From positions 1-64,000 of the IMG/VR virus record IMGVR_UViG_3300029305_002995: a stretch of 64,000 nucleotides of DNA. One strand, written 5' to 3'. The notes below the pieces were generated by a model. The model ran no database searches and was not told the origin of the DNA. It saw only the letters and a program-made list of their open reading frames with translations. Shown here piece after piece: positions 1 through 64,000 of the stretch. How positions within the stretch are numbered: the first letter of the stretch is position 1; each line of letters opens with the position of its first letter. The stretch comes from a virus. Lineage: Duplodnaviria > Caudoviricetes. The translations under genes and the position numbers were made by a program.

Positions 1-17
1 ATTTTTTTTGTAGCCAT
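1..17 (-). CDS. 5' end of a gene running off the window (MATKK...)
   Basis: ATG at 17 with GGGGGA-like RBS upstream; same strand as the tail module. Confidence 0.45.
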
Positions 18-107
18 TTGAATTTCCCCCTTTTTTATTTATTTTCAAAAGTAAAAAATAAAGGTGTCCAATTTCTTGAACACCTTTGAAGATATAAAAG
101 TTTAATT

Positions 108-2507
108 TTATGGATTATTAGCAAGTAAGAAAGTATTGTTATTAATCAAATCTTCTAATGCTTTCACTTTAGCTTCTAATGATGTAATTTTATTTTGCAT
201 ATCTGCTAAATTATAGGTAACACCACTTGCACCTTTAAGACTCATATTCCATACTGGTTTATCACCATTACCACCAGCGAATTTAATTTCTGGACTTGAA
301 TAACGATGAGTAATGATGCCTTTAGTATCAGCACCACCAAAAGCAACGCCAGCGGCATAATCGCCTATAGTCCAAGCTGGAGCATTTGCCTGAGTTCTTA
401 CAGATTTAAGGAAATGACCTGTATTACCATCAGTTTTACTATAACCTGCACTAAGCATACTCCAACCAGAATCTTCGGTAGTATTAGCAAGATTAGCCAC
501 TAAGCTGGTATCTCTTAATCCATGAGTATGTCCATCAATAGCTGCTTTAACCACTTTATTCTGAACAGGATTGGTAGAAGTTGTAGACATAGCAGTATCT
601 ACTACGGTTTTGTTTGCACCAGTAGCAATACCATCTAACTTGGACTTATCAGAAGAACTCATTAAACCATTAGCAGAAGTAGTTGCAACTGAATAAGTAG
701 TATCATTATCTCTACTATGACCCATCCAGACATAATTATTACCTTCCCACATATAGAATGTTACAGTATATGCTTCTCCTGCTGCCCACAAGTTACTTGT
801 CTTAACTGTGTCATTTCCATAGAAGATAGGTTTTGCACCAGTACCATTAACATTCAAAGTAGGATTTTGTGCCGTATTAGTAACAGTAGACCACACACCA
901 ATAATAGAACCATCTTTTAAAGTCCAATTAGTATTAGCTGAAACATCTACAACTTTATCGGCAACTCCTGCTTCGGTTTTGATAGCACCATAGCCAATAC
1001 TTTTAACAGGAGTGTCAAGAGCATAAGTAGTTGCTACTGGTTTACCATCTTTGAAGTAAACTGGCTGTGTAGCAGAACCAGCAGAAGTTGTAAGCGCAGT
1101 AGCAGTAGAAGCATTACCATCAATACTGTTTTTAATGTTTGGAATAATAGATTCGATAATAGTAACATTATCACCAGTAGTGTAACTTGCTACACCATCT
1201 GTTATATTATATAATGTCCAAATATCTGCATCAATAACAAGACCAGCTTCATGTAGTACTGTAAAATGATAAACATTATTTTGAGATGTATGTTTGCACC
1301 ATAACTCAGCTACCAATTCACCATTATTTGAAGTAACGGTAACAACAAATTTACTTGGGTCAATATTTGTACTTGCATATTCCCATTTTAAACTTGCAAA
1401 ATCTAATCCTATAGTATCATTAGATTTGACTCTTAGACGTAAAATACCGTATTGAACATTATTAAAAAGATTATCAACTTTGAATGTAATTGTACGTTCA
1501 GCCCAAATAGAAGAAATAATAATAGAAGCAACTTTGAACCATGAGTTGCTTTCTGTAATATTATTAGAAGCTCTTACCACACAATGTTTCAGTTGAGCGT
1601 TAATAGTAATATCACCACTACCATCAAATTGAGCAGAACCTTGGAGTTGCTGTCCAAGAGTGATGGTTCGTGGAGTAGCAAGCTTTACAGCAGAGGTCGC
1701 TGCTCCACCTGCACTGGAAGAACCAGCGTAGTTGTGGGTGTGTCCATCTTTAGACGGAGTAAAGCCTAATGCAGTAGTCACATTGGAAGAAGTGATTTCT
1801 CCACGGATAGTAGCAGAGGATTTGTTTTCTACATTGCTTAAGCCTAATTGAGCTTTAGTTACTCCATGAGGATTGGACTTGTTCGTAGTATGGGAATCTA
1901 CCTCTGCTTGTAAGGCATCAATCAAAGATTTAATTGCTACGCCCTGTGCCGCAGAGAGAGGTTTATTACTTACATTAGTAGTTAAATTATTGATAATATC
2001 AGATACATTAACTTTATCGGTAGTAATACTTTCAATTAAAGTTCTATTAGATTTAATATAAGCTACTACTTCTGCCATTTGGTCTAAAGTAGTATCATCA
2101 CTATTAGCCAAAGCATTTAATCTTGTAGTTAAACCAGTAATTAATTCACGAATATCATTATGTGCTTCTACATTAGTATTATGTGTACTTACAACAGAAG
2201 TTGCAGTACCGCTTGCATCAGCTCCTACATCAGAAGCAGATAATATAATATTACCAGATAAATCCTTGCCATTTACAGTTCTGGTAGTAGGTACTTTATT
2301 ATTTAAAGCGGAATTAACTACTTTATTCTGAACAGGATTTGTAGAAGAAGAAGATAAGTCAGAATCTATAGTTACAGCAGTAAATCCGCTGTCATTTTCT
2401 AATTCACTAATTTTAGTTGGAATTTGTGTTTTTAAAGCAAATTTTGACATAATATTTTTCCAAAAAGCTTTCATTGTATCAAAATTTGCATAATCTATAA
2501 CAGCCAT
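108..2507 (-). CDS. Tail fibre / receptor-binding-type protein (799 aa)
   Basis: S/T/A/G-rich; fibre motifs NPHGVTKAQLGLSNVEN, AVKLATPRTI, GLMSSSDKSKLDGIA, twice STNPVQNKVV; C-terminal coiled coil. Confidence 0.75.
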   Translation of the reverse strand: MAVIDYANFDTMKAFWKNIMSKFALKTQIPTKISELENDSGFTAVTIDSDLSSSSTNPVQNKVVNSALNNKVPTTRTVNGKDLSGNIILSASDVGADASGTATSVVSTHNTNVEAHNDIRELITGLTTRLNALANSDDTTLDQMAEVVAYIKSNRTLIESITTDKVNVSDIINNLTTNVSNKPLSAAQGVAIKSLIDALQAEVDSHTTNKSNPHGVTKAQLGLSNVENKSSATIRGEITSSNVTTALGFTPSKDGHTHNYAGSSSAGGAATSAVKLATPRTITLGQQLQGSAQFDGSGDITINAQLKHCVVRASNNITESNSWFKVASIIISSIWAERTITFKVDNLFNNVQYGILRLRVKSNDTIGLDFASLKWEYASTNIDPSKFVVTVTSNNGELVAELWCKHTSQNNVYHFTVLHEAGLVIDADIWTLYNITDGVASYTTGDNVTIIESIIPNIKNSIDGNASTATALTTSAGSATQPVYFKDGKPVATTYALDTPVKSIGYGAIKTEAGVADKVVDVSANTNWTLKDGSIIGVWSTVTNTAQNPTLNVNGTGAKPIFYGNDTVKTSNLWAAGEAYTVTFYMWEGNNYVWMGHSRDNDTTYSVATTSANGLMSSSDKSKLDGIATGANKTVVDTAMSTTSTNPVQNKVVKAAIDGHTHGLRDTSLVANLANTTEDSGWSMLSAGYSKTDGNTGHFLKSVRTQANAPAWTIGDYAAGVAFGGADTKGIITHRYSSPEIKFAGGNGDKPVWNMSLKGASGVTYNLADMQNKITSLEAKVKALEDLINNNTFLLANNP

Positions 2508-2653
2508 TTATTTTCACCTCAAAACTTTCAAAATAACTAAGTGAAAATTACTGTTAATTTTCACAAGAAATAAAATAAAAAACAGTGGAGATACTGTTTT
2601 TAAGTATCTCCACTATGTAAAAATTATAAGTTGCTTTATATTAAATTGTTAGA

Positions 2654-3940
2654 TTAAGCAAAAAGACTATCAATTTCAGATTCGGTAATGGCTACAAAGC
2701 CATCGCCTACTTTACCTTCCAGAGCAGTTACACGTTCTGCAACAGCATCACAAGCAGATTTGTTAGTGGAAATAGTAGAATTTACTTTTACAATTTCTGC
2801 ATCAGTATATGCTTTAGCATTAGATTCAGCAGTATTTGCTTTAGAAGTAGCATCAGCAGAAGCGGTACTAATAGCAGACTGTTTTGCAGTTTCAATCTGT
2901 TCAGCAACAGAATCTTCACCATCACCCAGCATAGCTTCAACAGCTTCCATACGGGTGTTCATAGCGGTGTTTTTCTCGTCAGTGTATGCTTTAGCATCAG
3001 TCAAAGCTTTTTCCTCTGCTGCTTTTGCACGAAGAGCTTCTTCGTCAAATTCAGCTTTAGAAGCAGAAGCATCAGCTTTATCTAAAGAAGCCTGTACAGC
3101 GGTAGACAGTTTAGCTTTGGTTACGTTAGCGTCTGCAATTTTAGCAGTAACAACAGAATTGTCAGCTAATTCGGCAGAAGTAATAGAACCTGCAACTACA
3201 GTAGCAGAAATTTCACGAGAAGCAGAATCAATAGCAATCTGAATCTGAGTAGCATTAGCTTTAGCTTTGTAAATATCTACTAAAGAACCAACATTTACAT
3301 ACAGAGGTTCAGCAACGTTAGCAAGAACCAGTTTAATGTAAGTACCTTCTGGCTGACCTTCTGGATTGGTAACAACTTCACCAGATTCTACTACCATATC
3401 TTTAGGAATATCAATAACACCTACAGTAGCATCACCCTGTTTAATGGTGTAAGATTTCAACATACCATCAGAAGTAACATCAGAAGTAATAGTAACAACA
3501 GCGGCAGTACCACCAGTACCAACAGCAGCTAATACTTCATTGATAGCACCTACAACAGTTTTGTTGGTAGTAGACAAAGTATCAACGTCACCCATATCAA
3601 GTTCTACAGTATCTACTTCTCCCTGTGCTTTATCAGCAGCAGTTTTTGCAGCAGCGGCAGCTTCTGCATTTACACCTTCTGCTGCTTTTGCACGAGCAAT
3701 TTCTTCATTTAAAGAAGTCTGTAAACCAGAAATGTTGTCAGCATTAGTTTTAACAGCACCGTTAGCTAAAGCGTCAACTTTAGTCTGAGCAGTACCAGCC
3801 GCATCATAATTAGAAGCCAAACCATCAGCATATTCTTTTGCACTTGCTAAAGTAGCATCATCAGCAGATTTGATATGTGCTTTAATTTTAGAGTCGTAGT
3901 ATCTCTGCATTTCGAAGTTCATAATTTTTTCCTGTGCCAT
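2654..3940 (-). CDS. Ala-rich tail fibre/structural protein (428 aa)
   Basis: Strong AGGAGG RBS; AKAYTD repeats, IDIPKDMVVESG motif; ends EIDSLFA, like neighbouring 3980-4462 (DIDSLFIM). Confidence 0.6.
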   Translation of the reverse strand: MAQEKIMNFEMQRYYDSKIKAHIKSADDATLASAKEYADGLASNYDAAGTAQTKVDALANGAVKTNADNISGLQTSLNEEIARAKAAEGVNAEAAAAAKTAADKAQGEVDTVELDMGDVDTLSTTNKTVVGAINEVLAAVGTGGTAAVVTITSDVTSDGMLKSYTIKQGDATVGVIDIPKDMVVESGEVVTNPEGQPEGTYIKLVLANVAEPLYVNVGSLVDIYKAKANATQIQIAIDSASREISATVVAGSITSAELADNSVVTAKIADANVTKAKLSTAVQASLDKADASASKAEFDEEALRAKAAEEKALTDAKAYTDEKNTAMNTRMEAVEAMLGDGEDSVAEQIETAKQSAISTASADATSKANTAESNAKAYTDAEIVKVNSTISTNKSACDAVAERVTALEGKVGDGFVAITESEIDSLFA

Positions 3941-3979
3941 AATAAATTCCTCCTAAGAATTTAAGATTTTATTTTTTCT

Positions 3980-4462
3980 TTACATAATAAAAAGCGAGTC
4001 AATATCTGACTCGCTTACTATTTCCCTATGACTACCAACAATTTCATATTTGTCAGTTTCGTCATTCCATACGGAGATTTCTTTCTCTGCACGATTGATA
4101 TAGATTTTGTTTTTTGAACCCAGCAATGGCAATTCTGTGCCAATAAACAAGATTTCATCTGGAGTAGTAGTTAATGGATGCCATTTATCGTTTTGATAAG
4201 CCCACAAAACTGCTGTATCTATAACAAAATAATAACCATACGCAGGAGATTCTAATGCAATACGTTCATCTTCTGTGTTAAGTTCTTCAATTTGATTATA
4301 GAATGTTCTTTTGCCCTTGAAGTCAAAAGCAATCCTATGTTTGTCTTGAATGAAAATTAACTGACCATTTTTAATTGCCAATTGTGGCAATCGTTCAGAT
4401 ATTGTGGCACAAACTGACAGAGCTGTTTTCGTAGTTAAATCTGCCATGTTTGTTTCCTCCAT
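3980..4462 (-). CDS. Tail-associated hypothetical protein
   Basis: Tightly packed ORF in tail operon; the GGAGG inside the first codons suggests a true start at MADL (4447). Confidence 0.55.
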   Translation of the reverse strand: MEETNMADLTTKTALSVCATISERLPQLAIKNGQLIFIQDKHRIAFDFKGKRTFYNQIEELNTEDERIALESPAYGYYFVIDTAVLWAYQNDKWHPLTTTPDEILFIGTELPLLGSKNKIYINRAEKEISVWNDETDKYEIVGSHREIVSESDIDSLFIM

Positions 4463-4472
4463 GTTGGGTTAA

Positions 4473-5426
4473 TTAAAATTCGATAACAGCAATAGCTTCT
4501 GCAATTTTTTCATCAGTATAAGCATTAGCTGACTTTACAATACTATTTGCATAGTAAGGTTCTTTGGTAGTGTGACAGTTTTCATTTGATAAATTAATAC
4601 GAATAGAATCAGATGCAATTTTAATACCATCAGCATCATACCAATCTACTACATAGTCCCAACCAATATATTTTTCAGCAGAAGATAAAGAACCATAATA
4701 AGTCCATGTATCAGTGCTTTCATCGTAATTTGCCAATGCAAGCCATACAATACTATATTTTCTGCCATACTCGTCAACGCCAGCAAAATCATTGTTTTCG
4801 AAATAAAGCATTTCATCAACAATAACGCCACGGTCGCCTTCTTTGAAACTATAAGCATTTTCTGGTGCATAAGCCTTAAAGCCCATGTAATACATATTTG
4901 CATTACCAGTAGAGCCAACATTCTGTTTTACCCAAACTGTATTCTCTGGACACATTACACGAATTTCTTTTTCGCTATAATTTACCAAAGTACCAACTGG
5001 TTTAGAGGTAATTTCGAATTTAATTTTCTCTACAATTTCACTCTGTTTGTCAGTATAGGCATTTGCAGTATTAACAGCACTATTAGTGGCTTCTTCTTTT
5101 GCAGTAGCAATTTTTTCATCTACTAATACTTCTGTCACACCACAATCTGTTGCAGAAGGAACAAATTCTTTTCCATTCCAGAAATAGAATTTACCACCAA
5201 AAACATAAGCTATCTTTTCTTCTCCTTGTTCTGGTAATTCTTCTACAAACAAGATTTCTTTTGGCTGTTCTTGAAGCATAATTAATTCACCATTGCCATC
5301 AAGCCAACCAATTTTACCTTCCTTGAGGAACAAAACATCATAAGCGTCTACCACACCTTTTTCAATTGCAGTAGCTATATCTGCTTGTGAACCAAAGGCA
5401 TGGCGAGATTTTAATATTTCACTCAT
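4473..5426 (-). CDS. Tail-associated hypothetical protein (317 aa)
   Basis: GGAGGT RBS; ANAYTD repeats typical of fibre proteins. Confidence 0.55.
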   Translation of the reverse strand: MSEILKSRHAFGSQADIATAIEKGVVDAYDVLFLKEGKIGWLDGNGELIMLQEQPKEILFVEELPEQGEEKIAYVFGGKFYFWNGKEFVPSATDCGVTEVLVDEKIATAKEEATNSAVNTANAYTDKQSEIVEKIKFEITSKPVGTLVNYSEKEIRVMCPENTVWVKQNVGSTGNANMYYMGFKAYAPENAYSFKEGDRGVIVDEMLYFENNDFAGVDEYGRKYSIVWLALANYDESTDTWTYYGSLSSAEKYIGWDYVVDWYDADGIKIASDSIRINLSNENCHTTKEPYYANSIVKSANAYTDEKIAEAIAVIEF

Positions 5427-5497
5427 TTTATTCTACCTCCCTTAATAATATTTATATTAACTCACAACCTTATTAACATAAAGTAATGCGTTAAATA

Positions 5498-6241
5498 CTA
5501 AAATGTAAGTACATTATTAGTTGTTTTATTGGAATTTTCTTCTATTTTATCCATATCTACTACATTATCATTTTTTGAATCTGAATCAGTAGTATCATCT
5601 GGTGTAATAATAGAGAAATCCACTACAGGTACACCATCTTCAAGATTTTCATTACAAGATTGAATTTCAACTATTGTACCAATAGGTTTTTCATTAGAAA
5701 CCAATTGTAATTTACCATCTTTATAAGAAATGTCATCTGCTTTTTCTGATTCGATAAAATCAGCCAAATCGTTAACTGCATTTAATCTTGCATCTATTTC
5801 TAAAATACGTCTATCTAATGGTGTTAAAACATTGTCTGGGACAATATCAGACCATGCAGAAATAGAAACGATAGTTAAAAGGAAATCATCCGTTTTTCTT
5901 ACACGCTGTACACTGTCTCCTTCGACATTCATATCAGCTCTGATAAAAGATAAATGTAATTCAACCTTTCCAGCTTCTTGTGTAATGTCAGTATCTATAG
6001 GCAAAATATATTTCAAAAATTCTTCTTCTCTTTCGTCAGATAATGTTAAAATTTCTGTTTTATATTTTCTACTTACAGGTCTAAGATACTCCATTACAAC
6101 AGTATATTGGCTCATATCTAAACCATTGTAAAATGGCTCAACTAAAAAATATAATGTATCAACAAGTTTACTTCTCTGCATGATTCGTTGCTTAATCGGA
6201 GCAGATAAAGTATTATTGTGATTTACTAAAATTACATACAT
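5498..6241 (-). CDS. BppU-like baseplate protein
   Basis: LPIDTDITQEAGKVELHLSF resembles the BppU N-terminal fold; tail context. Confidence 0.5.
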   Translation of the reverse strand: MYVILVNHNNTLSAPIKQRIMQRSKLVDTLYFLVEPFYNGLDMSQYTVVMEYLRPVSRKYKTEILTLSDEREEEFLKYILPIDTDITQEAGKVELHLSFIRADMNVEGDSVQRVRKTDDFLLTIVSISAWSDIVPDNVLTPLDRRILEIDARLNAVNDLADFIESEKADDISYKDGKLQLVSNEKPIGTIVEIQSCNENLEDGVPVVDFSIITPDDTTDSDSKNDNVVDMDKIEENSNKTTNNVLTF

Positions 6242-6291
6242 TGGAACTCACCTCGCATTTGATTTATTATGTATTACCGTTGTCTTTTGTT

Positions 6292-7566
6292 TTAAGTTTT
6301 TTCAACTGTTTCTTCGGTAATAGCAATCATCGTAGGTGCTTCAAGTTCTTCTATTCTAATTTTGAAGTTTTCAATAGTTTCCAAAATCATTTTAAAATCT
6401 TCATCTGTAACATATCTACCCGCTGAAAAATCCCACTTACCATCGGCAGTCATATATACATTTGCTCCTGCTGGCACTTTAATACCTGCACCACATTTAA
6501 AAGTATCGTCAGTAACAAAAGCATCGGTAATTTGAAAAGTATAGCCAGTATTAACTTCGACAGAAGATAATTTATCAGAAGTAATAGTACCCATTGGAAC
6601 AAAATTACCACCAATGCTTTCTACTACATTTTTTGTATGAGTGTAATAGAACAAAGCGTTATCTTCATCTTCTCCTTCACGAACACCAGTATCACCATTA
6701 ACGTATGACTTGGCAAGTAATACATTATTTGCAGATTCCAAAACAGATTGAGCAGCAGCATTTTCAGAATTTTTAGCATTTAATTCAGATTGTAATGCCT
6801 TTTGCTCAGATGCAAGTGCTTTAGCTTCTGATTCATCAGCATTTAATTCAGAAACTAAAGCCGCATCCTCAGATTCTTTAGCTGCTTTTTCAGACGCTAA
6901 AGCTTTTTGCTCAGAAACTAAAGCTGCTTCTTCTGATGCTTTTGCTGCTTTTTCGGATGCAAGTGAAGCTTCTTCTGATGCTTTTGCTTTTAATTCTGAT
7001 TCTTTAGCTGCTTCTTCTGACGCTTTTGCGGCAGCTTCTGCTCGTTTTGCTTCTGTAATAACATAAGTGTATTCGGCATTTGCCTTTACTAATAAATCAT
7101 TTAAAGCATTGTATTCGTAAGAAGATGTAATATCGCTATTATCTATTGCAGATTCTATTACATTGAAACCAATTAACTTAGTAGATAGAATCTTGGAAGT
7201 ATTTAACATCGCATCTTCTGCTTCTTCAAAAGGAACAGTAGCAGAAATTGCATTATATTCACTAATATCCAGAATAACTAAATCTGCATAACATCTACCT
7301 ACTTCTGCAAGCATCTGTTCTGTCAACTCAATTAAAATTTTTCCATCATCAGTAATTTCACAAGTATTAAAAACACCTAAATTATCTGGTTTTCTAAATC
7401 TAATATAAGCATAATTGTTTTCAACAGTAATAGGGTAAGGAGAACCTTCATTATAACAGCTAACTAAAACGAAACGAGACAATCTATCATTCTGCTTTGC
7501 GTTAATTTGAATATAACGTGTATCGTGAAAATCTACTTTAATTTCTTTCAAAATTGTTAAACTCAT
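6292..7566 (-). CDS. Upper baseplate protein (BppU/DUF2479-like N-terminus) with KASE repeats
   Basis: AKQNDRLSR, RKPD and IELTEQMLAEVG motifs; ASE heptad repeats; start moved to MSLTI after GGAGGGAGG RBS. Confidence 0.65.
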   Translation of the reverse strand: MSLTILKEIKVDFHDTRYIQINAKQNDRLSRFVLVSCYNEGSPYPITVENNYAYIRFRKPDNLGVFNTCEITDDGKILIELTEQMLAEVGRCYADLVILDISEYNAISATVPFEEAEDAMLNTSKILSTKLIGFNVIESAIDNSDITSSYEYNALNDLLVKANAEYTYVITEAKRAEAAAKASEEAAKESELKAKASEEASLASEKAAKASEEAALVSEQKALASEKAAKESEDAALVSELNADESEAKALASEQKALQSELNAKNSENAAAQSVLESANNVLLAKSYVNGDTGVREGEDEDNALFYYTHTKNVVESIGGNFVPMGTITSDKLSSVEVNTGYTFQITDAFVTDDTFKCGAGIKVPAGANVYMTADGKWDFSAGRYVTDEDFKMILETIENFKIRIEELEAPTMIAITEETVEKT

Positions 7567-7602
7567 AATATATTCCTCCCTCCTACAAAAATTAATCAAA
7601 GA

Positions 7603-8277
7603 TTATAAGCCATAACCTCTAATATCTTCGACAAAGCTATGGTTTCTCAAATGATTTTCGTAGGATTCTTGAATAATTTGCATAGCAATATTTACTTCGC
7701 CATTAGTTAAGTCGTTTTCTTCGATAATACGTTCATAATCTTTGTGCATTTTAAAAATACGATTGAATTGTTCTCTGGTTGCTGGATAACTTTGGTCTGC
7801 CACTCGACCAGAGAAATCAATAATCGTATTACGTTTGTTTTCTATAAGGATTGAAAGAGTGTCTGCATTATTCTTATCTAATTTATTGCTTAATTCACGC
7901 ATCAGTTTATCTTGTTCTGCACGTTTCTTATCGCTACTGGTGATATGGTCATTTACCTCTTCTATCCACTTATCACGTTTGGCAATATTGTCTTTGCTGT
8001 AATGTTGGTCAAAATCAGCAAGTAACTCATTAGTTTTTTGAATTGTATCTGCCATTTGACGATATTCATCTAACAAATCAGATACTTTTCCCAATGCTTC
8101 ACGTTCTTTCTTTTTACGAGCAAAATACTTTCTAACTTTTACAAATTCTGGAACAACTTTTCCTTTAAACTCCAAAAATTCCCCTATGCCTTGCATAATG
8201 AAAAAAGCTAAAACAAGCCCTATAGCTAATTTTGTTGGTAAATTCAAATATTCAATATAACCCAGCATATATAGCAC
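7603..8277 (-). CDS. Membrane-anchored coiled-coil protein (holin-associated)
   Basis: One N-terminal hydrophobic helix; C-terminal YE..I.EN.LTNG motif; adjacent to the endolysin. Confidence 0.5.
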   Translation of the reverse strand: MLYMLGYIEYLNLPTKLAIGLVLAFFIMQGIGEFLEFKGKVVPEFVKVRKYFARKKKEREALGKVSDLLDEYRQMADTIQKTNELLADFDQHYSKDNIAKRDKWIEEVNDHITSSDKKRAEQDKLMRELSNKLDKNNADTLSILIENKRNTIIDFSGRVADQSYPATREQFNRIFKMHKDYERIIEENDLTNGEVNIAMQIIQESYENHLRNHSFVEDIRGYGL

Positions 8278-8319
8278 CTAAACCTTTCATTTTAAAAGGC
8301 ATTTCGTGTTACAAAAGCC

Positions 8320-9174
8320 TTATTTAGTTAAATATTGACTTGAAACAAAACCTTTATAAGTTATATCGTTTTTTATGTAGACCACATAATACCAATTAAC
8401 ATTTCTAAAAGCAGTATAGTAGCCATAGCATTGTACTTTAGTACCTTTAGGAATAACAGTTAAAATGCCTTTATGTTTTCCTGCTCCTGCTCTAAGATTT
8501 AAAGCGTCTGTAGTTTTATAAGTTCCAGACAAAAAACGTGAAAAAGATTTCGCATAGTCAATTTTAAGTGAAATAGGTTTAGTTTTAATAGCTGTAGTAA
8601 TATTAGATTGTTTATTTGGTTTACTCGTATTATTTTGCTTATTAATAATTGATGTTTCGTCATCAATTACAGCAGGATTATAAATAAAACCTAAAAATGT
8701 ATAAGTGGAGTTCATACCCCAATTACCATTTCCTTTTAACCTTGTCTGATTCCAAAATGGAGTTTTTGAACCCCATCCGCTTTCAGATGTGTACACTTCC
8801 TCATCACTAATCACTTTTTCAACAATAGCAACATGACCTGCACCATCAGAGCCAGAAAATGTAGAACCCTTTTTCCAAACCATACAAGCTCCAACTTTAG
8901 GTGTTTGTCCAACAGATAATCCTTCACCTTTAAATTCAATAAAACGTTCAGCGTTAACAGGTCTTAAATATTTACAAAAACCCCATTGCCCAATCTCATT
9001 GAATCTTCCATAAGCAAAGCCTACACAATTGGAGAGTACATTACAATCTGTATCAGTAGGACTACCTGTTATTGCATCAGACCAACCACCTTTAGCTTTG
9101 GTAATATAATACTTATTACCTGCTTCTGGTTTTTTTGTTCTCATTTTGAACTCAGAACTTCTTACTATAGCCAT
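8320..9174 (-). CDS. Endolysin, CHAP catalytic domain plus SH3b wall-binding domain
   Basis: NCVGFAYGRF (catalytic Cys), GHVAIVE (His), ESGW; C-terminal ALNLRAGAG...GFVSSQYL. Confidence 0.9.
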   Translation of the reverse strand: MAIVRSSEFKMRTKKPEAGNKYYITKAKGGWSDAITGSPTDTDCNVLSNCVGFAYGRFNEIGQWGFCKYLRPVNAERFIEFKGEGLSVGQTPKVGACMVWKKGSTFSGSDGAGHVAIVEKVISDEEVYTSESGWGSKTPFWNQTRLKGNGNWGMNSTYTFLGFIYNPAVIDDETSIINKQNNTSKPNKQSNITTAIKTKPISLKIDYAKSFSRFLSGTYKTTDALNLRAGAGKHKGILTVIPKGTKVQCYGYYTAFRNVNWYYVVYIKNDITYKGFVSSQYLTK

Positions 9175-9211
9175 TGGCTAAACCTCCTTTCTTAAACATT
9201 CTTATATTTTT

Positions 9212-9640
9212 CTACACATTAATTACTACATTATTTGTAGCAACGCTTTCATTAATTGTCTTTGCATTGACCGCAAAGATTTCACGCATATCTTTTAAAG
9301 CTTCATCAATAGAATCATCTAACCATTTGATTAATTCTTTTTGATTGGTTACTTTGGATAACACAGGATAAGTGGCAAAAATTTCATCAATTACTTGCGC
9401 TCTTTTCACCCCACCTGCGGAAACCCACTGTAAATAATCTGACTCTGCTTGTGTTACACGTTTTAACATTGTTTCGCTAATTTGCTGTTTAGCGATTTCA
9501 ATTTTTTCATCTAATGATTTTTTCAAATAACTATCTGCTTTTTTGTATAATGAACAAGCAAGTCCAATTGCAATTATAATTGCAGTCCAGTTATTGTTAA
9601 AAAATGTTAATATATTAGTAATACCATTCAATATTCCCAT
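9212..9640 (-). CDS. Holin (LL-H-like)
   Basis: N-terminal TM helix, V.QAE....G..KR motif, directly upstream of the endolysin. Confidence 0.7.
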   Translation of the reverse strand: MGILNGITNILTFFNNNWTAIIIAIGLACSLYKKADSYLKKSLDEKIEIAKQQISETMLKRVTQAESDYLQWVSAGGVKRAQVIDEIFATYPVLSKVTNQKELIKWLDDSIDEALKDMREIFAVNAKTINESVATNNVVINV

Positions 9641-9647
9641 TTGAAAT

Positions 9648-10127
9648 CTATCCTTTCGCAGTTGAAGTCACATCGTTGTCAACTTCTACACTGTCATCAG
9701 ATAATTCACCTGTATAATTGATTGTCTGATTTGTTGTATTTTGAATTGTAGTATGATTTACTGTCTGAGTATTTTTCATTGCAGTCTCATATACAATTCC
9801 ACCTACTGTATTCTCTGCTTTAGACTTACTGTTATAACTAACAATTACGCCTACAACTGCCGCAGGAATACCAATTAAAGCATACATAGCACTTGCATCT
9901 TGAAGTTTAATCATCGCCCATTCGGAAAACAAAACAATTTGCAAACATAAAAGAATTACAGACCACACTAATAATTTACTGGTAGATGGTTTTTTAAAAG
10001 TAAAATTAAATTTTCTTTTACTTTTTTGCTGCTCTTTTTTTAATCTACGTTTACGTTCCTTACTTGCATTTTCTGCTTTAATCTTTGCTAATTTTACTTC
10101 ATATTCTTCTTCTGAAATTAAAGCCAT
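9648..10127 (-). CDS. Two-TM membrane protein (holin-like)
   Basis: Basic N-terminus, two hydrophobic helices, KSKAENT.GG motif. Confidence 0.55.
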   Translation of the reverse strand: MALISEEEYEVKLAKIKAENASKERKRRLKKEQQKSKRKFNFTFKKPSTSKLLVWSVILLCLQIVLFSEWAMIKLQDASAMYALIGIPAAVVGVIVSYNSKSKAENTVGGIVYETAMKNTQTVNHTTIQNTTNQTINYTGELSDDSVEVDNDVTSTAKG

Positions 10128-10139
10128 AATGAATCACCT

Positions 10140-10340
10140 CTAATTGTTTAATTCTTTTGGCTGTAAAAGTTGATATTCTTGTACATCTTTCTCATACTGT
10201 TGTTTTGTAGATTGCTTTACCTCTAAATATACTTCTTTAATTACTGGTTCAATAACAAAAGGTGGCAAACCGCTATTATTCACCAGATTAATTAAATCTT
10301 GTTTAAATTCTTCGTAACGCATCGTAATCGGTTTTTTCAT
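10140..10340 (-). CDS. Small hypothetical protein
   Basis: Packed between Tal and the lysis genes; INLVNNSGLPP motif common in phage tail modules. Confidence 0.6.
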   Translation of the reverse strand: MKKPITMRYEEFKQDLINLVNNSGLPPFVIEPVIKEVYLEVKQSTKQQYEKDVQEYQLLQPKELNN

Positions 10341-10345
10341 ATTCT

Positions 10346-13300
10346 TTACACTTCCTGTTCAAGTTCTGTAACTGCTTCGTCTAAGCTGTTAAATAAATCA
10401 TTAATCAACTGTTTAGCAGTACCACTTGCATCAGCACCAACATCAGAATAATTTAATACAATATCAGTATCTAATGCTTTGTTATTTACTGTTCTTGTGA
10501 TAGGTACTCTGCTATCTAATGCTATTTGAAAATCTTTTAAATCTTCGCTTATATCTATGTCAGTTGGTTTATCTTTTAAATCATTGTAACTACCTGTAGT
10601 AGCAACAGTAGCAAAAGTAGGAATTTCTAATAAATCACTATATTTACCTGTAGTAGCAACAGTAGCAAAAGTAGGAACGCCAACTAAATCTGCATAACTA
10701 CCAGAAATAGCAACCTCTGATAATCCTGCAATACTACCAGAATTTACAGTTACACCATCTAAAAGAACTAAGCTTCTTGCCGTAATATTACCTACAATAA
10801 CTAAGTTCCCATCATCGTCAAACGACAAAACATTACCCATTTGATTTTTGATATTAAATACAGATTCGTCATTAGGATTAATAGTAATCGTATTGACATT
10901 ATTACTTACAACAAAACCATGTTCATCAAAAGTCAAACTGCCTGTACTGTTATAAATACCTAAAGACTCACCTATCAACAATTTACCTACTATAGTTTCA
11001 CCATTAACACCATAGGCATTGTGAATTTCTCCTGTCTTTGGGTCTGAATAATAAAAATTACCAATAGCGGTTTTTGTAGTTAACCAATTATCGTCAGTAA
11101 TTGCAATCGTTGAATTTATAATTTTTAATTGTGTTGGCTCATAATCATTAAGTGCATCATCGTATCTACGGAACAACATACCATGATTGTCCCATGTTTG
11201 CACTTGATTATCTGCACCACCAACAATCTTATTTGTGGTAGCACTGAATCCAGCAGATAGCCAATTTTCTACAATGGAATTACTTTTATCTCCCTGTTGT
11301 GCTTGTCGTTTAACAGCACTATAAGAAGAAGCCATTGAAGCTGATTGCTGTAAAATGTCTTTGATACTTTTGATAGAGCTATTTGCTCTGGTAATATCTG
11401 AAAACTCTACAGATAAACTATTCATATCGTCATAAGTCAAAGTATATCCTACTAATCTTAGCCGATACAATTTATCATCCACCATGACTCTAATCCAGTT
11501 TCCTACTTCAAAATTATTAACCAAAGGTTTAAACCTTGGAATAACCAATAAGTTATTTAATGTAGCGGCGATTGAATATTGTAATTCCGAAGATTTATAT
11601 AATTCAACCTGCGCCATTTCTATAAATTCTAATGCCTTTTTTATTATTTCAGCATTAGTTAAACCATCTGAAATAAAGTTTTCATTAGAATATTTATCTT
11701 CTCGTCTAAATGAACTAAATTCCAACCATAATTCAGTACCTACAAACTTTTCAAAATTCAATTCATCTTGAATTTTATTTCTTGATTCTAAGATTTGATT
11801 TTGTAACCCTTTGAAAACAACTTCGCCTGTTTCATCTGTTGAACCAGTAATTAAAGATAATTCATTTTCTCTAATTGTTATTTCAGTTTGCAAGGCAGAT
11901 AACTTATCCAAATAGACTAAATACAAATCATCGTATAAATTAGGGTCTTTTCCAGACCACGTTGGTTTGTCTGCAACACCCTGTTCGATTAAAACATCAA
12001 TACAAGTTTGACAGTTATCATAGAATCCTTTTAATGGATTAAGAGCATACTTCTTTAATTCTTGTGCAAATTCTTCTAAAGGCTTTTCAAATAATCCAAC
12101 GATACCCACGTTGTCAGCATCAGCTTTGTTTAAAGCTTTTTCCACTTTTTGCTTTACATAAGTCTCATAATCATTATTGATAGTTAAAGATACAATTTCA
12201 CTTTCGGCATAATCTTCTTCATCAGAATTGTTTACGACACTGAATTTACCTTGCCAAACACCATATTCAGTTTCTTTAGTGTATTCAGACGATAAAATTT
12301 TAGTTTTATATCTGGAATCTACCAAAACTTTTACCATAGCCAATACAGCATTATCTACTGTTGACTTAGATGCATTTTCATATGATGTAACTGCAATAGG
12401 TGAAAGATTTTCCGCTGTCAACTGTGAAATCTGTTGTGAAGCATCAGTATCATCTAATTCAGTATTCGGCATTAAAGAATTTTGCAAATACAACTGAAAA
12501 TCAACTGTATTATAATAAGCATTAATTAAATTGGAAAATCCAATGATAGGATTTTGAATCTTTTCAATTTCCTTATCATAAACCAAATACTTATCTACCA
12601 ATGCATTATACGATTCCAAGAAATGAGAATCCAATTCTGCTTGATATTCATTCTGATAATACAAATATCTTTTGTCGTATTCATTGATTTTACCAACCAA
12701 TTCATCTGACATATCGTGTTTACTTTGTTCTGAAAAATGCCAAATATAATCTGTACCATTTGGATTACAATTTTTAATAGTAGCAGTCATTAAGTCATCG
12801 CCAGCTACTAATTTAAAGCAATTTTTAATAGCATCTGTATTCAATGAAGATTGAATATCGCTTGCCAACATATCAGCAGTAACAAAAATAGTAGTATCTT
12901 TACCATATCCATAATTAACTAATTCACTACCACATTCTGGACAATTATCTATAAATTCACCACGATAGCCACACTCATTACAAACAGATAATAAATCATA
13001 AACAGCGATATTTCTTTGGATATTACCGTTTTCGTCTCTTGAACAACTTAAATCAAACAGACATTGTAATTCTGTTCCAATAGTATCAAAAGCATCCGCA
13101 ATAGATACATCTGAAAATGTAAATGTTCTTTGCATTTTTGCAATAGTATCATCTACATGAATAATATTATAATGCGGTGCTTTTTCTGTGATTCTATGTA
13201 ACAATGAAGCTTCTGGTGAATTAGGATTGTACAAAATTGTTGGAGTCACATAATCTTCTCTTGCAATATCGTTTTCGGTATTTATTTCTATATCATATAA

Positions 13301-13636
13301 TTTTATCTGAGATAGCTCGGAACGCCCTAAACAAGTAGCAAAAATAGTCTTAATAGTTTCAATAGATTCATCTACGTCTACTTTAATTTCAAACCATCTA
13401 TCCCATTCAACGCAATAAATCAACTTAAAATCAGTGATTTCATCCCATAAATGGCATTTTTGATTATCAATATATTTATAGATATTAAAACTAATTTCAG
13501 AAGCTACTTTCATGTTATCCTTAACATCTAAAGACTTAGGTTCTAATTGACCTAATATGTCACCATTCTTTTTTGATAGAAGAATGGTAGGAGATTCTGG
13601 ATTATGAGCCATATCAAAATTAATTTTAATAGCCAT
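10346..13636 (-). CDS. Tail-tip / Tal-like minor structural protein (1096 aa)
   Basis: Follows Dit; FEVGNWIRV, AITDDNW.T.KTAIG and ETIVGKLLIGE motifs; ATVATTG.Y.DL repeats. Confidence 0.75.
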   Translation of the reverse strand: MAIKINFDMAHNPESPTILLSKKNGDILGQLEPKSLDVKDNMKVASEISFNIYKYIDNQKCHLWDEITDFKLIYCVEWDRWFEIKVDVDESIETIKTIFATCLGRSELSQIKLYDIEINTENDIAREDYVTPTILYNPNSPEASLLHRITEKAPHYNIIHVDDTIAKMQRTFTFSDVSIADAFDTIGTELQCLFDLSCSRDENGNIQRNIAVYDLLSVCNECGYRGEFIDNCPECGSELVNYGYGKDTTIFVTADMLASDIQSSLNTDAIKNCFKLVAGDDLMTATIKNCNPNGTDYIWHFSEQSKHDMSDELVGKINEYDKRYLYYQNEYQAELDSHFLESYNALVDKYLVYDKEIEKIQNPIIGFSNLINAYYNTVDFQLYLQNSLMPNTELDDTDASQQISQLTAENLSPIAVTSYENASKSTVDNAVLAMVKVLVDSRYKTKILSSEYTKETEYGVWQGKFSVVNNSDEEDYAESEIVSLTINNDYETYVKQKVEKALNKADADNVGIVGLFEKPLEEFAQELKKYALNPLKGFYDNCQTCIDVLIEQGVADKPTWSGKDPNLYDDLYLVYLDKLSALQTEITIRENELSLITGSTDETGEVVFKGLQNQILESRNKIQDELNFEKFVGTELWLEFSSFRREDKYSNENFISDGLTNAEIIKKALEFIEMAQVELYKSSELQYSIAATLNNLLVIPRFKPLVNNFEVGNWIRVMVDDKLYRLRLVGYTLTYDDMNSLSVEFSDITRANSSIKSIKDILQQSASMASSYSAVKRQAQQGDKSNSIVENWLSAGFSATTNKIVGGADNQVQTWDNHGMLFRRYDDALNDYEPTQLKIINSTIAITDDNWLTTKTAIGNFYYSDPKTGEIHNAYGVNGETIVGKLLIGESLGIYNSTGSLTFDEHGFVVSNNVNTITINPNDESVFNIKNQMGNVLSFDDDGNLVIVGNITARSLVLLDGVTVNSGSIAGLSEVAISGSYADLVGVPTFATVATTGKYSDLLEIPTFATVATTGSYNDLKDKPTDIDISEDLKDFQIALDSRVPITRTVNNKALDTDIVLNYSDVGADASGTAKQLINDLFNSLDEAVTELEQEV

Positions 13637-13646
13637 AATATTCCTC

Positions 13647-14444
13647 CTAAATACCTATCTTCACAATAGGAGAATATGTGATTGTAGTTTTACATGGAAT
13701 GGAAATAGTAAAAATATTTGTACTATCTTTAAATGAACTTGCCAATCTAAAGAATATCCAGTTAAAATCTTTTTGGATTTTATGTGAAGTTAAAGAAGTT
13801 TCAATAACAGGATAATTGATTTTTATAATTTCTCCTGCTTTACAATTCTTAATTTGCATCGTTCTATTCTCTAATTCATTATGAATTTCTAAATCACCAT
13901 CTGCGTACATTTCAATTTCCATATTAGGATAAATATATCCTTCATCATCAGATTTACTATGGATTTGACGAACCGTATTTTCTTCTTCGTTTTCAAATAC
14001 AAAAGACAATGGTTCTCTTAAAGCAAAAGGACGATTAGTTATAATTTCTAATTCAAAACCATAAATCTTACCATTAAATTCAATTTTACTCACATTGAAA
14101 CTTGCTTCAAAGTAAATATCAATCAAATCATAATCACCTAACAATTTGAATTTATGAAAACCTCTGCGATTCAACCACTTCATTATCTGTCTGGATTCTA
14201 AAATAGTAATAACACTATCATCTGTAAAACAAGGATGTTTGCAAATTGAAAATGTTGTAGTTAAATAACTGCCATATTCTGTACTGGTTAATTCATGCTT
14301 TGCACCTCGTAATACAGATACAGTGTTAAAAGAAATTTCAGAACCATTAGATGATGTTTCTATTCCCTTAGAGCCAAACTCACAAATAACATATCCTTGT
14401 TCACTTAAAGTCAAACCATCATATTCAAAATCTAAAAATCTCAA
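13647..14444 (-). CDS. Distal tail protein (Dit-like)
   Basis: DFEYDG.TLS..G N-terminus, KWLNR, TNRPFA and IYP.MEI motifs; downstream of the tape measure gene. Confidence 0.75.
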   Translation of the reverse strand: MRFLDFEYDGLTLSEQGYVICEFGSKGIETSSNGSEISFNTVSVLRGAKHELTSTEYGSYLTTTFSICKHPCFTDDSVITILESRQIMKWLNRRGFHKFKLLGDYDLIDIYFEASFNVSKIEFNGKIYGFELEIITNRPFALREPLSFVFENEEENTVRQIHSKSDDEGYIYPNMEIEMYADGDLEIHNELENRTMQIKNCKAGEIIKINYPVIETSLTSHKIQKDFNWIFFRLASSFKDSTNIFTISIPCKTTITYSPIVKIGI

Positions 14445-14476
14445 CTACCACACCTCCTTTTTGTTTGCGTTTTAAA

Positions 14477-14788
14477 CTACTTCAAAAGTAGTTTAACTAA
14501 GCACCATTTTCCTTTAAACACTTCTTTATTCAAAGCTTTCTTCATGGATTTTAATTCATTGATAAGTTTGTCATATTCTTTTTCTTTTTTACCTAAATCA
14601 GACAAAGTATCTTCCAAACTGTCTCTCAAAGAAGTAATTTCCATAATAGTATTCAAGTTTTTCTCTTGCTCGAAAAGCAAATCTTGAATTTCACTTTTTA
14701 AAACTTCATTTTCTTTTTTCAAAGATTCATTTTCGTGCATTAAACGTTTAATGGTTTTATCTTTCATTTCAATCTTTTTTACATTCAT
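14477..14788 (-). CDS. Coiled-coil hypothetical protein
   Basis: Heptad-rich ORF with AGGTG RBS. Confidence 0.55.
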   Translation of the reverse strand: MNVKKIEMKDKTIKRLMHENESLKKENEVLKSEIQDLLFEQEKNLNTIMEITSLRDSLEDTLSDLGKKEKEYDKLINELKSMKKALNKEVFKGKWCLVKLLLK

Positions 14789-14811
14789 ATTAATTCACCT
14801 TTATAATATTA

Positions 14812-14851
14812 AAGGAGTGGTACATTTTATTGCACCACTCCTATTTTTTTA
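14812..14851. terminator. Hairpin downstream of the tape measure gene
   Basis: aggagtggtaca...tgcaccactcct inverted repeat with T-run. Confidence 0.5.
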
Positions 14852-14852
14852 T

Positions 14853-17053
14853 TTATCGAATAGATTTACTTTTACTTAAAGAACTTTTACCTGCAATTTG
14901 GTCTAAAGTCATAGCCATAACAAGACGCTCAAAATTCGGGTCTTTTCGTAAACCATTCAGCATTTCTTCATAATTTCTTACGTTAGGCATACTGAATACA
15001 ATTTGGTCAAAGTGTTGTTCTACATTAGTACGCATATTATTATTCGGAATCGATGCAACACCTAAATTCAGATTATCTTTGATAAACTCTGTAGGATTAT
15101 TTGCCATATCCCAAATATTATTGCTTGCACCATGAGTCAATACACTATCATTTTGTGCTAACGGAGTTAAAATTGCACCATCAGATGGACGCACAATAAA
15201 CTCTCGTCCTTTTTCTTGTGTCCAAGCTAATTCATCTTTAGACAGATTATGAACGCCTTTTGCATAACGACCAGAAACAATATTACCATACTCGTCTACA
15301 ACATCATAATATTTTGTTGTTTCTTTTTTAGAAGAACCATCGCTGTATTTTGTTGTTGTCGTTTGGGTAGTAACACTATATTCATATTTACCATTAGGGT
15401 TATCTTTAGGTTTTTCTGTACTATTAGTCGTACCTGTATGAGTAGTTTTACCTTCCCATTCTACGCCTGTAACATATTTACCACTTGAATTTGAAGTTGT
15501 TGTTTGTTTTTTAGGCGGTTCATAATCATCATCGTCATCGTCATAATAGTAGTCATCGTCATCGTCATAACTATATGATGGAATATAAGTAGGAGTATAT
15601 GTAGGCGGTTTATAAACAGGCTTTGGTTTAGCCGCAGTATTAGCTTCATCGGTATGAATAGCAGAAGATTTATCTGCTACGTCAATGTCAATGTCTGCTA
15701 ATTTTGCTAATTCTTCAATCATAGTCTGTAAATTAACATTCATATTTTTCAATGTTTCATTTACAGTTGTAGCCGCAGACATAATACCATTTTCAATATG
15801 TTCACCATAAGTAGTAAGAACATTAGCATTTTCTTCTGTTGGACTCCAAATAGAACTCATATCGTCAGTTATTTCATAACCAACAGACCCTGCTCTATCT
15901 AAAATTGTAGAACTAATAGTTTCTGCATTTGCATTAACTTCTGCAATTAAATCCAAAATTAAAGCATCAATATTATCTAATCTTGCATTTAAGATTTCCT
16001 CATATTGAACATACAATTCATCAAATAATGCTTCTTGGTCATCTATGAATTTATCATATTCCATTTCTTCAAGATTAGTTTTCGCTTCTTCTAAAGAAAC
16101 TTTAAGCTGTTGAATTTTAGCTTTTGTTTCTTCGGAATCATCACCTGCATAAGCTGCCATCTGTTTTTCAAGAGAAGCAATTTCTTTAGTTTGGTCTTTA
16201 ACTTTCTTCTGATATTCATACAAATCTTTCTCTGCTTCTAAAGACTCATTCTTTTTGTCAATAAGTTCCTCTAAAGCTTCAAGTTCGATTTCCATACCTT
16301 CTTCGACCAAAGCAATCATAGCTTCTTTTTCTGCTTCTGCACCTAAAATACTATCTCGTTGCAGTTCAAGCATTTCTTCCCTACGGTCAATTAATTCTTG
16401 GTCATAAGGAGTTTTTGCAATCTGTTCATCTAACTTAGCTAATTCTTCTTCGTATTTATCTGCCTGTGCCATATATACATTATAATTAACACCATGCAGA
16501 CCCATAGTAGAAAGACCTTCATTAGTTAATTGTCCTCGTTCATCGAACAATTTCATTTCTTCAAACAATGAAATCAAGAAGTCAGATTCATCAGCAACTC
16601 TGGAAATTTTATCCTGCAACAAATCAAATACTTGCCATTCGATTTCTCTAATAGCATTTGCGTATTCTAATATTGCAGTTTCACTTTCTTCAATAGCAAG
16701 TGTAACTTCGTCAATGCTTGCTATCATTTCATACCATGCTTCTGATTCTTTAGCTACAGCACCGTTGTACATAGAATCTTTTAAAGAAGCAAGAAGTTCT
16801 TCTTTTTCTTTTTTCAATTCTTCAATATTTTCATTTTCTACTTTTGTTAAAGCATCATAATATTTTGTACTGGTAACATAGCCTTTAGCTTCACTTTGTT
16901 CGATAAAAGTTTCAAGCATACTACGTTCATGCTCTACGATTGCCAACATACCTTCAAATTCAGTGACAACATTATCGAATTTCTGTTTATATAATTCTGA
17001 TACTGTTTCGTTTAATTCATCGATAGCATCTTGGCAGTCAAGGGCTTTCTCAT
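14853..17053 (-). CDS. Tape measure protein, exon 2
   Basis: Reading frame of ORF 14853-16949 is open back to 17053; joining gives ...KYQEW-Y-EKALDCQDA. Confidence 0.85.
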
Positions 17054-18448
17054 CATTTACATTTAATTGGTTCGCTACACCAATTGAACATTTCGTTCCA
17101 CATAGTTTCCTATGTGATTAGACTATATCTTTTACCTATAAATTTAATGTTTTGTAAGAACATCTTCAATATTGTGACCTTCCCAATAAGGGATTCTCAA
17201 AAGATTAATATTTTTAGATTGACAATATTGATTTTTTATTTCATCGTGTTTCTGGGTGATTACATGATTATTGAACATATTTTCTTCAAAATGATGTTGA
17301 CCATCAAATTCTATAATTAAATTATATTGAGGTAAATAAAAATCAAATGGCAATGGTTTTTTATCACGACAATCTGTAAATCTTTTTTCTTGAATAAAAT
17401 CGATACCATTAAACTCCAAGAACTTTCTAATTCTTTTTTCGCCAGCACTTTCTTTACAAGCACATGAAAAACACGAATTAACACCATGCTTACTAAAATT
17501 TGCAAAACTTGTTATATATTCATTTCCGCAAGCACATTGAATCTTTAAATTTCTTGTAAACGTATCTTTATATTCTTCTGGATTCAATAAAATATTATTA
17601 TTAATATTTTCAATAAAATTTTTCACATATTGAACATCATGTCGTAATTTTGCTCCACGCTCTTCCCAAGAACATTTACTACATTTGTGTCCTCTAATTA
17701 AATTGTCAAGCATCATTGTTTGTATTCCATGTCGGGGACAACTAAACTGAACATTCATCTTAATATCTACATAATCACTTACATCGGTAATTAAAATATA
17801 TCCATTGTCTTTACATACCTTTTGAGCTTGTTCTATAAATTTTATTGCTCGTTTTTTATGCGATACATCGCTTGTCTTTTTGCCTGTACATTTACAACAA
17901 CAATCTTTTGTAATTATTTTTCTTCCATTCATAATAGTTACAAAACAACTGTCGTATTCTCTTCCACAATAATCACAAACTGCTTTAATTTTCGCATCAG
18001 AACGTGGTGATAAATCTTTTGCAAGTACATTAAAAGTATCATATCTTTTAGTGTAAATATATCCTTTTGATTCATACCATTGTCTATTCGTATTGTTCCA
18101 TTTTACTTGAACAATTTGGTTTTCATCAAACATACATCCTACCTCTATTTTTTTACATAAAAAAAAGAACGTATAAACGTTCTCATAATAATTCATATAA
18201 TCATTAAATTTTACAGGTAATCTATTATTTCGAATCGCCAATCGCTTGCAATTCTACTCCCATAAGGGATAGTCGTTGAACCCTACTCTATTCGAGTCTT
18301 GGCTGCTGATTGTCCAATTCTTATGATTTTCAAACATTCACACTTAGGCTTATTTCATCCTTATGTTGTAGTTCATAAGACTCTAAAGAGTTTCCAGCAA
18401 TTAAATAGATTTTACTTGCATATCACTATGCAAGGTGGCGTGAGTTTC
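17054..18448 (-). mobile_element. Group I intron (1395 nt) in tape measure gene
   Basis: P AATTGCTGGAAA, Q AATCAGCAGCC, R TTCAACGACTA, S AAGATATAGTCT; P1 GTGGT/GCCAC with U-G pair at the splice site; terminal G at 17054; P3 AATCTATT/AATAGATT. Confidence 0.92.
17144..18133 (-). CDS. Intron-encoded homing endonuclease, Vsr/DUF559-like with Zn-finger repeats (329 aa)
   Basis: PLPFDFYLP..NLIIEFDGQHH...HD..KN...LLRIPYWE; several CxxC; lies in the P8 loop; start MFDEN after GAGGTAGG. Confidence 0.8.
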   Translation of the reverse strand: MFDENQIVQVKWNNTNRQWYESKGYIYTKRYDTFNVLAKDLSPRSDAKIKAVCDYCGREYDSCFVTIMNGRKIITKDCCCKCTGKKTSDVSHKKRAIKFIEQAQKVCKDNGYILITDVSDYVDIKMNVQFSCPRHGIQTMMLDNLIRGHKCSKCSWEERGAKLRHDVQYVKNFIENINNNILLNPEEYKDTFTRNLKIQCACGNEYITSFANFSKHGVNSCFSCACKESAGEKRIRKFLEFNGIDFIQEKRFTDCRDKKPLPFDFYLPQYNLIIEFDGQHHFEENMFNNHVITQKHDEIKNQYCQSKNINLLRIPYWEGHNIEDVLTKH

Positions 18449-21400
18449 ACCACTCTTGATATTTTTGTATCTGTTCAGCCAATCCTTCATCTTTAATAGT
18501 GTTAATATCGATAACACCATCACGAACCTTTTTAGCCCATGATTCAGATAAGCCAACAGAATTAGCTTCTTGAATATATCTGTAATATCCTTGATATTGT
18601 AAATCTATTTCTTTATTTATTTCATTAATTTGTTGTTTTAAAGTTGTGTTTCTGGTTGTCCAGCTTTGGAATATACTACTTGCTTTTAAGTCAAGTCGTG
18701 CAATAGCTCTTTCGATTCGGTCAATAGCAACTTCAATCCAGTCAAATGTTTCCTCGAAATCATCTTTAGAAGATGAAGATTTACTACTGGAAGAACCTTT
18801 GTTACCACCTAAACCAGAAGAACCACCAGAACCGAAAATAATAGTATTACCACCATTGCTTAAAGAACCACTACCACTTGAAAAGGCTGTACCTTCCGCA
18901 AATGCTGTTCCATTTACAATCGCTCTACCTCTGGTTTTACCATGAATAATTTTACCATATTTAAATAATTGTTCTGTTTGTCTTGCATTAAAGATAATAT
19001 CGTTCTTTTTATACTTAACAAATTCAGCACCGTTATCTCCTACGGTAAAGAATCGACCTTCACGAACAATGGTTTCTCTGCCCAGCTCGCCCATCAAGGC
19101 TACGCCAGAATCTTGTGTACCCCAATTACCTTCTGCAAATGCTGTACCATCTACCCTCGCACCACCAGAAGATTTTCCACTTGTAGTAAAACCACCAGTT
19201 TTACCACTAATTGCACCACCACTTGGACTACCATTAGTAATATAGTTAGTAACATAGTTTGTGGTTACTGTAACTGTTTTATCTTGCAAAGCATCAATAG
19301 AAGCCTTCAAAGACCAAACAGCATCTTCACCATAAACATCGGCTCCTACATCAACTTCTCTATCATATAGAGAATCGATAGCTTCTTTTAATGCTATTAC
19401 ATCATCTGTACCATAGACTTCTGCACCTACTTCAAAAACTTTTTCAAGCTCTTGAATTTCAAGGATTAAAAGTTTAATTGTTTCAATATCTTCCAAACCA
19501 GAAATTTCAAATGCTACTAACATTTCTTCTGGAATTTCTTCTATCCATTCAACTAAATCCTCTACATCATCGTCACCTTGAACTTCGGCAACAACATTAA
19601 CTGTTTTATCTTCAACCTTTTTAACGGTATCTTCTAAGGTTTTAACCTTATCTTCACCTTTGGTTTCAGCAGTTAAAATTATTGTTTTATCTTCAAGTGC
19701 CATTACTGCATTAACAATTTTGTCAATGTTTTCATCGCCAGTAACTTTTGCATTTAAATCTATTTTCTCTTTGGATAAATCTTGTAATTCTGATGTGTCT
19801 GGTTGTACACGAACAGTTACAATACTGCCATCTTCTTCATCAACAATATCTTTAAATTGTTCGCCTAATTGTTTCGCTTCTTCGATTGCGCCTTGAGCAT
19901 CTACTGTAAATGGAATAGATACACCTTGATTTTGCAATTCTAAGAACCAATCTTTAACACCTTGAATTGAGGTGTCATCGATTTCAATTCCTAATTTAGA
20001 TAATACTTCTTTACCTTCAACCGTAGAAACAAATTTTGAAATTTCTGCCGCTATACTGTCTAAATCTTTTTGAACAGCAGTAGTGTCTAAACCTTTCAGT
20101 TCAAGAACTTCCATTTCATTAACCTTTGAATTAAACTTATTCATAAGGTCATATAAGTCCATGAACTCACCTTGAACTTGACTACTATCTATTGTCAAAG
20201 AAGGTAAGTCATTAAACTGAACTATTTTCAAATATGCTTTGTCTAATTCAGCATTTAACAAAGCAATTTGTTCTGTTTTGACTTGGGGACTAATAGTAGC
20301 GTTATTAGAAATCTCATTAATTTTGGCTTTGATATTTTCTATTACATCTAAGCCACTTTCTTTGTCACTAAATGCTGTCTGGATTTGAACTGGTTCTGCA
20401 CCTAATTCTTGTAATTTCTGCTTTGATTCTTCAATACGATTATTAAATGTATCTAAAGAGGTATAAGCGGAGTCAAGATTTATGTCAAATCCATAAGCAC
20501 TTAATGCTCTAAGTAAAATTTGCACCTGCTCAACAGACACAGCATAACCATGTACTTGTTCAATTGCCTGTGCAATCTTTTGGTCATCGCCAATACCAAA
20601 GTTAAGAGTCCAATTACCATCTTCGGTCATCTTTGCCCACTCTAAAGCTTCACCGCCAAGAGTTTCACCTGCTGTTCTTACAGCATTTAAGAAGTTTGCA
20701 AGACCATCTGTACTATTGGTAAAGAACTTCTCCATAACAGGAAGTCCTTTAAGATACATTTCTTTAATTGCATCTGTACTTGCAGTAGACATATCTTGGT
20801 CTGTCATCAACTGCACAAATTCTCTAAAGTCATCTGTACCTACTCTACCCTTTTTGTATAACTCCTTCATGTTTGCCAATTCATTAGAAATATTAGCAAA
20901 CATACTATCTTCATCCGCAGTAGACAATGCCATTGTCCATTGGTTGTAGTCAGAAGTTAATGCTTTGTATTGAGCCATTAAATCTAAGTTAGCATCAATT
21001 TTCTGAGATAATAAATCTTGTTCTCTAAGTAAACCAGAGTATTCAGCAGTATCTTCTTTTCCTGCCGCTTTAAGATTTTCTAATTTAGCTGTAACCAAAT
21101 CATATTCATCAGATAATTGATTTAACTCATTTTCGATTTTATCTGTATTAAAATCTTGATATTCTTTATTTAACTTTCTAAATTCTTGAACATTTAAATG
21201 AATACCATGTTCAGTACGTTCAAATAATTTAGAAGGGTCATAACTTTCTAATTCTGAGAACATAGCATCCAACTGCTGTTTTATATCAGTAGTTAAGCCT
21301 GTTCCAGATACCGATTGATTAATTGCTTCATAGAGCATTTCAAATTTAGAAATTGTATCATCTAAATCAATCGGTAGATTAGCATTGATTTCAGCAATAG

Positions 21401-24400
21401 CATCACGAACTTCTAATAACGATTCTGCCGCAAGTGGTGCTACATCTTTTAATTGATTAGCTTGTTCGGCAAGATAAGTAAAAATATCTTCATTAGCTTT
21501 ATCTATTAATTCTTCGATAGCTTCTCGCAAAGCATCGGTATCATTAATATAAGGTGCTAACTCTGGATATTTCATTACAATATCGAAGCGATTATGACTT
21601 AAATCTGTCAACGCAGTTTGTAAATCATTAATTTGTGCTTGATAGCTTTCAATTAAAGTAGGTAAACCAGATTCGCCAGTATCATTCATAATATCGTAGA
21701 AATGTTGCATTTGTTCAGAGGATGTTAAGCCACATTCACCGATATTTTGAATTTCTTTCTGCCATTGTTGTAAATCCCATAATGCTGTCTTATCGTCTTG
21801 GATAGCAATTCGATAAATAAATTCTTTGGTATTCCTATCAGCATTATCAAAGAAATTAAAGATTTCTGTCATTTCATTAGAATCCAATTTCTCTCTATCA
21901 ATACCATTTCGAATACCATTTTTCAAATGAGCAATTGCATCTTCAACTGCTTGGTCTGTTACATCTGGAATTTCTTTCAATCCTTCTTTATATGCATCGA
22001 CCCAAACAGTATAAGTATCAACGTCACCTAATGTTTGCAGTAAAACATTACGCGCATCTTCTTGTGAACCTGTAAAATCATTTGTTGCAACTACAGTTTT
22101 TTCTAATGCTACAACCATTTTTTCAAATTCAAAATAATTATCTGGAGAACCATAAGTGTCCAAATAATCTATATATTTAGATTGCGCTACAGTTTCATTA
22201 ATACTTTCTTTAAATGCAATATACTGTTTATATTCATCTTCAAGTAATTTTCTATCTGCATCGATTTGTTTGTACAAATCAGAACTGGTTAATTGCTCAA
22301 TAGTATATAAACCATTAACAGAATCACTTGCATTATCTTTTAATACCTGCAACATTTCTGTCAATTGTTCATAGCGTACAACTGCGTCTTCTGCTGTATT
22401 TAATGGTAATTCTGAATCAAAAGTACCTTCAATTTTATTACCTTTTGTTTTATAAGCAATGTTATATCCAGCATTAGACAAAACATTGCCCATTTTTTCT
22501 TCAAATCCACTATTTACAGAGAATCTAAAATCACCAGCATCAAACTTAAATAAGTCAAAAATATCAAGCCAAGCAAATAGTCCATCTTCACGGGATGACT
22601 CCACTAAAGACTCTTTAACTGCATCAAAACCAGCATACAACTCTGTTAATCGTTCTTTAAGAGAATCACTGGCAACCTTATCAATCGCTTTATCTAATTC
22701 ACCGTATCGTTCAATAAGATTGTTAATTTCATCTTCTTCTAAACCAAGAGCCGTTAATAAATCTTGTGTTACAGACTCTAAGTAATTTTTTGAATCTGCT
22801 GTACCATCATAGGCTAATGTAGCTTCTTTATAGGCATTATAAGCAGATGAAATTGTAGCTGCTTCTTCTTGTGCGGAAGTAGCTAATTCCATTGTTGCCT
22901 GTCTTGCTTCTTCTTTAGCTTGAATCATTGAATTGATAGAAGAAATTGCATAGTTAAATAACAATGTTGCACCAATAGTTAGTACACTATTTAAGGCTAT
23001 TGTAGCCGCTTTCCATGCTACAGTTTTTGCGGTAGCACCCGCAACTGACTTAATATAACCATTAATAGTAGCGTCACCTTGATTTACAGTACGGAGATAT
23101 TTTCCTAAACTGCTGTCGCTATCAATAATATTTTTCTTGAAATTAGATTGAGCTTCTGCGCTTTGCATAGAAAGCGTATTAAAAGTATTCAACATAGCTT
23201 GCGTTTTAGCAAGATTATGTAAGATTTCTTTTGATAAAATAGACCCAAATACATTTAATCCTAATCCAGTTGCCGCACCTTTACCATCAGTGATAGTTCT
23301 TACTAATCCTTGGTTTTTAGCACTAAGGACAGTAGAAATACCAACTAAAACAGTAGGTATAGTACCAAATTTATCTAATAAAACATCAACAACGTCAATA
23401 ACATTAATAACGCCATCTAATAAATCTTTAAGAAAATCGCTATCTAAAAACGTTTGAGATAAGCTCTGCCAAGAAGCTTGTAATTGCAATAATTTAGCGT
23501 CTAAAGATTCCAACCATTTTTCATGCTCTCGCATTGCAGAACCTTCGGATTCTAACGAAGCTTTAATAGCTTCTCTTGCAATATCAAAGTTTTCCATCAA
23601 GGATGACATTGTATTACCTTGATGTTTACCTGCTAATAATTCAACGATACTTGCTTGTGCTATATCGCTTAAATCATGCCATTTTTCTGCAAGTTCATCT
23701 AAAATCTGATATGTGCTTTTGAAGTTATTTTTGTCGAGCATTATATCAACGCCAGACAATGCTTTAATCTCAGCTTGCAATTTTGCTGTAGATTCAGCCA
23801 TACCTTCTGTTTCTAAACCAGCGTCAGCTAATTCAGTTGTAGCACCTCTAATTCTCATAGAAATGGTTTTCAAACCATTTCCAACCTTAGAAACATCTTG
23901 AACTACAGTATTAGCTGCAGTAACTAAGGCGATAGTTTCATCGATAGTATTGTTTGCAACAGACATGGAAGATGCAGAACGCATCAACGCTTCGCCAATT
24001 CCACCTGATGACACGGCAAAACGGTTGCCAACCTCATTAAACTTGTCAATGACTTGCATTGCAGTTACTTCATCGCCAAATGCTGCCATAGTAGAAATCA
24101 AACTTTCAGTAGCAGTATCTACACTTTCAATTTCATCGCCTACTACGGCATAAATATTAGCAACTTCTGCTAATTCTTGTGATTCTTCAAATCCATAACC
24201 TAATCTTGCAAAATCAGCAGTAGAAGAAACTAAACCATCGATAGTTGTACCTAATTGTTTAGCTTTATTCCCTGCATTGGTTAAAAATGAATCATAAGCA
24301 TACTCGGTTTCATTTGTAACCTTTTTAAGTTCAGTCATAACAGAGTCAATTAACACTACATTATCGAACATAGAATGTATTGCTTGACCTGCCTCCATTA

Positions 24401-27080
24401 AAATATCATAAGCAGAGAACCACGAACTAAGTTCTGAGAATGATTTTTTAAATCTATCAATCCAAGTTAAACCTGTATTGCCAGTAATTTGTGCGTCAGC
24501 TCTAATAGTATTAAATGCACTTCTTGTACCTTTTAATGCTTTTTGAGTAACATTTTCAAAATCGCTTAATTGCGCTTTTAGTTTGTCTATCTGTTCTCCA
24601 TATACTTTTGCGGCTTTAGTATTTTTGCCAAGCCAAATATCCATATCGGAGAACAGTTTTATAATATCATCTTTTGAAGCTAAACCCTTCTCAGATGTAA
24701 CATTCGCCTTTACTTGTACCTCTGTTCTTTTCAAAGCATCGGTATATTTATTATAAGCACTAATAATATCTTCTAAATTACCTGTTTCATGTGCTTTGTT
24801 TAATTCGGTAATAGAAGTTCTTAAATCATTGACACTTGTTTCTGTAGTTTCAAAAACATTGTCTACGTTTCTTAATTGTGCTTCAAGATTGCTTAAACTT
24901 AAATCTATATCGCCACGTTCAATTTTAAGACTAATATCCTGTCTTAAATTCTCTCTAACGTCTTGAATCTTACGATTTAAAATTTCAATTTTATCTATAT
25001 TTTCAGATACAGTACGTTGTAATCTTTCAAACTGTTCATCAGATAAATTACCACTTAAAGCATCTTGTAAATCCATGAAGTGACGAGTTAATCTTTCATA
25101 TTGAGCATTTAACTCTTGTACTTCTTGTTCTTGTTTACCACTGGATTGACCTTTAAGAATAGCTTTATCTAATTCAGTTAATTGACGTTCTGTTCTAATT
25201 AAATCTTGAAATGCTCTATTGATATTTTGGGTTTCTCTACGAACATTTTCTAAATTGGCTGTATCAACACTTCTGCCCAAAACAGCGTTCATATTGTCAG
25301 CAGATTCTTGGAATACCCTATCTATCTCACGCCATTGATTGACATTTAATTCTTGCCCAAAATCAGTTTCAAGCTGTCTGTATTCTGCTCTAAGCTCTGC
25401 TAAAGTAGCTTCTAACGCTTGAATTTCATTAATATTTTCAGTTGGGTCTAAACCAACCATAGAAACTTCAATACCACCCATGCGTTTAGCTAATTGAAGC
25501 ATACGTTCTTGCGCTTGTTCTGCTTGATTAAATTCCTGTAAAACAGAAGAGCTTAATAAACGAGTAGATGTTACCGCTTGCAAGCTGCCATCCTGTAAAT
25601 GAATAACTTCATTAACAACACCACGAACTTCTTGAACAGTTCTACCCAATTGGTCTATTCCAGTTACGGTGATTCGAATCTGACCATCTCTACCCATTTG
25701 GGTTCTAATGCTTTGAACCTGCAAACGCATAGCATCTAAATCTTGAATTACATTATTGATAGAAGTACCATCAAAGCCAAAGTTATGTAAAACTCTTGAC
25801 ATTTCTTGGATTTCTTCACCCATATAACCAAAACGAATATTAGAAACTCGGTTCAAATCTTCTTCCAGTTGTTGTAATGGTACGGTCGCTCCCATTAACT
25901 GTCCATTAAGATTAATTCTTAATTCAGCACAGTTCTGTAGAAGCTGTTCCATTCCAGTAGAAAGTCTATCTAATGAAGTAGTTGATTCAGTAACATTAGA
26001 AATTTCAAACGTACCATTTAATGCATTGAAAGCAGTAGCGGTATCTTTTACAGATACATTAATTTCATCCAACTTTTGTCCTAAGACTTCTAAACGTTGA
26101 ATCAATTCTGTCATCTGACCTGCAATGCCTTCAAGCTGATTTGGCATATCACCTGTAAAAACAGATTGTAAAGATTTTAGTTTTTCAGACGCTTCTTCTG
26201 CATTGTTAGCACCAGCTTTGATTTTTGCAGATTCATCAAGGAAGTCATCAATAGTTTGACTAAAAGAAGATTCAATAGCAGATAAATCTACATCGAAAAC
26301 CCTTGCTGCTTCTTTAATGGACGCAAAATAAGTGTTAAATCCTTCTAATTGTCTATCAGCAGATAAAGCCTTTTTACCGCTAAATCCACTCATATTAGTA
26401 TAAGCTTCGCCTAAAGTTTCCCAATAATTAGCTAAATAACCACTATAGCGACTTGCTTGACCAATTAATTGCTCTACAGCTTGTTTTGGGTCATTGATTT
26501 TACTTGAACTATGCTTATTAATCCAATCCATAACAGCTTGTTCATACATTTTAGCTTGACGCTCTAATTCTGGAACAGCTATATTCTTAACATAATCTTT
26601 ATTTTGAGTTAAGTTATTGATTGGATTGTTCTTCTTTACACCTAAATCTAAATTAAAGCTAAAGTTCAAACTGCCCATTGTTTTAGCCAGTTCTTTAAAC
26701 TCACCTTTAACATCAGATAACGCAGTTTCAATACTATTAATAGAATTAAGCAAAGGTTTCATTGTAGAATCTTTACCTAAATCACCAAACGCTTTTCTTA
26801 TTTCATTAATAGAGGAAGTCAATGAATCTAAGGAAGATTCAAGTTTTGAAATATCCCTTGAAGATGGAAGGTTATTAGTTAAATCGCCATTATGAAAATC
26901 AATATTAGCAGCTTTTTGTAATTCTTTGAAAGACTTAGTAATATCCTTAATATCTTTAAGAACATCTTGTTTATTGGCAATTTGGATAGTTGCAACTAAT
27001 TGAGCATCGTCTAATTGTTTTTGCAAACTACTTATATCACCTAATTCAGCTTGCACTACTGCGCTAAATACTTCCTGCAT
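18449..27080 (-). CDS. Tape measure protein, exon 1 (spliced product ~3610 aa)
   Basis: Huge helical ORF with TP901-type core TELKKVT...STADFARLGY...DKFNEVGN. Confidence 0.9.
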
Positions 27081-27107
27081 AATTCACTCACTCCTTTATC
27101 AATCAAA

Positions 27108-27135
27108 TAAAAAAAGCGTCCATTAAGAACGCTTT
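27108..27135 (-). terminator. Intrinsic terminator after the recombinase
   Basis: aaagcgt/acgcttt stem with A-run (U-run on minus strand). Confidence 0.55.
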
Positions 27136-27153
27136 GTAAAATCTATATTTTAT

Positions 27154-28188
27154 TTATGCTGTCTGTTGTACAGCAATTTTTAATTTATCTAAATTCTTCC
27201 ACTTTCTATCTTTAGCAGTAGCATCATTATAAATTGCAATCATACCATGTCCTGTACTTTCAGACCAACCAGTAAGATACACAATAAAATCATCTTCCAA
27301 ATCAAGCGACTTGAGATATGATATATGATAATGTCTGAGATTATGAGGATAACATGGTTTATCTACAAAATCGCTCCATGTGTTTATCCATTTTCTTAAC
27401 CCTTCTGCTGTTGTAGGTGTACCAGTATGTTTATTGATAAAAATACTGGTATGCTCTTGATTATATTCTTTCATAATCTTTTCACGCTCTATAAGCCATT
27501 TATGATAATAAGGTAAAAACGTATCTTTTAAGACATATTTAATCAACATCTTGCCATTAACCCCTCTACCTTTTGTTCTGATTTTCTTAGTTGTTTCTAA
27601 GAATAAACCATCGAAAGCAGTATTTTCTTCGTCAATTAAATCAGTAGTAAACAAATTAAGTTCTGACACTCTTGCACCACATGAAATAGCTAAAGCCAAT
27701 AAACACTGTTCCTGTATTCTACCTTGCTTTTCAAGCTCACTGAAAATTAAATCAATATCAGCCTTACTTAAAACAGTTTTCTCACGAACAGTTTCTTTGA
27801 CTGGTTTTTCAATCTTAGGTAAAAGATTTCGAAACATTGGATATTCATCATCAAAGATATTTTCAATCCATGCACTAAAACTGGACAAACTACTATGCAT
27901 ATTAGCATATCTGTTACTGTTCCATTTTAGCTCAGTAACACAATAATCAAAGAAATCCATCAAATGACGCTTTTTAATATCTACAAAAAATAGATTGTCA
28001 TTCTCCAATAAGTTCCATACAAAAAAGATATTTAAATTTGACTGATATACTATAACAGTTTTAGGAGAACGTTTAGTAGCAAAGTTCTTTAAAAATCTAT
28101 CCATCAGTTTCTTGTTGTCTGGATTAATTTGTTCAATCAATTCTTGATTAGTAATAACCTTTCGGTAGGTTTCTCTGTTTCTTGCCAT
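27154..28188 (-). CDS. Tyrosine recombinase (phage integrase family)
   Basis: SCGARVSEL (R), KGRG (K), HNLRHY (HxxR), TGW (W), IYN (Y). Confidence 0.9.
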   Translation of the reverse strand: MARNRETYRKVITNQELIEQINPDNKKLMDRFLKNFATKRSPKTVIVYQSNLNIFFVWNLLENDNLFFVDIKKRHLMDFFDYCVTELKWNSNRYANMHSSLSSFSAWIENIFDDEYPMFRNLLPKIEKPVKETVREKTVLSKADIDLIFSELEKQGRIQEQCLLALAISCGARVSELNLFTTDLIDEENTAFDGLFLETTKKIRTKGRGVNGKMLIKYVLKDTFLPYYHKWLIEREKIMKEYNQEHTSIFINKHTGTPTTAEGLRKWINTWSDFVDKPCYPHNLRHYHISYLKSLDLEDDFIVYLTGWSESTGHGMIAIYNDATAKDRKWKNLDKLKIAVQQTA

Positions 28189-28209
28189 TTGTCACCCTCC
28201 TTTTCTCAT

Positions 28210-28238
28210 ATTATAGCATTTCTCTCACTTATTGGAAA
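28210..28238 (-). promoter_or_regulatory. Extended -10 promoter for the recombinase
   Basis: TGCTATAAT at 28218-28210, followed by AAGGAGGGTG RBS. Confidence 0.5.
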
Positions 28239-28287
28239 TAGTTGAGAATAACTAAAGTTTGATTATTCAATTCTACATTAAAGAGAA

Positions 28288-28806
28288 TTATCGCACTGGA
28301 ATACCTGCTTTCTTTAATGCAGACTTTAATCTATAATGTGCTTCACCCGTAATTTCTTCAATAGGCATTTGCCATACAGAAGTGCCATCTGGGAATCCTA
28401 TATATCCACCATGAGTATATCCATTGTAAGCTGCAAGCTTAAATACTTCTATGTCATTATCATGTGTCCAAGGTTGACGATGAAATGTGTTGGAATACCA
28501 ATGACCAGACAAAGTGTTAGAATCTACAAAACCACCTATACGTTTTTTGGAATAGTCTAATTTTGACAAATCAAAATAAACTTCTGCTTTATATCCATTT
28601 GGCGTTTCTTGTATTTCAGACTTAACTAAGGACTTAAATAACTGATATGTTCTACGATAATATTCTGGACTAAATTCAGTATAAAAAGCATATAAATGGT
28701 CTTGAATTGTTTTGAATACATAGCTTTGCATATCTTTTACAGCTTTTTCACATCTATCTTTCAGCACTTGCTTTAATTGGCTTGGAGTATAAACCTTTGT
28801 AGCCAT
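28288..28806 (-). CDS. Neck/tail completion protein (HK97 gp10-like)
   Basis: P..Y.RTYQL..S motif, C-terminal LKKAGIPV. Confidence 0.55.
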   Translation of the reverse strand: MATKVYTPSQLKQVLKDRCEKAVKDMQSYVFKTIQDHLYAFYTEFSPEYYRRTYQLFKSLVKSEIQETPNGYKAEVYFDLSKLDYSKKRIGGFVDSNTLSGHWYSNTFHRQPWTHDNDIEVFKLAAYNGYTHGGYIGFPDGTSVWQMPIEEITGEAHYRLKSALKKAGIPVR

Positions 28807-28816
28807 TTAATCATCT

Positions 28817-29551
28817 CTATTCTTCAACAGGGGATTCTAATGCTTTGTCATTAGTAGTTGAAGTTTCTTCCTGTTTAAAATCCACTTCAACTACAGCGTC
28901 TTTTTTCTTTTTAGACTTTTTAGGTTTGGCAGTTTTGGCAAGTTCATCAATTCTTTTAGTACGAGCCTGTTTCTCTGCTTCACGTTTTTCTACTAAATTT
29001 CTATACAAATCAGTATTCATATAAGCTTGTGCAAGTTTTTCATAATCAACATTTTGACCCTTTAAGGAAGTAGCTAATTCATTAACAGCATCTAATTTAC
29101 TTAAATCCACATCTTTCATTCTATCTTCTAAGGTCTTAAACAGGCTTGCCAAATTATCCATTAAAGGATTTCTATGAATACCAGTCTTATATTCGATGTT
29201 AAGTTCTACAGCTTCTTCAAGTTCTTTCCACAATTCTTCATCAATGTCATTTTTAACGATTTCAATAATATCACTGTTATAAACAATATTTTCCATTTCA
29301 TCAATGGCATTATTCTCTTTATTGGAAATAGCACTTACATCTGCTGTAGTAAAAGTACGAATAACAGCATACTTAAAAGCTACATCTTTTAACAAGCTAT
29401 TATAATTATCACCAGTGAATAGCAAAGAGGTAATAATGCTAATAAACTGTACTTTTTTCTTTGCTGGCAAAGAAGTGTAATACATAAACTGCATTTCTTC
29501 TCCATTCAAGTGATATACACCATTTTTAATTGTATTTCTTAAACCATTCAT
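28817..29551 (-). CDS. Hypothetical protein, possible tail assembly chaperone
   Basis: GGAGGT RBS; lies between the major tail and tape measure genes. Confidence 0.45.
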   Translation of the reverse strand: MNGLRNTIKNGVYHLNGEEMQFMYYTSLPAKKKVQFISIITSLLFTGDNYNSLLKDVAFKYAVIRTFTTADVSAISNKENNAIDEMENIVYNSDIIEIVKNDIDEELWKELEEAVELNIEYKTGIHRNPLMDNLASLFKTLEDRMKDVDLSKLDAVNELATSLKGQNVDYEKLAQAYMNTDLYRNLVEKREAEKQARTKRIDELAKTAKPKKSKKKKDAVVEVDFKQEETSTTNDKALESPVEE

Positions 29552-29589
29552 ATTTTTACCTCCACTAATTCACACTTAAAAATAGAATT

Positions 29590-30120
29590 TTAATGATATT
29601 CTGAAAAGAATTTATCTAAATTCCAAGTATATTTAACACGTTTCTTTTCTCCCGCAATCGTAATTGCATGATGTAAAATTAAGTCCATTTCATTAAAACT
29701 CTTTTTATTAATGCTTTTACACATTCTATTAAAATCTTCTATACGTTGAAAATATGTACGCTCTACATTGTTTTTTTCATCACGAAAATTAAGAATAAAA
29801 CCTGCATTGATACCATCATATATAGAAGCTTTTGTGAGTCCTTCTATTTGATGTTTGTGTATTAATTTAGGTTCTGGACTGTCTTGCGATACATTTTCAA
29901 ATGTCATATATTTTTGTTTTGTACTTTTCAGCTCAAAACACCATAAGGTTCTTGTTTTAGTATTGAATACTAAATAATCATACGGATTATTTCGAGTATA
30001 TTTTGTTTTTTCACTTTGATTATATGCCTGTGCTGTATCTTTCAATCTATGCAACCAACAATAATCTGGAACGCTTTTTGCAAAGTCATTTTCAAACGCC
30101 TTGCCTACATTCTTAGCCAT
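29590..30120 (-). CDS. recU: RecU-like Holliday junction resolvase
   Basis: GKAFE, NPYDY, FELKST and HQIEGL motifs of the RecU family. Confidence 0.8.
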   Translation of the reverse strand: MAKNVGKAFENDFAKSVPDYCWLHRLKDTAQAYNQSEKTKYTRNNPYDYLVFNTKTRTLWCFELKSTKQKYMTFENVSQDSPEPKLIHKHQIEGLTKASIYDGINAGFILNFRDEKNNVERTYFQRIEDFNRMCKSINKKSFNEMDLILHHAITIAGEKKRVKYTWNLDKFFSEYH

Positions 30121-30355
30121 TGGACTTCACCTTATCTCGTTCAATGTTAGAATTTTTCCAAAGTAATTTTAATTTATTATGGTCTTGCTTAGAAAAAACA
30201 AAAACAAAGTGCATCTTATCATCTACGCAAACGTCATATAGTCTTGCACCATGAAAAACATAAAATGCCGCTTGTAATGTATTTCTAAAAAACACCATAT
30301 CTTTATCTTCATAGGCTAAACCAGTAATATCACTTTCAATTTTCATACTTGTCAC
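30113..30355 (-). CDS. Small hypothetical protein
   Basis: Overlaps the recU start; QAAFY...G...FVFVF motif. Confidence 0.55.
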   Translation of the reverse strand: MTSMKIESDITGLAYEDKDMVFFRNTLQAAFYVFHGARLYDVCVDDKMHFVFVFSKQDHNKLKLLWKNSNIERDKVKSNG

Positions 30356-30444
30356 ACCTAACGTAAAAAAAAGGGAAAATATTAATCATTTTAGTGTGAA
30401 TAATATCTTCCCTTCTAATTTTTAAAATTAAACAATATTCACAC

Positions 30445-30900
30445 TTATCTTTTACAATTCTTTTTAGTTCTAAATGAACTATAAGAATCTTCTATTTTAT
30501 CGTTACAAAAATCTAAAATAGATTCTTTTGTTACGTTATTTTCATTTATCATAATATCTTCCACGTTTTCTTCTACATTATCTTCAATAATATTTTCAAC
30601 GCTTTCAGTAGGAAGTTCATTATAATTCAAAATATCTAAAACGATATTTTTAATATGTTCTCTATACGTTTGAACATCAGAAGTATCTACATTTAAAAGT
30701 CTTTCTTTTGCTTCTGCTTTATCATACACACCCACAGAGAACCCATGAATAATCTGGTAGATTTTATAATGTTCAGAAGTATCGGTAAATTTCTTCCAAG
30801 GAGTTAATTGCATACTATCTTTACAAGAAAGACATTTGTGATATTCTTTGCCACAAATAGAACAAGTGGAATTGTTTTTATTGTCAACCATTATAAACAC
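30445..30900 (-). CDS. Zn-finger hypothetical protein
   Basis: CSICGKEYHKCLSC; GGGAGG RBS. Confidence 0.6.
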   Translation of the reverse strand: MFIMVDNKNNSTCSICGKEYHKCLSCKDSMQLTPWKKFTDTSEHYKIYQIIHGFSVGVYDKAEAKERLLNVDTSDVQTYREHIKNIVLDILNYNELPTESVENIIEDNVEENVEDIMINENNVTKESILDFCNDKIEDSYSSFRTKKNCKR

Positions 30901-31008
30901 CTCCCATTTTATTATTAATTGACAAACGCTTAAATATCATCAATACAACAAACAATAGAAATTATGCTGATTTCATTGTTTGCTCTACGCATAATATTTA
31001 TAAAAATA

Positions 31009-31043
31009 ATAAAATGGGGCGAGTGTTGTTCGCCCCATTTTAT
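31009..31043 (-). terminator. Terminator after the major tail protein
   Basis: aataaaatggggcga/tcgccccattttatt inverted repeat. Confidence 0.75.
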
Positions 31044-31060
31044 TACATAGCACATTAGTA

Positions 31061-31818
31061 TTACTCGTTTACGATGATAGCAAAGAGTTCATCTTCTCCC
31101 TCTTCTGCACAGTAATCTTTCATCATCTGGAAGTCTACAGGATGTTTACCAGTAGAAGTTAAAGCCAATTCAATCTGTTCTGGATTGATTTTAGCTTTTG
31201 GACAAAGAATTACACCAGAGTAAACAAGATTTTCATTACATTTATCTTTGAAGTAAGCGTAAATTCTCAGCTTCATTGCAGATGGGAAGTTAGAAGCCAT
31301 ATTGCGTACACGAACTGCATTTTCAGTTTCAAAGTCATATTCAACATATACTTTACCAGTTAAACCAGTAGGTACAGTGATAACTTTATCTTCAATTACA
31401 AATTCGGTAGCAGAAACAGCAGAACCAACTTTGTAACCAGTACCAGTTTCACCATTTGCAATAGAGTAAATGTACATAACATCCTTTGCAGGAGTATGTT
31501 TCAGAGTTACAGTACCATCTTCACCAATAGGAAGAATTTCATAGGTAGAAGTAACAATTTTAGATTCTGCACTTGCAACTTCTTTCTTAGTACCATACTG
31601 AGCAGCAGCAAGTTCAAGAGAAATCAGAGAGTTAGTAGCAGAGAAAGTAGCACGTTTTGCACGATATAAAGTAGTAATTAATGCACCAATAGCATCAACA
31701 ACTTCTTCACCTTCTGCGGTACACTGTAAAGATGGTTCTTCCAAAGAAGTCAATCTCAACAGCAATTCATCGGTACTTAAATCGTGACCAGTTAAACTTC
31801 TTACACGGTCAAGAATTA
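31061..31818 (-). CDS. Major tail protein, exon 2 (spliced product 259 aa)
   Basis: Highly-expressed codon bias; tail-tube-like sequence; spliced N-terminus MAFNKNELILDRVR. Confidence 0.75.
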
Positions 31819-32178
31819 CATTTAACATATATACTTTCGTATATGATTAGACTATATCATCAACCTTACATCAAGGTTGTACTGCGCTTCGATTTAAAGG
31901 ATTCTCACCTACTGAGATTTTCACTCAGCCCTACTTCTATTGTGGAATTTCACCACCTATGGAATAGTCGTTAGACCTTCAATTATATATCAATATAATT
32001 GCTTGGCACAGGATTGTCGTATAACAATATAAAGTTACTTAGATTTTCCCTGTTAGCATAGTTTTTCATCGTCATTTCCTACGATTACAATAGCAAACTA
32101 CACACCCTATATTTATAGGTTCACAGTATTTTCGATATGTATTACTACATAAAGGAGCTAATTAAAGACCGTTAGTTA
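31819..32178 (-). mobile_element. ORF-less group I intron (360 nt) in major tail protein gene
   Basis: P AACAGGGAAA, Q AATCCTGTGCC, R TCTAACGACTA, S ATGATATAGTCT; P1 GAGT/GCTC with U-G; P10 TAATT/AATTA; terminal G at 31819; splicing restores the frame. Confidence 0.92.
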
Positions 32179-32200
32179 ACTCATTTTTATTAAAAGCCAT
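32179..32200 (-). CDS. Major tail protein, exon 1 (22 nt)
   Basis: AAGGAGG RBS then ATG GCT TTT AAT AAA AAT GAG T; ORF 31061-31828 lacks an RBS of its own. Confidence 0.85.
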
Positions 32201-32252
32201 AATTGTTTCCTCCTTAAAAATAATAAAAACCCATGCTAATCAGCATAGGTTT

Positions 32253-33122
32253 TTAAATCTCTCCTGCCCATTCTAAACGTGTTCTATCCACGCCTTTTAA
32301 GCTGGAGAATCCAGAATACGCACCTTGCAAAAGGAGTTCCGCATCCTGTATTTTACCAACACGTTTGATATTATCTAAAAACGCATTGATAGTCATATTA
32401 TATATCTTATTATCTCCACATAAACCACACTTTACAGTTAATGCAGAAACTAATGGTTTTAACATACTTTTGTATGGTTGTCTTGATTGAGCCATAGCTT
32501 CGTCCCTTGCATCGTCAATTAAATCCATTTTGGTCTTTTCGTTTGCAGGAAGTTCACTATTTCTTTTAAAATAATGTATTTGACGAACTGCATCTACCAT
32601 TCTGGTATATACAGCTCTGTCAATTTTTACATCATTTACCACATCATATAATTCTGGTTGCTGTGTTTGGTTGTTGAAAAAACCTTGAAAGTCAGCTAAA
32701 TCCAATGGCTCAAACACACCTTCGGCATTTTTCTTTTTTAAAGTTAATGCTAAAGGATTAAAATACATAGCATCTATATCTTCTTGTGACGTTAAATTTG
32801 CCAATTCTTGTTTGTATTCTTCGGGATTAGACAACCATTTATCATATAATCGTTTCTTGCTTGAAACTAAATGAGATATAAACTTAATGAATAAATCAAA
32901 ATCTTCAATTTGTGTATAATCAATATTTGAATAATCCCAAAGTTGCCACTTAAAATCAGCACCAACACCACAAAGATTATGTACAGCATTAAAATATTTA
33001 CGTTCTCCAAAATCTATGATTTGGTCTATTGTTGGTTGGACAACCATAATTTTAGGAGTAATGAATATATCTTTACCCCTGTAAATTTTCATTTCATCAA
33101 ATTCATACATTACAAAATTCAC
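32253..33122 (-). CDS. Conserved virion morphogenesis protein
   Basis: QPTIDQI.DFGE..YF motif, C-terminal G.YSGF; position in the head-tail block. Confidence 0.55.
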   Translation of the reverse strand: MNFVMYEFDEMKIYRGKDIFITPKIMVVQPTIDQIIDFGERKYFNAVHNLCGVGADFKWQLWDYSNIDYTQIEDFDLFIKFISHLVSSKKRLYDKWLSNPEEYKQELANLTSQEDIDAMYFNPLALTLKKKNAEGVFEPLDLADFQGFFNNQTQQPELYDVVNDVKIDRAVYTRMVDAVRQIHYFKRNSELPANEKTKMDLIDDARDEAMAQSRQPYKSMLKPLVSALTVKCGLCGDNKIYNMTINAFLDNIKRVGKIQDAELLLQGAYSGFSSLKGVDRTRLEWAGEI

Positions 33123-33124
33123 AC

Positions 33125-33619
33125 CTATTCATCTTCTCGACACATTGATTTATTAAGGTCTGTACCTTCAAAAATTAATTGTCTATATAAGTAGTCTGAC
33201 TGATATGCACCTTCGATATTTTGAATTAACTTCATTTCACCAATGCCATATCCAGATTGTCCATTGATTTTTTTATCAATTAGCTTAGATAAATAATCAT
33301 TACGGTTATCTGTAACCTTTGGTATATTATCCACAACCATGTGTTTTTGATGTGAAATAACCCAAATCTCAATACGAGGTTTTACAAAAGTCTGGTCTGC
33401 TTCATAGAATGAATGAGGAATTTGTACTTGAATTGTAATGAAAGTACCTGCGGTTTCTAATGTATATGGATTTTGATGGTAAGTAAAAATATGAGTATTA
33501 ATTAATTTTTCTGGTAAAGTTACGGAATCACTATCAATCGCTTGAATGATTTCTGGGTCTTTGATAAATTCTCTGACAATTCTATTTTTGGCAATACCTA
33601 TAATAGAACTATGAGACAT
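33125..33619 (-). CDS. Tail terminator-like protein
   Basis: NRNDYL..LID..ING..G.G.GEM motif; position. Confidence 0.55.
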   Translation of the reverse strand: MSHSSIIGIAKNRIVREFIKDPEIIQAIDSDSVTLPEKLINTHIFTYHQNPYTLETAGTFITIQVQIPHSFYEADQTFVKPRIEIWVISHQKHMVVDNIPKVTDNRNDYLSKLIDKKINGQSGYGIGEMKLIQNIEGAYQSDYLYRQLIFEGTDLNKSMCREDE

Positions 33620-33620
33620 A

Positions 33621-34670
33621 TTAAATTAACGACTCGATTCTAATAATCAAATTAGACGAATAATTACCATCTAAATCAGTTAAAACCAATTTAAATTCCT
33701 CATCTATATAGTTATCATTATCGATACCTATTTTAATTTGATTATCTACTTCTTGTACAATTAAATCATCTTGGAAATCACAAACAATTTCCCATTTAGG
33801 AATAATTCCTGTAATCTCTTTGCCATACTTATCATAGAATGTCGCATCAAAAACCTGTAAATCGCCACCAGATTTAATAATCTTAGAATCAAAAGATATA
33901 ACTGATTTAGCAACATACTTTTTATCAGCATTATTTGTTTTTACATCTTTTGGATAGATATAATCGCAAATTCCTAAATCAATTCTATCTGTTTCGCTAT
34001 TAATTACAGTTTGCATCAAAGTTACTTTAACTAAGCCTTTTTTGCCATAAGCATAGCTTGTCGTATCATTCTGTGTTACCACATAAGGCGTAGGGCTTAT
34101 AGGATTTTTATCTAAGAAAAATCTTTGTGGACTACTAATTAAAACTGTATTTTTATCAGCAGGTAAAGTAATCATGTGCTGTGCAGTACCAATAGCAAAC
34201 AGTTTGTTTGGCTGTTCACCAGAGTTATACTGCGTTGAATTAATATTGTGACATGGGTATTCTAAAATCTCTCCATATTTATTTTGCCATTTCAAAATCC
34301 AATTACATAAAGTAAGTTTTCCTTGCCAATGAATATTATCTATATTAAAGGACTCTGTACAAATCCAGTGTTCTTCCATTTCGGAATCGTATAGAATATC
34401 ACCAACATAAACAGGCACATCCATTAAAGTTTGGAACTGTGCAGTAGCACCATTCGCATTAGAAAAAGTCCTATGATAAATACGAATATCTAACGGTTCT
34501 TTTTCGTTATACGATTTGGTTTCTAAATCCCAAACGAATATGCCAGTAGCAAAAGAAGCATCGTCTTTAAATGTTGCTTCTAACATTCGTTTGTTGTTTT
34601 GAATATTTTCATTTCTTAATGAACCACCGCAAAGATTCATTCTTTTATTGAATTTCTCCAATGAAATCAA
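33621..34670 (-). CDS. Head-tail joining protein
   Basis: VGDI.Y, CNWILKWQ and DRIDLGICDY motifs; position. Confidence 0.55.
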   Translation of the reverse strand: MISLEKFNKRMNLCGGSLRNENIQNNKRMLEATFKDDASFATGIFVWDLETKSYNEKEPLDIRIYHRTFSNANGATAQFQTLMDVPVYVGDILYDSEMEEHWICTESFNIDNIHWQGKLTLCNWILKWQNKYGEILEYPCHNINSTQYNSGEQPNKLFAIGTAQHMITLPADKNTVLISSPQRFFLDKNPISPTPYVVTQNDTTSYAYGKKGLVKVTLMQTVINSETDRIDLGICDYIYPKDVKTNNADKKYVAKSVISFDSKIIKSGGDLQVFDATFYDKYGKEITGIIPKWEIVCDFQDDLIVQEVDNQIKIGIDNDNYIDEEFKLVLTDLDGNYSSNLIIRIESLI

Positions 34671-34697
34671 CTACGACACTTCCTTTCTACAATTTTT

Positions 34698-35171
34698 TTA
34701 ACAAAATGATTTTCTTTTTTTATAACCTGTATTCCAAGATTCACTAATTTCTCCGTTTGAAAAGCCACCCCAAGCATAACGACTAATCAGCGTTTCGTTT
34801 TCAGCTAAAAAACGAGTATGCATAGCCATTAAAGAGTTAAGAAAATTCGCAGGAGAAAAAGCATTGAAGTCTACTGAACTTAAACTTGCTTTTAATACAG
34901 AAGGAACTCTAATACAATTAGAATCGATATATTCTAAAACAGCATAATTACTTAAAATATCTATTTCTTCTATAGACAATTCTTCATTAAAACGTTCAAG
35001 TTTATCATTTCTATTATTTAAATTCTTTCTACAAACATGAAATCTTGCAATAGCTGGAACGAGATAATCATGCAACAAATCTTTTACTTCATCCACAGTC
35101 ATAATTGGAATATCATAACTTTGAAACTTCGGTAAAACATTTTCATATATTCTTTCATAAGAAGTAGGCAT
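34698..35171 (-). CDS. Head-tail adaptor protein
   Basis: T.YE.IY..., F.EELS..EI.ILS, DF..FSPAN motifs; start MPTSY after GGGGAGGTG. Confidence 0.6.
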   Translation of the reverse strand: MPTSYERIYENVLPKFQSYDIPIMTVDEVKDLLHDYLVPAIARFHVCRKNLNNRNDKLERFNEELSIEEIDILSNYAVLEYIDSNCIRVPSVLKASLSSVDFNAFSPANFLNSLMAMHTRFLAENETLISRYAWGGFSNGEISESWNTGYKKRKSFC

Positions 35172-35199
35172 GATTAACACACCTCCCCTTTTATCCTTG

Positions 35200-35769
35200 T
35201 TATTCAAGGAAGGAAAGTAAATCTAAACCAAGCTGTTTTTCTAATGTTCTAATTACATAAACATCAGAAATATCACCGTTAGCAATTAGGGTTTTAATTT
35301 TATTGTAAACAGTTAATTTCATACTGCTTGGCATTTCTTTAATAGCCGCACAAACTTTAGCTAAATTATTTTTACTGTAACTATCTTTATTCATTACAGT
35401 TTCGTATTTAGCGTATGTACCTTTTAAACCAAGCTTATCAATTACTCTTTCGTCCATCGGTTTCAACCAAAGTTCTTTAAAGTAAGTTTTATATCCTCTC
35501 CACAGATTTTTAATAACTGCAAAGGACATCACTTCTTCATCGTCAACTTTTTTCCAAGAATACATATCTCCAGTAGTGCTATCTTTATAGCTAACATTAG
35601 AAATTAAAGATTTTACAACAATTTCATCAGAATCCTCTAATGGAACAACTTTTTTAGAACTTTCCTGTTTTTCTACATTTTCTTCTTTTACACTTTCATT
35701 AGAAACAGCAGAAGTCATAACTTCATCAGAAACAACTTCTGCTGTGCTTTTAGTTTTGCCTTTAGCCAT
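35200..35769 (-). CDS. Hypothetical protein downstream of the capsid gene
   Basis: Packed ORF; start MAKGK after AAAGGCGG. Confidence 0.55.
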   Translation of the reverse strand: MAKGKTKSTAEVVSDEVMTSAVSNESVKEENVEKQESSKKVVPLEDSDEIVVKSLISNVSYKDSTTGDMYSWKKVDDEEVMSFAVIKNLWRGYKTYFKELWLKPMDERVIDKLGLKGTYAKYETVMNKDSYSKNNLAKVCAAIKEMPSSMKLTVYNKIKTLIANGDISDVYVIRTLEKQLGLDLLSFLE

Positions 35770-35818
35770 AACTAAATCCGCCTTTCTTACGCAATTCAAA
35801 CTTATAGTAAATTACAGA

Positions 35819-36853
35819 TTATGCAAATCTAAACATACCAAAGTATGCAGGTAACAGCATACCCATACCCATACAGGTCTGAATCTGAACATCTACAGAC
35901 ATATCATTATATTTCTTACCAGTAGTGTCCATATCGGAACGAGTATCACCTACAAATTCAAGTTTAATAGGTTTAGAATCGCCACCCATAACGAAAATCA
36001 TATTATCGTCTAAAGCAAGTTCAAAAGTACCAGATTTTAAGGTCTGTGGGATAATCATCAGTTTGTGACCTTCCCAATCACCAATAGAACCAGTATTAGC
36101 TTTTGCTTCTCTCTGAGAATTTGCAAACATTTTGTCTGGAATGATACCAGCAACTTTACGCAAAGCACCTCTTGTACCTGCCAGAGTCAGTTCACTATAA
36201 CCACCAGCAGCCATAACTTTATCACATAAAGCACCTAAAGCTTCTTCGTCATTACCATTAGCTACAAAGTCCTGTGGAACAGCGTCTGCAACATTCTGGA
36301 ACTGAGCATACAGTCTGTCTTGAATGAATTTGTTAACAGATTTATGGATTTTATCCATCATTTTCTCTAATGGAGTAATACCTAACAAGAAACGTTCAAG
36401 TTCTTCATATACATGGATGTAGAACCATTCTCTTGGTAAGGTAATTTCTGCGCCCATTTCAAATGCCTGTCTATTGGTGTCCCAATGGTTGCCAGCAAAA
36501 GTAGCTACAGACAGTAAACCACCTTCGGAATAGAAAGCAGATTTGTCGCCCAATGCACGATTTTTAACTTCTACGAAAGCTTCAATGAAAGCAGAATTTA
36601 ATACGTTTTCGCTAATGGAAGTATTTACGATTTCTTCCATAATTTCAAACATTACTAAGTTGTTACGTCTGAAAGCCTGATACATAGTCATGCCTTTCAG
36701 ATAGTCTTTATTGATGGTGTCACGCAGGTGTTTTTCTAAGTCTCTAACAGTCAGTTTTTCTTCATCGATGTGACGAGAATATTCACCTCTTGCTAAATCC
36801 AGAGTTAAGTCGTAAACCTGCATATCATTTGCACTAAAATTAGTAATAGCCAT
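35819..36853 (-). CDS. Major capsid protein
   Basis: 344 aa, strong codon bias, FEIMEE, VYEELERFLLG motifs; follows protease and decoration genes. Confidence 0.8.
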   Translation of the reverse strand: MAITNFSANDMQVYDLTLDLARGEYSRHIDEEKLTVRDLEKHLRDTINKDYLKGMTMYQAFRRNNLVMFEIMEEIVNTSISENVLNSAFIEAFVEVKNRALGDKSAFYSEGGLLSVATFAGNHWDTNRQAFEMGAEITLPREWFYIHVYEELERFLLGITPLEKMMDKIHKSVNKFIQDRLYAQFQNVADAVPQDFVANGNDEEALGALCDKVMAAGGYSELTLAGTRGALRKVAGIIPDKMFANSQREAKANTGSIGDWEGHKLMIIPQTLKSGTFELALDDNMIFVMGGDSKPIKLEFVGDTRSDMDTTGKKYNDMSVDVQIQTCMGMGMLLPAYFGMFRFA

Positions 36854-36872
36854 AACTTTTACCTCCTATCTC

Positions 36873-37439
36873 TTATTTAGCCAAAGAATTAACTTTTACT
36901 TCGTAAATTTCTTTCTGAGAACCGTAAACGTGAGCTTTAGTAACCAAAGAATTGCTTACCATACGTTTTCTCATAATCTGAGCAGACATAACAGCTCCTT
37001 CGGTTTCAGAAGTAGAAGCAACTAATTTACCAGAAGCGTCAATAGTTGCATATACTGGGGTTGCAGTAAAGTCAGCAGTACCAGTAACAGTTTCACGAGA
37101 ATCAGCAGTAAAACCTTCGATAGCAGTACCAAATTCATCAGTTACTTTCATAACATATGCTCTAAATGGTACACCAGCTTCAATAATAAAAATATCTCTA
37201 CGCTGATTGGTAATGCGGCAGGTATCATAATCCCATGCAGGATTGTTAGCAACAACAACTTCTGCACCTTCTTTAGTACCTTTTACAAATTTATAGATGT
37301 TAGATTCACCTTCTGCTAAACCTTCTAAGTAGCCGAAAGTGCCATTCTCAACAGGTTCTTCGCATACAGCATCAAAAATACGTTCTGCAAAATGAACACT
37401 TCTCATATTCACAGACTCAAACACATTGTAAATAGCCAT
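36873..37439 (-). CDS. Head decoration/capsid-associated protein
   Basis: VENG..G.L, F.IEAG.PFRAY motifs; between scaffold and capsid. Confidence 0.6.
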   Translation of the reverse strand: MAIYNVFESVNMRSVHFAERIFDAVCEEPVENGTFGYLEGLAEGESNIYKFVKGTKEGAEVVVANNPAWDYDTCRITNQRRDIFIIEAGVPFRAYVMKVTDEFGTAIEGFTADSRETVTGTADFTATPVYATIDASGKLVASTSETEGAVMSAQIMRKRMVSNSLVTKAHVYGSQKEIYEVKVNSLAK

Positions 37440-37514
37440 GTTGTTTTCCTCCTTAAAAAATCACATAAAAAAAGACCGCCTAAAGCAGTCAATGTAGTAT
37501 TTAAAATTTATCTT

Positions 37515-39077
37515 TTATTTACTTTTTCTGATATTACCGTATTTGGTCTGAACAAACATATCGCCATTGTCAATATTTTCATCCATAATTCCAAGTACAC
37601 CAGAATTGTTCTGTCTACTAAAATTGGTTTTATGTACTCTATTTTCTTTTACATAAAGCAGAGCGCATTTATTCTCAATTTCTTCAACAGACATTTCAGC
37701 TTTGTTAGCTTTAATAGCGGCAAATTCTTCGTTATTACCTAAATCTAAAGCATAATCAGAAATAATAGCATCTTTACGAGCATTTAATTCAATTTCAGCT
37801 TTTTCTTCTTCTGCTTTAACATAAGCATCATATTTAGGTTTCATTTCTTCAAAATCTGCTTTCACAGTTGCGTAATTAGTCTGTGCTGTTTCCAATTCAT
37901 TTCTAACACCTTCAAGTTCGCCTTGAATTGTTGCATAATTAGTTTCAGCAGTAACCTTTTCTTCTTCTGCGGTAGAGAGTTTTGCATTTACTTCATCTAC
38001 TTTTTCAAAAGCTAACTGTTCAATTTCAGCAATGTGCTTACCGAAATCAAAACTACCTTCTGGAACTTCTGTTCCTTCTTCGTAGTTTACATACTGGATT
38101 TTCTTTCTATTGCCATTAGTAAAGTCAATTTCGGGTTTATCGCCATTGATAGTGAATGGGAAACCATAATGACAGTAATTGTTCTTTCTGTCTACAACAA
38201 TCACTTCGTCATCTTGAATATCCTGCAAATAGAAGCGAGGACAAGTGCCACAACCCCACGCACTTTCCATAACTTCTTGCTGACTCACTAAATTGGAAAT
38301 ATCAGAGAAAAGTTCCATAACAGTCTGTCCAAAGTCTGTAGCTGGCATGATTCCAATACCTCCTTGATTAGATTTTTCATTCACCATCTTGGTGAAAAGA
38401 TTTAAGTTTTCACACAATTCATTTTGCATTTCTTTTACAAAATCTGTCATTGTGAATTGAACTTCAACAGTAGAGTTCATCATAGCTGGTTCATAAGATT
38501 CTCCAAGAATACAAGCAGCTCTAAAAGAAAATCGTGTAAAATGGAATATACCATCTTCATCTTCATAACCGTCATAATCTTCTAAGTCTTTGTCTTGTAA
38601 TTCCATAGAATGATTTTTGATTATATCTCTATCCATAATAGAAGAACTATCTTCAAACATTCTCCACATTAAACCATCTACAACTAAAAATGTACGTTCA
38701 ACTCCATCGTCACATACACGTTGTTCGTAATGAGCATTATTATCTGCGGAACTCATTACAACACCGTATGCTGAACCAACATATTTTTTATAAACGCCAT
38801 TTTCATTTTTTGACAAAATATAATGATGGTCTGAAAAATCTTTCTCACCTAACGAGTCAGCTTTAATAAAGCCCACAATAGGAATATAGCCAAGTGTAGG
38901 AATTGCTTCATCTACAACTTCTTTTTCAAATACACTACCATTAAAATTCTGCCCAAGGTGCATCAACCACACCTTAACTTTAATAAATCTTTTATCTTCA
39001 ACTGCATATTCTTCTGATGTTTTTTCAAACATAACAGGGTAAGATAATGCAGATTTTTTAATTTTAACATCTGACAT
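37515..39077 (-). CDS. Prohead protease / scaffold
   Basis: HLGQNFNGS.F, HSMEL, CILG..YEPAM; acidic coiled-coil C-terminus. Confidence 0.75.
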   Translation of the reverse strand: MSDVKIKKSALSYPVMFEKTSEEYAVEDKRFIKVKVWLMHLGQNFNGSVFEKEVVDEAIPTLGYIPIVGFIKADSLGEKDFSDHHYILSKNENGVYKKYVGSAYGVVMSSADNNAHYEQRVCDDGVERTFLVVDGLMWRMFEDSSSIMDRDIIKNHSMELQDKDLEDYDGYEDEDGIFHFTRFSFRAACILGESYEPAMMNSTVEVQFTMTDFVKEMQNELCENLNLFTKMVNEKSNQGGIGIMPATDFGQTVMELFSDISNLVSQQEVMESAWGCGTCPRFYLQDIQDDEVIVVDRKNNYCHYGFPFTINGDKPEIDFTNGNRKKIQYVNYEEGTEVPEGSFDFGKHIAEIEQLAFEKVDEVNAKLSTAEEEKVTAETNYATIQGELEGVRNELETAQTNYATVKADFEEMKPKYDAYVKAEEEKAEIELNARKDAIISDYALDLGNNEEFAAIKANKAEMSVEEIENKCALLYVKENRVHKTNFSRQNNSGVLGIMDENIDNGDMFVQTKYGNIRKSK

Positions 39078-39088
39078 TGTTATCACCC

Positions 39089-40648
39089 CTATCTGTCATT
39101 CTTTTCATTATCAGCAGTCTTTTGACCTTCTTCTGATAGAGTTTTGCCCTTGTCAGCATTTGTTGGTCTACCAGACTCACTACTGGTTGTTTCGACTGTG
39201 TTTCCGTTATATGAAGATGATAATGGAATGAAATTATTATGATAATCGAATACATCTTTATGAAGAATATAAGAACCTAATACACATGAAGGAGTCATAT
39301 CTAAAGTGGCAAGCCATTTATCAATAACTGTTGCCCCTAATGTGCAAGCTTCTTTATATCGTTTTGACACCGTATCTCTATTGAAAATAGTGGTATCTAA
39401 TAAATAGAATCTGAACTTATATCCTGTTTTATTAAATCTTCTTAGCTTAATATATCTGTTTGCCCAACGTTCTAATTGTCTGTAAACAAAATATATGAAA
39501 CCAGAATCGTTCTCTACAGAAAATGTTACCGCAGTACCAGAAGATGAACCATTAAAATACTCCTTTGTTGCACCAGAAGAATTGTAAATTTCATCTATTG
39601 CGTCCGAAACATTATTACGAGTATTAGTAGAATCTTTAAAGCTAACAGCTTCACCATCAGCACCTAAAGTATGAATGATACCAATGTCGTCACTCATAGC
39701 TTCTCGGTTAATGTGAGCAAAAGCTAATAATGTTTTTGGAGTCAGCAAAGGTTTATCGATTGTAGTTTCATCAATAGGAACTTTAATCATAATCGCTTTA
39801 TAGTTATCTGTTCTGGCAGACTGCAATTTTAATTTTTTATAAGTATCTAAGTCAAAAATATCTCTAATTAACCCGATAAGAATTGGGTAAGGATAAATCC
39901 ATTGACTATTCATTTTTACACAAATTTGTTTATCTGCTGGTGGTAAATACCATCGTTGTCCTTTGTTTTCACAATAATCCATATATGCTTTTTGAACATA
40001 ATCTGGATAAGCAGTTAATTGTTTTGGACTAATTGCAGGTAAATTGATTTTAAAGTTATACAATCCATCTTGAACTTGATATAACTCACATACTTGCAAA
40101 TCCAATTTCTGAATAAAGAAATCAGAACTGCTTTCTACAACTAAGCCACAATATATATCTTGATATGGTAAATAACGTAAAATCTTAGCAAATTCATGTT
40201 TAAGATTCATATTTTCAAATCGTGCTGCTAATGTAGTATAAGACTTTTTAATTGTTTCAGCGTTAACATTTTCTTTTACATCGAATAAATCAATACCCCA
40301 TTGGAATAAACCCATATTGGCATATAACATATTTAATCTATAGTAATGCGGTGACACCCTCATAAGATATTCAGAAGCCCTTAACAAAACACGCCATCCT
40401 ATTTTGGGATTAGCTAAAGCACTATAAACATCTTCAATTTTAATTTCTCCCAAACAACCTGTATCTAATACATTCGTATTGGTACAAATATCTGAAACCA
40501 TCAAACGTCTAAAAGTAGTTAAATCTACTTCTTCATTATTTTTTATAGCATTATTAAAAACATTTTCATCTTTTTCAAAATCTGATTTTGTATAGATAGG
40601 AATATATTTTACTTTCTTCTCTTTAGAAAGTTTTACTTTTGTAGCCAT
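39089..40648 (-). CDS. Portal protein
   Basis: 519 aa between TerL and protease; C-terminal P..SSY...GRP. Confidence 0.75.
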   Translation of the reverse strand: MATKVKLSKEKKVKYIPIYTKSDFEKDENVFNNAIKNNEEVDLTTFRRLMVSDICTNTNVLDTGCLGEIKIEDVYSALANPKIGWRVLLRASEYLMRVSPHYYRLNMLYANMGLFQWGIDLFDVKENVNAETIKKSYTTLAARFENMNLKHEFAKILRYLPYQDIYCGLVVESSSDFFIQKLDLQVCELYQVQDGLYNFKINLPAISPKQLTAYPDYVQKAYMDYCENKGQRWYLPPADKQICVKMNSQWIYPYPILIGLIRDIFDLDTYKKLKLQSARTDNYKAIMIKVPIDETTIDKPLLTPKTLLAFAHINREAMSDDIGIIHTLGADGEAVSFKDSTNTRNNVSDAIDEIYNSSGATKEYFNGSSSGTAVTFSVENDSGFIYFVYRQLERWANRYIKLRRFNKTGYKFRFYLLDTTIFNRDTVSKRYKEACTLGATVIDKWLATLDMTPSCVLGSYILHKDVFDYHNNFIPLSSSYNGNTVETTSSESGRPTNADKGKTLSEEGQKTADNEKNDR

Positions 40649-40674
40649 TTTTCATCCTCACCCCCTATCTGTTC

Positions 40675-42456
40675 TTAGTACATATTCGGTCTTTTATTAA
40701 TTTTTCTAAACTGATTCACATAATCATTTATATCAAAATCGGTTTTAGGTTTACGCAATAATTCTCTTTCCAATTGACACTGAACCCAATAATTGTAAGC
40801 TAAAGAACTATATCTGTCTTTTCGCATCCCACTTTTTTCAGTGACTTTTACATTCGTACCTTTAATTTCATGTTCAAGACTAATTAATTCATATACCAAC
40901 AATGTAGTTTGAATGAATGGTAATTTATACTGAACCTGTTCGAATGGCATCATTTTACTAAAACCTTTAATCTTTTCTTTTAATATTTCTTCTGCTTCAA
41001 ATTCAGAAACTAAAAGATTGATTTTTCCATTTTGAAAACCTGTTCTAAGTAAAATACACGCTTCGGTATTAAATGTAGCATTAGCCTTAATAGACCAAAT
41101 CACTTGTGGCGCATTTGGCACTTTACAACGTTCAGCCATAACTTTGTCATTACGGCAAGATAAAGCTGGATATACTTCACCTGTTTCTGGGTCAAACATA
41201 TCTTGCATGATAGCATCAGCTACGCCAAGACCAATACCATTCGTATCTAAAACAAGGTCTGTACATTTATATCGTTTATATAATCTGCGAACAATTAATG
41301 CCAATTCTTCTGTTCTTAAACCTTCGAAGTTTTCTAAGTACACAATATTAGAAACATAGCTATCATTATTGGTGGGAATTGCACTATTAATAATAATAGA
41401 ACTTGCGTCATTTTTATTTTTCTTAGAAGCCATAAGCGCAATATCGACCGATAATATACGCCTTTCATTGGTTACTAACTCTGGTATTCTAATACCTTTA
41501 TCTATATCTATTAATGCTGGTGGATAAAATGGTGTTTTTAATTTTCTTCTTTGCGATATATCGTCAAATGAGAAGAAAGCACCATCAGTATCACCATAAA
41601 ATAGACAACCCATTTCAACAGTCCAAGTAACTTCATCAAAGTCATCTTCTGACATTTCATCTTCTACTTGTTCTCTTGAAAGTAATTTTTCAAATACTGA
41701 AATTTGATAAGGTAAACCGCAGATAAAATATTTCTTTGAATCATCTAAGAAATTCACTGTATATGCTTTAGCCTTGTCAAATGACCAGTGCGATTTAAGC
41801 CATGCAGAACTCATATAGATTTCTTTATTTCGTTCTGTTAAATGTTGATATTCTGGTTTACTTAAATACATAGGCTGACGTGGAGCAGTTAAATATTTTC
41901 TAAGTACCGTATCAATAATCTTTTTATCTACCATACGATACTCGTCACATACTAAAACATTTCCTCTAAAACCACGACCTGTATCTGATGCAGTAACTAC
42001 TTTAATCCAAGAACCGTTTTTAAACGCAACGACAGCTTTATTAAGACCTACAGAAGTTTCTTTCATATCTATTTCACGTTTAAGATTTTCTGAACCCCAT
42101 CCGTAGTTCTTAATTAAATCTTCCATAATTTTTTGAAGAACTTCATTGCCTTGTGTTCGAGTTGCTGATGCAACTACAATTTTAGTCTTAGGATATAGAA
42201 TACATCGAACTACACAAAATACCGCAGTTAGATATGTCTTTCCTTGACCCCTTGCGGCAAGATACATTATGTAGTTGTTATGCATCATTGCAAAAATAAG
42301 AATCTTTTGAAATAGTCTTAAATTTATATTTAAATAATCCTTACAAAAACGATGTGGATTTTCTCTGTAAAAACCACACCATTTAGCAACACCTTGTAAA
42401 ATCTTTTGAGATTTTTCTAAAGCAATTTCTTTTTCTGACTTCTTAGGTTTAGCCAT
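40675..42456 (-). CDS. terL: Terminase large subunit
   Basis: Walker A ARGQGKT, Walker B VLVCDE, nuclease SVDIA, LDTNGIG and RKDRYSS. Confidence 0.92.
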   Translation of the reverse strand: MAKPKKSEKEIALEKSQKILQGVAKWCGFYRENPHRFCKDYLNINLRLFQKILIFAMMHNNYIMYLAARGQGKTYLTAVFCVVRCILYPKTKIVVASATRTQGNEVLQKIMEDLIKNYGWGSENLKREIDMKETSVGLNKAVVAFKNGSWIKVVTASDTGRGFRGNVLVCDEYRMVDKKIIDTVLRKYLTAPRQPMYLSKPEYQHLTERNKEIYMSSAWLKSHWSFDKAKAYTVNFLDDSKKYFICGLPYQISVFEKLLSREQVEDEMSEDDFDEVTWTVEMGCLFYGDTDGAFFSFDDISQRRKLKTPFYPPALIDIDKGIRIPELVTNERRILSVDIALMASKKNKNDASSIIINSAIPTNNDSYVSNIVYLENFEGLRTEELALIVRRLYKRYKCTDLVLDTNGIGLGVADAIMQDMFDPETGEVYPALSCRNDKVMAERCKVPNAPQVIWSIKANATFNTEACILLRTGFQNGKINLLVSEFEAEEILKEKIKGFSKMMPFEQVQYKLPFIQTTLLVYELISLEHEIKGTNVKVTEKSGMRKDRYSSLAYNYWVQCQLERELLRKPKTDFDINDYVNQFRKINKRPNMY

Positions 42457-43468
42457 CTAAATCACCTCCAAACAAAGCGTCAAACAATGCTTCTGAATCA
42501 CCATCTTCTGCTTCGTATTCTGGTTTAGTAACAGAATATTTAGCCATGAAATCATCGTAAGCTTTACATGGTGCATTTTTAATACCCATCATTTTAGATA
42601 AATGACCCTTAAAGAATATATTGATATATTTACCAATACGGTCAACATCCTTAAAATCATCATCCATTTCTGGAATTGGCTCAGTATTTTCCCATTTGTC
42701 AATCAAAGTACCAAAAGTCTGTGTATCAGAAATTGTTTCACCTTTATTTTGTTTAGGTTGCAACTTAGCTGCTTCAAGTTGTTTTAGATAGGTGTGGTTT
42801 AAGTCTTTAGTATCTTCTCCTGCTCTATCAGCTTTTAATAAATCTAACTGAGTACGACAAAGACGTTTAAAAATTTCTTCTTGTGATTTTGTTTCACATT
42901 CATGTCGTGCAATCCAATCTTGGTATTGAGAATAAAGATAAGTATAATCTTCATTACTAAAACCTTTACCAAACATTTTAATTGCCGCTTTTATTTCATC
43001 ATTATGTTTTTTATCATTATCAGTAACAATCAAAAAGTCCTTAGTGTCATCTTTTGATAAACGTTCCATAATTGTGTCATCGTATCTTTTTTCCATATAG
43101 GGATTGATAGCAGTTCGCTTTAGATACGAAGCAATTACAGAACCATTAGCACTATAAGAAGCATCTTCAATAGCTAAATCAAATACTACTTCTGTAAAAT
43201 ATACATCTAATAGCATACACATATGCTCTACAGCCATACGTTTAGGATTTACTGATTCCAATTTTTCATATTGTTTACAAAAATCGTTATATAATTTTTC
43301 AATACATTTTTTACAATAAGGCAGCTTGCCTTTCGCTTTGAATAGTTTACTGCTCGATGAAGTAAAGTCTTTAGTAGTCAAAGCTTTACCACAATGTACA
43401 CAGCACACAACATCCTTGGTGACAAGTGCCTTTTCTGACCTTGGATAAGCCATTGGGAACACCGCCAT
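42449..43468 (-). CDS. Putative terminase small subunit / Zn-binding protein
   Basis: N-terminal CxxC...CKKC; overlaps the terL start. Confidence 0.55.
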   Translation of the reverse strand: MAVFPMAYPRSEKALVTKDVVCCVHCGKALTTKDFTSSSSKLFKAKGKLPYCKKCIEKLYNDFCKQYEKLESVNPKRMAVEHMCMLLDVYFTEVVFDLAIEDASYSANGSVIASYLKRTAINPYMEKRYDDTIMERLSKDDTKDFLIVTDNDKKHNDEIKAAIKMFGKGFSNEDYTYLYSQYQDWIARHECETKSQEEIFKRLCRTQLDLLKADRAGEDTKDLNHTYLKQLEAAKLQPKQNKGETISDTQTFGTLIDKWENTEPIPEMDDDFKDVDRIGKYINIFFKGHLSKMMGIKNAPCKAYDDFMAKYSVTKPEYEAEDGDSEALFDALFGGDLDG

Positions 43469-43510
43469 TTCTTTACAATAAAAAAAAGACGCTGCAAAAC
43501 GTCTAACAAA

Positions 43511-44857
43511 TTATCTATTTCTAATTGGTGTGTAAATCACATCTGTTAACCCATCTTCATAGTCAAAAACAAATGATTTACACTGTCTTTTAGAATTATA
43601 ACCCTTATCTGCACTCCATTTACTTCTTGCGCTAATGGTAGGAAGTCTTTGGATTCTAATATTGTTTTCTTCTAAAAGTAATTGTTCTGTATGTAAATGT
43701 TGTAGAAACACTTCTACGGTTTCAGCTTGCGACCAATACTGTCTTGCTTCGTCAGCGATTATAGCAGGTAATTTCGCTACTTTACCATCGTGGGCAAAAC
43801 ATAATAAAGTGTTTCCATACAACTGATATTTTCTTGCTTTTGGTGTGCTATCTACCCAGACATTATCATCATGTCTAAACCATGCTTCAATATATTTAGC
43901 CAATTTAAAACCTGTAACTTCATCATGGTTGCCCATAACATAAATTACTTTGACAAATGCTTGCTCTTTTAAAATATCAATAGCCTTAATAGTCATAGCG
44001 CACAATCTTTCATAAGCATCATAATAATGCAGATGATTGTCTTGTGGAGTACCTTTAGTGGTAGTACCACTTAAATTATCTCCATTCAACATATCTCCAC
44101 CAATACAAAAGATTATTTCTTGAAAAGTATAATGAGCTGTTCTGGATAAAACATCTTCAATAACATGAAAGAATAGCTTTTCTGCAATATCACAATTGTA
44201 TTCATTACCCGTAGTCAAAATAGAAGCCTGTAGATTTAAATGTAAATCTGCAATGTCTATTAACAATAGTTTATCACCATTTTTATAATCACTACGATAA
44301 GTTAATTCTGGTAAAGAATATTTTCTATCCAACCTGTCAAAGAAAGAACTAATCTTTTGTAAAGATAAATCTTTTTCTTCTATTGGCTTTATAGTAATAT
44401 AACTTGCATACAAAGTACAAATTCCATCTTGTTTTGAAATAACTTGTCTAATCGTATTTCTTGCACTTACAATTTTCCAGAAATTAGGGTCAAAACCATG
44501 AGCTTGTAGAATATACTCTGGATTTTTAGACTGTTCTTCGTTCATAACAATTAATTTACTACTTGAATAAGAACCATCTTTATTAATCGAAGTTTCAGAA
44601 TAAGACTTTAAATCCATAACAGCATCATTCTGTTTTTCTTTTTGTGATTTAAAATATTCAGCCACAAATGCACCGCCAAAAATTGATGCATTAGCTTTTC
44701 TTAAAGTTTCGGAAGAAACTGGTAAATGATATTGTTCGCAAATTTCATTCCAATCTAAATCAATCACATTGTTTTTCTTATCTTGAATAAGTTGAATACA
44801 TTTTTCGTATTCTTCTGCGGTTAATCCAGACTTTGTAATTTCGTCTAAAAGATTCAT
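43511..44857 (-). CDS. Calcineurin-like metallophosphoesterase
   Basis: DLH, GGD, GNHD, AHDG and HLH motifs. Confidence 0.8.
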   Translation of the reverse strand: MNLLDEITKSGLTAEEYEKCIQLIQDKKNNVIDLDWNEICEQYHLPVSSETLRKANASIFGGAFVAEYFKSQKEKQNDAVMDLKSYSETSINKDGSYSSSKLIVMNEEQSKNPEYILQAHGFDPNFWKIVSARNTIRQVISKQDGICTLYASYITIKPIEEKDLSLQKISSFFDRLDRKYSLPELTYRSDYKNGDKLLLIDIADLHLNLQASILTTGNEYNCDIAEKLFFHVIEDVLSRTAHYTFQEIIFCIGGDMLNGDNLSGTTTKGTPQDNHLHYYDAYERLCAMTIKAIDILKEQAFVKVIYVMGNHDEVTGFKLAKYIEAWFRHDDNVWVDSTPKARKYQLYGNTLLCFAHDGKVAKLPAIIADEARQYWSQAETVEVFLQHLHTEQLLLEENNIRIQRLPTISARSKWSADKGYNSKRQCKSFVFDYEDGLTDVIYTPIRNR

Positions 44858-44890
44858 TGATATCAGTCCCTTCACTAAAATTCAAATTAT

Positions 44891-44966
44891 TGGAGCTTAT
44901 GACCCGACTCGAACAGGCGACCTGCTGATTACAAATCAGCTGCACTACCAACTGTGCTACACAAGC
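44891..44966 (-). tRNA. tRNA-Thr(UGU)
   Basis: Full cloverleaf, anticodon loop TTTGTAA, TTCGAGT T-loop, encoded CCA. Confidence 0.9.
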
Positions 44967-45038
44967 AAATAAAAAACAGACGCAAGCATAAAAACCTGCG
45001 TCTGTAAGCGTATATCTTAAAACATACACCCCAATTAC

Positions 45039-45113
45039 TGGAGGATATGGCGTGACTTGAACACGCATAAGGCAAATTAACAGTTTGCTGCCTAACCGTT
45101 AGGCTACATATCC
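45039..45113 (-). tRNA. tRNA-Asn(GUU)
   Basis: GCAAA-CTGTTAA-TTTGC anticodon arm, TTCAAGT T-loop, CCA. Confidence 0.85.
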
Positions 45114-45230
45114 ATATAAACCCTACGCCCGAAGAACATTATATTAAATATAACTTGAACTTTTACCGAATCAGCAGAAAGATAGCTAATCAAACCACTT
45201 AAAACGTAAACTTGTCAAATAGAGTAGCAC

Positions 45231-45319
45231 TGGCGCAGAAGGTAGGATTTGAACCCACGGTACGTTGCCGTATCATCAGTTTTCAAGACTGACTCCTTAA
45301 ACCACTCGGACACTTCTGC
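45231..45319 (-). tRNA. tRNA-Ser(UGA)
   Basis: TCAGT-CTTGAAA-ACTGA, long variable arm, G73, CCA. Confidence 0.92.
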
Positions 45320-45352
45320 GTATTTATCTTTTACAATCTTTCTTTGCTGTAC

Positions 45353-45439
45353 TGGTGGGGATGGTGGGAGTTGAACCCACACGAAGTTTCCCCCAAGGGA
45401 TTTTAAGTCCCTTGTGTCTGCCTATTCCACCACATCCCC
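45353..45439 (-). tRNA. tRNA-Leu(UAA)
   Basis: AGGGA-CTTAAAA-TCCCT, long variable arm, A73, CCA. Confidence 0.92.
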
Positions 45440-45446
45440 AAATACA

Positions 45447-45524
45447 GGTGGAGGTGGGATTTGAACCCACGTTGTCCAACCAGCCTTAGTAATATAGGAC
45501 GTTTTTCACTAAACTACATCCACC
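45447..45524 (-). pseudogene. tRNA-like element (His-like body, aberrant anticodon arm)
   Basis: GGTGGATG acceptor, D arm, intact GTGGG-TTCAAAT-CCCAC T arm; 19-nt anticodon loop; no CCA. Confidence 0.6.
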
Positions 45525-45715
45525 AGATTTGTTGTGGTCAATCTTTCAATCAACCACAACAACAGCAAAGAAAGGCGTGTAAAAAATATGAATGTAAAGA
45601 AAGATGGTTGTCTGGTGCTATTCCAGACAACCAAATATATATAAAACAGCATTTTCCAAGCAAACACAGTTCGCTTAGTAGCTAATGCTGACTTTATAAC
45701 TATAAAATTTTTATT

Positions 45716-46075
45716 TTACAAGAAAGAATTTCCTACCCAACGTTTAGGTTTAGGAAAATCTTTTAAAAGTTTATCTTTGTAATATCGTGTAATAGTAGCT
45801 TTTAGTTTATATCTATCATTTGCAATTATCTCGGTTTGATTCAGATAATCAAAAGAATCACGCTCTGGAAGATAAGTACATTCAAAATTAATACCCTTAT
45901 ACAACTTAATACAAACATCAGTCTTTTTATCTGCGGTTGCCAGAAGTTGTCTAAATGCTTCTCCAAAAGCATCATATATTTTTTCAAGAACAGGAATGGT
46001 AATTCCTAATTCTTTAGCTACAATTCTTACGATTTGCTTTTTATCGTATGTAACTAATTTCTTAGATTTAATCAC
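45716..46075 (-). CDS. HU/IHF-like DNA-binding protein
   Basis: KKQIVRIVAKELG N-terminal helix and I.L..G..FE...PER arm; sits next to the RNAP gene, like SPbeta yonN. Confidence 0.6.
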   Translation of the reverse strand: MIKSKKLVTYDKKQIVRIVAKELGITIPVLEKIYDAFGEAFRQLLATADKKTDVCIKLYKGINFECTYLPERDSFDYLNQTEIIANDRYKLKATITRYYKDKLLKDFPKPKRWVGNSFL

Positions 46076-46175
46076 ATATATTCACCCTTTACTTAAATTC
46101 ACACTATCTTTAAAAGCAGGAAATAAAACATAGGGTTATTAACTTATTTCCCCAATATAGATATTTCACGATTTC

Positions 46176-46254
46176 AAAAACAACCAGTTTTTTCTGGTCG
46201 TTTTTAGCAGACAATCAAAATCAAAAACAACCAGTTTTTTCTGGCTGTTTTTGA
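46176..46254. repeat. Tandem pair of imperfect palindromes AAAAACAACCAG-T6-CTGGYYGTTTTT (terminators and/or binding sites)
   Basis: Copies at 46176-46205 and 46223-46252, directly after the RNAP stop. Confidence 0.75.
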
Positions 46255-46270
46255 TAAATTTTTGATAGCG

Positions 46271-47029
46271 TTACAACTGATTTTGTCTATACCTTTGTAC
46301 TCTAAGTCGAGTCATTTCACGCTTATGTTCTATAGCGCAAGCTTCACATCTATGCACTTTATTATCTTTCACATTGGTAGTAAACCATTCACCGCAATCA
46401 ACACACTGAACATCTTTGGTATGCAATTTTAGATTTCCACTTAAATTCTCGTAGATATAATCACCATAACATAACCATAAAATCATTTTATGTTTGCTGT
46501 CTTTAACAACATATAAAAGCTTGACTAATATATCTGCAACTTCTGAATTGGAATATCCAAACTTAGATAATTCAGTTTGAATTTCTTCTACAATTCGTTT
46601 GTATCTTAATTCTTGTTTTAATTGAGAATTTTTAAGAACATCCGCAGAATAACATTTATCCACCTGTGAAGCATTATTAAGAGCAAACTTATATTTATTA
46701 CTCAATTCATAATACTTAACAATTAATGGGTCTGTACTTTCTTTGATTAACTTACCTTTGTCTGTAAAATTCACAATACACTCTATATCTGGATTTCGCA
46801 TAAGCAAAGTGTAATCTATAGGGTTAACTTCAAGTTTTCTAAAATTAATTCTTGGATTAGGAATTATATTTTCAAGCTTATTTACAAAGCTATTATTAAC
46901 TGGAAATACTTGATGTTCTTCTTTGTCTTTAGCATATTTAAAGAAATGCGGTAAATTATTATTTGTGAACACACTAATTTGTGCATCAATATTTTTAGGT
47001 CGTGTTGGTTTATACAATGTCTTAGCATA
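46271..47029 (-). CDS. yonO: YonO-like RNA polymerase, exon 3
   Basis: Joining gives ENNFVID-YAKTLYKP; LPHFFKYAK motif; C-terminal Zn ribbon. Confidence 0.85.
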   Translation of the reverse strand, partial: YAKTLYKPTRPKNIDAQISVFTNNNLPHFFKYAKDKEEHQVFPVNNSFVNKLENIIPNPRINFRKLEVNPIDYTLLMRNPDIECIVNFTDKGKLIKESTDPLIVKYYELSNKYKFALNNASQVDKCYSADVLKNSQLKQELRYKRIVEEIQTELSKFGYSNSEVADILVKLLYVVKDSKHKMILWLCYGDYIYENLSGNLKLHTKDVQCVDCGEWFTTNVKDNKVHRCEACAIEHKREMTRLRVQRYRQNQL

Positions 47030-47419
47030 CTTAATTATACCCTCGGTTTCCCGATATTTATTAGGGGAATAGACTATATCATTACCCTATGTCAATTCAT
47101 AGGCTTATTATTAAGGGATTTCTCCGTAGTTAGCACTTCGATTTGAGGGGTTTTCACCCAGCAAGTATTTCATCTTGCCCCTACTCCTGTTGCTGAATTT
47201 CACAGCCTATGGGATAGTCGTTAGACCTTCAATTATATATCAAATATAATTGCTTGGCACTGGATTGTCATATAACAATATAAAGTTACTTAGATTTTCC
47301 CTGTTAGCATAGTTTTTCATCGTCATTTCCTACGATTACAATAGCAAACTACACACCCTACATTTATAGGTTCACTAACTTATTCGATATGTATTACTAC
47401 ATAAAGCGACTATATTTTA
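47030..47419 (-). mobile_element. ORF-less group I intron (390 nt), RNAP intron 2
   Basis: P AACAGGGAAA, R TCTAACGACTA, S ATGATATAGTCT; P1 CGAT/GTCG with U-G; terminal G at 47030; in-frame junction. Confidence 0.9.
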
Positions 47420-47722
47420 ATCGATAACAAAATTATTCTCCATACACAACAATTTAATAATATTAATAGCGTTTTGTTTTTCTTCTTCTGTTCCAGAAAT
47501 AAATACTTCACTATTCCATATTTTTGAAATATTGTTACTATATACACCTATATTACCACCTATAAAAGCAGCATTTAAACCATGATAAATAGATTCACTG
47601 TTTAACTGCACTGGCAATGCTTTTTTCATATTGTAGTACAAAGGCACAATATTCTGCATATTACGTTCCGCTACGTTAATTAGCGTCTTATCTGCTACTA
47701 CAAGGGACTTGTCTCCATCCAC
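47420..47722 (-). CDS. yonO: YonO-like RNA polymerase, exon 2
   Basis: Begins VDGDKSL; contains IGVYSNNISKIWN. Confidence 0.88.
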
Positions 47723-48744
47723 CACGATACTTTACATATCGCAGACTATATCTTAACCATATCTTTTCAGACTTAGGTTCTCAGCACTTCCACATAATGA
47801 ATGTCACATTATATGTACTCTACTTGGTTACTCATATAACACCATTTAAGGTTTTATATTATCCTTTCGATAGTCGTTTGATTTTCGTAAAATAAAAATT
47901 CAATCATTTTATATATTTTTTAATGCTATAATGTTTTTTATACAAAGAATTATTTCTAATTGCTCTATTCAATTGACACCGTACAGTTTCTACGTTATCT
48001 GTATCAGCTACACCAATATCAATTAAATATTGACAACATGGTACAATATAATCAAAACTTTTAACCAACTCTCCATCGTAAAATAAATCAACTGGTGTAC
48101 TACGACCATTTTGTGTTGCAGGTCTACCTTGTTTTATTTTAGACAGCAATTTATCATTTTGGTATTTCTTTGACAATTTATCATTTCCATAATTAGGATT
48201 TTTCTCGCCATGATAATCTGGTCTATTACAATTACTATATCTAACATTATCAGCATGAGTCATCCATTCTAAATTATCTGCTTTAGGATTTGCTCTATTG
48301 TAATCTTTGTGATTTACTTCTGGTAAATTATTTGGATTCGGTACAAAAGCAATGGCAACTAATATATGTACTGCTACGCTACGATAACCGATATTAGGCA
48401 ATCGCAAAGTACACACAATATATCCATCTGCATTATATCTATGTACACACTCTTTTCCATTACAAATAATCTTTCCAAAATTAGATACAGTTAAGTTTAA
48501 TCCTTTATAGCAAATATTTTTATATTGTTCTTGCAATTATAACACCACCTATTTTTTTTATAAAATGATGGATTATTTTTATTTTACGCTTAACACAGGA
48601 TTGCCATAATTAGTTTCCCTGTTAGCACATTACCAAATCGTCATTTCCTACGATTCCAAAAATGTGTAATGTACACCCTATATTTATAGGTTCACTGAGT
48701 TTTATATCTCTATGTTTCCATAGAGTTTGACATTTTTACTGGTC
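47723..48744 (-). mobile_element. Group I intron (1022 nt), RNAP intron 1, in the catalytic motif
   Basis: P1 TTTGAT/GTCAAA with U-G; P AACAGGGAAA, Q AATCCTGTGTT, R TCAAACGACTA, S AAGATATAGTCT; P3 CTCAGTG/TGCTGAG; terminal G at 47723. Confidence 0.93.
47904..48536 (-). CDS. Intron-encoded HNH homing endonuclease (I-HmuI-like)
   Basis: VHILVAIAFVPNPNNLPEVNHKDYNRANPKADNLEWMTHADN; enclosed by a 14-bp P6a stem CGTAAAATAAAAAT/ATTTTTATTTTACG. Confidence 0.9.
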   Translation of the reverse strand: MQEQYKNICYKGLNLTVSNFGKIICNGKECVHRYNADGYIVCTLRLPNIGYRSVAVHILVAIAFVPNPNNLPEVNHKDYNRANPKADNLEWMTHADNVRYSNCNRPDYHGEKNPNYGNDKLSKKYQNDKLLSKIKQGRPATQNGRSTPVDLFYDGELVKSFDYIVPCCQYLIDIGVADTDNVETVRCQLNRAIRNNSLYKKHYSIKKYIK

Positions 48745-50574
48745 ATCAAATTGGAGAACTTTGGAAATTAAATCCTTACAGCTTGTATATAAAGCGTCAG
48801 TACAAAACCATCTTCTAATACTTTGCTGTAATTCTTCATTTTTGTAATAAGCAAGATTTTTTCTAATAGGATGTTCCCTATATAAATGCGGACTTCGCAA
48901 ACAATCTAATTTTTCATTTCTTCTAAACAACCAACAAAACACTTCGCCATCATTCAATAATCCATCTGGATTTTCTATACCCTTAAACCAATACTCACAC
49001 GCCGCATAAAAGTCTGGTAGAATAAAAGTATATTTACCATTGATTTTCAACTTACCTGCTTTAAATCGTTTAATCATACTATCTTTTAATTCTCTAAGAT
49101 AGGATTTTACATATTCATCATTTAACAAATTAGGATATAGTTCAATGGATTTCTGAAATGGTGTTTTATCTAAATTATATGGGGTAACTCCAAATGCTGC
49201 TTTAATTGTATCTACAGAAGAAGTTAAATTTTTTAACGTACAAATAGAATCGTTAGCAATCTTTAAGATTTCTTCATCAGATATATCAGTCAAGCTCTGG
49301 AGCATCTGATAATTAATTGTTGCATTTTTAATTCTATCTTCTTCTGGATTAGTAAAACCTGCTGTACAACCATATCGTTTATATAATTCTTTATAGTTAT
49401 CCCAAGAATCGTAATATTTCCAGAGTTTAAATTGACTTTTCGTAAAGATAACTTCAATATCTTCTTCTATTACATTATGTTCTTGACCATAAATATCTTT
49501 AATTACTGGCGAACAATTATTTTCAATAATGAACTCTCTGAAATTAAACACTCCAAGTAAGCCTTTAACCCAAGGTAAACGAACCATACGATTTTTACCC
49601 ATCTTAGGCAACATCATACCTGCACCATCTGTATGTGTAATTACAACATTATTAGATACTCTGTTAATTGAATAATCCACATCATCTACTAAATCGAAAG
49701 TACCAAACACTTCGGTTTCAAAATCATCAATCACTATTGTTTTATCGATATTAAATTCTTCCCATACGTCAGTAGCGGAATTTGCCAAAGCAAGATAAGC
49801 TAAATGCTTATTTGGATTATTTCCACCTCTACGATTAATTTCATCTACAGTCAAACCACACATAATTGTTTTTTCATGCTGTTTCCAAATAGATTCTTTT
49901 ATAAAAACAACTTTCTTGGTTCTAATTTGTCCAGCAGATGAAGTAAAATAGATATATTTTTCGCCTTCAAATTCAAAGCCATGATATATCAAATCTTTAA
50001 TAATATCGAAATAATACACTTGAATTACCATGAAATCTTTACATAATTCATCTTGTTTTGCTTGAATAGTTCTGGTAAACGAAGATTCAAAAACAGAAAT
50101 AATATCATCATTTGAAATTTCATTTTCTCTAACTTTACGAATATGATGTTTTCCTTTGGATTTAATATTAGCTTCAACCTTGACAGATAACAGTTTTAGT
50201 AGAGCTTCTTCTACGTTGTGAATTGCATTAGTTTTTACTGACATTAAATCTCTGAGCTTTTTATATTTCTTTGCCCAGAACACAACATCTTCATTTCCAC
50301 CCCATAAAGCATAGTCAAATTTATCTTTAACAATATCGCTAAAGTCATTTTCATCTAAACCATATAGATTTAACTTTTTCTCAATTTCTTTATATCCAAC
50401 TATGATACGCTTAACTTCACCATTAGATTTTGTAATATAGCCACCTTTTTTAATTTGATTCTTTTCTTCTCGTAAAGTGTGAATCTTTTTATGTAGCCTT
50501 GCTTCTTTGTTGGTGTAAAAATAGCCTGTATCTATAGAATATATTTGTAATTGGCGGTCTAACAACGCTATCAC
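48745..50574 (-). CDS. yonO: YonO-like single-subunit DNA-dependent RNA polymerase, exon 1 (spliced ~960 aa)
   Basis: SSAGQIRTKK, HTDGAGM, RLPWVKGLL, TKSQFK, NYQMLQ, LRSPHLYREH and LQFD|VDGD double-psi-barrel motifs; start may be TTG at 50565. Confidence 0.88.
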
Positions 50575-50635
50575 CCACCTTTATTTACATTCATGTAATT
50601 ACAACCTTATTATCTTACGCTTAAATAAAAATATT

Positions 50636-50830
50636 TTAGTTATCAAACAATTCATTTTCAAACACACTAAAATACGAATTTACATAATCACGATACGACT
50701 TTGTATCTTTAAATCCAGATTTAAAAATTCGTCTATCTTCTGGAGGGTAAAAATCTTCTTCTGATAATTCGTAAAAATTACTTAAATGACTTATACCATT
50801 GTCTTGTTGAGGAACACACATACCATACAC
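50636..50830 (-). CDS. Small hypothetical protein
   Basis: AAGGAGGG RBS; packed in the operon. Confidence 0.5.
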   Translation of the reverse strand: MYGMCVPQQDNGISHLSNFYELSEEDFYPPEDRRIFKSGFKDTKSYRDYVNSYFSVFENELFDN

Positions 50831-50854
50831 CCTCCTTCCTGCTACTTAACTTAT

Positions 50855-51703
50855 TCATTTAATTTTTCTAATCTTATTATTAACTTCATCCAAATAATAC
50901 TCATGTCCACTTGCCAATAGATATTGTCCTTCACGTTTATAAGTATTTGCGAACACTGTATAATCAGTGCGGTATTTGTCTTGATATTTAATCCTTGGTA
51001 AAGTTTTATAGTAAATTAAATTTAATTCTACCAAAGCATCAATAGCCAAATTAAGTGTCCTTTTAGTAATATTAAGCTTTTCAGCAATATCTTTTAAAAA
51101 ACCACAATATGCTTCTGGATTATTTTGTTTTCGTTTATCGATTGCATATTCTAAATTATGTGTGTTATCTACATTTAGCTCTTGTACAGTCAACAAATTC
51201 CTTCTTTTGAAGATTGACATTCTTAAATAAGCAAACACAAGCAAAATAGCTTCTGTATTATTAAAATCAGAATATTGTCCATAATCTAAAATACGTTGAA
51301 CTTCATCTATGTAAATCAAAGCAAATCTTGAAGCACATTCATCCATTAACTTTTTAGAATCTATTGAGACTTCAAAACAATAAGCATTAGAATCCAAACC
51401 AGAATCATCATAGGTCAAGAAATCATAAAACTGTTTATAATAAATAAAGAGATTTCTAATATTGTTGTTAATTCCCTTTGCACATCTGTTTGGAACATGA
51501 CCTAACCACTTCACAATAAAGTCAATATTACATAATACTTTTTCATTTCTACCCAGATAACACAATAAAAAAGTCAGTAATCCAATTCGTTTTTCAGACA
51601 TTCTACCATCTAAAATAATAGATTCTGGAATCGCAAAATAGAAATTTTGATTTTTTTCTAATTTTTTTGGATTCAAATATTCAAATTTTTTATTTTCAGT
51701 CAT
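50855..51703 (-). CDS. Winged-helix DNA-binding protein (Rep/regulator-like)
   Basis: FAIPESII N-terminus and IAEKLNITKRTLNLAIDALVELNLI HTH. Confidence 0.55.
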   Translation of the reverse strand: MTENKKFEYLNPKKLEKNQNFYFAIPESIILDGRMSEKRIGLLTFLLCYLGRNEKVLCNIDFIVKWLGHVPNRCAKGINNNIRNLFIYYKQFYDFLTYDDSGLDSNAYCFEVSIDSKKLMDECASRFALIYIDEVQRILDYGQYSDFNNTEAILLVFAYLRMSIFKRRNLLTVQELNVDNTHNLEYAIDKRKQNNPEAYCGFLKDIAEKLNITKRTLNLAIDALVELNLIYYKTLPRIKYQDKYRTDYTVFANTYKREGQYLLASGHEYYLDEVNNKIRKIK

Positions 51704-52225
51704 ATCCTATTCCCTTATTTTTACAATTCACTATTTTCAGCAGCTAATTTTTCAAAATTCAAATTCAAAAATATACAGTTAACGTACACGATTGGCATTT
51801 ATAGGGGTAGAAAAATCAAATCGTGTACAAAATCCGTATCGTTTTTTAACTTCTATATATAATATATAATAGAAATATATATAAAATACTTAAAGCACAC
51901 TTTTTTTCACTACCTGCTGAAAAGTACAAATTCTATAAGCTATCTCATACGTTATTTTCATGCTAAAACACTTTATACGAATTATCTTTTTATGTAAATA
52001 TCTCTTTGATACTGAATAACTTTATTTTAAATTAATATTTTCTGAAATATTAGCTTTAGAAAAATATTATTTTCTTGGGATTAAGTCATACCTGCACTAT
52101 CTTTTGTCTTTATATGGTGTTTTAGATTTATTTGCGTTTTAGCTTATAACCTTATTATCCTACTATTAGTTTTAAATAGTAAGGTTTTGTTCAATAATGA
52201 CTTATACCTTTACTATCTATGCAAT

Positions 52226-52254
52226 ATATTACCATATTTTTATTAGTTTGTCAA
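52226..52254 (-). promoter_or_regulatory. Leftward sigmaA promoter for the wHTH-RNAP operon
   Basis: TTGACA-17-TAATAT with TG extension. Confidence 0.65.
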
Positions 52255-53219
52255 TAGGCTAAGATAATAAAGTTATAAGTTATTTTCTTGTTTATTTTGG
52301 TATGGATTTTAGATTTTTATAGTTCGATTTTAATTTTGGTGATTTTGTTTATTTTGCACAAATATGGCTTTTAGTTGGACATTATTTGAAATTTGATTTA
52401 TTTGTGTTTGATTTTATAGTTCATCACATTTTTTATATGGTTTTAGGGTGTTTTATCACATTTTTCTAATATATATTTTATTGTTACATTTTTTGTACTT
52501 TTTTATTTTCATTTAGTTTTTTCTGGCTGTTTTTAAAAATGGTAATCCATTGTCAAAATTGATTGAAATTTTTGGGAATTGTAAATTTTAAGATAAATTT
52601 TTCTGGTTCTTTTCTAATACTGCAAGCGTATGTTCTGAATTACTAAAAATTAGATTTTAGTAAAAAAACAGGGTGGGTTCATTTTTAGGTTTTTCATGGG
52701 TGAGCAATAGCTCGTATAGTATGATATTGGCTGTAAAATAGAGGTATATGCGGATATATATGAGGGTGATTTTTAAAAAATTTGAATATGGGGTGGTATG
52801 GGAATTAGGTGAAATAAGAGTAAATTAAAGGTTTGGATTTGGACTATTTAAAGGTTGGTTGGTATAAATTTAAGATAGATTTAAGGTAAGTTTATAGGAT
52901 AGTTGTAGGGTGATTTTGGGTTAGATTTGGGGTGGATTTGTGTGTTAAAAAGGTTGTATATAGGGTTATTTATAGGGCGATTGTAGGATGAATGTAGAAT
53001 AAAACTATGACAAAATTAAGTAAGAAATTAATACAAGAATTACTGGTTTATTTTAGGGGTATGTATAGGTGTGTATGTGGTATGGGTTTTAGGATGTGTG
53101 ATTAGATAGACCAGACAAGACTTCGGCTCGTGGCACTTTCGTGTGTTAAAGTGTAAATACGCCCTACCTGCTCCGTTCATATTCCAATTTGAAAAAGCCT
53201 CAAAAAATCAAATTGAAAA

Positions 53220-53231
53220 GAACATACGTTC
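53220..53231. promoter_or_regulatory. Firmicutes LexA (Cheo) box
   Basis: GAACATACGTTC matches GAAC-N4-GTTC. Confidence 0.5.
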
Positions 53232-53752
53232 TTAGAAGATTTTTCGATTGTTAAAGCTATATCAATATTGTTAAATGATTATCAATTAACCTCCCGCTAT
53301 TGGACTGAACCTTAGTTTATCAGCTAAACACAAAAAGGAGAAAAATCAAGCGTGTAAAGGTATCTTACTTTACACCGAAAAATCCAACGTAAAGTTTACT
53401 TTACATTTTCAAATATACTAATACAGTATACTTTCTCCCAAAAATCACTTTTTCTCCCTCTCAAAAAACCTCTCAAAAAACCTCCTAAAAAACCGCATAA
53501 CTAAGCGAAAAAACAATATTTTTCCATTTTCAAAAACGCTTAAAAAAAGCCTAAAAATATATGTTTTCTTCTTATATCCCTTATATCCCTTTTTTTCTTC
53601 CTATATCCTCTTCCCTTCTTCCTAATCACATTTCATTATAATTCTATCGTATTCCATTTACTTATATTTTTCCTTCTCCCTCCCTCCTATCCTCCCTTTT
53701 TGTACAAATTGCACAAAATTTCAAAAATCATAAAAAATTGCTCAAAACTCTA

Positions 53753-53781
53753 TTTACATACTGCAATCATTATGTTACAAT
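53753..53781 (+). promoter_or_regulatory. sigmaA promoter, cassette 1
   Basis: TTTACA-17-TACAAT with TG. Confidence 0.7.
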
Positions 53782-53868
53782 AAAATCGTACCAAACAGGT
53801 ACAAACAACAAACATTAAGCAAGTAAACAAAACAACAAACAACACAAATCAAAAAGGAGTACAAAACT

Positions 53869-54762
53869 ATGATGAACACTAACACTACTAACATCAATTC
53901 CATCCTCAACACCAACAAATCCAAAAAGCATGCTTGCGGTCATTGTCAGTGTTGCAACAAAGTCACTGACTTCCTCGCACTTCCAATGAAAGACCGTGGC
54001 GGCAGAAACGCATATCTTTGTGAAGAGTGCACTTCTAAAGTCTTTGACTATTGCGACGAAAACAGCTCTATCTACGGCGTTGAAAAAGTCCATCCATACA
54101 CTTTCAGCATTGAGCTTGAAGTATCAGCACACACCGACACGGCAAGCCTTGAACTTTCCCACATTGATTACTTGCCAACTTCTGACTGCACTGTTGAATG
54201 TGAATTCAAAAGCCCAATTTACAACGGTTTTAACGCTCTTTCCAAACACGCCACCCAAACTATCGCCATGTTATTAGATGACAATGAAATTGAAATGGAC
54301 TGGACTTGTGGAACTCATTTCAACGTTGGCGTAAACGGTAAAATCAATGAATACAGTATAGCATACATCGCAAGATACTATCGTGATTTGTTTATTCCAT
54401 TAAGCAACGCCATGAAAGAGCATCCAATTACTACTGAGCGCATCTATGGCAGAAACTTCTCGACATGGGCTGAACCTTGCAACGCATATACTTATCCTTA
54501 TGAACATTGCAACTTTATTAATATTCAGCATACTACCCACATCGAGCATAGACTCTGCAAGTATGTTACTGGCGAACAATACGCTGAATGTATGAGATAC
54601 TGTCGCAAGCTTACCGAGATTATCATCAACAACTTTGTTGACTACCTTACCGTAGAAATCAAAGATACTAACAGATACCCAGACCGTGAAAGTTATCTGA
54701 AACATAAAGCAGAAGTAACTGCAAAAAAACTTGTAAACGAGTTTTTAAAAAGAGCGAGATAG
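53869..54762 (+). CDS. Putative amidoligase (COOH-NH2 ligase type 2) with N-terminal Zn finger
   Basis: FSIELE, SDCTV.CEFKSP, TCGTHFNVG and IEHR motifs. Confidence 0.75.
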   Translation: MMNTNTTNINSILNTNKSKKHACGHCQCCNKVTDFLALPMKDRGGRNAYLCEECTSKVFDYCDENSSIYGVEKVHPYTFSIELEVSAHTDTASLELSHIDYLPTSDCTVECEFKSPIYNGFNALSKHATQTIAMLLDDNEIEMDWTCGTHFNVGVNGKINEYSIAYIARYYRDLFIPLSNAMKEHPITTERIYGRNFSTWAEPCNAYTYPYEHCNFINIQHTTHIEHRLCKYVTGEQYAECMRYCRKLTEIIINNFVDYLTVEIKDTNRYPDRESYLKHKAEVTAKKLVNEFLKRAR

Positions 54763-54911
54763 TAAGGTTATAAGTTAAAAGGGCGAGAGTAAAATCTCGC
54801 CCGATACCTAAAACAAACATTTTCAAAAATAATCAAAAATTACACAAATTTTCAAAAACATCTTAAAATTTTATCAACTTTCAAAAATCACAAAAAAAAG
54901 GAGATAATACC

Positions 54912-55241
54912 ATGAAAAAAATGACTTTGACTGCATCTGATATGAAAAAAATCCTTCTTAAAAAATTAGCAGATGAAAACACATATTTCACTGAATCTGA
55001 TATTCTCTTTTATCAAACTTCGCCGCAACGATATAAAATTATCATTAAAGACTATGAACATATTGTTTTTATCCTTAATATATTTAATGATGAAGAAGAT
55101 GACGCAGAACTCATTGCAGTATGGCGAAAAGATAAAGACCGCACAAATAAAAATTTGATTATCTTAGAAGAACATCACGAAAACAAAGTTATAGAATCTG
55201 TGTTGAAACAACTTGGATATTATATCGGTACACGCTTTTAA
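54912..55241 (+). CDS. Hypothetical early protein
   Basis: AAGGAG RBS; terminator follows. Confidence 0.7.
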   Translation: MKKMTLTASDMKKILLKKLADENTYFTESDILFYQTSPQRYKIIIKDYEHIVFILNIFNDEEDDAELIAVWRKDKDRTNKNLIILEEHHENKVIESVLKQLGYYIGTRF

Positions 55242-55250
55242 TAGTTTTAT

Positions 55251-55279
55251 AGAGAGTCTGGAAACAGACTCTTTTTTTT
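55251..55279 (+). terminator. Intrinsic terminator (GAGTC stem)
   Basis: agagagtctg-gaaa-cagactctt + T-run. Confidence 0.85.
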
Positions 55280-55619
55280 ATGCTTTTTTCTTTACACAAA
55301 AAAGCTGCATTTTCAAAAACGTTAAGTTTTTGTATTTTTAATGTTTTCAAAAATAGTTGTTTTTGATACTATTTTCAAAAACGCTCAAATATTGTATTGT
55401 TAAAAAATTATCACTTTATCCGAAAATCATAATATAATTACTTAAAAAATCCAAACTGTTACAAAACGACCCTACAATACGATACAATCAATTTTAATCC
55501 TTTTAACCTATAACAATATACACTATACCGCAAAAATGCCTTACAGAAGCTCTCAGACGCTACAAATCAATTTTAATATAATAAGAAAATAAACAGTTAA
55601 ACAAAACAGAAAAATTCTA

Positions 55620-55650
55620 AACTTGCAACTAACTTACAACTAACTTGCAT
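55620..55650. repeat. 11-bp tandem repeat AACTTRCAACT
   Basis: About 2.7 copies. Confidence 0.6.
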
Positions 55651-55719
55651 TTTCAAAAACTAAATTTTATTGCAGAAAATTTTAGAAAATAAATAATCAA
55701 AGAAAATTCAAAAAAACAC

Positions 55720-55748
55720 TTGACAAAACAAATTCAATAAGCTATAAT
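55720..55748 (+). promoter_or_regulatory. sigmaA promoter
   Basis: TTGACA-17-TATAAT. Confidence 0.85.
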
Positions 55749-55804
55749 CTAATCAAACAAGAACATAAACAAAACGACAAACAACAAAACAGGAGGAAAC
55801 AAAA

Positions 55805-56086
55805 ATGAAGAAAAACATAATAAAATATACTTGCATTAACTGCAAATATTTTAATGCGTGCGGAGACGAAGAACGCACAGAACCATGCAAAGGAAAAATC
55901 CCCGCAATAATAAAGTACAAACACCACGCAGAACCAGAAACAATAAAAGAATTAAACCTCGAAGCAGTTTACAGAAACAACTCTTTCGCCTATCGTGGAA
56001 TGAGTTATGAAGAATTTGTAAAACTGGAACTTACCAAAATTCAGAAAGATTTAGAAAATGGCGTTTTGCTTTGGTATGAAGCATAA
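55805..56086 (+). CDS. Hypothetical early protein with Cys cluster
   Basis: AGGAGG RBS; CINC..F..CGD.ERT.PC. Confidence 0.75.
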   Translation: MKKNIIKYTCINCKYFNACGDEERTEPCKGKIPAIIKYKHHAEPETIKELNLEAVYRNNSFAYRGMSYEEFVKLELTKIQKDLENGVLLWYEA

Positions 56087-56108
56087 ACAACTAACAGGAG
56101 GAAAAACC

Positions 56109-56222
56109 ATGAAGCAGAAAATCAGAAATTTCGTAAACTATATTCTTGTAGAATCCGCTTTTGTAGCTGTCAGCTTGTCAATGATTTTTGTTCTTTTGGA
56201 AAGAACTTGTGCAAGATATTAA
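56109..56222 (+). CDS. 37-aa single-TM peptide (not in ORF track)
   Basis: AGGAGG RBS; MKQKIRNFVNYILVESAFVAVSLSMIFVLLERTCARY. Confidence 0.65.
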   Translation: MKQKIRNFVNYILVESAFVAVSLSMIFVLLERTCARY

Positions 56223-56253
56223 AAGAAAGTAAAGTTATAATTTATATATAATT

Positions 56254-56281
56254 AAGGGAGTCGAAAGACTCCCTTTCTTTT
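56254..56281 (+). terminator. Intrinsic terminator (GAGTC stem)
   Basis: aagggagtc-gaaa-gactccctt + T-rich tail. Confidence 0.85.
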
Positions 56282-56578
56282 ATACCCTACACAGAAAAAT
56301 TGTATTTTCAAAAACACTTGATTTTTGATACTATTTTCAAAAACGTTAAGTTTTTGTATTTGTATATTTTTAGATATGGAATTTTTCTGCTTAAACCTTA
56401 AATTTCAAATTTACAACAAAATTGAATTTTTGAAAACTGGAACAACTTGTATCTGGAATTATCTGAACATCTGGAACAATTTTTGACGATATTCAAAAAT
56501 ATTAAATTTTTGATGACGTTTTCAAAAACACTAATCTATTGCAGAAAATAATTATTTTAATAAAATTTAATTCACCTA

Positions 56579-56607
56579 TTGACATAATGCAATCATTACA
56601 CTATAAT
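56579..56607 (+). promoter_or_regulatory. sigmaA promoter
   Basis: TTGACA-17-TATAAT. Confidence 0.85.
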
Positions 56608-56652
56608 ATAATTAAAGACAAAACAAACAACGACCCACAGGAGGAAAAACAA

Positions 56653-56904
56653 ATGGAGAAAATAAACCTTGCTCATGTAGTAGAAAAATTCTTAATGGAG
56701 AAAAAATGCCACTTTGATGATATTTATCAAGGCTTTGCAGATTGCCTTGTATGTATTAAAATTACTGGTGACTGGAAGCATGACCATTTAAGAACTAAAA
56801 TCTTACTCGAAGAAAACTTTAATGTACTTTTACATAAAGAAGATGCAGAACCATCTGAAGAAGATTTTTATACCGCAGTGCATACTTTTATGATTAAAGA
56901 TTGA
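56653..56904 (+). CDS. Hypothetical early protein (83 aa)
   Basis: Start moved to MEKIN after AGGAGG; ITGDWKHDHL motif. Confidence 0.75.
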   Translation: MEKINLAHVVEKFLMEKKCHFDDIYQGFADCLVCIKITGDWKHDHLRTKILLEENFNVLLHKEDAEPSEEDFYTAVHTFMIKD

Positions 56905-56915
56905 GAGGAAGAATA

Positions 56916-57134
56916 ATGATGTTTCCATATAAAAATTACAAAGTGGAATTTTCCTATTATTCCGAAACCAAAAAGAAAAGAATAACGGAGTCAGAATATT
57001 ACGGATGCGAATACAGCGCGCAAAATGCTGTCAATCGTTGTAGAGTTGACTATCAAAATTATAAAGATTTAAGGATTGAATCAGTTTATTTTGAAAATTA
57101 TACTGCATGGGAATTTACAGATGCTTGGGAATAA
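56916..57134 (+). CDS. Hypothetical early protein
   Basis: GAGGAAG RBS; second gene of the cassette. Confidence 0.65.
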   Translation: MMFPYKNYKVEFSYYSETKKKRITESEYYGCEYSAQNAVNRCRVDYQNYKDLRIESVYFENYTAWEFTDAWE

Positions 57135-57143
57135 ATAAAAATC

Positions 57144-57170
57144 AGAGAGTCAGAAATGACTCTCTTTTTT
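57144..57170 (+). terminator. Intrinsic terminator (GAGTC stem)
   Basis: agagagtca-gaaa-tgactctct + T-run. Confidence 0.85.
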
Positions 57171-57474
57171 ATTGCGATTTTACTTTTACAACTAACCAGC
57201 GTTTTCAAAAATTCAAAGAAATTGTAATAATCAAGATAAAACAAATTAAGTCAATTTTTGAAAACACAATACTTTTGTGCGGCTTGTTTCTGTATATATT
57301 TGTTTTTGAACATGGAATTTTTTTATTTTATTACAATTTAACTTAATTTTCAAAAATACTACTTTCCTGTCAACAGCTGTATGATAATAATATGACAACA
57401 AAAAATCAACATTTCTAAAAACATTTTTCTTTTGTCTAAGAAAATAAATATAAAAATAAATTTTCAATAACTAC

Positions 57475-57503
57475 TTGACATAATAATATTATTATGTTAT
57501 AAT
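57475..57503 (+). promoter_or_regulatory. sigmaA promoter
   Basis: TTGACA-17-TATAAT with TG. Confidence 0.9.
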
Positions 57504-57557
57504 CAAATCAGAAAATAAACAACACAACAAACAATATAAAACAAAGGAGTTAAAACT

Positions 57558-58415
57558 ATGACAAAAGAAAAATTCAATATCTATGAAGAAATTACAAACA
57601 GAATTATTAAACAGCTTGAAGCAGGAACTATTCCATGGCACAAACCATGGTCTGGAGTAGCTACTGGAGCATTTAACAGAGTTTCCAAAAAACCTTATAG
57701 CCTGTTGAATCAAATGCTTTTACAGCACGAGGGAGAATATGCTACTTTCAAACAGTGGAGCGCACTTGGCGGCAAAATCAAAAAAGGCGAAAAATCCGAA
57801 ATTGTTGTTTTCTGGAAAATCCTTGAATCTGAAAAAGTAAATGATAAAGGCGAAAAGGAGAAACAGATTATTCCTATGCTTAGATATTATAGCGTTTTTC
57901 ATATCTCACAAATTGAAGGCGTAGAACCTATCTCAAAACCACAGGTACAGCACGAACCAATTAAAGAAGGCGAAGAAATTAAAAACAATTATAAAGCAAG
58001 AGAAAATTTGACTATTAACGAAATCGTGACAAATAGAGCCTTTTACAACCCATCTGGTGACTATATCGAAGTACCATGCAAAGAGCAGTATTCAGATATT
58101 GCAGAATTTTACAGCACATTATTCCATGAGATGACTCACAGCACAGGACACAAAGACAGGTTAAACAGATTAGATAAAACCGCACGCTTTGGGAATAATG
58201 AATATAGTAAAGAGGAACTTGTAGCTGAAATCGGAGCTTGTAGCTTAATCAATATGATTGGCTTGGAATCTCCAAAAACTTTTAATAATAGTGCTTCATA
58301 TATCCAGAGTTGGCTCAAAGTATTGAAAGATGATAGTAAATTCATTGTATCTGCAAGTAGTAAAGCAGAAAAAGCGGTTAAATATATCTTAGGTGAACAG
58401 CTTGTAACAGAATAA
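57558..58415 (+). CDS. ardC: ArdC-like antirestriction protein (ssDNA-binding domain plus zincin-like domain)
   Basis: IPWHKPW, YATFKQW..LGG.IKKGEK, VFHISQ, FHEMTHSTGH and YSKEELVAE motifs. Confidence 0.9.
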   Translation: MTKEKFNIYEEITNRIIKQLEAGTIPWHKPWSGVATGAFNRVSKKPYSLLNQMLLQHEGEYATFKQWSALGGKIKKGEKSEIVVFWKILESEKVNDKGEKEKQIIPMLRYYSVFHISQIEGVEPISKPQVQHEPIKEGEEIKNNYKARENLTINEIVTNRAFYNPSGDYIEVPCKEQYSDIAEFYSTLFHEMTHSTGHKDRLNRLDKTARFGNNEYSKEELVAEIGACSLINMIGLESPKTFNNSASYIQSWLKVLKDDSKFIVSASSKAEKAVKYILGEQLVTE

Positions 58416-58426
58416 AAAAATATACT

Positions 58427-58453
58427 GAGGACTCGAAAGAGTCCTCTTTTTTT
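58427..58453 (+). terminator. Intrinsic terminator (GACTC/GAGTC stem)
   Basis: gaggactc-gaaa-gagtcctc + T-run. Confidence 0.85.
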
Positions 58454-58600
58454 GCTATTACACAAAATCAGTATTTTTAGAAACGATGATTTTTTGCATT
58501 TTTTCTTATCACAAGAAAAGTCAATTTTTGAAAATCCTATCAAATTGCAATATACCATTTTTTGAGAAAATAATTATTTTAATAACTCTTATATTTTGTA

Positions 58601-58629
58601 TTGACTCTTGAAAAACATAGTGCTATAAT
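58601..58629 (+). promoter_or_regulatory. sigmaA promoter
   Basis: TTGACT-17-TATAAT with TG. Confidence 0.85.
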
Positions 58630-58668
58630 ATAGTTAAGGATAAAAAATAAATTATAGGAGGTTTATTT

Positions 58669-58995
58669 ATGAATAACGAGCAGAAAATTATGAGTATACT
58701 TGATTTAATTATGGAACGCCTTGATAAAATAGAAAGTAGATTTGATAATCTGGAAAATAGATTTGATAGATTTGAAATTGACGTAAACAAGCGTTTTAAT
58801 GACCTTGAGTCTAACATGGACAAACAATTTGCAGAGGTTAAACGATGTTTAGCAGATGTCGCAGAAGGAATCAACGCTACTATTTTACATTCAGCACAAG
58901 ATACACAAGTATTAAATAAACGAATTGACGAAATAGAAAAAATTGCAATTATCGCATTAAAAGAAGCAAGCCTCGCAAAATATAGGAATATCTAA
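58669..58995 (+). CDS. Coiled-coil protein with RFD/RLD heptads
   Basis: AGGAGGT RBS; RLDKIES-RFDNLEN-RFDRFE. Confidence 0.75.
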   Translation: MNNEQKIMSILDLIMERLDKIESRFDNLENRFDRFEIDVNKRFNDLESNMDKQFAEVKRCLADVAEGINATILHSAQDTQVLNKRIDEIEKIAIIALKEASLAKYRNI

Positions 58996-59005
58996 AATAC
59001 ACATT

Positions 59006-59035
59006 AAAAAGAGTCTGGAAACAGGCTCTTTTTTT
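59006..59035 (+). terminator. Intrinsic terminator (GAGTC stem)
   Basis: aagagtctg-gaaa-caggctctt + T-run. Confidence 0.85.
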
Positions 59036-59156
59036 ATACGCTTTTTATCTTTACAAGTTATTAAGATTTTTGAAAATGGAATTTTTTCGCTTTCAAAAAT
59101 AGAATGTATTCAAAAACATCTGGAAAATAAATATTAAAATAAATTGGATTTTACTA

Positions 59157-59185
59157 TTGACATACTACAATAGTTATGTTATTAT
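59157..59185 (+). promoter_or_regulatory. sigmaA promoter
   Basis: TTGACA-17-TATTAT with TG. Confidence 0.8.
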
Positions 59186-59241
59186 ATACTCAAACAAGGA
59201 CATAAACAAAACGACAAACAACAAAATAGGAGGAAAACAAA

Positions 59242-59631
59242 ATGAAAATCAATGTAATGACTCTTACCAATGGCGAACTTAAAAAAATTGAAATCGAAAA
59301 CAATTTATCCAGTTTACAGAATCTCGTAGGCGGTTATATTGAAATCCCTTGCTTGTCTGAAAGATTGACCGCTCAAAAAATTATCACCATTATCAATGAA
59401 GAAGGAAAATTTTTAGATTTGACTCCCGAAATTGCTTGTGTTTATGATGGTAAACTCCATGATATAGTTTTTGGTACGGTTATCTTTGCAAGTACAGACT
59501 ATGAAGGAAATACACTGGGACTTAATACAGAACAGATGGAATATATCAAAAATGAACTTAGAAATGATGCTATTGTTCATTTAAGAAACAGAAATAAAAC
59601 GTATATGCTGAAAGTATTACAGTTTGAATAA
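59242..59631 (+). CDS. DUF3846-like protein
   Basis: LQNLVGGYIE, INEEGK and DIVFG motifs. Confidence 0.75.
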   Translation: MKINVMTLTNGELKKIEIENNLSSLQNLVGGYIEIPCLSERLTAQKIITIINEEGKFLDLTPEIACVYDGKLHDIVFGTVIFASTDYEGNTLGLNTEQMEYIKNELRNDAIVHLRNRNKTYMLKVLQFE

Positions 59632-59638
59632 AAAAATT

Positions 59639-59664
59639 AGGGAGTCTTTCGACTCCCTTTTTTT
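59639..59664 (+). terminator. Intrinsic terminator (GAGTC stem)
   Basis: agggagtc-tttc-gactccct + T-run. Confidence 0.85.
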
Positions 59665-59786
59665 ATTTACAATTTTACAGATTATTTGTATTTTTGAAAA
59701 CAGAAACTTTTTGCTTTTATTTTAATTAATATCAAAATAATAGTATTTTTGAAAATAGACATAATTTGTAAATTTCCCTCACCTGC

Positions 59787-59815
59787 TTGACAACGTGACT
59801 TTTAGTTGATATAAT
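59787..59815 (+). promoter_or_regulatory. sigmaA promoter of the candidate sRNA
   Basis: TTGACA-17-TATAAT with TG. Confidence 0.85.
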
Positions 59816-59819
59816 TAAA

Positions 59820-59950
59820 ATACAAAGACAGCATTTAATTCCTTTTGATTTGTGCTAATGTTGTTTGTTGTTGTTATTTTCTTCAAATTAAAAGCTATTT
59901 CTTTTCCTGTTGTCTTTGTATTTGGCGGTGCTTACGGCATCGCCTTTTTT
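59820..59950 (+). ncRNA. Candidate ~130-nt trans-acting antisense sRNA against early-gene leaders
   Basis: Own promoter and terminator, no RBS; 5' and 3' ends pair (TACAAAGACAGCA/TGTTGTCTTTGTA); loop is the reverse complement of the cassette leaders and SD. Confidence 0.75.
59924..59950 (+). terminator. Intrinsic terminator of the sRNA
   Basis: ggcggtgc-ttacg-gcatcgcc + T6. Confidence 0.85.
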
Positions 59951-60287
59951 ATTACAATGTTTTACAAGCCGTCTAAAAGCCTTTATAAAGCGTTTTAATA
60001 CACGTATAGTAACTTAATCAATAAATAATACAAAATAGATTTTAGACATATTACAGAAGCGGAAAAATGATTTTAGACTATATGATATATTCAAATATGA
60101 TAATTAGAATAAAATCCAACTTCAATCAGATTAAAACAAGATAGCAGCGTTTTTGAAAAAGCAAAGAATTTGTATTTTAACAAAAACAAAAAACTTGAAT
60201 TTTTGAAAACACTATTTTATTGCAAATAAGATTAGATAATTAGATGATAAGCAAAGAAATGAATTTTAATTTATTTGATAAAACTAC

Positions 60288-60316
60288 TTGACATATTGCA
60301 TTTAATATGCTATAAT
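60288..60316 (+). promoter_or_regulatory. sigmaA promoter
   Basis: TTGACA-17-TATAAT with TG. Confidence 0.9.
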
Positions 60317-60379
60317 GTAGATGGTAGATAAGCTACTAACAACAAACAAAACATAAAAGCACAAAAGGAGAAATGAATT

Positions 60380-60583
60380 ATGAAAATCAATGTAGGTTAC
60401 AAAAAGAATGAATGGTTAGCTGTATATGTTACTGCTGATGGCGAAAGAGAATTTGCAATTTGCAATACATATGAAGAAGCGGAAAAAGAAATTAACCGTT
60501 TAAGAAATTGTGGTATTTGTATTATTGGAACTATGACAACAAGATTTTATAATCATTATGTAGAGGAAATTATTGATAAATAA
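60380..60583 (+). CDS. Hypothetical early protein
   Basis: Promoter, AAGGAG RBS and terminator. Confidence 0.75.
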   Translation: MKINVGYKKNEWLAVYVTADGEREFAICNTYEEAEKEINRLRNCGICIIGTMTTRFYNHYVEEIIDK

Positions 60584-60594
60584 CAAATCAAATC

Positions 60595-60620
60595 AAGGGA
60601 GTCGAAAGACTCCCTTTCTT
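60595..60620 (+). terminator. Intrinsic terminator (GAGTC stem)
   Basis: Identical to the 56254 hairpin. Confidence 0.85.
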
Positions 60621-60807
60621 ATTTGCGCTACTGGACAATTTATTAGTATTTTTGAAAACGTCACTTCCCTGCTCTAATTTCAGAATAGCAATAAAATTCC
60701 GTTTTTAACAATACAATTTTTTTGCTTGGAACAAAATAATATAATATTTGAAAACACTTTTCTTTTGTCTAAGATAGTAAATATAAAAATAATTTTTATA
60801 AAACTAC

Positions 60808-60836
60808 TTGACATACTTTAATTATTATGCTATACT
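60808..60836 (+). promoter_or_regulatory. sigmaA promoter
   Basis: TTGACA-17-TATACT with TG. Confidence 0.85.
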
Positions 60837-60895
60837 CTAATCATAGAAAATAAACACACAAACAAACCACAAATCAATTAAAAGGAGAAGAAATT

Positions 60896-61564
60896 ATGAT
60901 TAGTAGTGAAAAGATTCTTGAAATGCTGAATAATGGCAACTATGAAGAACTAAAAGAACTTTGTAAACGTGATATGGTGTCTAAAAGCTTAAAAGCAAAT
61001 GGCGGCACAAATGCAAACAAACAGCTTAAAGCGTTTGAAAAATTTTTGAAACTATCACAGAAACAGCCCAAAGAATTAGAACGTATCGTTCATTTTGATA
61101 TGGTAAAAGGCGACGAAGCAAAAGCATTGTGCAAAGAAGGTCTTTCCGCTTTGTTTATTATTCCTTCTTGTCCATTTTATAAAAATATCGAGAGTGTTCC
61201 AATGACTGGACAGGCAAAGCTCGGTAGTATTGCAGATTCAATGAATACAAAATTTGATTTTACTATTGAAAATGCAGTTATTGATTTTGCTATGAAATAC
61301 GCAAAAACAAATACTGCGGACAAACGTTTTAGAAACTTATATCTTCCAAACGGTGCTTTGTTCGACATTGAACTTATCAAAGAAGTTGTAAACGTTCTCG
61401 GAGATTGTGAAGTGTATGGAGTTGATAACGGAAACAGAACTTTAATTAGTCCAATCCTTTTACAATCTAATAATGGATATGCTCTTGTTTGTCCTCGAAA
61501 AAATACAGAGCAGGACAAAGAAAAATGTAAAACCTATGATGATTATAAAAACATGATGGAATAA
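60896..61564 (+). CDS. Hypothetical early protein (222 aa)
   Basis: Promoter, AAGGAG RBS and terminator; ends ISPILL....GYALVCP. Confidence 0.75.
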   Translation: MISSEKILEMLNNGNYEELKELCKRDMVSKSLKANGGTNANKQLKAFEKFLKLSQKQPKELERIVHFDMVKGDEAKALCKEGLSALFIIPSCPFYKNIESVPMTGQAKLGSIADSMNTKFDFTIENAVIDFAMKYAKTNTADKRFRNLYLPNGALFDIELIKEVVNVLGDCEVYGVDNGNRTLISPILLQSNNGYALVCPRKNTEQDKEKCKTYDDYKNMME

Positions 61565-61569
61565 AAAGT

Positions 61570-61597
61570 GGGAGTCTGGTAACAGACTCCCTTATTT
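61570..61597 (+). terminator. Intrinsic terminator (GAGTC stem)
   Basis: gggagtctg-gtaa-cagactccc + T-rich tail. Confidence 0.8.
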
Positions 61598-61670
61598 AAC
61601 ATTAAACAAAATATTAGTGTTTTCAAAAACATTAAGAAAATAATAATTTCGATAAAACAGTAAAAAATAT

Positions 61671-61699
61671 TTGACAAACTGGAAAAATTATGTTATAAT
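61671..61699 (+). promoter_or_regulatory. sigmaA promoter
   Basis: TTGACA-17-TATAAT with TG. Confidence 0.9.
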
Positions 61700-61772
61700 A
61701 CAAATGCAATAAGGAAGTAAACACAACAACAAACTATACTTATTGCAAAATACGAAAGGAGGTACTTGCTTT

Positions 61773-61946
61773 ATGGTTAAAATCGTGCAAAAACAAGATG
61801 GTTATTATATCCTCGAAGCACAAATTGATGGCTTAACTATCGTTAAAGGCTTGATGGATGCAGACAAACCATTAGAAAAAATTGCAAAAGAACCTAAAGC
61901 AGATGGATTTTATTTACATATTCCAGACGAAATAATTTGTAAATAA
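61773..61946 (+). CDS. Small hypothetical early protein (57 aa)
   Basis: AAGGAGGT RBS before MVKIV. Confidence 0.65.
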   Translation: MVKIVQKQDGYYILEAQIDGLTIVKGLMDADKPLEKIAKEPKADGFYLHIPDEIICK

Positions 61947-62110
61947 ATGAAGTCGGAGGGAATTTATTCTGACTGCCAATACATAATAAATTCCCTCTTG
62001 TACCTTATTCAATCAATGATGTGTAATACAATATGTAAATGCAATTCACGGAATAAATTATAAATAGAACCTTATTTTTTAGAAGAAAATAAAATAGAAG
62101 AAGAAAAGCG

Positions 62111-62143
62111 AAAAGGATTGATTTTCAAATATCAGTCCTTTTT
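62111..62143 (+). terminator. Intrinsic terminator
   Basis: aaaaggattgat...atcagtcctttt. Confidence 0.7.
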
Positions 62144-62213
62144 GTTTTGTACAAAAATATCATGTTTTTGAAAATACATATAATATTATTTAGTAAATAT
62201 ATACACAAACTAC

Positions 62214-62242
62214 TTGACAACATGATTTCAGTATGTTATAAT
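62214..62242 (+). promoter_or_regulatory. sigmaA promoter
   Basis: TTGACA-17-TATAAT with TG. Confidence 0.9.
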
Positions 62243-62292
62243 ACAGTCAAGAAAATAAACACAAATGCAAACAACATGAAAGGATTGATATT

Positions 62293-62775
62293 ATGTTATA
62301 CTGTGCTTATGGTAGTAATATGAACTTGGAACAAATGGCTTATAGATGCCCTAACTCAAAAATTGTAGGGACTGGACAAATTAAAAATTATCAGTTAGTA
62401 TTTAATATGTGTGCAGATATTATTAAAAGCGACAATGCGGAAAATTTTGTTCCAGTTGTTCTCTGGGAAATCGCAGAAGAAGATTGGGAAAGATTGGATA
62501 TTTACGAAGGTTATCCACATTTCTATACAAAAGAAGTTGTTACAGTATCTTGCGGAAAAAACAATGTAGAAGCTATCGTATATGTTATGATAGACGATAA
62601 CAAAGGTATTGAGCCGCCTATGTATGATTACTTTATGGGTATTTTAGCAGGATATACGGAAAATAATATCAACACAAAACCGCTGTATGATGCTTTGAAA
62701 CATTCACAAGAACATAAAACAGTACATTCTAAATATGTATATGGAAGATTATCTAAGAAACTTAATAGACGATAA
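62293..62775 (+). CDS. Gamma-glutamylcyclotransferase (AIG2-like)
   Basis: YCAYGSNMN..QM..RCP, LDIYEGYP.FY and A.VYVM motifs. Confidence 0.9.
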   Translation: MLYCAYGSNMNLEQMAYRCPNSKIVGTGQIKNYQLVFNMCADIIKSDNAENFVPVVLWEIAEEDWERLDIYEGYPHFYTKEVVTVSCGKNNVEAIVYVMIDDNKGIEPPMYDYFMGILAGYTENNINTKPLYDALKHSQEHKTVHSKYVYGRLSKKLNRR

Positions 62776-62789
62776 ATATATATATTTTA

Positions 62790-63062
62790 ATGGAGGAAAA
62801 TAATATGAAAAAATGGTGTCTTATTGACGAAGCAAGAAATATTATGGATTTATTTGTATACGACAACAAAGATTTAGCTATTGCCGATGCAGAGAATTTA
62901 TGGAGTCGTTTGACAAATTCTGATAAAATGCAAAGAACAATGTTTCTTGTAGGTTTATGTAATGTAGAACAAAACGAAGATGGTAAATGGGATTTTGCAG
63001 AAAATAAATATGGGCTTATTGATTGTGATATTTATGAAGTAGCAAAAAATTTTATAGAATAA
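62790..63062 (+). CDS. Hypothetical early protein
   Basis: GGAGG RBS points to a start at MKKWC (62805). Confidence 0.65.
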   Translation: MEENNMKKWCLIDEARNIMDLFVYDNKDLAIADAENLWSRLTNSDKMQRTMFLVGLCNVEQNEDGKWDFAENKYGLIDCDIYEVAKNFIE

Positions 63063-63091
63063 ATATATTTTGTAATACAAAGGATGATGCG

Positions 63092-63484
63092 ATGAAAAAG
63101 AAAACAATGCAGACATATAAAAATTATGTTTGCCCTAAATGCTTTAATATTCTGACTCAATGTAATTGTGATAAGTTGTCTGATAAACTCATTTATATCG
63201 ATGTAGGTATTCAAGAGCATATTAAAATCCTAAATGCCAAAGGTTATAAAACGCTATTTTGTTGCGAGTCTCATTATGAAAGAAATGATTTGCAATTATA
63301 TATTTCCTTTGCCTATCAGCATTATCATTTAGGCGAACTACCGCATGGTTTTAAACGTTCTGCAGATGGAAGGAATATAGAATATATCTTTAATTCAAAG
63401 CTATCCAGAGACGCTTACAGCCAATGTAAAAACGATGTATTAAAAGAACTATTAGAATGGTGCAAAGCCTTGCCGAATTTATAA
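63092..63484 (+). CDS. Hypothetical protein with ID..I...I..LN.KGY.T..CC.SH motif
   Basis: Motif reminiscent of the TYW3 N-terminus; Cys cluster. Confidence 0.6.
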   Translation: MKKKTMQTYKNYVCPKCFNILTQCNCDKLSDKLIYIDVGIQEHIKILNAKGYKTLFCCESHYERNDLQLYISFAYQHYHLGELPHGFKRSADGRNIEYIFNSKLSRDAYSQCKNDVLKELLEWCKALPNL

Positions 63485-63504
63485 TAAAAACATTAAAGAG
63501 GATT

Positions 63505-63533
63505 AAAAGGGAGTCTTTCGACTCTCTTTTTTT
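63505..63533 (+). terminator. Intrinsic terminator (GAGTC stem)
   Basis: agggagtc-tttc-gactctct + T-run. Confidence 0.85.
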
Positions 63534-63704
63534 ATTTACAATAAAATAGCATTTTTGAAAACAAATATTTATTGTTATTCCCTACTCTGACAAAATATAA
63601 TTATTTTTGAAAATATAATTAAGCTGCCATAACAGAAAAATCTTATATTTGAAAATGCTAAGAAAATAAATATTAAAATAATCAATTTTTTCTTTCAAAA
63701 ATCC

Positions 63705-63733
63705 TTGACATAATGAATGTATTGTGTTATACT
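63705..63733 (+). promoter_or_regulatory. sigmaA promoter
   Basis: TTGACA-17-TATACT with TG. Confidence 0.85.
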
Positions 63734-63792
63734 ATAATCAAACAAAGGAAATAAATAAAACAACAAACAATGTATCAAAAGGAGAATGAATT

Positions 63793-64000
63793 ATGATTAC
63801 ACTGAATCAGCTTAATTGTTCCAGATGTTATCGTTTTGTAGATAACAATTTGAAATCTTATAAAGTGGAATGTATTCGCTTTTATAAAGAAAATAAGGTT
63901 GTAATTCAAGTTGATAATGGTTGGTTGACTGTTAGAAAACAGGGATGGACAGTTGATTTGAAATCTCTTGACCTTCCTATTTCTGAAATCAAAGCTAAAA
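63793..64000 (+). CDS. Hypothetical early protein, truncated by the window end
   Basis: AAGGAG RBS; MITLNQLNCSRC... open to 64000. Confidence 0.7.
   Translation, partial: MITLNQLNCSRCYRFVDNNLKSYKVECIRFYKENKVVIQVDNGWLTVRKQGWTVDLKSLDLPISEIKAK

Follow-up and report, generated by a model that had tools for sequence, protein, structure and literature searches.

How do introns in two unrelated genes of one phage come to carry nearly the same ribozyme core, with each guide sequence still matching its own exon? The window analysed here (the whole stretch of 64,000 nucleotides, positions 1 to 64,000 of IMG/VR record IMGVR_UViG_3300029305_002995) raises this question on its minus strand, where the group I intron of a tail-tube gene (32178-31819) and the second intron of an RNA polymerase gene (47419-47030) share a near-identical core. 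We consider ectopic gene conversion between two resident introns, with chimeric ribozymes as the result, the best reading of this locus and hold it with good confidence. The reading builds on where the two introns are identical, on both sites having been occupied ancestrally, and on conflicting trees, covariation and agreement among assemblies, to which sequence comparison adds a probable direction and an apparently patchy repair.

Two introns with a common middle and separate ends

Both genes resemble those of SPbeta-like phages. The tail-tube product carries the Pfam domain YomU_Tube (PF27173), and polymerase exon 1 is 46-52% identical to YonO homologues of SPbeta-like Bacillus phages and Clostridium phage D-1873. 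Intronless homologues of the tail-tube protein (L081 and others) run unbroken from MAFNKNEL into ILDRVRS and so fix the tail-tube junction; a megablast search of the tail-tube region against cultured phages returned no match. The junction of polymerase intron 1, between LQFD and VDGDK, is fixed by the intronless L047, L028 and L033, and that of polymerase intron 2, between NFVID and YAKTLY, by L047, in which exon 2 is contiguous with exons 1 and 3. Removal of the introns restores a frame that matches the intronless homologues at the tail-tube and polymerase junctions. Position 31819 is the final base of the tail-tube intron and 47419 the initial base of polymerase intron 2 (Table 1). Among the tail-tube intron and the two polymerase introns, only polymerase intron 1 holds an HNH gene, whose product matches HNH_3 and phrog_959; orthologues of polymerase intron 2 with GIY-YIG-like or LAGLIDADG-like ORFs (motifs read by eye) occur in other genomes.

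Table 1. Features of the tail-tube and RNA polymerase genes, their introns and the shared block (positions in the window)
Feature	Position	Strand	Details
Tail-tube exon 2	31061..31818	-	phrog_2729 virion structural protein; YomU_Tube
Tail-tube group I intron	31819..32178	-	360 nt, without ORF; IGS GCTC 32158-32155; omega-G 31819
Shared block, tail-tube copy	31964..32121	-	P3.1, P3.2, J3/4, P4-P5-P6, J6/7, P7 5' strand; 155/159 identical
P3.1 and P3.2, tail-tube intron	32056..32119	-	P3.1 hairpin 32119-32106; P3.2 stem-loop 32103-32056
P3 5' strand, tail-tube intron	32122..32128	-	TACTGTG, pairs with 31886-31880 (CGCAGTA)
Identical P2	32131-32154 (tail-tube), 47383-47406 (polymerase intron 2)	-	
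Tail-tube exon 1	32179..32200	-	22 nt; MAFNKNE and first base of Leu codon
Polymerase exon 3	46271..47029	-	phrog_8308 positions 649-846; tblastn contiguity in relatives
Polymerase intron 2	47030..47419	-	390 nt, without ORF; IGS GTCG 47410-47407; omega-G 47030
Shared block, polymerase intron 2 copy	47214..47372	-	Repeat finder, BLAST, alignment, element mapping
Probable unconverted recipient island	47260..47270	-	T47270, A47261, P4 3' strand CCAG; same bases in L028_R2, L006_R2
P3.1 and P3.2 equivalent, polymerase intron 2	47370-47307	-	
P3 5' strand, polymerase intron 2	47373..47380	-	AGTTAGTG, pairs with 47135-47128 (TGCTAACT)
Polymerase exon 2	47420..47722	-	101 codons; phrog_8308 positions 551-644
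Polymerase intron 1	47723..48744	-	1022 nt; HNH endonuclease ORF 48536-47904
YonO-like RNA polymerase exon 1	48745..50574	-	Pfam RdRP PF05183; phrog_8308 positions 2-550

Global alignment of the two introns sets a nearly identical middle between diverged flanks. In the shared block (32121-31964 against 47372-47214) 155 of 159 aligned positions are identical, as are all 24 positions of P2, against 7 of 24 in P1/IGS, 5 of 10 at the P3 5' strand, 47 of 67 across P7.1-P7.2 and 42 of 117 from P3' to the intron end. A repeat finder places 31992-32124 against 47243-47375 (133 nt, 98%), and a BLAST search with the block in the 111-kb record of this phage pairs 31964-32124 with 47214-47375 (98%, E 4.7e-75) and finds a third, weaker copy (79%) at 48614-48695, inside polymerase intron 1. 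The four differences, given as tail-tube/polymerase intron 2, are A/G at 32110/47361, C/T at 32019/47270, T/A at 32010/47261 and a one-base indel after 31994/47244; the longest exact run common to both introns is 90 nt. Same-site members of the intron family in different genomes average 72% identity over the same 5' block.

The earlier note, made from the sequence alone, had described this match with its four differences in about 161 nt, and all three methods bear it out. Its description of the surroundings holds as well: each guide pairs with its own exon (GAGT/GCTC in the tail-tube intron, CGAT/GTCG in polymerase intron 2), P3 differs with compensation (TACTGTG/CGCAGTA against AGTTAGTG/TGCTAACT), P7.1-P9 are more diverged than the core, and polymerase intron 1 is a more distant member of the same family (nhmmer 96 bits). 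The mismatch that it saw in P4 of polymerase intron 2 is A47302 opposite A47261, produced by the T-to-A change.

An IA2-like fold with two additional helices

From their sequences, both introns appear to be IA2-type group I introns that would self-splice. U.G pairs stand at the 5' splice sites (GAGU/GCUC and CGAU/GUCG) and a terminal G at 31819 and 47030, and two hairpins between the P7 5' strand and P3', as in IA2 introns, correspond to P7.1 and P7.2. The 3' half matches the annotated introns of SPbeta bnrdF and phage K lysK, which we take to belong to subgroup IA2. The Rfam model RF00028, which has a cut-off of 50 bits, scores the tail-tube intron at 54.5 bits, only with permissive filters, and polymerase intron 2 at 32.9 bits (E 1e-6); it misaligns the P3.1-P3.2 module described below as P1/P2. 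Across 24 family members, covariation supports P4 of the group I core and two new helices. P3 occurs in ten different compensated variants, with pairing kept in all family introns in which both strands were read; its partners were anchored just after a conserved GAAG, as an unanchored best-complement search gave spurious ones. P7 (GACTAT/ATAGTC) is invariant and holds no covariation information.

The fold departs from IA2 introns at one point. The P3 5' strand does not lie directly before J3/4 and P4; about 65 nt with two covarying helices, P3.1 and P3.2, intervene. In these helices 98.8% of cells are paired across the 24 members, 18 of 25 pairs have changed on both sides, and none of 500 shuffles scored equally high; the apical loop of P3.2, AGGAAATG, is invariant. 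The module is absent from bnrdF, lysK and the window's own tape-measure introns, in which P3 adjoins J3/4. An alternative P3 in the Rfam alignment, ACTATGC directly before P4, was rejected: this strand pairs with an upstream GTAGTTT, with covariation, and is unable to pair with P3' in polymerase intron 2. A literature search for the P3.1 module, the YonO intron and concerted evolution of phage introns gave no direct match.

Probable conversion between resident introns and its alternatives

Both sites are occupied in related phages by introns with the same guides. At the tail-tube site, L082, L085, L104 and L004, a distant tail-tube homologue, have introns with the IGS GCTC; at site 2 of the polymerase gene, 14 of 54 related loci have one, with the IGS GTCG or GTCA. 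At site 2 of L028 and L031, P3 reads AGTTGGTG paired with TGCCAAC, from which the window differs by one compensated pair. Because same-guide orthologues sit at both sites and the 3' halves are closest to own-site introns, we take P1 and P3 as native to each site and only the middle as copied. The idea of retargeted guide sequences, with which the earlier note had headed its account, is thus without support.

The two parts of the introns also have different trees. The 3' halves group by insertion site with a minimum of 2 changes, a value that none of 200 shuffles reached, and the 5' blocks do not (6 changes, with 42 of 200 shuffles as low) and mix between sites across genomes (L030_R2 and L006_R1, for example, are 87% identical). 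The window's tail-tube intron and polymerase intron 2 are sisters in the 5'-block tree (support 94/88), with L004 joining next (90/86). An AU test on the 5' block rejects polymerase intron 2 grouped with its site orthologues (p 0.010), and on the 3' half a clade of polymerase intron 2 with the window's tail-tube intron is disfavoured at the borderline (delta lnL 15.7, p 0.054). Over P7.1-P9, polymerase intron 2 is 75-81% identical to the site-2 intron of L028 (two alignments) and 52% to the window's tail-tube intron. The locus combines a near-identical tract, diverged flanks and trees that conflict inside and outside the tract, the pattern by which gene conversion is recognised.

Transposition or gene conversion had both been offered in the earlier note; the conflicting trees and the identity pattern speak for the latter, and the ancestral sites against the former. 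In an ectopic transposition, by reverse splicing or illegitimate homing, guide and P3 would have been retargeted after arrival. The family does sit in many different genes, and the lineage of polymerase intron 1 occupies two positions 5 nt apart with different guides, so that retargeting must have happened somewhere in the family. Yet distant relatives hold orthologous introns with the same IGS at both sites, P3 of polymerase intron 2 is the site-2 P3 with one compensated pair, and a transposed copy would have brought the donor's 3' half, whereas P7.1-P9 here is closer to that of L028. Since the 3' halves follow the site, the phylogeny favours conversion over a transposed core, and we judge transposition very unlikely. 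A third-party donor, by which a related intron of another phage converted both window introns, separately or in one co-infection, we regard as unlikely. It draws on the P3.2 stem of the block (TGTAATCG...CGATGAA type), which is unlike those of L082, L104 and the site-2 orthologues and resembles only those of L004, L005 and L017 (the latter two being introns in other genes), and on the mixing of 5' blocks between sites. It would, however, require two events where one is enough, searches of IMG/VR and the JGI metagenome collection did not find the block outside the phage, and the residual differences fit a transfer from the tail-tube intron to site 2.

A one-off misassembly of the shared block, the condition under which the earlier note would have given up its reading, is unlikely because independent assemblies match. 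Across the tail-tube intron, eight contigs assembled from other JGI and ENA samples show 100% identity to the window, as does one, L110, across polymerase intron 2; all assemblies are short-read, and several samples may stem from one study. As an artefact, a short-read assembler would have run the core of one intron into the locus of the other. In favour of this, three of five contigs with the polymerase exon-3 ORF start inside or at the edge of the intron 2 block, and the hybrid contig L114 crosses from polymerase intron 2 to the tail-tube intron inside the 90-nt identical run. We give such an artefact next to no weight: in several samples and two assembly pipelines, contigs reach across each intron into the unique exons on either side at 100% identity; the two copies are told apart by four fixed differences; at 90 nt, their longest exact run falls short of the k=141 in the ENA contig labels; and both genes are in frame across their junctions. 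Scans of metagenome contigs with a block-specific 29-mer and with the odd left junction of L114 found no match, L114 itself also being unrecovered in the latter; the collection probably omits near-identical records, and the empty results are no sign of absence.

Under gene conversion, then, both introns would long have been resident in their own sites, a YomU-type tail-tube gene and site 2 of a YonO-type polymerase gene, in an SPbeta-like phage in which both host genes would be late and essential. A recent non-reciprocal homologous recombination would have overwritten the central part of one intron with that of the other, comprising P3.1-P3.2, the P4-P6 domain, J6/7, the P7 5' strand and probably P2. 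Each intron would have kept its native P1/IGS, P10, both P3 strands and P7.1 through P9, so that either chimeric ribozyme would still bind the exons of its own gene and complete its own core. That both still splice is an assumption; its grounds are the expected essential role of both genes and the recurrence of the phage, unchanged, in many samples.

The tail-tube intron is the probable donor and polymerase intron 2 the probable recipient. P4 is CAGGG/CCTG in the tail-tube lineage, CTGGG/CCAG at site 2 of L028, L006 and L030, and CAGGG/CCAG in the window's polymerase intron 2. P5a (GTAAC/GTTAT) and inner P6 agree with the tail-tube orthologue L082; at T47270 and A47261 the agreement is with the site-2 orthologues. 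Of the four differences, the one behind the A.A mismatch in P4 and up to two others look like recipient bases that escaped conversion, as though patchy repair had left a short island of them and a half-converted P4. Only 2 of the 24 family members have a mismatch at this column pair (104/148), and the predicted stability of P4-P6 is -12.1 kcal/mol in polymerase intron 2 against -15.6 kcal/mol in the tail-tube intron, a predicted cost of about 3.5 kcal/mol. Against this scheme, the native P3 5' strand sits between two identical stretches; conversion would thus need a pair of separate tracts, a patchy repair, or selection that removed copies in which P3 was broken. The fetched contigs of the phage are all identical and contain no unconverted allele or population polymorphism. 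The nearest other relatives stand at about 66% protein identity, and the ancestral state of polymerase intron 2 is read from distant orthologues; a search for closer site-2 relatives by a P8 motif found only distant introns.

Comparison with known phage introns and significance

Recombination between phage introns is known from T4, and the window is a natural example of this process. Bryk and Belfort reportedly described, in 1990 (Nature 346:394), spontaneous domain shuffling between the td and nrdB introns of T4. There, as proposed here, the partners are group I introns from different genes of a single phage, recombination runs through their shared core and chimeric ribozymes result; reciprocal exchange between direct repeats deletes the intervening DNA. 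The T4 recombinants were selected in the laboratory and carry deletions, whereas in the window a non-reciprocal, patchy conversion would have reached fixation in a natural phage whose two genes are both intact, over a shared tract that is far longer and nearly identical. The equivalent deletion is a plausible risk here as well, the direct repeat of about 160 bp recurring 15 kb apart (15,251 bp).

The introns in orf142 and nrdE of Staphylococcus phage Twort, reportedly described by Landthaler and Shub in 1999 (PNAS), are likewise of IA2 type, several per genome and per gene, and mutually related; the 3' halves of the window introns resemble those of Staphylococcus Twort-like (Twortvirinae) introns, such as that of phage K lysK. 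We know of no description, for Twort-like or SPbeta introns, of a 98% identical block with native P1 and P3 at its borders. The bnrdE/bnrdF introns of SPbeta (NC_001884) come from the same phage group (YonO, YomU and YonG homologues), include an HNH endonuclease inside an intron and, in bnrdF, have a homologous 3' half (nhmmer E 1e-14), but interrupt ribonucleotide reductase genes and not those of the tail tube and RNA polymerase. The window's family also occurs in the yonO homologue of phi3T, SPR, SPbetaL3-L7, Goe11 and Goe14, whose records list two 'hypothetical proteins' at yonO and leave the intron unannotated. Landthaler et al. (2002, NAR), cited in PMC3984707, is a further source on the Twort introns. 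The legend to Figure 1 of PMC2396411 describes non-canonical sequence inserted between P3 and P4 in the yeast mitochondrial COX1 intron aI5beta, an unrelated, protein-dependent organellar intron that is likened to the P3.1-P3.2 module by position only.

A joint reading of these observations is tentative, and we would sooner doubt it than rely on it: the 5' half would be an exchangeable cassette, P3.1-P3.2 with the AGGAAATG loop would mark an undescribed IA2-like subclass, and the window would show one natural swap caught with a helix half-converted, perhaps with loss of a homing-endonuclease gene from polymerase intron 2. The cassette, made up of the P3.1-P3.2 module and the P4-P6 domain, would be repeatedly copied between sites, such that co-resident introns evolve in concert, and the 3' half with the P1 and P3 strands would remain bound to the site of insertion.

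For the wider family, the yonO polymerase gene of phi3T and SPR, both laboratory phages, is interrupted by members of an unannotated intron family, the window's intron family scores too low with the Rfam model, and the 160-bp direct repeat is a hazard for assembly and genome stability. The locus itself offers a natural, datable modular exchange between two ribozymes that both need to function, and bears on which parts of a group I core can be interchanged, on how much damage such a core can take, and on whether introns may lose endonuclease genes through conversion by one another.

Two introns with a near-identical core

The window comprises bases 1-64000 of an IMG/VR virus record of 111,157 bp with an estimated completeness of 81%, and every gene in the stretch studied is on the minus strand. 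The tail gene belongs to the YomU tail-tube type (precomputed Pfam PF27173; phrog_2729). The polymerase, a single-subunit RNA polymerase of the YonO type (Pfam RdRP PF05183; phrog_8308), shares 46-52% identity with YonO homologues from SPbeta-like Bacillus phages and from Clostridium phage D-1873. All splice junctions were set by comparison with intronless homologues: MAFNKNEL|ILDRV is unbroken in L081 and 21 other related loci (tail-tube junction), as are LQFD|VDGDK and NFVID|YAKTLY in L047 and others (polymerase junctions). The Rfam group I model scores the tail-tube intron at 54.5 bits and polymerase intron 2 at 32.9 bits (E 1e-6), against a cut-off of 50.

Positions of the genes, introns and modules (window coordinates unless an accession is given)
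Feature	Position	Strand	Length or remark
Tail-tube exon 1	32200-32179	minus	22 nt
Tail-tube intron	32178-31819	minus	360 nt
Tail-tube exon 2	31818-31061	minus	
Polymerase exon 1	50574-48745	minus	
Polymerase intron 1	48744-47723	minus	with HNH endonuclease ORF
Polymerase exon 2	47722-47420	minus	
Polymerase intron 2	47419-47030	minus	
Polymerase exon 3	47029-46271	minus	
Tape-measure gene intron	17054-18448	minus	canonical IA2 type
P3.1-P3.2 module, tail-tube intron	32119-32056		between P3 and J3/4
P3.1-P3.2 module, polymerase intron 2	47370-47307		between P3 and J3/4
P3.1-P3.2 module, polymerase intron 1	48690-48625		between P3 and J3/4
Site-2 intron, phi3T	KY030782, about 51488-51983		~400 nt
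Site-2 intron, SPR	OM236515, about 67728-68228		~400 nt

An in-frame ATG 10 nt upstream of the tail-tube 3′ splice site (31828-31819) leads gene callers to give a 255-aa ORF (MLNV-ILDRV...) that masks the intron; at least 24 public contigs have this ORF call. Outside the window, at G000 87617-87689, RF00028 gives a very weak match (9.4 bits, E 0.6) to the P4-P6 part of the model alone, which may be chance or another degenerate intron.

The earlier note had described a near-identical core in the two introns, and global alignment bears this out, with 155/159 positions identical over 32121-31964 and 47372-47214; a repeat finder and BLAST against the phage's own genome give the block 98% identity. 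It spans the two P3-to-P4 helices, J3/4, P4-P5-P6, J6/7 and the 5′ strand of P7. Elsewhere, identity is 7/24 in P1/IGS (the guide sequence), 24/24 in P2 and 5/10 in the 5′ strand of P3, and P7.1-P9 is, as the note had also claimed, more diverged than the core (47/67 over P7.1-P7.2, 42/117 from P3′ to the intron end). Its reading of the helices holds as well: each guide pairs with its own exon (GAGU/GCUC in the tail-tube intron, CGAU/GUCG in polymerase intron 2), P3 differs with compensation, and a mismatch in P4 of polymerase intron 2, A47261 against A47302, results from one of the four block differences. P10 is possible in both introns, the bases immediately 5′ of the guide being complementary to the start of the own 3′ exon. 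By RNAfold, the P4-P6 domain has a predicted stability of -12.1 kcal/mol in polymerase intron 2 and -15.6 in the tail-tube copy. The family member L019 has a C.A mismatch at the same P4 pair (alignment A2, columns 104/148), which is A.A in polymerase intron 2, and this pair may tolerate non-pairing.

As to an assembly artefact, at least 24 contigs carry the exact tail-tube ORF and five carry the ORF of polymerase exon 3. Over the entire tail-tube intron, eight contigs fetched from different JGI and ENA samples match the window at 100% identity, and contig L110 is 100% identical over 48695-43271, spanning polymerase intron 2. The longest exact run common to both block copies is 90 nt, and three of the five exon-3 contigs start inside or at the edge of the block, as expected of a true repeat. 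L114 (positions 1-700 of a contig from JGI 3300018427) is a hybrid in which a fragment of an unrelated NlpC/P60-like gene is followed by the final 62 nt of polymerase exon 2 together with P1-P3-P3.1 of intron 2 and, after a crossover within the 90-nt run, by the tail-tube intron 3′ half and tail-tube exon 2. It may be a recombinant molecule, arising by genuine deletion or rearrangement, or an assembly chimera. No k-mer is shared at its left junction, an oddity if it were a de Bruijn chimera.

Old insertion sites and probable exchange between resident introns

The tail-tube site and polymerase site 2, the insertion point of intron 2, are both old. At the tail-tube site, L082, L085 and L104 carry an intron with the same IGS, GCUC, and L004, a distant tail-tube homologue (protein identity 32%, E 2e-24), has one at the same codon position; site 2 is filled in 14 of 54 related loci, SPbeta-like Bacillus prophages among them, with an IGS of GUCG or GUCA. 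Those of L028 and L031 are the nearest to polymerase intron 2 in the 3′ half (75-81%, varying with the alignment, versus 52% to the tail-tube intron), and the P3 of polymerase intron 2 (AGTTAGTG/TGCTAACT) is the site-2 P3 (AGTTGGTG/TGCCAAC) with one compensated pair changed. With both sites anciently occupied, and the 3′ half and P3 site-2-like, a moved core with a retargeted guide, as first proposed, is not supported.

The pairwise alignment and phylogeny across relatives that had been suggested give conflicting groupings for 5′ blocks and 3′ halves. Maximum-likelihood trees of the 3′ halves follow insertion site with as few changes as possible (2; 0/200 label shuffles as low), whereas the tree of the 5′ blocks lacks site grouping (6 changes; 42/200 as low) and places the two window introns as sisters (support 94/88). 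The AU test rejects polymerase intron 2 with its site orthologues for the 5′ block (p 0.010); for the 3′ half, a clade of both window introns costs 15.7 log-likelihood units (p 0.054). This pattern marks gene conversion between two introns already in place and not a moved, re-aimed copy, so that, of the earlier alternatives, gene conversion is favoured by the site orthologues and the tree conflict and transposition with re-aiming is not.

Four observations point to the tail-tube intron as the probable donor. The sister of the shared block is the tail-tube-site intron of L004 (support 90/86), and P5a (GTAAC/GTTAT) and inner P6 agree with the tail-tube orthologue in L082, not with the site-2 orthologue in L028 (GTAAT/ATTAT). 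P4 is CAGGG/CCTG in the tail-tube lineage versus CTGGG/CCAG in L028, L006 and L030, and in polymerase intron 2 its 5′ strand is of the tail type and its 3′ strand of the site-2 type. The run holding T47270 and A47261 is identical to the site-2 introns of L028 and L006, and these two block differences, of four, therefore resemble a short stretch of recipient sequence remaining within donor sequence; a third, G47361 (a U.G pair in P3.1), agrees with the site-2 intron of L031. The native P3 5′ strand is flanked on both sides by identical stretches, which fits selection, since a converted strand would be unable to pair with the native P3′. Conversion of polymerase intron 2 by the tail-tube intron would probably have been patchy, with the native P3 perhaps kept through selection. 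In the site-2 orthologues whose 3′ halves are nearest, the P5 loop holds a GIY-YIG-like ORF, and an ORF-less intron serving as template could have deleted such a gene from polymerase intron 2; we offer such endonuclease-gene removal as a hypothesis only, because ORF-less site-2 introns are known too (L058).

An intron family with an additional module

About 25 distinct family members came out of an exact-motif scan and a profile search. In all of them, ~65 nt separate the P3 5′ strand from J3/4 and form a 5-bp hairpin and a 9-bp stem on which sits a 5-bp stem whose loop, AGGAAATG, is invariant. This P3.1-P3.2 module shows strong covariation: 98.8% of cells are paired and both sides have changed in 18/25 pairs (0/500 shuffles or slid registers come near the observed values), and P3 pairing across the insertion occurs in ten different compensated versions. 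The AGGAAATG loop might make a loop-loop contact with the GAAAUUC-type loop of P7.1, but that is guesswork. The annotated SPbeta bnrdF and the phage K lysK introns have 3′ halves homologous to those of the family; the module is absent from both and from the window tape-measure intron, and in all three of these canonical introns P3 directly precedes UAA and P4. The tape-measure intron, the fourth group I intron of the window, also lacks the shared block, and, being canonical and module-less, it means that the phage carries two intron architectures. A shallow literature search found no description of the module; a passage of PMC2396411 on yeast aI5beta gives a precedent for insertion between P3 and P4.

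The family occurs in Enterocloster, Enterococcus, Lactobacillus and Clostridium phages and, unannotated, as the site-2 intron in the yonO homologue of phi3T, SPR, SPbetaL3-L7, Goe11 and Goe14; the records of these cultured Bacillus phages give the homologue as two hypothetical proteins with no intron. Forms of 1.29 kb with an ORF are found at site 2 in related Bacillus prophage contigs, e.g., L052. The DxDGD-region intron (polymerase intron 1) occupies two positions 5 nt apart among phages: after LQFD (TTYGAT|) in the window, L027, L044 and L068, with guide GTCRAA or GTCG, versus after CAGT, splitting a Phe codon, in L006, L008 and L030, with guide GCTGT. The 3′ halves of all these introns form one clade (support 100/99), and here one intron lineage seems genuinely to have been retargeted, or to have slid, over a short distance.

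Possible recurrence of the exchange

Several related introns per genome are found in Twort and SPbeta. Bryk and Belfort (1990) are reported to have shown by experiment in T4 that group I introns of a single phage recombine, with chimeric introns and deletions as products. The window case is a version of this process that is natural, fixed and non-reciprocal. The genes concerned, in an SPbeta-like phage, are structural and transcriptional, one helix is half-converted, and the intron family is atypical in structure. Across genomes, the 3′ half carries a site signal (55% mean identity in same-site versus 38% in different-site pairs) and the 5′ block does not (72% versus 70%), and some different-site pairs are unusually alike in the 5′ block (85% between the two polymerase introns of L006, 87% between L030_R2 and L006_R1). 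With only a small number of genomes holding several introns, these comparisons suggest that the 5′ half may have been exchanged repeatedly within the family.

Follow-up and report, generated by a model that had tools for sequence, protein, structure and literature searches.

Exon structure and identity of the interrupted gene

The gene interrupted at positions 46271–50574 on the minus strand of the window (the whole stretch of 64,000 nucleotides that was analysed) encodes a YonO-type single-chain two-barrel RNA polymerase, carried on three exons separated by two insertions (Table 1). The source record is an IMG/VR metagenome-derived viral contig of an uncultivated gut phage (111 kb, 81% complete). 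The length of each exon is divisible by three, and joining them gives 964 codons with the sole stop codon at the end, i.e. a protein of 963 residues; an earlier account made without database searches (here termed the sequence-only reading) had proposed these same exons, joined in frame to encode ~960 residues, and the joined frame bears this out. The spliced junctions are LQFD/VDGDK (exons 1 and 2) and NFVID/YAKTLY (exons 2 and 3), with the slash marking the point of joining.

Table 1. Features of the interrupted polymerase gene, in window coordinates
Feature	Position	Strand	Description
Exon 1	48745..50574	-	1830 nt, 610 codons; first catalytic Asp in the terminal LQFD
Intron 1	47723..48744	-	1022-nt group I intron splitting D/VDGD
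Intron 1 P3	48699-48693 with 47786-47780	-	
Intron 1 P4	48622-48617 with 48600-48595	-	
Intron 1 P6a	48588-48575 with 47899-47886	-	perfect 14-bp stem closing the ORF loop
HNH homing-endonuclease ORF	47904..48536	-	210 aa, TTG start after AGGUGG; entirely within the intron 1 P6a loop
Intron 1 P7	47875-47871 with 47748-47744	-	
Intron 1 P7.1/P7.2 hairpins	47866-47791	-	assigned by hand
Intron 1 P9	47741-47736 with 47730-47725	-	
Exon 2	47420..47722	-	303 nt, 101 codons; from VDGDK (second and third catalytic Asp) to NFVID
Intron 2	47030..47419	-	390-nt group I intron, ORF-less
Intron 2 P2	47403-47398 with 47393-47388	-	
Intron 2 P3	47379-47373 with 47135-47129	-	
Intron 2 P4	47304-47299 with 47264-47259	-	one A.A mismatch mid-helix (ACAGGG/UCCAGU)
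Intron 2 P6/P6a	47258-47225	-	
Intron 2 P7	47219-47215 with 47076-47072	-	
Intron 2 P7.1/P7.2	47206-47146	-	assigned by hand
Intron 2 P8	47103-47086	-	
Intron 2 P9	47066-47040	-	
Exon 3	46271..47029	-	759 nt, 252 codons + stop; starts YAKTLY; C-terminus with CxxC...CxxC

PHROG 8308 (847 positions) is covered head to tail, with exon 1 matching positions 2–550, exon 2 positions 551–644 and exon 3 positions 645–846; together with full-length homology to YonO this upholds the family assignment made in the sequence-only reading. Exon 3 also matches PHROG 37506, and exon 1 matches the Pfam RdRP family (PF05183) at 33.9 bits (cut-off 23.8); searched against PDB sequences, exon 1 returned nothing but chance ankyrin matches. 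Exon 1 is 47% identical to SPbeta YonO (tblastn, E 4e-127) and 65–66% identical to its closest MAG and IMG/VR homologues. Exon 2 shows 79% identity to the intronless locus L007, where its match adjoins those of the flanking exons (tblastn matches to exons 1, 2 and 3 at 6001–7857, 7858–8160 and 8161–8916, respectively). Dozens of other intronless homologues likewise show the three matches meeting with codon precision, and the E-values of the exons against homologues (0 to 1e-53) exclude chance. When joined, the frame aligns gap-free over both junctions with SPbeta YonO and dozens of intronless homologues, a comparison that had been suggested as a check on the exon model. The catalytic triad D610-V-D612-G-D614 (DxDGD), which aligns with DNDGD of YonO, is complete only after removal of intron 1, confirming that this intron lies inside the active site motif.

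Structure and classification of the insertions

For both insertions, the exon base just before the 5′ splice site is a U and the final intron base a G (47723 in intron 1, 47030 in intron 2), as the sequence-only reading had noted; a terminal G is also present in all 13 relatives of these introns in YonO genes. P1 of intron 1 comprises six contiguous base pairs between exon UUUGAU (48750–48745) and the guide GUCAAA (48731–48726), and that of intron 2 comprises 4 bp, formed by exon CGAU (47423–47420) and GUCG (47410–47407). At both sites P1 changes in concert with synonymous changes in the exon: UUUGAU/GUCAAA in the window corresponds to UUCGAU/GUCGAA in L025 at the intron 1 site, and AUCGAU/GUCG to AUUGAU/GUCA in L026 and L029 at the intron 2 site. 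P3 has 7 bp in all 15 related introns, in nine sequence variants, with compensatory alternatives seen in P4 and P7, and P1, P3, P4 and P7 of intron 1 covary with the 14 related introns. Among six ORF-less relatives, pairing is found in 97% of cells (80% in shuffles) and double-sided pair changes number 22 (10.2 in shuffles), with none of 500 shuffles as high by either measure; pairing in slid controls was 29–47%.

This strong covariation supports a P3–P9 core common to the 15 introns and, on such comparative evidence, both insertions are group I introns, in agreement with the class proposed by the sequence-only reading. The P7.1/P7.2 hairpins, of which one covaries (helix 7), lie between the 5′ strand of P7 and the 3′ strand of P3 in both introns, pointing to an IA-like subgroup, an assignment made by hand and to the IA level only. 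Two further hairpins lie between P3 and J3/4. P10 is weak in intron 1 (3 bp, non-adjacent) and in intron 2 forms 4 bp with the downstream exon that are not conserved among relatives, and was therefore not used as evidence. Inteins were ruled out by stop codons in every frame of the insertions, and group II introns by the group I nature of the core.

Infernal group I models had been proposed beforehand as a check. Focused scans with RF00028 gave 32.9 bits for intron 2 (E 9e-7, full model) and 14.1 bits for intron 1, each below the Rfam gathering score of 50, with the score of intron 1 being low because a 675-nt ORF loop splits its core; a scan of the whole window at the gathering threshold returned tRNAs only. 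Neither an E-value scan of 5 kb nor a 47-kb scan of five relatives against Rfam detected an intron. This intron family is concealed by the filters of Infernal and by the ORF loops, and these blank scans therefore carry no weight against introns. The Rfam alignment places the 5′ strand of P3 on a local stem, a placement that was rejected by the covariation. An intron in the tail region that is 88.7% identical to intron 2 over 274 nt scores 54.5 bits against the same model (gathering score 50).

The sub-threshold scores are among the observations that would be expected of a decaying gene, in which splicing of one insertion or of both has been lost, intron 2 being the most plausible case, and this copy is a pseudogene of a phage that is itself defective or a fragment. 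The A.A mismatch in P4 of intron 2 is absent from all 13 scorable relatives (P4 is fully paired in 13 of 14, L066 being the one that could not be scored), intron 2 is without an endonuclease gene, and the contig is just 81% complete. We nonetheless give little credence to decay, since all three exons are open, retain 54–79% identity to homologues and contain no frameshift or internal stop, the remaining core helices of intron 2 are all intact, its P1 still matches the exon, and ORF-less introns at this site occur in the viable phage phi3T. As a rule, a helix with one internal mismatch among five flanking pairs is weakened but not abolished; the mismatch could lower the activity of intron 2.

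The HNH endonuclease assignment of the ORF in intron 1 derives from matches to Pfam HNH_3 (27.6 bits; cut-off 24.8) and to PHROG 959/59 ‘HNH endonuclease’ (E 8e-24), and its product shares 52% identity with that of the ORF in the intron at this site in L025.

Distribution, mobility and annotation

Comparison of 78 loci revealed two recurrent intron sites in the YonO-type gene. One is a hot spot at the Asp triad, where introns enter at three points within 11 nt of the triad codons; another six IMG/VR contigs and one GenBank phage have an intron in this region, and a homologous intron is present at precisely the intron 1 site in L025, L042 and L066. For MT835481 only 3 bp of P1 were found, so that its junction, DFD/GD, is defined solely by the protein frame. 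The intron 2 site is also filled in many IMG/VR contigs (including L026–L029), in the viable laboratory phages phi3T, Goe11 and Goe14, and in the phage-plasmid p1 of C. botulinum BKT015925. Both introns occur together in three contigs. Across loci, the hot spot introns carry an HNH endonuclease, an unclassified ORF or none, and those at the intron 2 site a GIY-YIG or LAGLIDADG endonuclease or none. A clean insertion of 984 nt at the intron 1 site separates L025 from L045, two loci that are ~96% identical; synonymous changes cluster beside it, and together these differences give indirect support to cleavage of the intron-free allele by an HNH enzyme. The arrangement is an ordinary mobile-intron layout, recurrent and unannotated across the YonO gene family.

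With a metagenome-derived contig, a chimeric assembly might be thought to have created such insertions. They begin and end exactly at codon-level junctions, however, and isolate genomes as well as independent contigs have insertions at the same sites, three of these contigs with both introns, making an artefact scarcely conceivable.

The sequence-only reading had expected automated annotation to call such a gene a pseudogene; public annotators instead split these genes into two CDS (phi3T_60/59; yonO_1/yonO_2 in Goe11/Goe14; CBC4_RS13860/13855). Listing the pieces separately would suit a split polymerase, whose parts, as with fractured genes, are translated individually and assemble with no splicing of RNA; a GTG at 47725 would start ‘MVDGDK’, and a TTG lies at 47017 inside exon 3. 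This GTG, however, forms the 3′-terminal triplet of the intron and lacks a Shine-Dalgarno sequence, the break would part three Asp residues that bind one metal, and the homologues are single-chain. As the intervening sequences, moreover, contain complete ribozyme cores whose guide sequences follow the exons, we regard separate translation as very improbable. Routine annotation breaks YonO-type polymerase genes into two or three unrelated CDS, none of which then reveals the active-site motif.

Proposed mechanism and comparison with related systems

Taken together, the locus is very probably one YonO-type RNA polymerase gene of an uncultivated phage, into which two mobile group I introns, IA-like and related to each other, have been inserted. 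The gene would be transcribed into a pre-mRNA on which ribosomes are predicted to halt at an in-frame UAA just within each intron (two codons past the 5′ splice site in intron 1, the first three bases in intron 2), leaving the ribozymes free to fold; stop codons in frame close to a 5′ splice site are known to help splicing (PMC3984707). The end of the upstream exon would then pair with the guide sequence, with the U.G wobble in P1, allowing attack by a free guanosine, release of the intron at its terminal G and ligation of the exons. In this scheme, only the doubly spliced mRNA would encode the 963-residue enzyme with the full Asp triad, the unspliced mRNA giving a 612-residue product with one of the three Asp residues. 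Splicing in vivo is thus predicted from the sequence and, likewise, the putative target of the HNH enzyme is the intron-free triad DNA of co-infecting relatives, the cutting of which would spread the intron. Intron 2, whether it once had an endonuclease gene or never did, probably persists as a passenger.

It is conceivable that the double-intron layout does more, with the HNH enzyme acting as a weapon against co-infecting intron-free relatives and an isoform lacking exon 2 modulating or timing late transcription; we consider this rather unlikely. Both roles have counterparts in other phage systems. Exon skipping is modelled on orf142 of Staphylococcus phage Twort, a gene that reportedly contains three group I introns and undergoes exon skipping (Landthaler and Shub 1999, as cited in PMC11878797); as in the window, a single phage gene contains several related introns of IA type, although the host gene is a different one. 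Exon 2 of the window, being 303 nt and in frame, would if skipped give an in-frame, catalytically dead polymerase without two of the three Asp residues. The weapon role, in which the HNH enzyme cuts the DNA of the polymerase active site, is modelled on gp210 of PhiPA3, where an HNH-bearing putative group I intron lies in an RNA polymerase beta-subunit gene and the endonuclease was shown to cut the gene of a competitor (Birkholz et al. 2024, PMC11620839). In both cases an HNH intron follows directly on conserved Asp residues in a phage two-barrel RNA polymerase gene; the PhiPA3 enzyme is, however, multisubunit, from a Pseudomonas jumbo phage, and interrupted at another motif (beta subunit). These results leave current understanding of group I introns and of YonO unchanged, but YonO is a convenient natural setting in which to study intron homing and phage–phage interference at a polymerase active site.

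A literature search for yonO together with introns found nothing relevant. The resemblance to the experimentally studied SPbeta bnrdE/bnrdF introns extends no further than the conserved core (E 0.02–0.5) and is informative about class membership only. Homologous unannotated introns are located exactly at the intron 2 site in phi3T, SPR, Goe11/Goe14, BUCT083, SPbetaL3-L7, B. rugosus and BKT015925 p1, sharing with intron 2 the site NF[VT]ID/[YF]AKTL, the start UAAA..UAGUCGC and the P9 end. Unlike the window, each of these genes has a single intron, with a GIY-YIG ORF or none, and none has an intron at the Asp triad.

Within this family, DNA-dependent RNA synthesis and late-gene transcription are known only from SPbeta, where YonO transcribes the late genes and its Asp triad is essential (Forrest et al. 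2017, PMC5467207); by analogy, late gene expression of the uncultivated phage may depend on the window polymerase and, as the sequence-only reading proposed, on two splicing events. In addition to full-length homology (47%, 50% and 34% identity for exons 1, 2 and 3, respectively) and the DxDGD triad, the two loci share an HU-like gene downstream and a position upstream of the structural genes. The SPbeta yonO gene differs in being intronless, and the window protein differs from SPbeta YonO in having ~125 extra N-terminal residues, which are common to its relatives from Clostridia and Psychrobacillus.

Polymerase gene and exon junctions

The polymerase locus reads as four minus-strand ORFs (table), and joining of the three exons gives 964 codons with a sole, terminal stop (963 aa), confirming the in-frame join of three ORF fragments proposed in the sequence-only reading. 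The source record, a viral contig from IMG/VR (111,157 nt; CheckV completeness 81%), contains one copy of the gene. Exon 1 matches SPbeta yonO (47% identity, E 4e-127; tblastn), Clostridium phage D-1873 (52.5%) and Psychrobacillus phage Perkons (42%, full length), and exons 1, 2 and 3 cover PHROG 8308 (847 positions) in order, at 2–550, 551–644 and 645–846, respectively. There is a Pfam RdRP (PF05183) match above cut-off; a PDB sequence search with exon 1 found no sequence-related solved structure. In YonO, a DNA-dependent RNA polymerase with two barrels in a single chain, the Asp triad is essential; the enzyme transcribes the late operon of SPbeta (PMC5467207). The gene after the polymerase is HU-like (Pfam Bac_DNA_binding, E 4e-4, under cut-off), as it is in SPbeta. 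Five tRNA genes lie immediately downstream, followed by a metallophosphatase-like ORF.

Aligned by MAFFT with YonO, D-1873 and Perkons, the joined protein has no gap across LQFD–VDGDK and NFVID–YAKTLY (dash, junction). In a family set of 78 loci (16 GTDB genomes, 54 from IMG/VR and 8 GenBank phages or plasmids), the intronless members have tblastn matches to the three exons that meet exactly, codon against codon. The boundaries first proposed are therefore exact, the joined protein aligning contiguously with YonO and intronless homologues across both junctions.

Features of the polymerase locus and of related loci
Feature	Location	Strand	Details
Exon 1	50574–48745	minus
Exon 2	47722–47420	minus
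Exon 3	47029–46271	minus
ORF	50574–48736	minus	612 aa, ends ...LQFDDQ, stop
ORF	48536–47904	minus	210 aa
ORF	47725–47417	minus	starts (M)VDGDK, ends NFVID, stop
ORF	47017–46271	minus
Two-hairpin region, intron 1	48690–48625	minus	P3 5′ strand covariation-proven
Two-hairpin region, intron 2	47370–47307	minus	P3 5′ strand covariation-proven
HU-like gene	45716–46075
Five tRNA genes	44894–45523	minus
Metallophosphatase-like ORF	43511–44875		454 aa
Further group I intron	31828–32182	minus	near start of a structural-region gene
HNH intron, present/absent	L025:6822–7805 vs L045:6822		at FD–VDGD
Intron, C. botulinum plasmid p1	L024:5195–5561		367 nt, ORF-less
Intron, MT835481.1	L023:2088–3035		948 nt, HNH ORF in P6a loop

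Intron structure and covariation

On splice-site bases, core helices and covariation, both insertions can be assigned as group I introns, which supports the earlier interpretation, including the placement of one within the active-site motif. Each is preceded by U and ends in G, and each has an in-frame UAA at or just past the 5′ splice site, a known means of excluding ribosomes from the ribozyme (PMC3984707). Intron 1, at the Asp triad, has a 6-bp P1 (UUUGAU/GUCAAA), a GAAA P2 loop, and P3, P4, P6, P7, P7.1/P7.2, P8 and P9; the entire HNH ORF sits in a 675-nt loop closed by a perfectly paired P6a stem of 14 bp. Intron 2 has the same helix set, with the classical sequence elements AACAGGGAAA, AAUCCAGUGCCAAGC, AACGACUAUCC and GAUAUAGUCU, and one A·A mismatch in P4 that mixes the two covarying states of its relatives. 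P10 is weak in both. Neither was picked up by broad Rfam scans; the Infernal check proposed earlier, run as a focused scan, matched intron 2 to the full Intron_gpI model (32.9 bits, E 9e-7), both introns scoring under the gathering score of 50 bits.

Throughout this intron family, a pair of covarying hairpins separates the P3 5′ strand from J3/4-P4, and within the second lies a hairpin whose loop, AGGAAAUG, is invariant. The Rfam alignment is wrong from the P3 5′ strand to P4, and no named group I subgroup was matched to the two-hairpin layout.

All 15 related introns have a 7-bp P3, which occurs as nine sequence variants, with strands 240 to >900 nt apart. P7 occurs as GACUA/UAGUC or GACCA/UGGUC, and P4 as ACAGGG/UCCUGU or ACUGGG/UCCAGU. 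In a formal count over six ORF-less relatives, 97% of cells were paired (80% when shuffled) and 22 pairs had changed on both sides (10.2 when shuffled), with 0 of 500 shuffles as high for either; slid controls were only 29–47% paired. Guide sequences match synonymous exon changes at both sites, UUUGAU/GUCAAA becoming UUCGAU/GUCGAA at the intron 1 site (L025, an IMG/VR phage), and AUCGAU/GUCG becoming AUUGAU/GUCA at the intron 2 site (related loci L026 and L029). Since the guides follow the exons, P1 appears to be in use; such tracking would otherwise be hard to explain.

Mobility and comparison with known introns

The further intron in the same phage scores 54.5 bits against Rfam, above the gathering score, and is 88.7% identical to intron 2 over 274 nt. 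Its guide sequence and P3 are its own, and a near-identical tract in two introns with separate guides and P3s suggests gene conversion between them, which may explain the intron 2 P4 mismatch. The phages L025 and L045 (~96% identical) are distinguished by a clean insertion of 984 nt, with five synonymous differences in the 15 nt upstream; this clustering looks like a signature of co-conversion or cleavage immunity. The HNH proteins of the window and L025 share 52% identity.

Phage enzyme genes with group I introns at conserved motifs are a classical finding. In PhiPA3 an HNH-bearing intron adjoins conserved Asp residues in an RNA polymerase beta gene of the phage, its nuclease attacking a competitor (PMC11620839), and multiple introns within one gene are known in Twort and Bastillevirinae (PMC11878797). 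The yonO introns, for which the original observation is confirmed and its interpretation supported at the level of sequence, are a well-built case of an ordinary mobile-element arrangement. For the host gene, a literature search found no mention of an intron in yonO, where such introns have yet to be described, and a review of SPbeta lists introns in bnrdE and bnrdF only.

Occurrence in related loci

The exact Asp-triad site is also filled in L025 and L066 (HNH each) and L042 (no ORF). L027, L046 and L028 have introns 5 nt upstream of it (CAGU–UUGAU, guide GCUGU) and, like the window, at the intron 2 site too. In GenBank MT835481.1, whose yonO-like gene is distant (31% identity) with a canonical ADFDGD motif, an HNH intron lies 6 nt downstream (DFD–GD); its 3′ half resembles intron 2, and a search for P1 found only 3 bp.

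Within the 78-locus set the intron 2 site is filled in 19 other loci, with 400 nt and no ORF in phi3T, ~1290 nt and a GIY-YIG ORF in Goe11, Goe14 and B. rugosus, and GIY-YIG or LAGLIDADG ORFs in IMG/VR contigs. What the same ribozyme there carries varies between loci: a LAGLIDADG ORF placed past the P7 5′ strand, a GIY-YIG ORF within the P5 loop, or no ORF (L027:7586–8602, L026:3231–4467, L005:5648–6937). A single intron lineage has acquired its endonucleases independently at this yonO site. The same site is filled by a group I intron in C. botulinum BKT015925 plasmid p1 (NC_015417.1), a phage-plasmid in which annotation divides the yonO-like gene between two hypothetical proteins, CBC4_RS13860 and CBC4_RS13855; these are really one gene, split by the intron.

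What the first reader, a model, noticed from the sequence alone, without database searches (positions are those of the whole stretch)
59787..59950. Candidate master antisense sRNA complementary to the shared leader and RBS of the whole early-gene array
Seen: this is the only cassette with a perfect TTGACA-17-TATAAT promoter and a strong terminator but no RBS or credible ORF. Its ends pair into a 13-16-bp stem, leaving a G/U-rich loop whose reverse complement reads AGAAAATAACAACAACAAACAACATTAGCACAAATCAAAAGGAATTAAA. This is a consensus of the leaders of 10 of the other 11 promoter cassettes. Amidoligase leader: AACAACAAACAA + CACAAATCAAAA + GGAG. ardC: AGAAAATAA, CAACAAACAA, AAAGGAGTTAAA. 55805 and 59242: ACGACAAACAACA. 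56653: AACAAACAAC. 60380: AACAACAAACAA, AGCACAAA. 60896: AGAAAATAA, CACAAATCAA. 61773: ACAACAACAAAC. GGCT: AAGAAAATAA, CAAACAACAT. 63793: AACAACAAACAA, ATCAAAAGGA. A second segment (TTTTCCTGTT, ~59902-59911) could pair with the AACAGGAGGA-type RBSs. Established: enterobacterial GcvB uses a G/U-rich strand to silence many mRNAs through C/A-rich translational enhancers. Inference: one phage sRNA shuts off, times or dampens a dozen unrelated host-takeover genes through a standardised leader, so any newly captured gene joins the regulon by acquiring the leader. I know of no described phage system like this.
Basis: partly seen in the sequence, partly recalled or inferred. Interest (0 to 1): 0.92.

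Follow-up and report, generated by a model that had tools for sequence, protein, structure and literature searches.

The report
Phage small RNA against own leaders
A large gut phage carries a ~130-base non-coding RNA gene, conserved in at least seven related phages, whose exposed G/U-rich core is the mirror image of the ribosome-loading leaders of eleven of the phage's own early genes, so one RNA probably turns that whole gene set down; no transcript or repression has yet been measured.

Summary
Observation confirmed and extended. Window 59787-59950 is an ORF-less cassette (12/12 sigmaA promoter with extended -10, 13-14-bp closing stem, Rho-independent terminator) in an SPbeta-like (YonO) animal-gut phage. 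Its core is the best anti-leader stretch in the 111-kb genome. It ranks eleven C/A-rich cassette leaders at places 1-11 of 118 5' UTRs: ten in the window plus one new target at genome 69766. New here: seven homologues (57-67% identical to the query) lie in related cassette arrays, one strong copy per record. All keep the order anti-Shine-Dalgarno tract, GU tract, closing stem, terminator. Stem arms change in compensatory fashion, and a model built without the query finds it. The anti-SD part tracks each phage's own leaders (modest support). No Rfam family matches. Best reading: a trans-acting, GcvB-like translational repressor aimed at the phage's own early array. Expression, repression and timing (lytic pulse versus lysogen silencing) are inferred, not shown. 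Corrections: the query's loop is partly self-masked, and the second segment is query-specific. This scan has noted similar anti-leader RNAs on other phage DNA (unchecked AI notes), so the design appears recurrent. I found no paper describing it.

The parts
59787..59815 (+). sigmaA-type promoter, 12/12 consensus with TG extension
   Evidence: same class of promoter before all seven homologues
59821..59950 (+). predicted ~130-nt sRNA (start inferred from promoter spacing)
   Evidence: held-out covariance model hit 59818-59953, 41 bits
59820..59833 (+). 5' arm of the closing stem
59834..59852 (+). anti-Shine-Dalgarno / anti-spacer tract; partly masked by the internal mimic in this phage
59853..59882 (+). 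GU tract complementary to the ACA-rich leader enhancer; apical part is the accessible seed
59884..59894 (+). internal target mimic pairing with 59842-59852
59900..59911 (+). query-specific pyrimidine segment; used in cofolds with the 55805, 56653 and 62293 leaders; absent from homologues
59908..59921 (+). 3' arm of the closing stem
59924..59950 (+). intrinsic terminator (9-bp stem and U-tract)
53788..53868 (+). predicted target leader, amidoligase-2-like gene
   Evidence: duplex -33.1, net -14.9; family by homologues
55755..55804 (+). predicted target leader, 93-aa gene
   Evidence: -28.5 / -8.2
56614..56652 (+). predicted target leader, 83-aa gene
   Evidence: -24.7 / -8.8
57510..57557 (+). 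predicted target leader, ardC-like gene
   Evidence: -33.4 / -11.2
59192..59241 (+). predicted target leader, DUF3846 gene
   Evidence: -27.4 / -10.4
60323..60379 (+). predicted target leader, 67-aa gene
   Evidence: -31.2 / -9.3
60843..60895 (+). predicted target leader, 222-aa gene
   Evidence: -29.8 / -8.3
61706..61772 (+). predicted target leader, 57-aa gene
   Evidence: -34.2 / -6.5
62249..62292 (+). predicted target leader, GGCT-like operon
   Evidence: -26.8 / -6.2
63740..63792 (+). predicted target leader, 204-aa gene operon
   Evidence: -31.6 / -10.6
58636..58668 (+). leader of the one array cassette that is not a predicted target
   Evidence: -16.2 / -0.6

Best explanation
The cassette makes a stable ~130-nt trans-acting sRNA from a host sigmaA promoter. 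A closing stem holds its ends together and presents a GU tract and an anti-SD tract. The GU tract first pairs with the unstructured ACA-rich enhancer in the leaders of the phage's early cassette mRNAs. Pairing then extends over the Shine-Dalgarno region, displacing the internal mimic in this phage, and blocks 30S loading (possibly followed by mRNA decay). One RNA thus dampens about eleven promoter-driven cassettes. Shown: sequence, fold, conservation, complementarity and its selectivity. Inferred: transcription, pairing in vivo, repression. On timing, because its promoter is of the same class as those of its targets, the default is a delayed cap or shut-off of early translation as the RNA accumulates. 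Silencing of leaky array mRNA in a lysogen, or of a superinfecting relative, is the main alternative use of the same mechanism.
For: Eight-member family, 57-90% pairwise identity, all ORF-less behind strong promoters with terminators. Each 5' arm pairs best with its own 3' arm (or the same-stem arm shared by L144/L151): mean -16.9 vs -7.7 kcal/mol across members. 16 of 22 pairs show two-sided change, 90.5% of cells pair against 39-54% for slid controls (alignment fitted to the structure). A model without the query finds it as top hit of the genome. Targets take ranks 1-11 of 118 UTRs; in complete genome G012, promoter-cassette leaders again dominate (p 2e-10); in a Ruminococcus control only 1.9% of UTRs reach -24.7. 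Net binding after self-structure is -6 to -15 for eleven targets and -0.6 to -2.6 for seven of eight other leaders, one internal gene -6.8. Segment order matters: the native core beats a version with its halves swapped in 8 of 8 members (query -27.8 vs -19.8). The anti-SD part fits its own phage's leaders best (permutation p 0.0006-0.004 for 8 phages). Query leaders share 5.1 8-mers with the query RNA against 0.7-1.6 with the homologues. Targets carry 4.8 ACA per 50 nt against 0.7 elsewhere; ACA is a translation enhancer silenced by GcvB (PMC3879156).
Against: No expression or repression data. Much of the complementarity is compositional: for 55805, 60380, 60896 and 61773 the best of 12 dinucleotide-shuffled leaders bound as well or better. 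Covariation without the query is weaker (anti-SD p 0.014-0.065; whole core p 0.41), the phages are related, and the leader sets are partial. Homologues were found through the neighbouring DUF3846 gene, which biases sampling. Related arrays G002 and G006 (complete records) have no counterpart.
Confidence: 0.7

Rival explanations
1. The RNA is made, but its main targets are host mRNAs with A/C-rich leaders, or it pairs with leaders broadly as a general translation dampener. The match to the phage's own leaders is then a by-product of shared composition.
For: Low-complexity GU repeats pair with any ACA-rich leader; 1-5% of control Ruminococcus UTRs reach target-level energies; shuffled leaders sometimes bind as well.
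Against: The anti-SD part tracks the phage's own leader variants; query-specific words of the RNA occur in query leaders and not in those of relatives; the RNA sits inside the array it matches. The true host is unknown, so host targets were not tested.
Confidence: 0.1
2. The RNA is a protein-binding decoy: it presents a U/G-rich single strand that titrates an RNA-binding protein or nuclease, and the closing stem only stabilises it.
For: A repetitive UUG tract of variable length in a large loop is typical of protein sponges (own knowledge); two homologues tolerate a hairpin inserted in the tract.
Against: It does not explain the conserved anti-SD tract, its fixed position 5' of the GU tract (which mirrors the enhancer-then-SD order of the leaders), or the fit to own leaders.
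Confidence: 0.09
3. The RNA pairs with the leaders but does not repress: it stabilises the mRNAs against 5' nucleases or helps loading.
For: The leaders are unstructured and exposed, and some sRNAs protect 5' ends (own knowledge).
Against: Predicted duplexes run to within 3-9 nt of the start codon or over it, covering the SD, which normally blocks initiation.
Confidence: 0.06
4. It is an inverted, non-functional leader relic, or a DNA-level element such as a recombination site.
For: Leaders are repeats that recombine: five assemblies carry a deletion joined inside two leaders.
Against: It is conserved across phages whose RNAs are only about 60% identical to the query, with compensatory stem changes, G-U pairs, and an intact promoter and terminator; one strong copy per record.
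Confidence: 0.05

Closest known systems
GcvB sRNA of enterobacteria (Rfam RF00022, accession recalled; PMC3879156)
   Same: A G/U-rich strand pairs with ACA-rich translation enhancers just upstream of the SD in many mRNAs; multi-target and trans-acting.
   Different: No sequence or model match. Phage-encoded in a probable Firmicutes phage and aimed at the phage's own standardised cassette leaders, not host transport genes. It has an end-to-end closing stem and a dedicated anti-SD tract. Hfq dependence is unknown.
C4 antisense RNA of phages P1/P7 (PMC5320573)
   Same: Phage-encoded RNA whose loops pair in trans with the phage's own mRNA; part of immunity and lysogeny control.
   Different: C4 is a three-hairpin 77-nt RNA cut by RNase P that acts on one operon (single-operon target: own knowledge). 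This is a primary transcript with one large loop and about eleven predicted target transcripts. No Rfam match.
FopS paralogous sRNAs of Bacteroides thetaiotaomicron (PMC11697453)
   Same: Repress translation by pairing at the 5' ends of a panel of related transcription units.
   Different: Host-encoded, 14 paralogues, antagonised by RbpB. Here a single copy in a phage, with no match in Rfam.
SPbeta early region under MrpR/SPBRE (PMC10516654, PMC8270828)
   Same: YonO-type RNA polymerase phage; many sigmaA cassettes with repeated intergenic motifs; a tyrosine-recombinase-fold gene nearby.
   Different: SPbeta control as described there is a protein repressor on DNA; its known antisense RNAs (SR4, SR6) are cis-encoded antitoxins. 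The RNA model did not hit the SPbeta-like locus searched (L075, 21 kb only).

Membership tests
GcvB | Match to the Rfam covariance model | tested here: not met
   No Rfam hit at E<=1 in 52-64 kb; homologue loci give only sub-threshold chance hits to other families
GcvB | G/U-rich single strand complementary to ACA-rich enhancers next to the SD of several mRNAs | tested here: met
GcvB | Hfq dependence; GcvA-controlled gene beside gcvA in Proteobacteria | tested here: not met
   Context is a phage cassette array with a YonO polymerase; Hfq dependence itself not testable
C4 antisense RNA | Three-hairpin fold with a'/b' loops, RNase P processing, Rfam match | tested here: not met
   Different fold; no Rfam match
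Trans-encoded base-pairing sRNA (general class) | Own promoter and intrinsic terminator, no ORF | tested here: met
Trans-encoded base-pairing sRNA (general class) | Conserved structure with covariation | tested here: met
Trans-encoded base-pairing sRNA (general class) | Seed accessible and complementary to translation-initiation regions elsewhere in the genome | tested here: met
Trans-encoded base-pairing sRNA (general class) | Seed and targets covary | tested here: inconclusive
   Anti-SD p 0.0006-0.004 with the query, 0.014-0.065 without; whole core p 0.05 / 0.41; no phylogenetic correction
Trans-encoded base-pairing sRNA (general class) | Expressed and represses its targets | not testable with these tools
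   Needs RNA data and reporters
Cis-encoded antisense RNA (type I antitoxin-like) | Overlaps its target on the opposite strand | tested here: not met
   Same strand as the targets, single locus, no overlapping gene or opposing strong promoter

The most novel reading that the evidence does not exclude
A clade of SPbeta-like gut phages runs a modular RNA-controlled regulon. Every cassette in the recombination-prone early array carries a standard ACA-rich leader that serves both as translation enhancer and as crossover site, and one sRNA reads that leader as an address. Because the sRNA promoter in 7 of 7 homologues has at most one copy of the repeat motif found upstream of most protein cassettes, it may stay on in the lysogen and give RNA-based silencing of, or immunity against, a whole class of early genes, whatever genes are swapped in.
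Probability: 0.3. Interest if true: 0.9.

Novelty: new variant of a known kind. Interest (0 to 1): 0.74.

Why it matters
Known phage sRNAs act on host genes or on one phage operon (review PMC12197685, first two parts read). A single RNA that governs a dozen unrelated, interchangeable early genes through a standard leader would be a new layer of phage developmental control: it would shut down early translation without a protein inhibitor of sigmaA transcription such as SPO1 Gp33 (PMC13401047), and it would explain why such arrays keep look-alike leaders. It is directly testable with leader reporters in Bacillus subtilis, and it offers a compact multi-gene knock-down part for Firmicutes.

Tried and rejected
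No RNA holder listed for the region; this says nothing on expression. Exact-pattern scans for the RNA found nothing in viral contigs and only unrelated short matches in metagenome contigs. A blastn of annotated phages matched mainly the terminator. ArdC, amidoligase and YonO as baits gave more distant phages. Their arrays (G001 37% complete, G002, G003 contig 7, G006) have other leader motifs and no comparable anti-leader window or strong model hit. G008, G010 and G011 have few perfect promoters in the stretches read and no strong hit. The model found nothing in 151 Ruminococcus-family genomes (no positive control, not evidence of absence). Near-identical strains are 100% identical over the RNA, so uninformative. 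In run X8 the contig over 59807-60369 had 6 differences in 563 letters against 44 in 616 over ardC, but the positions were not listed. RNAalifold on the raw MAFFT alignment missed the closing stem because the arms were out of register. The G002 window at 80146 and the G001 window at 20344 are not promoter-terminator cassettes. tRNA-operon spacers were tested as further anti-leader RNAs: weak and not selective for the array. A full sliding duplex scan timed out. Literature searches found no paper on this design; the library is incomplete.

Full report
Setting. The window is the first 64 kb of a 111,157-bp IMG/VR virus record, 81% complete, from animal faecal or gut metagenomes. It encodes a YonO-like single-subunit RNA polymerase, so it is SPbeta-like. 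From 53.7 kb an array of twelve near-consensus sigmaA promoters drives small unrelated genes: an amidoligase-2-like protein (no direct Pfam hit; 16 of 19 aligned homologues match PF12224), ArdC, DUF3846 and a GGCT-like protein.

The observation. At 59787 a 12/12 promoter with TG extension is followed by no RBS and, about 110 nt later, by an intrinsic terminator. The ~130-nt product folds far better than shuffles (z -6.7), with a 13-14-bp stem joining its ends. Nothing in Rfam matches, and the locus is single-copy. The reverse complement of 59833-59882 is a consensus of the array leaders, as reported.

Selectivity. With the core paired against all 118 callable 5' UTRs of the genome, the eleven C/A-rich promoter leaders take ranks 1-11. 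They include a new target outside the window, the 456-aa gene at genome 69766. The 58669 cassette is not a target. In the reverse test, sliding over both strands of the genome for the best complement of the leaders, this element is the clear top window. With self-structure of both RNAs included, net binding is -6 to -15 kcal/mol for targets and -0.6 to -2.6 for seven of eight other leaders, one internal gene giving -6.8; predicted duplexes reach to within 3-9 nt of the start codon or cover it. Part of this is composition: for four targets a shuffled leader did as well. In 157 Ruminococcus control UTRs only 1.9% reach -24.7 kcal/mol. Target leaders are mostly unstructured and carry 4.8 ACA triplets per 50 nt against 0.7 elsewhere. 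ACA is a demonstrated translation enhancer and the site at which GcvB acts (PMC3879156).

A family. Homologues of the neighbouring DUF3846 gene led to arrays in other phages. Seven carry an ORF-less G/U-rich cassette: L143, L144, L146, L148, L151, L152, L153. They are 57-67% identical to the query and 59-90% to each other, and all fold with z -4.4 to -8.6. All share the layout: strong promoter, 5' arm, pyrimidine anti-SD tract, GU tract, 3' arm, terminator. Arm sequences differ, but each 5' arm pairs best with its own 3' arm, or the same-stem arm shared by L144/L151 (mean -16.9 vs -7.7). On the model-fitted alignment, 16 of 22 pairs show two-sided changes (this count leans toward the structure and includes one weak extra row). 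A model built from the seven homologues alone finds the query as best hit in its genome (41 bits, E about 1e-4). Each record has one strong hit. Three carriers tested have YonO proteins 65-67% identical to the query's. The complete carrier G012 has a large serine recombinase, so it is probably temperate. In G012 its own RNA again ranks promoter-cassette leaders at the top (p 2e-10).

Do RNA and leaders change together? The query's leaders share 5.1 8-mers each with the query RNA but 0.7-1.6 with the other RNAs. The anti-SD segment fits its own phage's leaders better than others (permutation p 0.0006 by energy, 0.004 by exact match). Without the query and the near-duplicate L151, p is 0.014 and 0.065; the whole core gives 0.05 with all eight and 0.41 without the query. 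These tests ignore relatedness, so the support is modest. A cleaner sign is order: swapping the two halves of the core weakens pairing in all eight, as expected if the RNA lies antiparallel over enhancer and then SD.

Mechanism. Shown: gene-like anatomy, conserved fold, accessible seed, selective complementarity. In the query the apical GU tract opens for 1.3 kcal/mol, while the anti-SD side is masked by an internal mimic (6.1 kcal/mol); in homologues the anti-SD opens for under 2. Inferred: the GU tract nucleates on the enhancer, pairing extends over the SD, and 30S loading is blocked. Timing cannot be read from sequence. The RNA's promoter is of the same class as its targets', which predicts a delayed cap on early translation as a stable RNA accumulates. 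However, in all seven homologues the promoter sits 8-21 bp behind an upstream gene with 0-1 copies of the phage's intergenic repeat in the 300 bp upstream, whereas most protein cassettes have several; the query has two. If those repeats are repressor sites, as SPBRE is for MrpR in SPbeta (PMC10516654), the RNA could remain on in lysogens. That is a hypothesis only.

Limits of distribution. More distant phages with similar arrays but different leader motifs show no counterpart in complete records G002 and G006, nor do G008, G010 and G011. The element is therefore a property of one clade with ACA-rich leaders. Sampling via DUF3846 is biased.

Modularity. Five assemblies of near-identical strains carry a ~5.4-kb deletion joining the amidoligase leader to the DUF3846 leader within two 10-nt identical blocks separated by one mismatch. 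The RNA cassette is kept. This shows that leaders are crossover points and that a recombined leader keeps the target motif. It does not show capture of new genes.

Comparison and verdict. It works like GcvB but is not a member; it resembles C4 only in being a phage RNA aimed at phage mRNA. I found no published description. Earlier AI notes of this scan report like designs in other phages. One, e1-5780853, reads very similarly, but sequence look-ups linked none to this family; I treat them as leads, not support. Verdict: a real, previously uncatalogued phage sRNA family; probably a multi-target translational repressor of the phage's own early array (0.7); new variant of a known kind; interest 0.74.

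Noticed in passing
window 53836-59212 (junction seen in L030, L031, L032, L033, L035): A ~5.4-kb deletion removing the amidoligase-like to 58669 genes; the crossover lies in leader microhomology (10 + 10 nt, one mismatch). L037, L038 and L041 carry the undeleted form.
   Followed up: partly
window 46271-50574 (- strand): The YonO-like polymerase gene is in three pieces relative to the 972-aa G012 protein. The first break falls inside the catalytic DxDGD motif and holds an HNH endonuclease ORF (47904-48536); probably two self-splicing introns, although Rfam gave no intron hit.
   Followed up: partly
genome G000:C1:73658-76351 (outside window): tRNA operon whose spacers hold anti-SD-like pyrimidine tracts; 75398-75570 folds with a 14-bp closing stem around a U/G-rich loop, like the sRNA. 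Pairing with array leaders is weak and unselective; other phage genes rank higher.
   Followed up: partly
G000:C1:74108-74195 and 74548-74623: tRNA genes called with unusual anticodons (Ser ACT, Asp ATC) by ARAGORN; possibly degenerate.
   Followed up: no
window 53500-64000 intergenic spacers; L143-L153 spacers: Each phage has its own near-palindromic intergenic repeat in tens of copies between cassettes, differing between phages; candidate repressor or nucleoid-protein sites.
   Followed up: partly
L025:9156 and L025:10891 (also L019, L027-L029): Other ORF-less cassettes with perfect promoters and U-tracts in ardC arrays of a different gut phage group; purine-rich, unrelated in sequence and not complementary to their leaders.
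   Followed up: partly
G001 and G002 arrays (L108, L107): Very strict 15-17-nt motifs at the transcript start of 12-15 cassettes with no antisense copy found; may be protein-binding sites.
   Followed up: partly
L143:10776-10908 and L148:10939-11086: The same small tetraloop hairpin is inserted into the GU tract of two homologues.
   Followed up: no
G000:C1:67506-69414 (L035:8537-10445): Arc-like repressor, a conserved unknown and a 260-aa tyrosine-recombinase-fold gene just downstream of the array; reminiscent of the SPbeta yopP-yopR control region.
   Followed up: no
L141:3515-4657: A reverse transcriptase gene (PF00078) in an unrelated gut phage contig.
   Followed up: no
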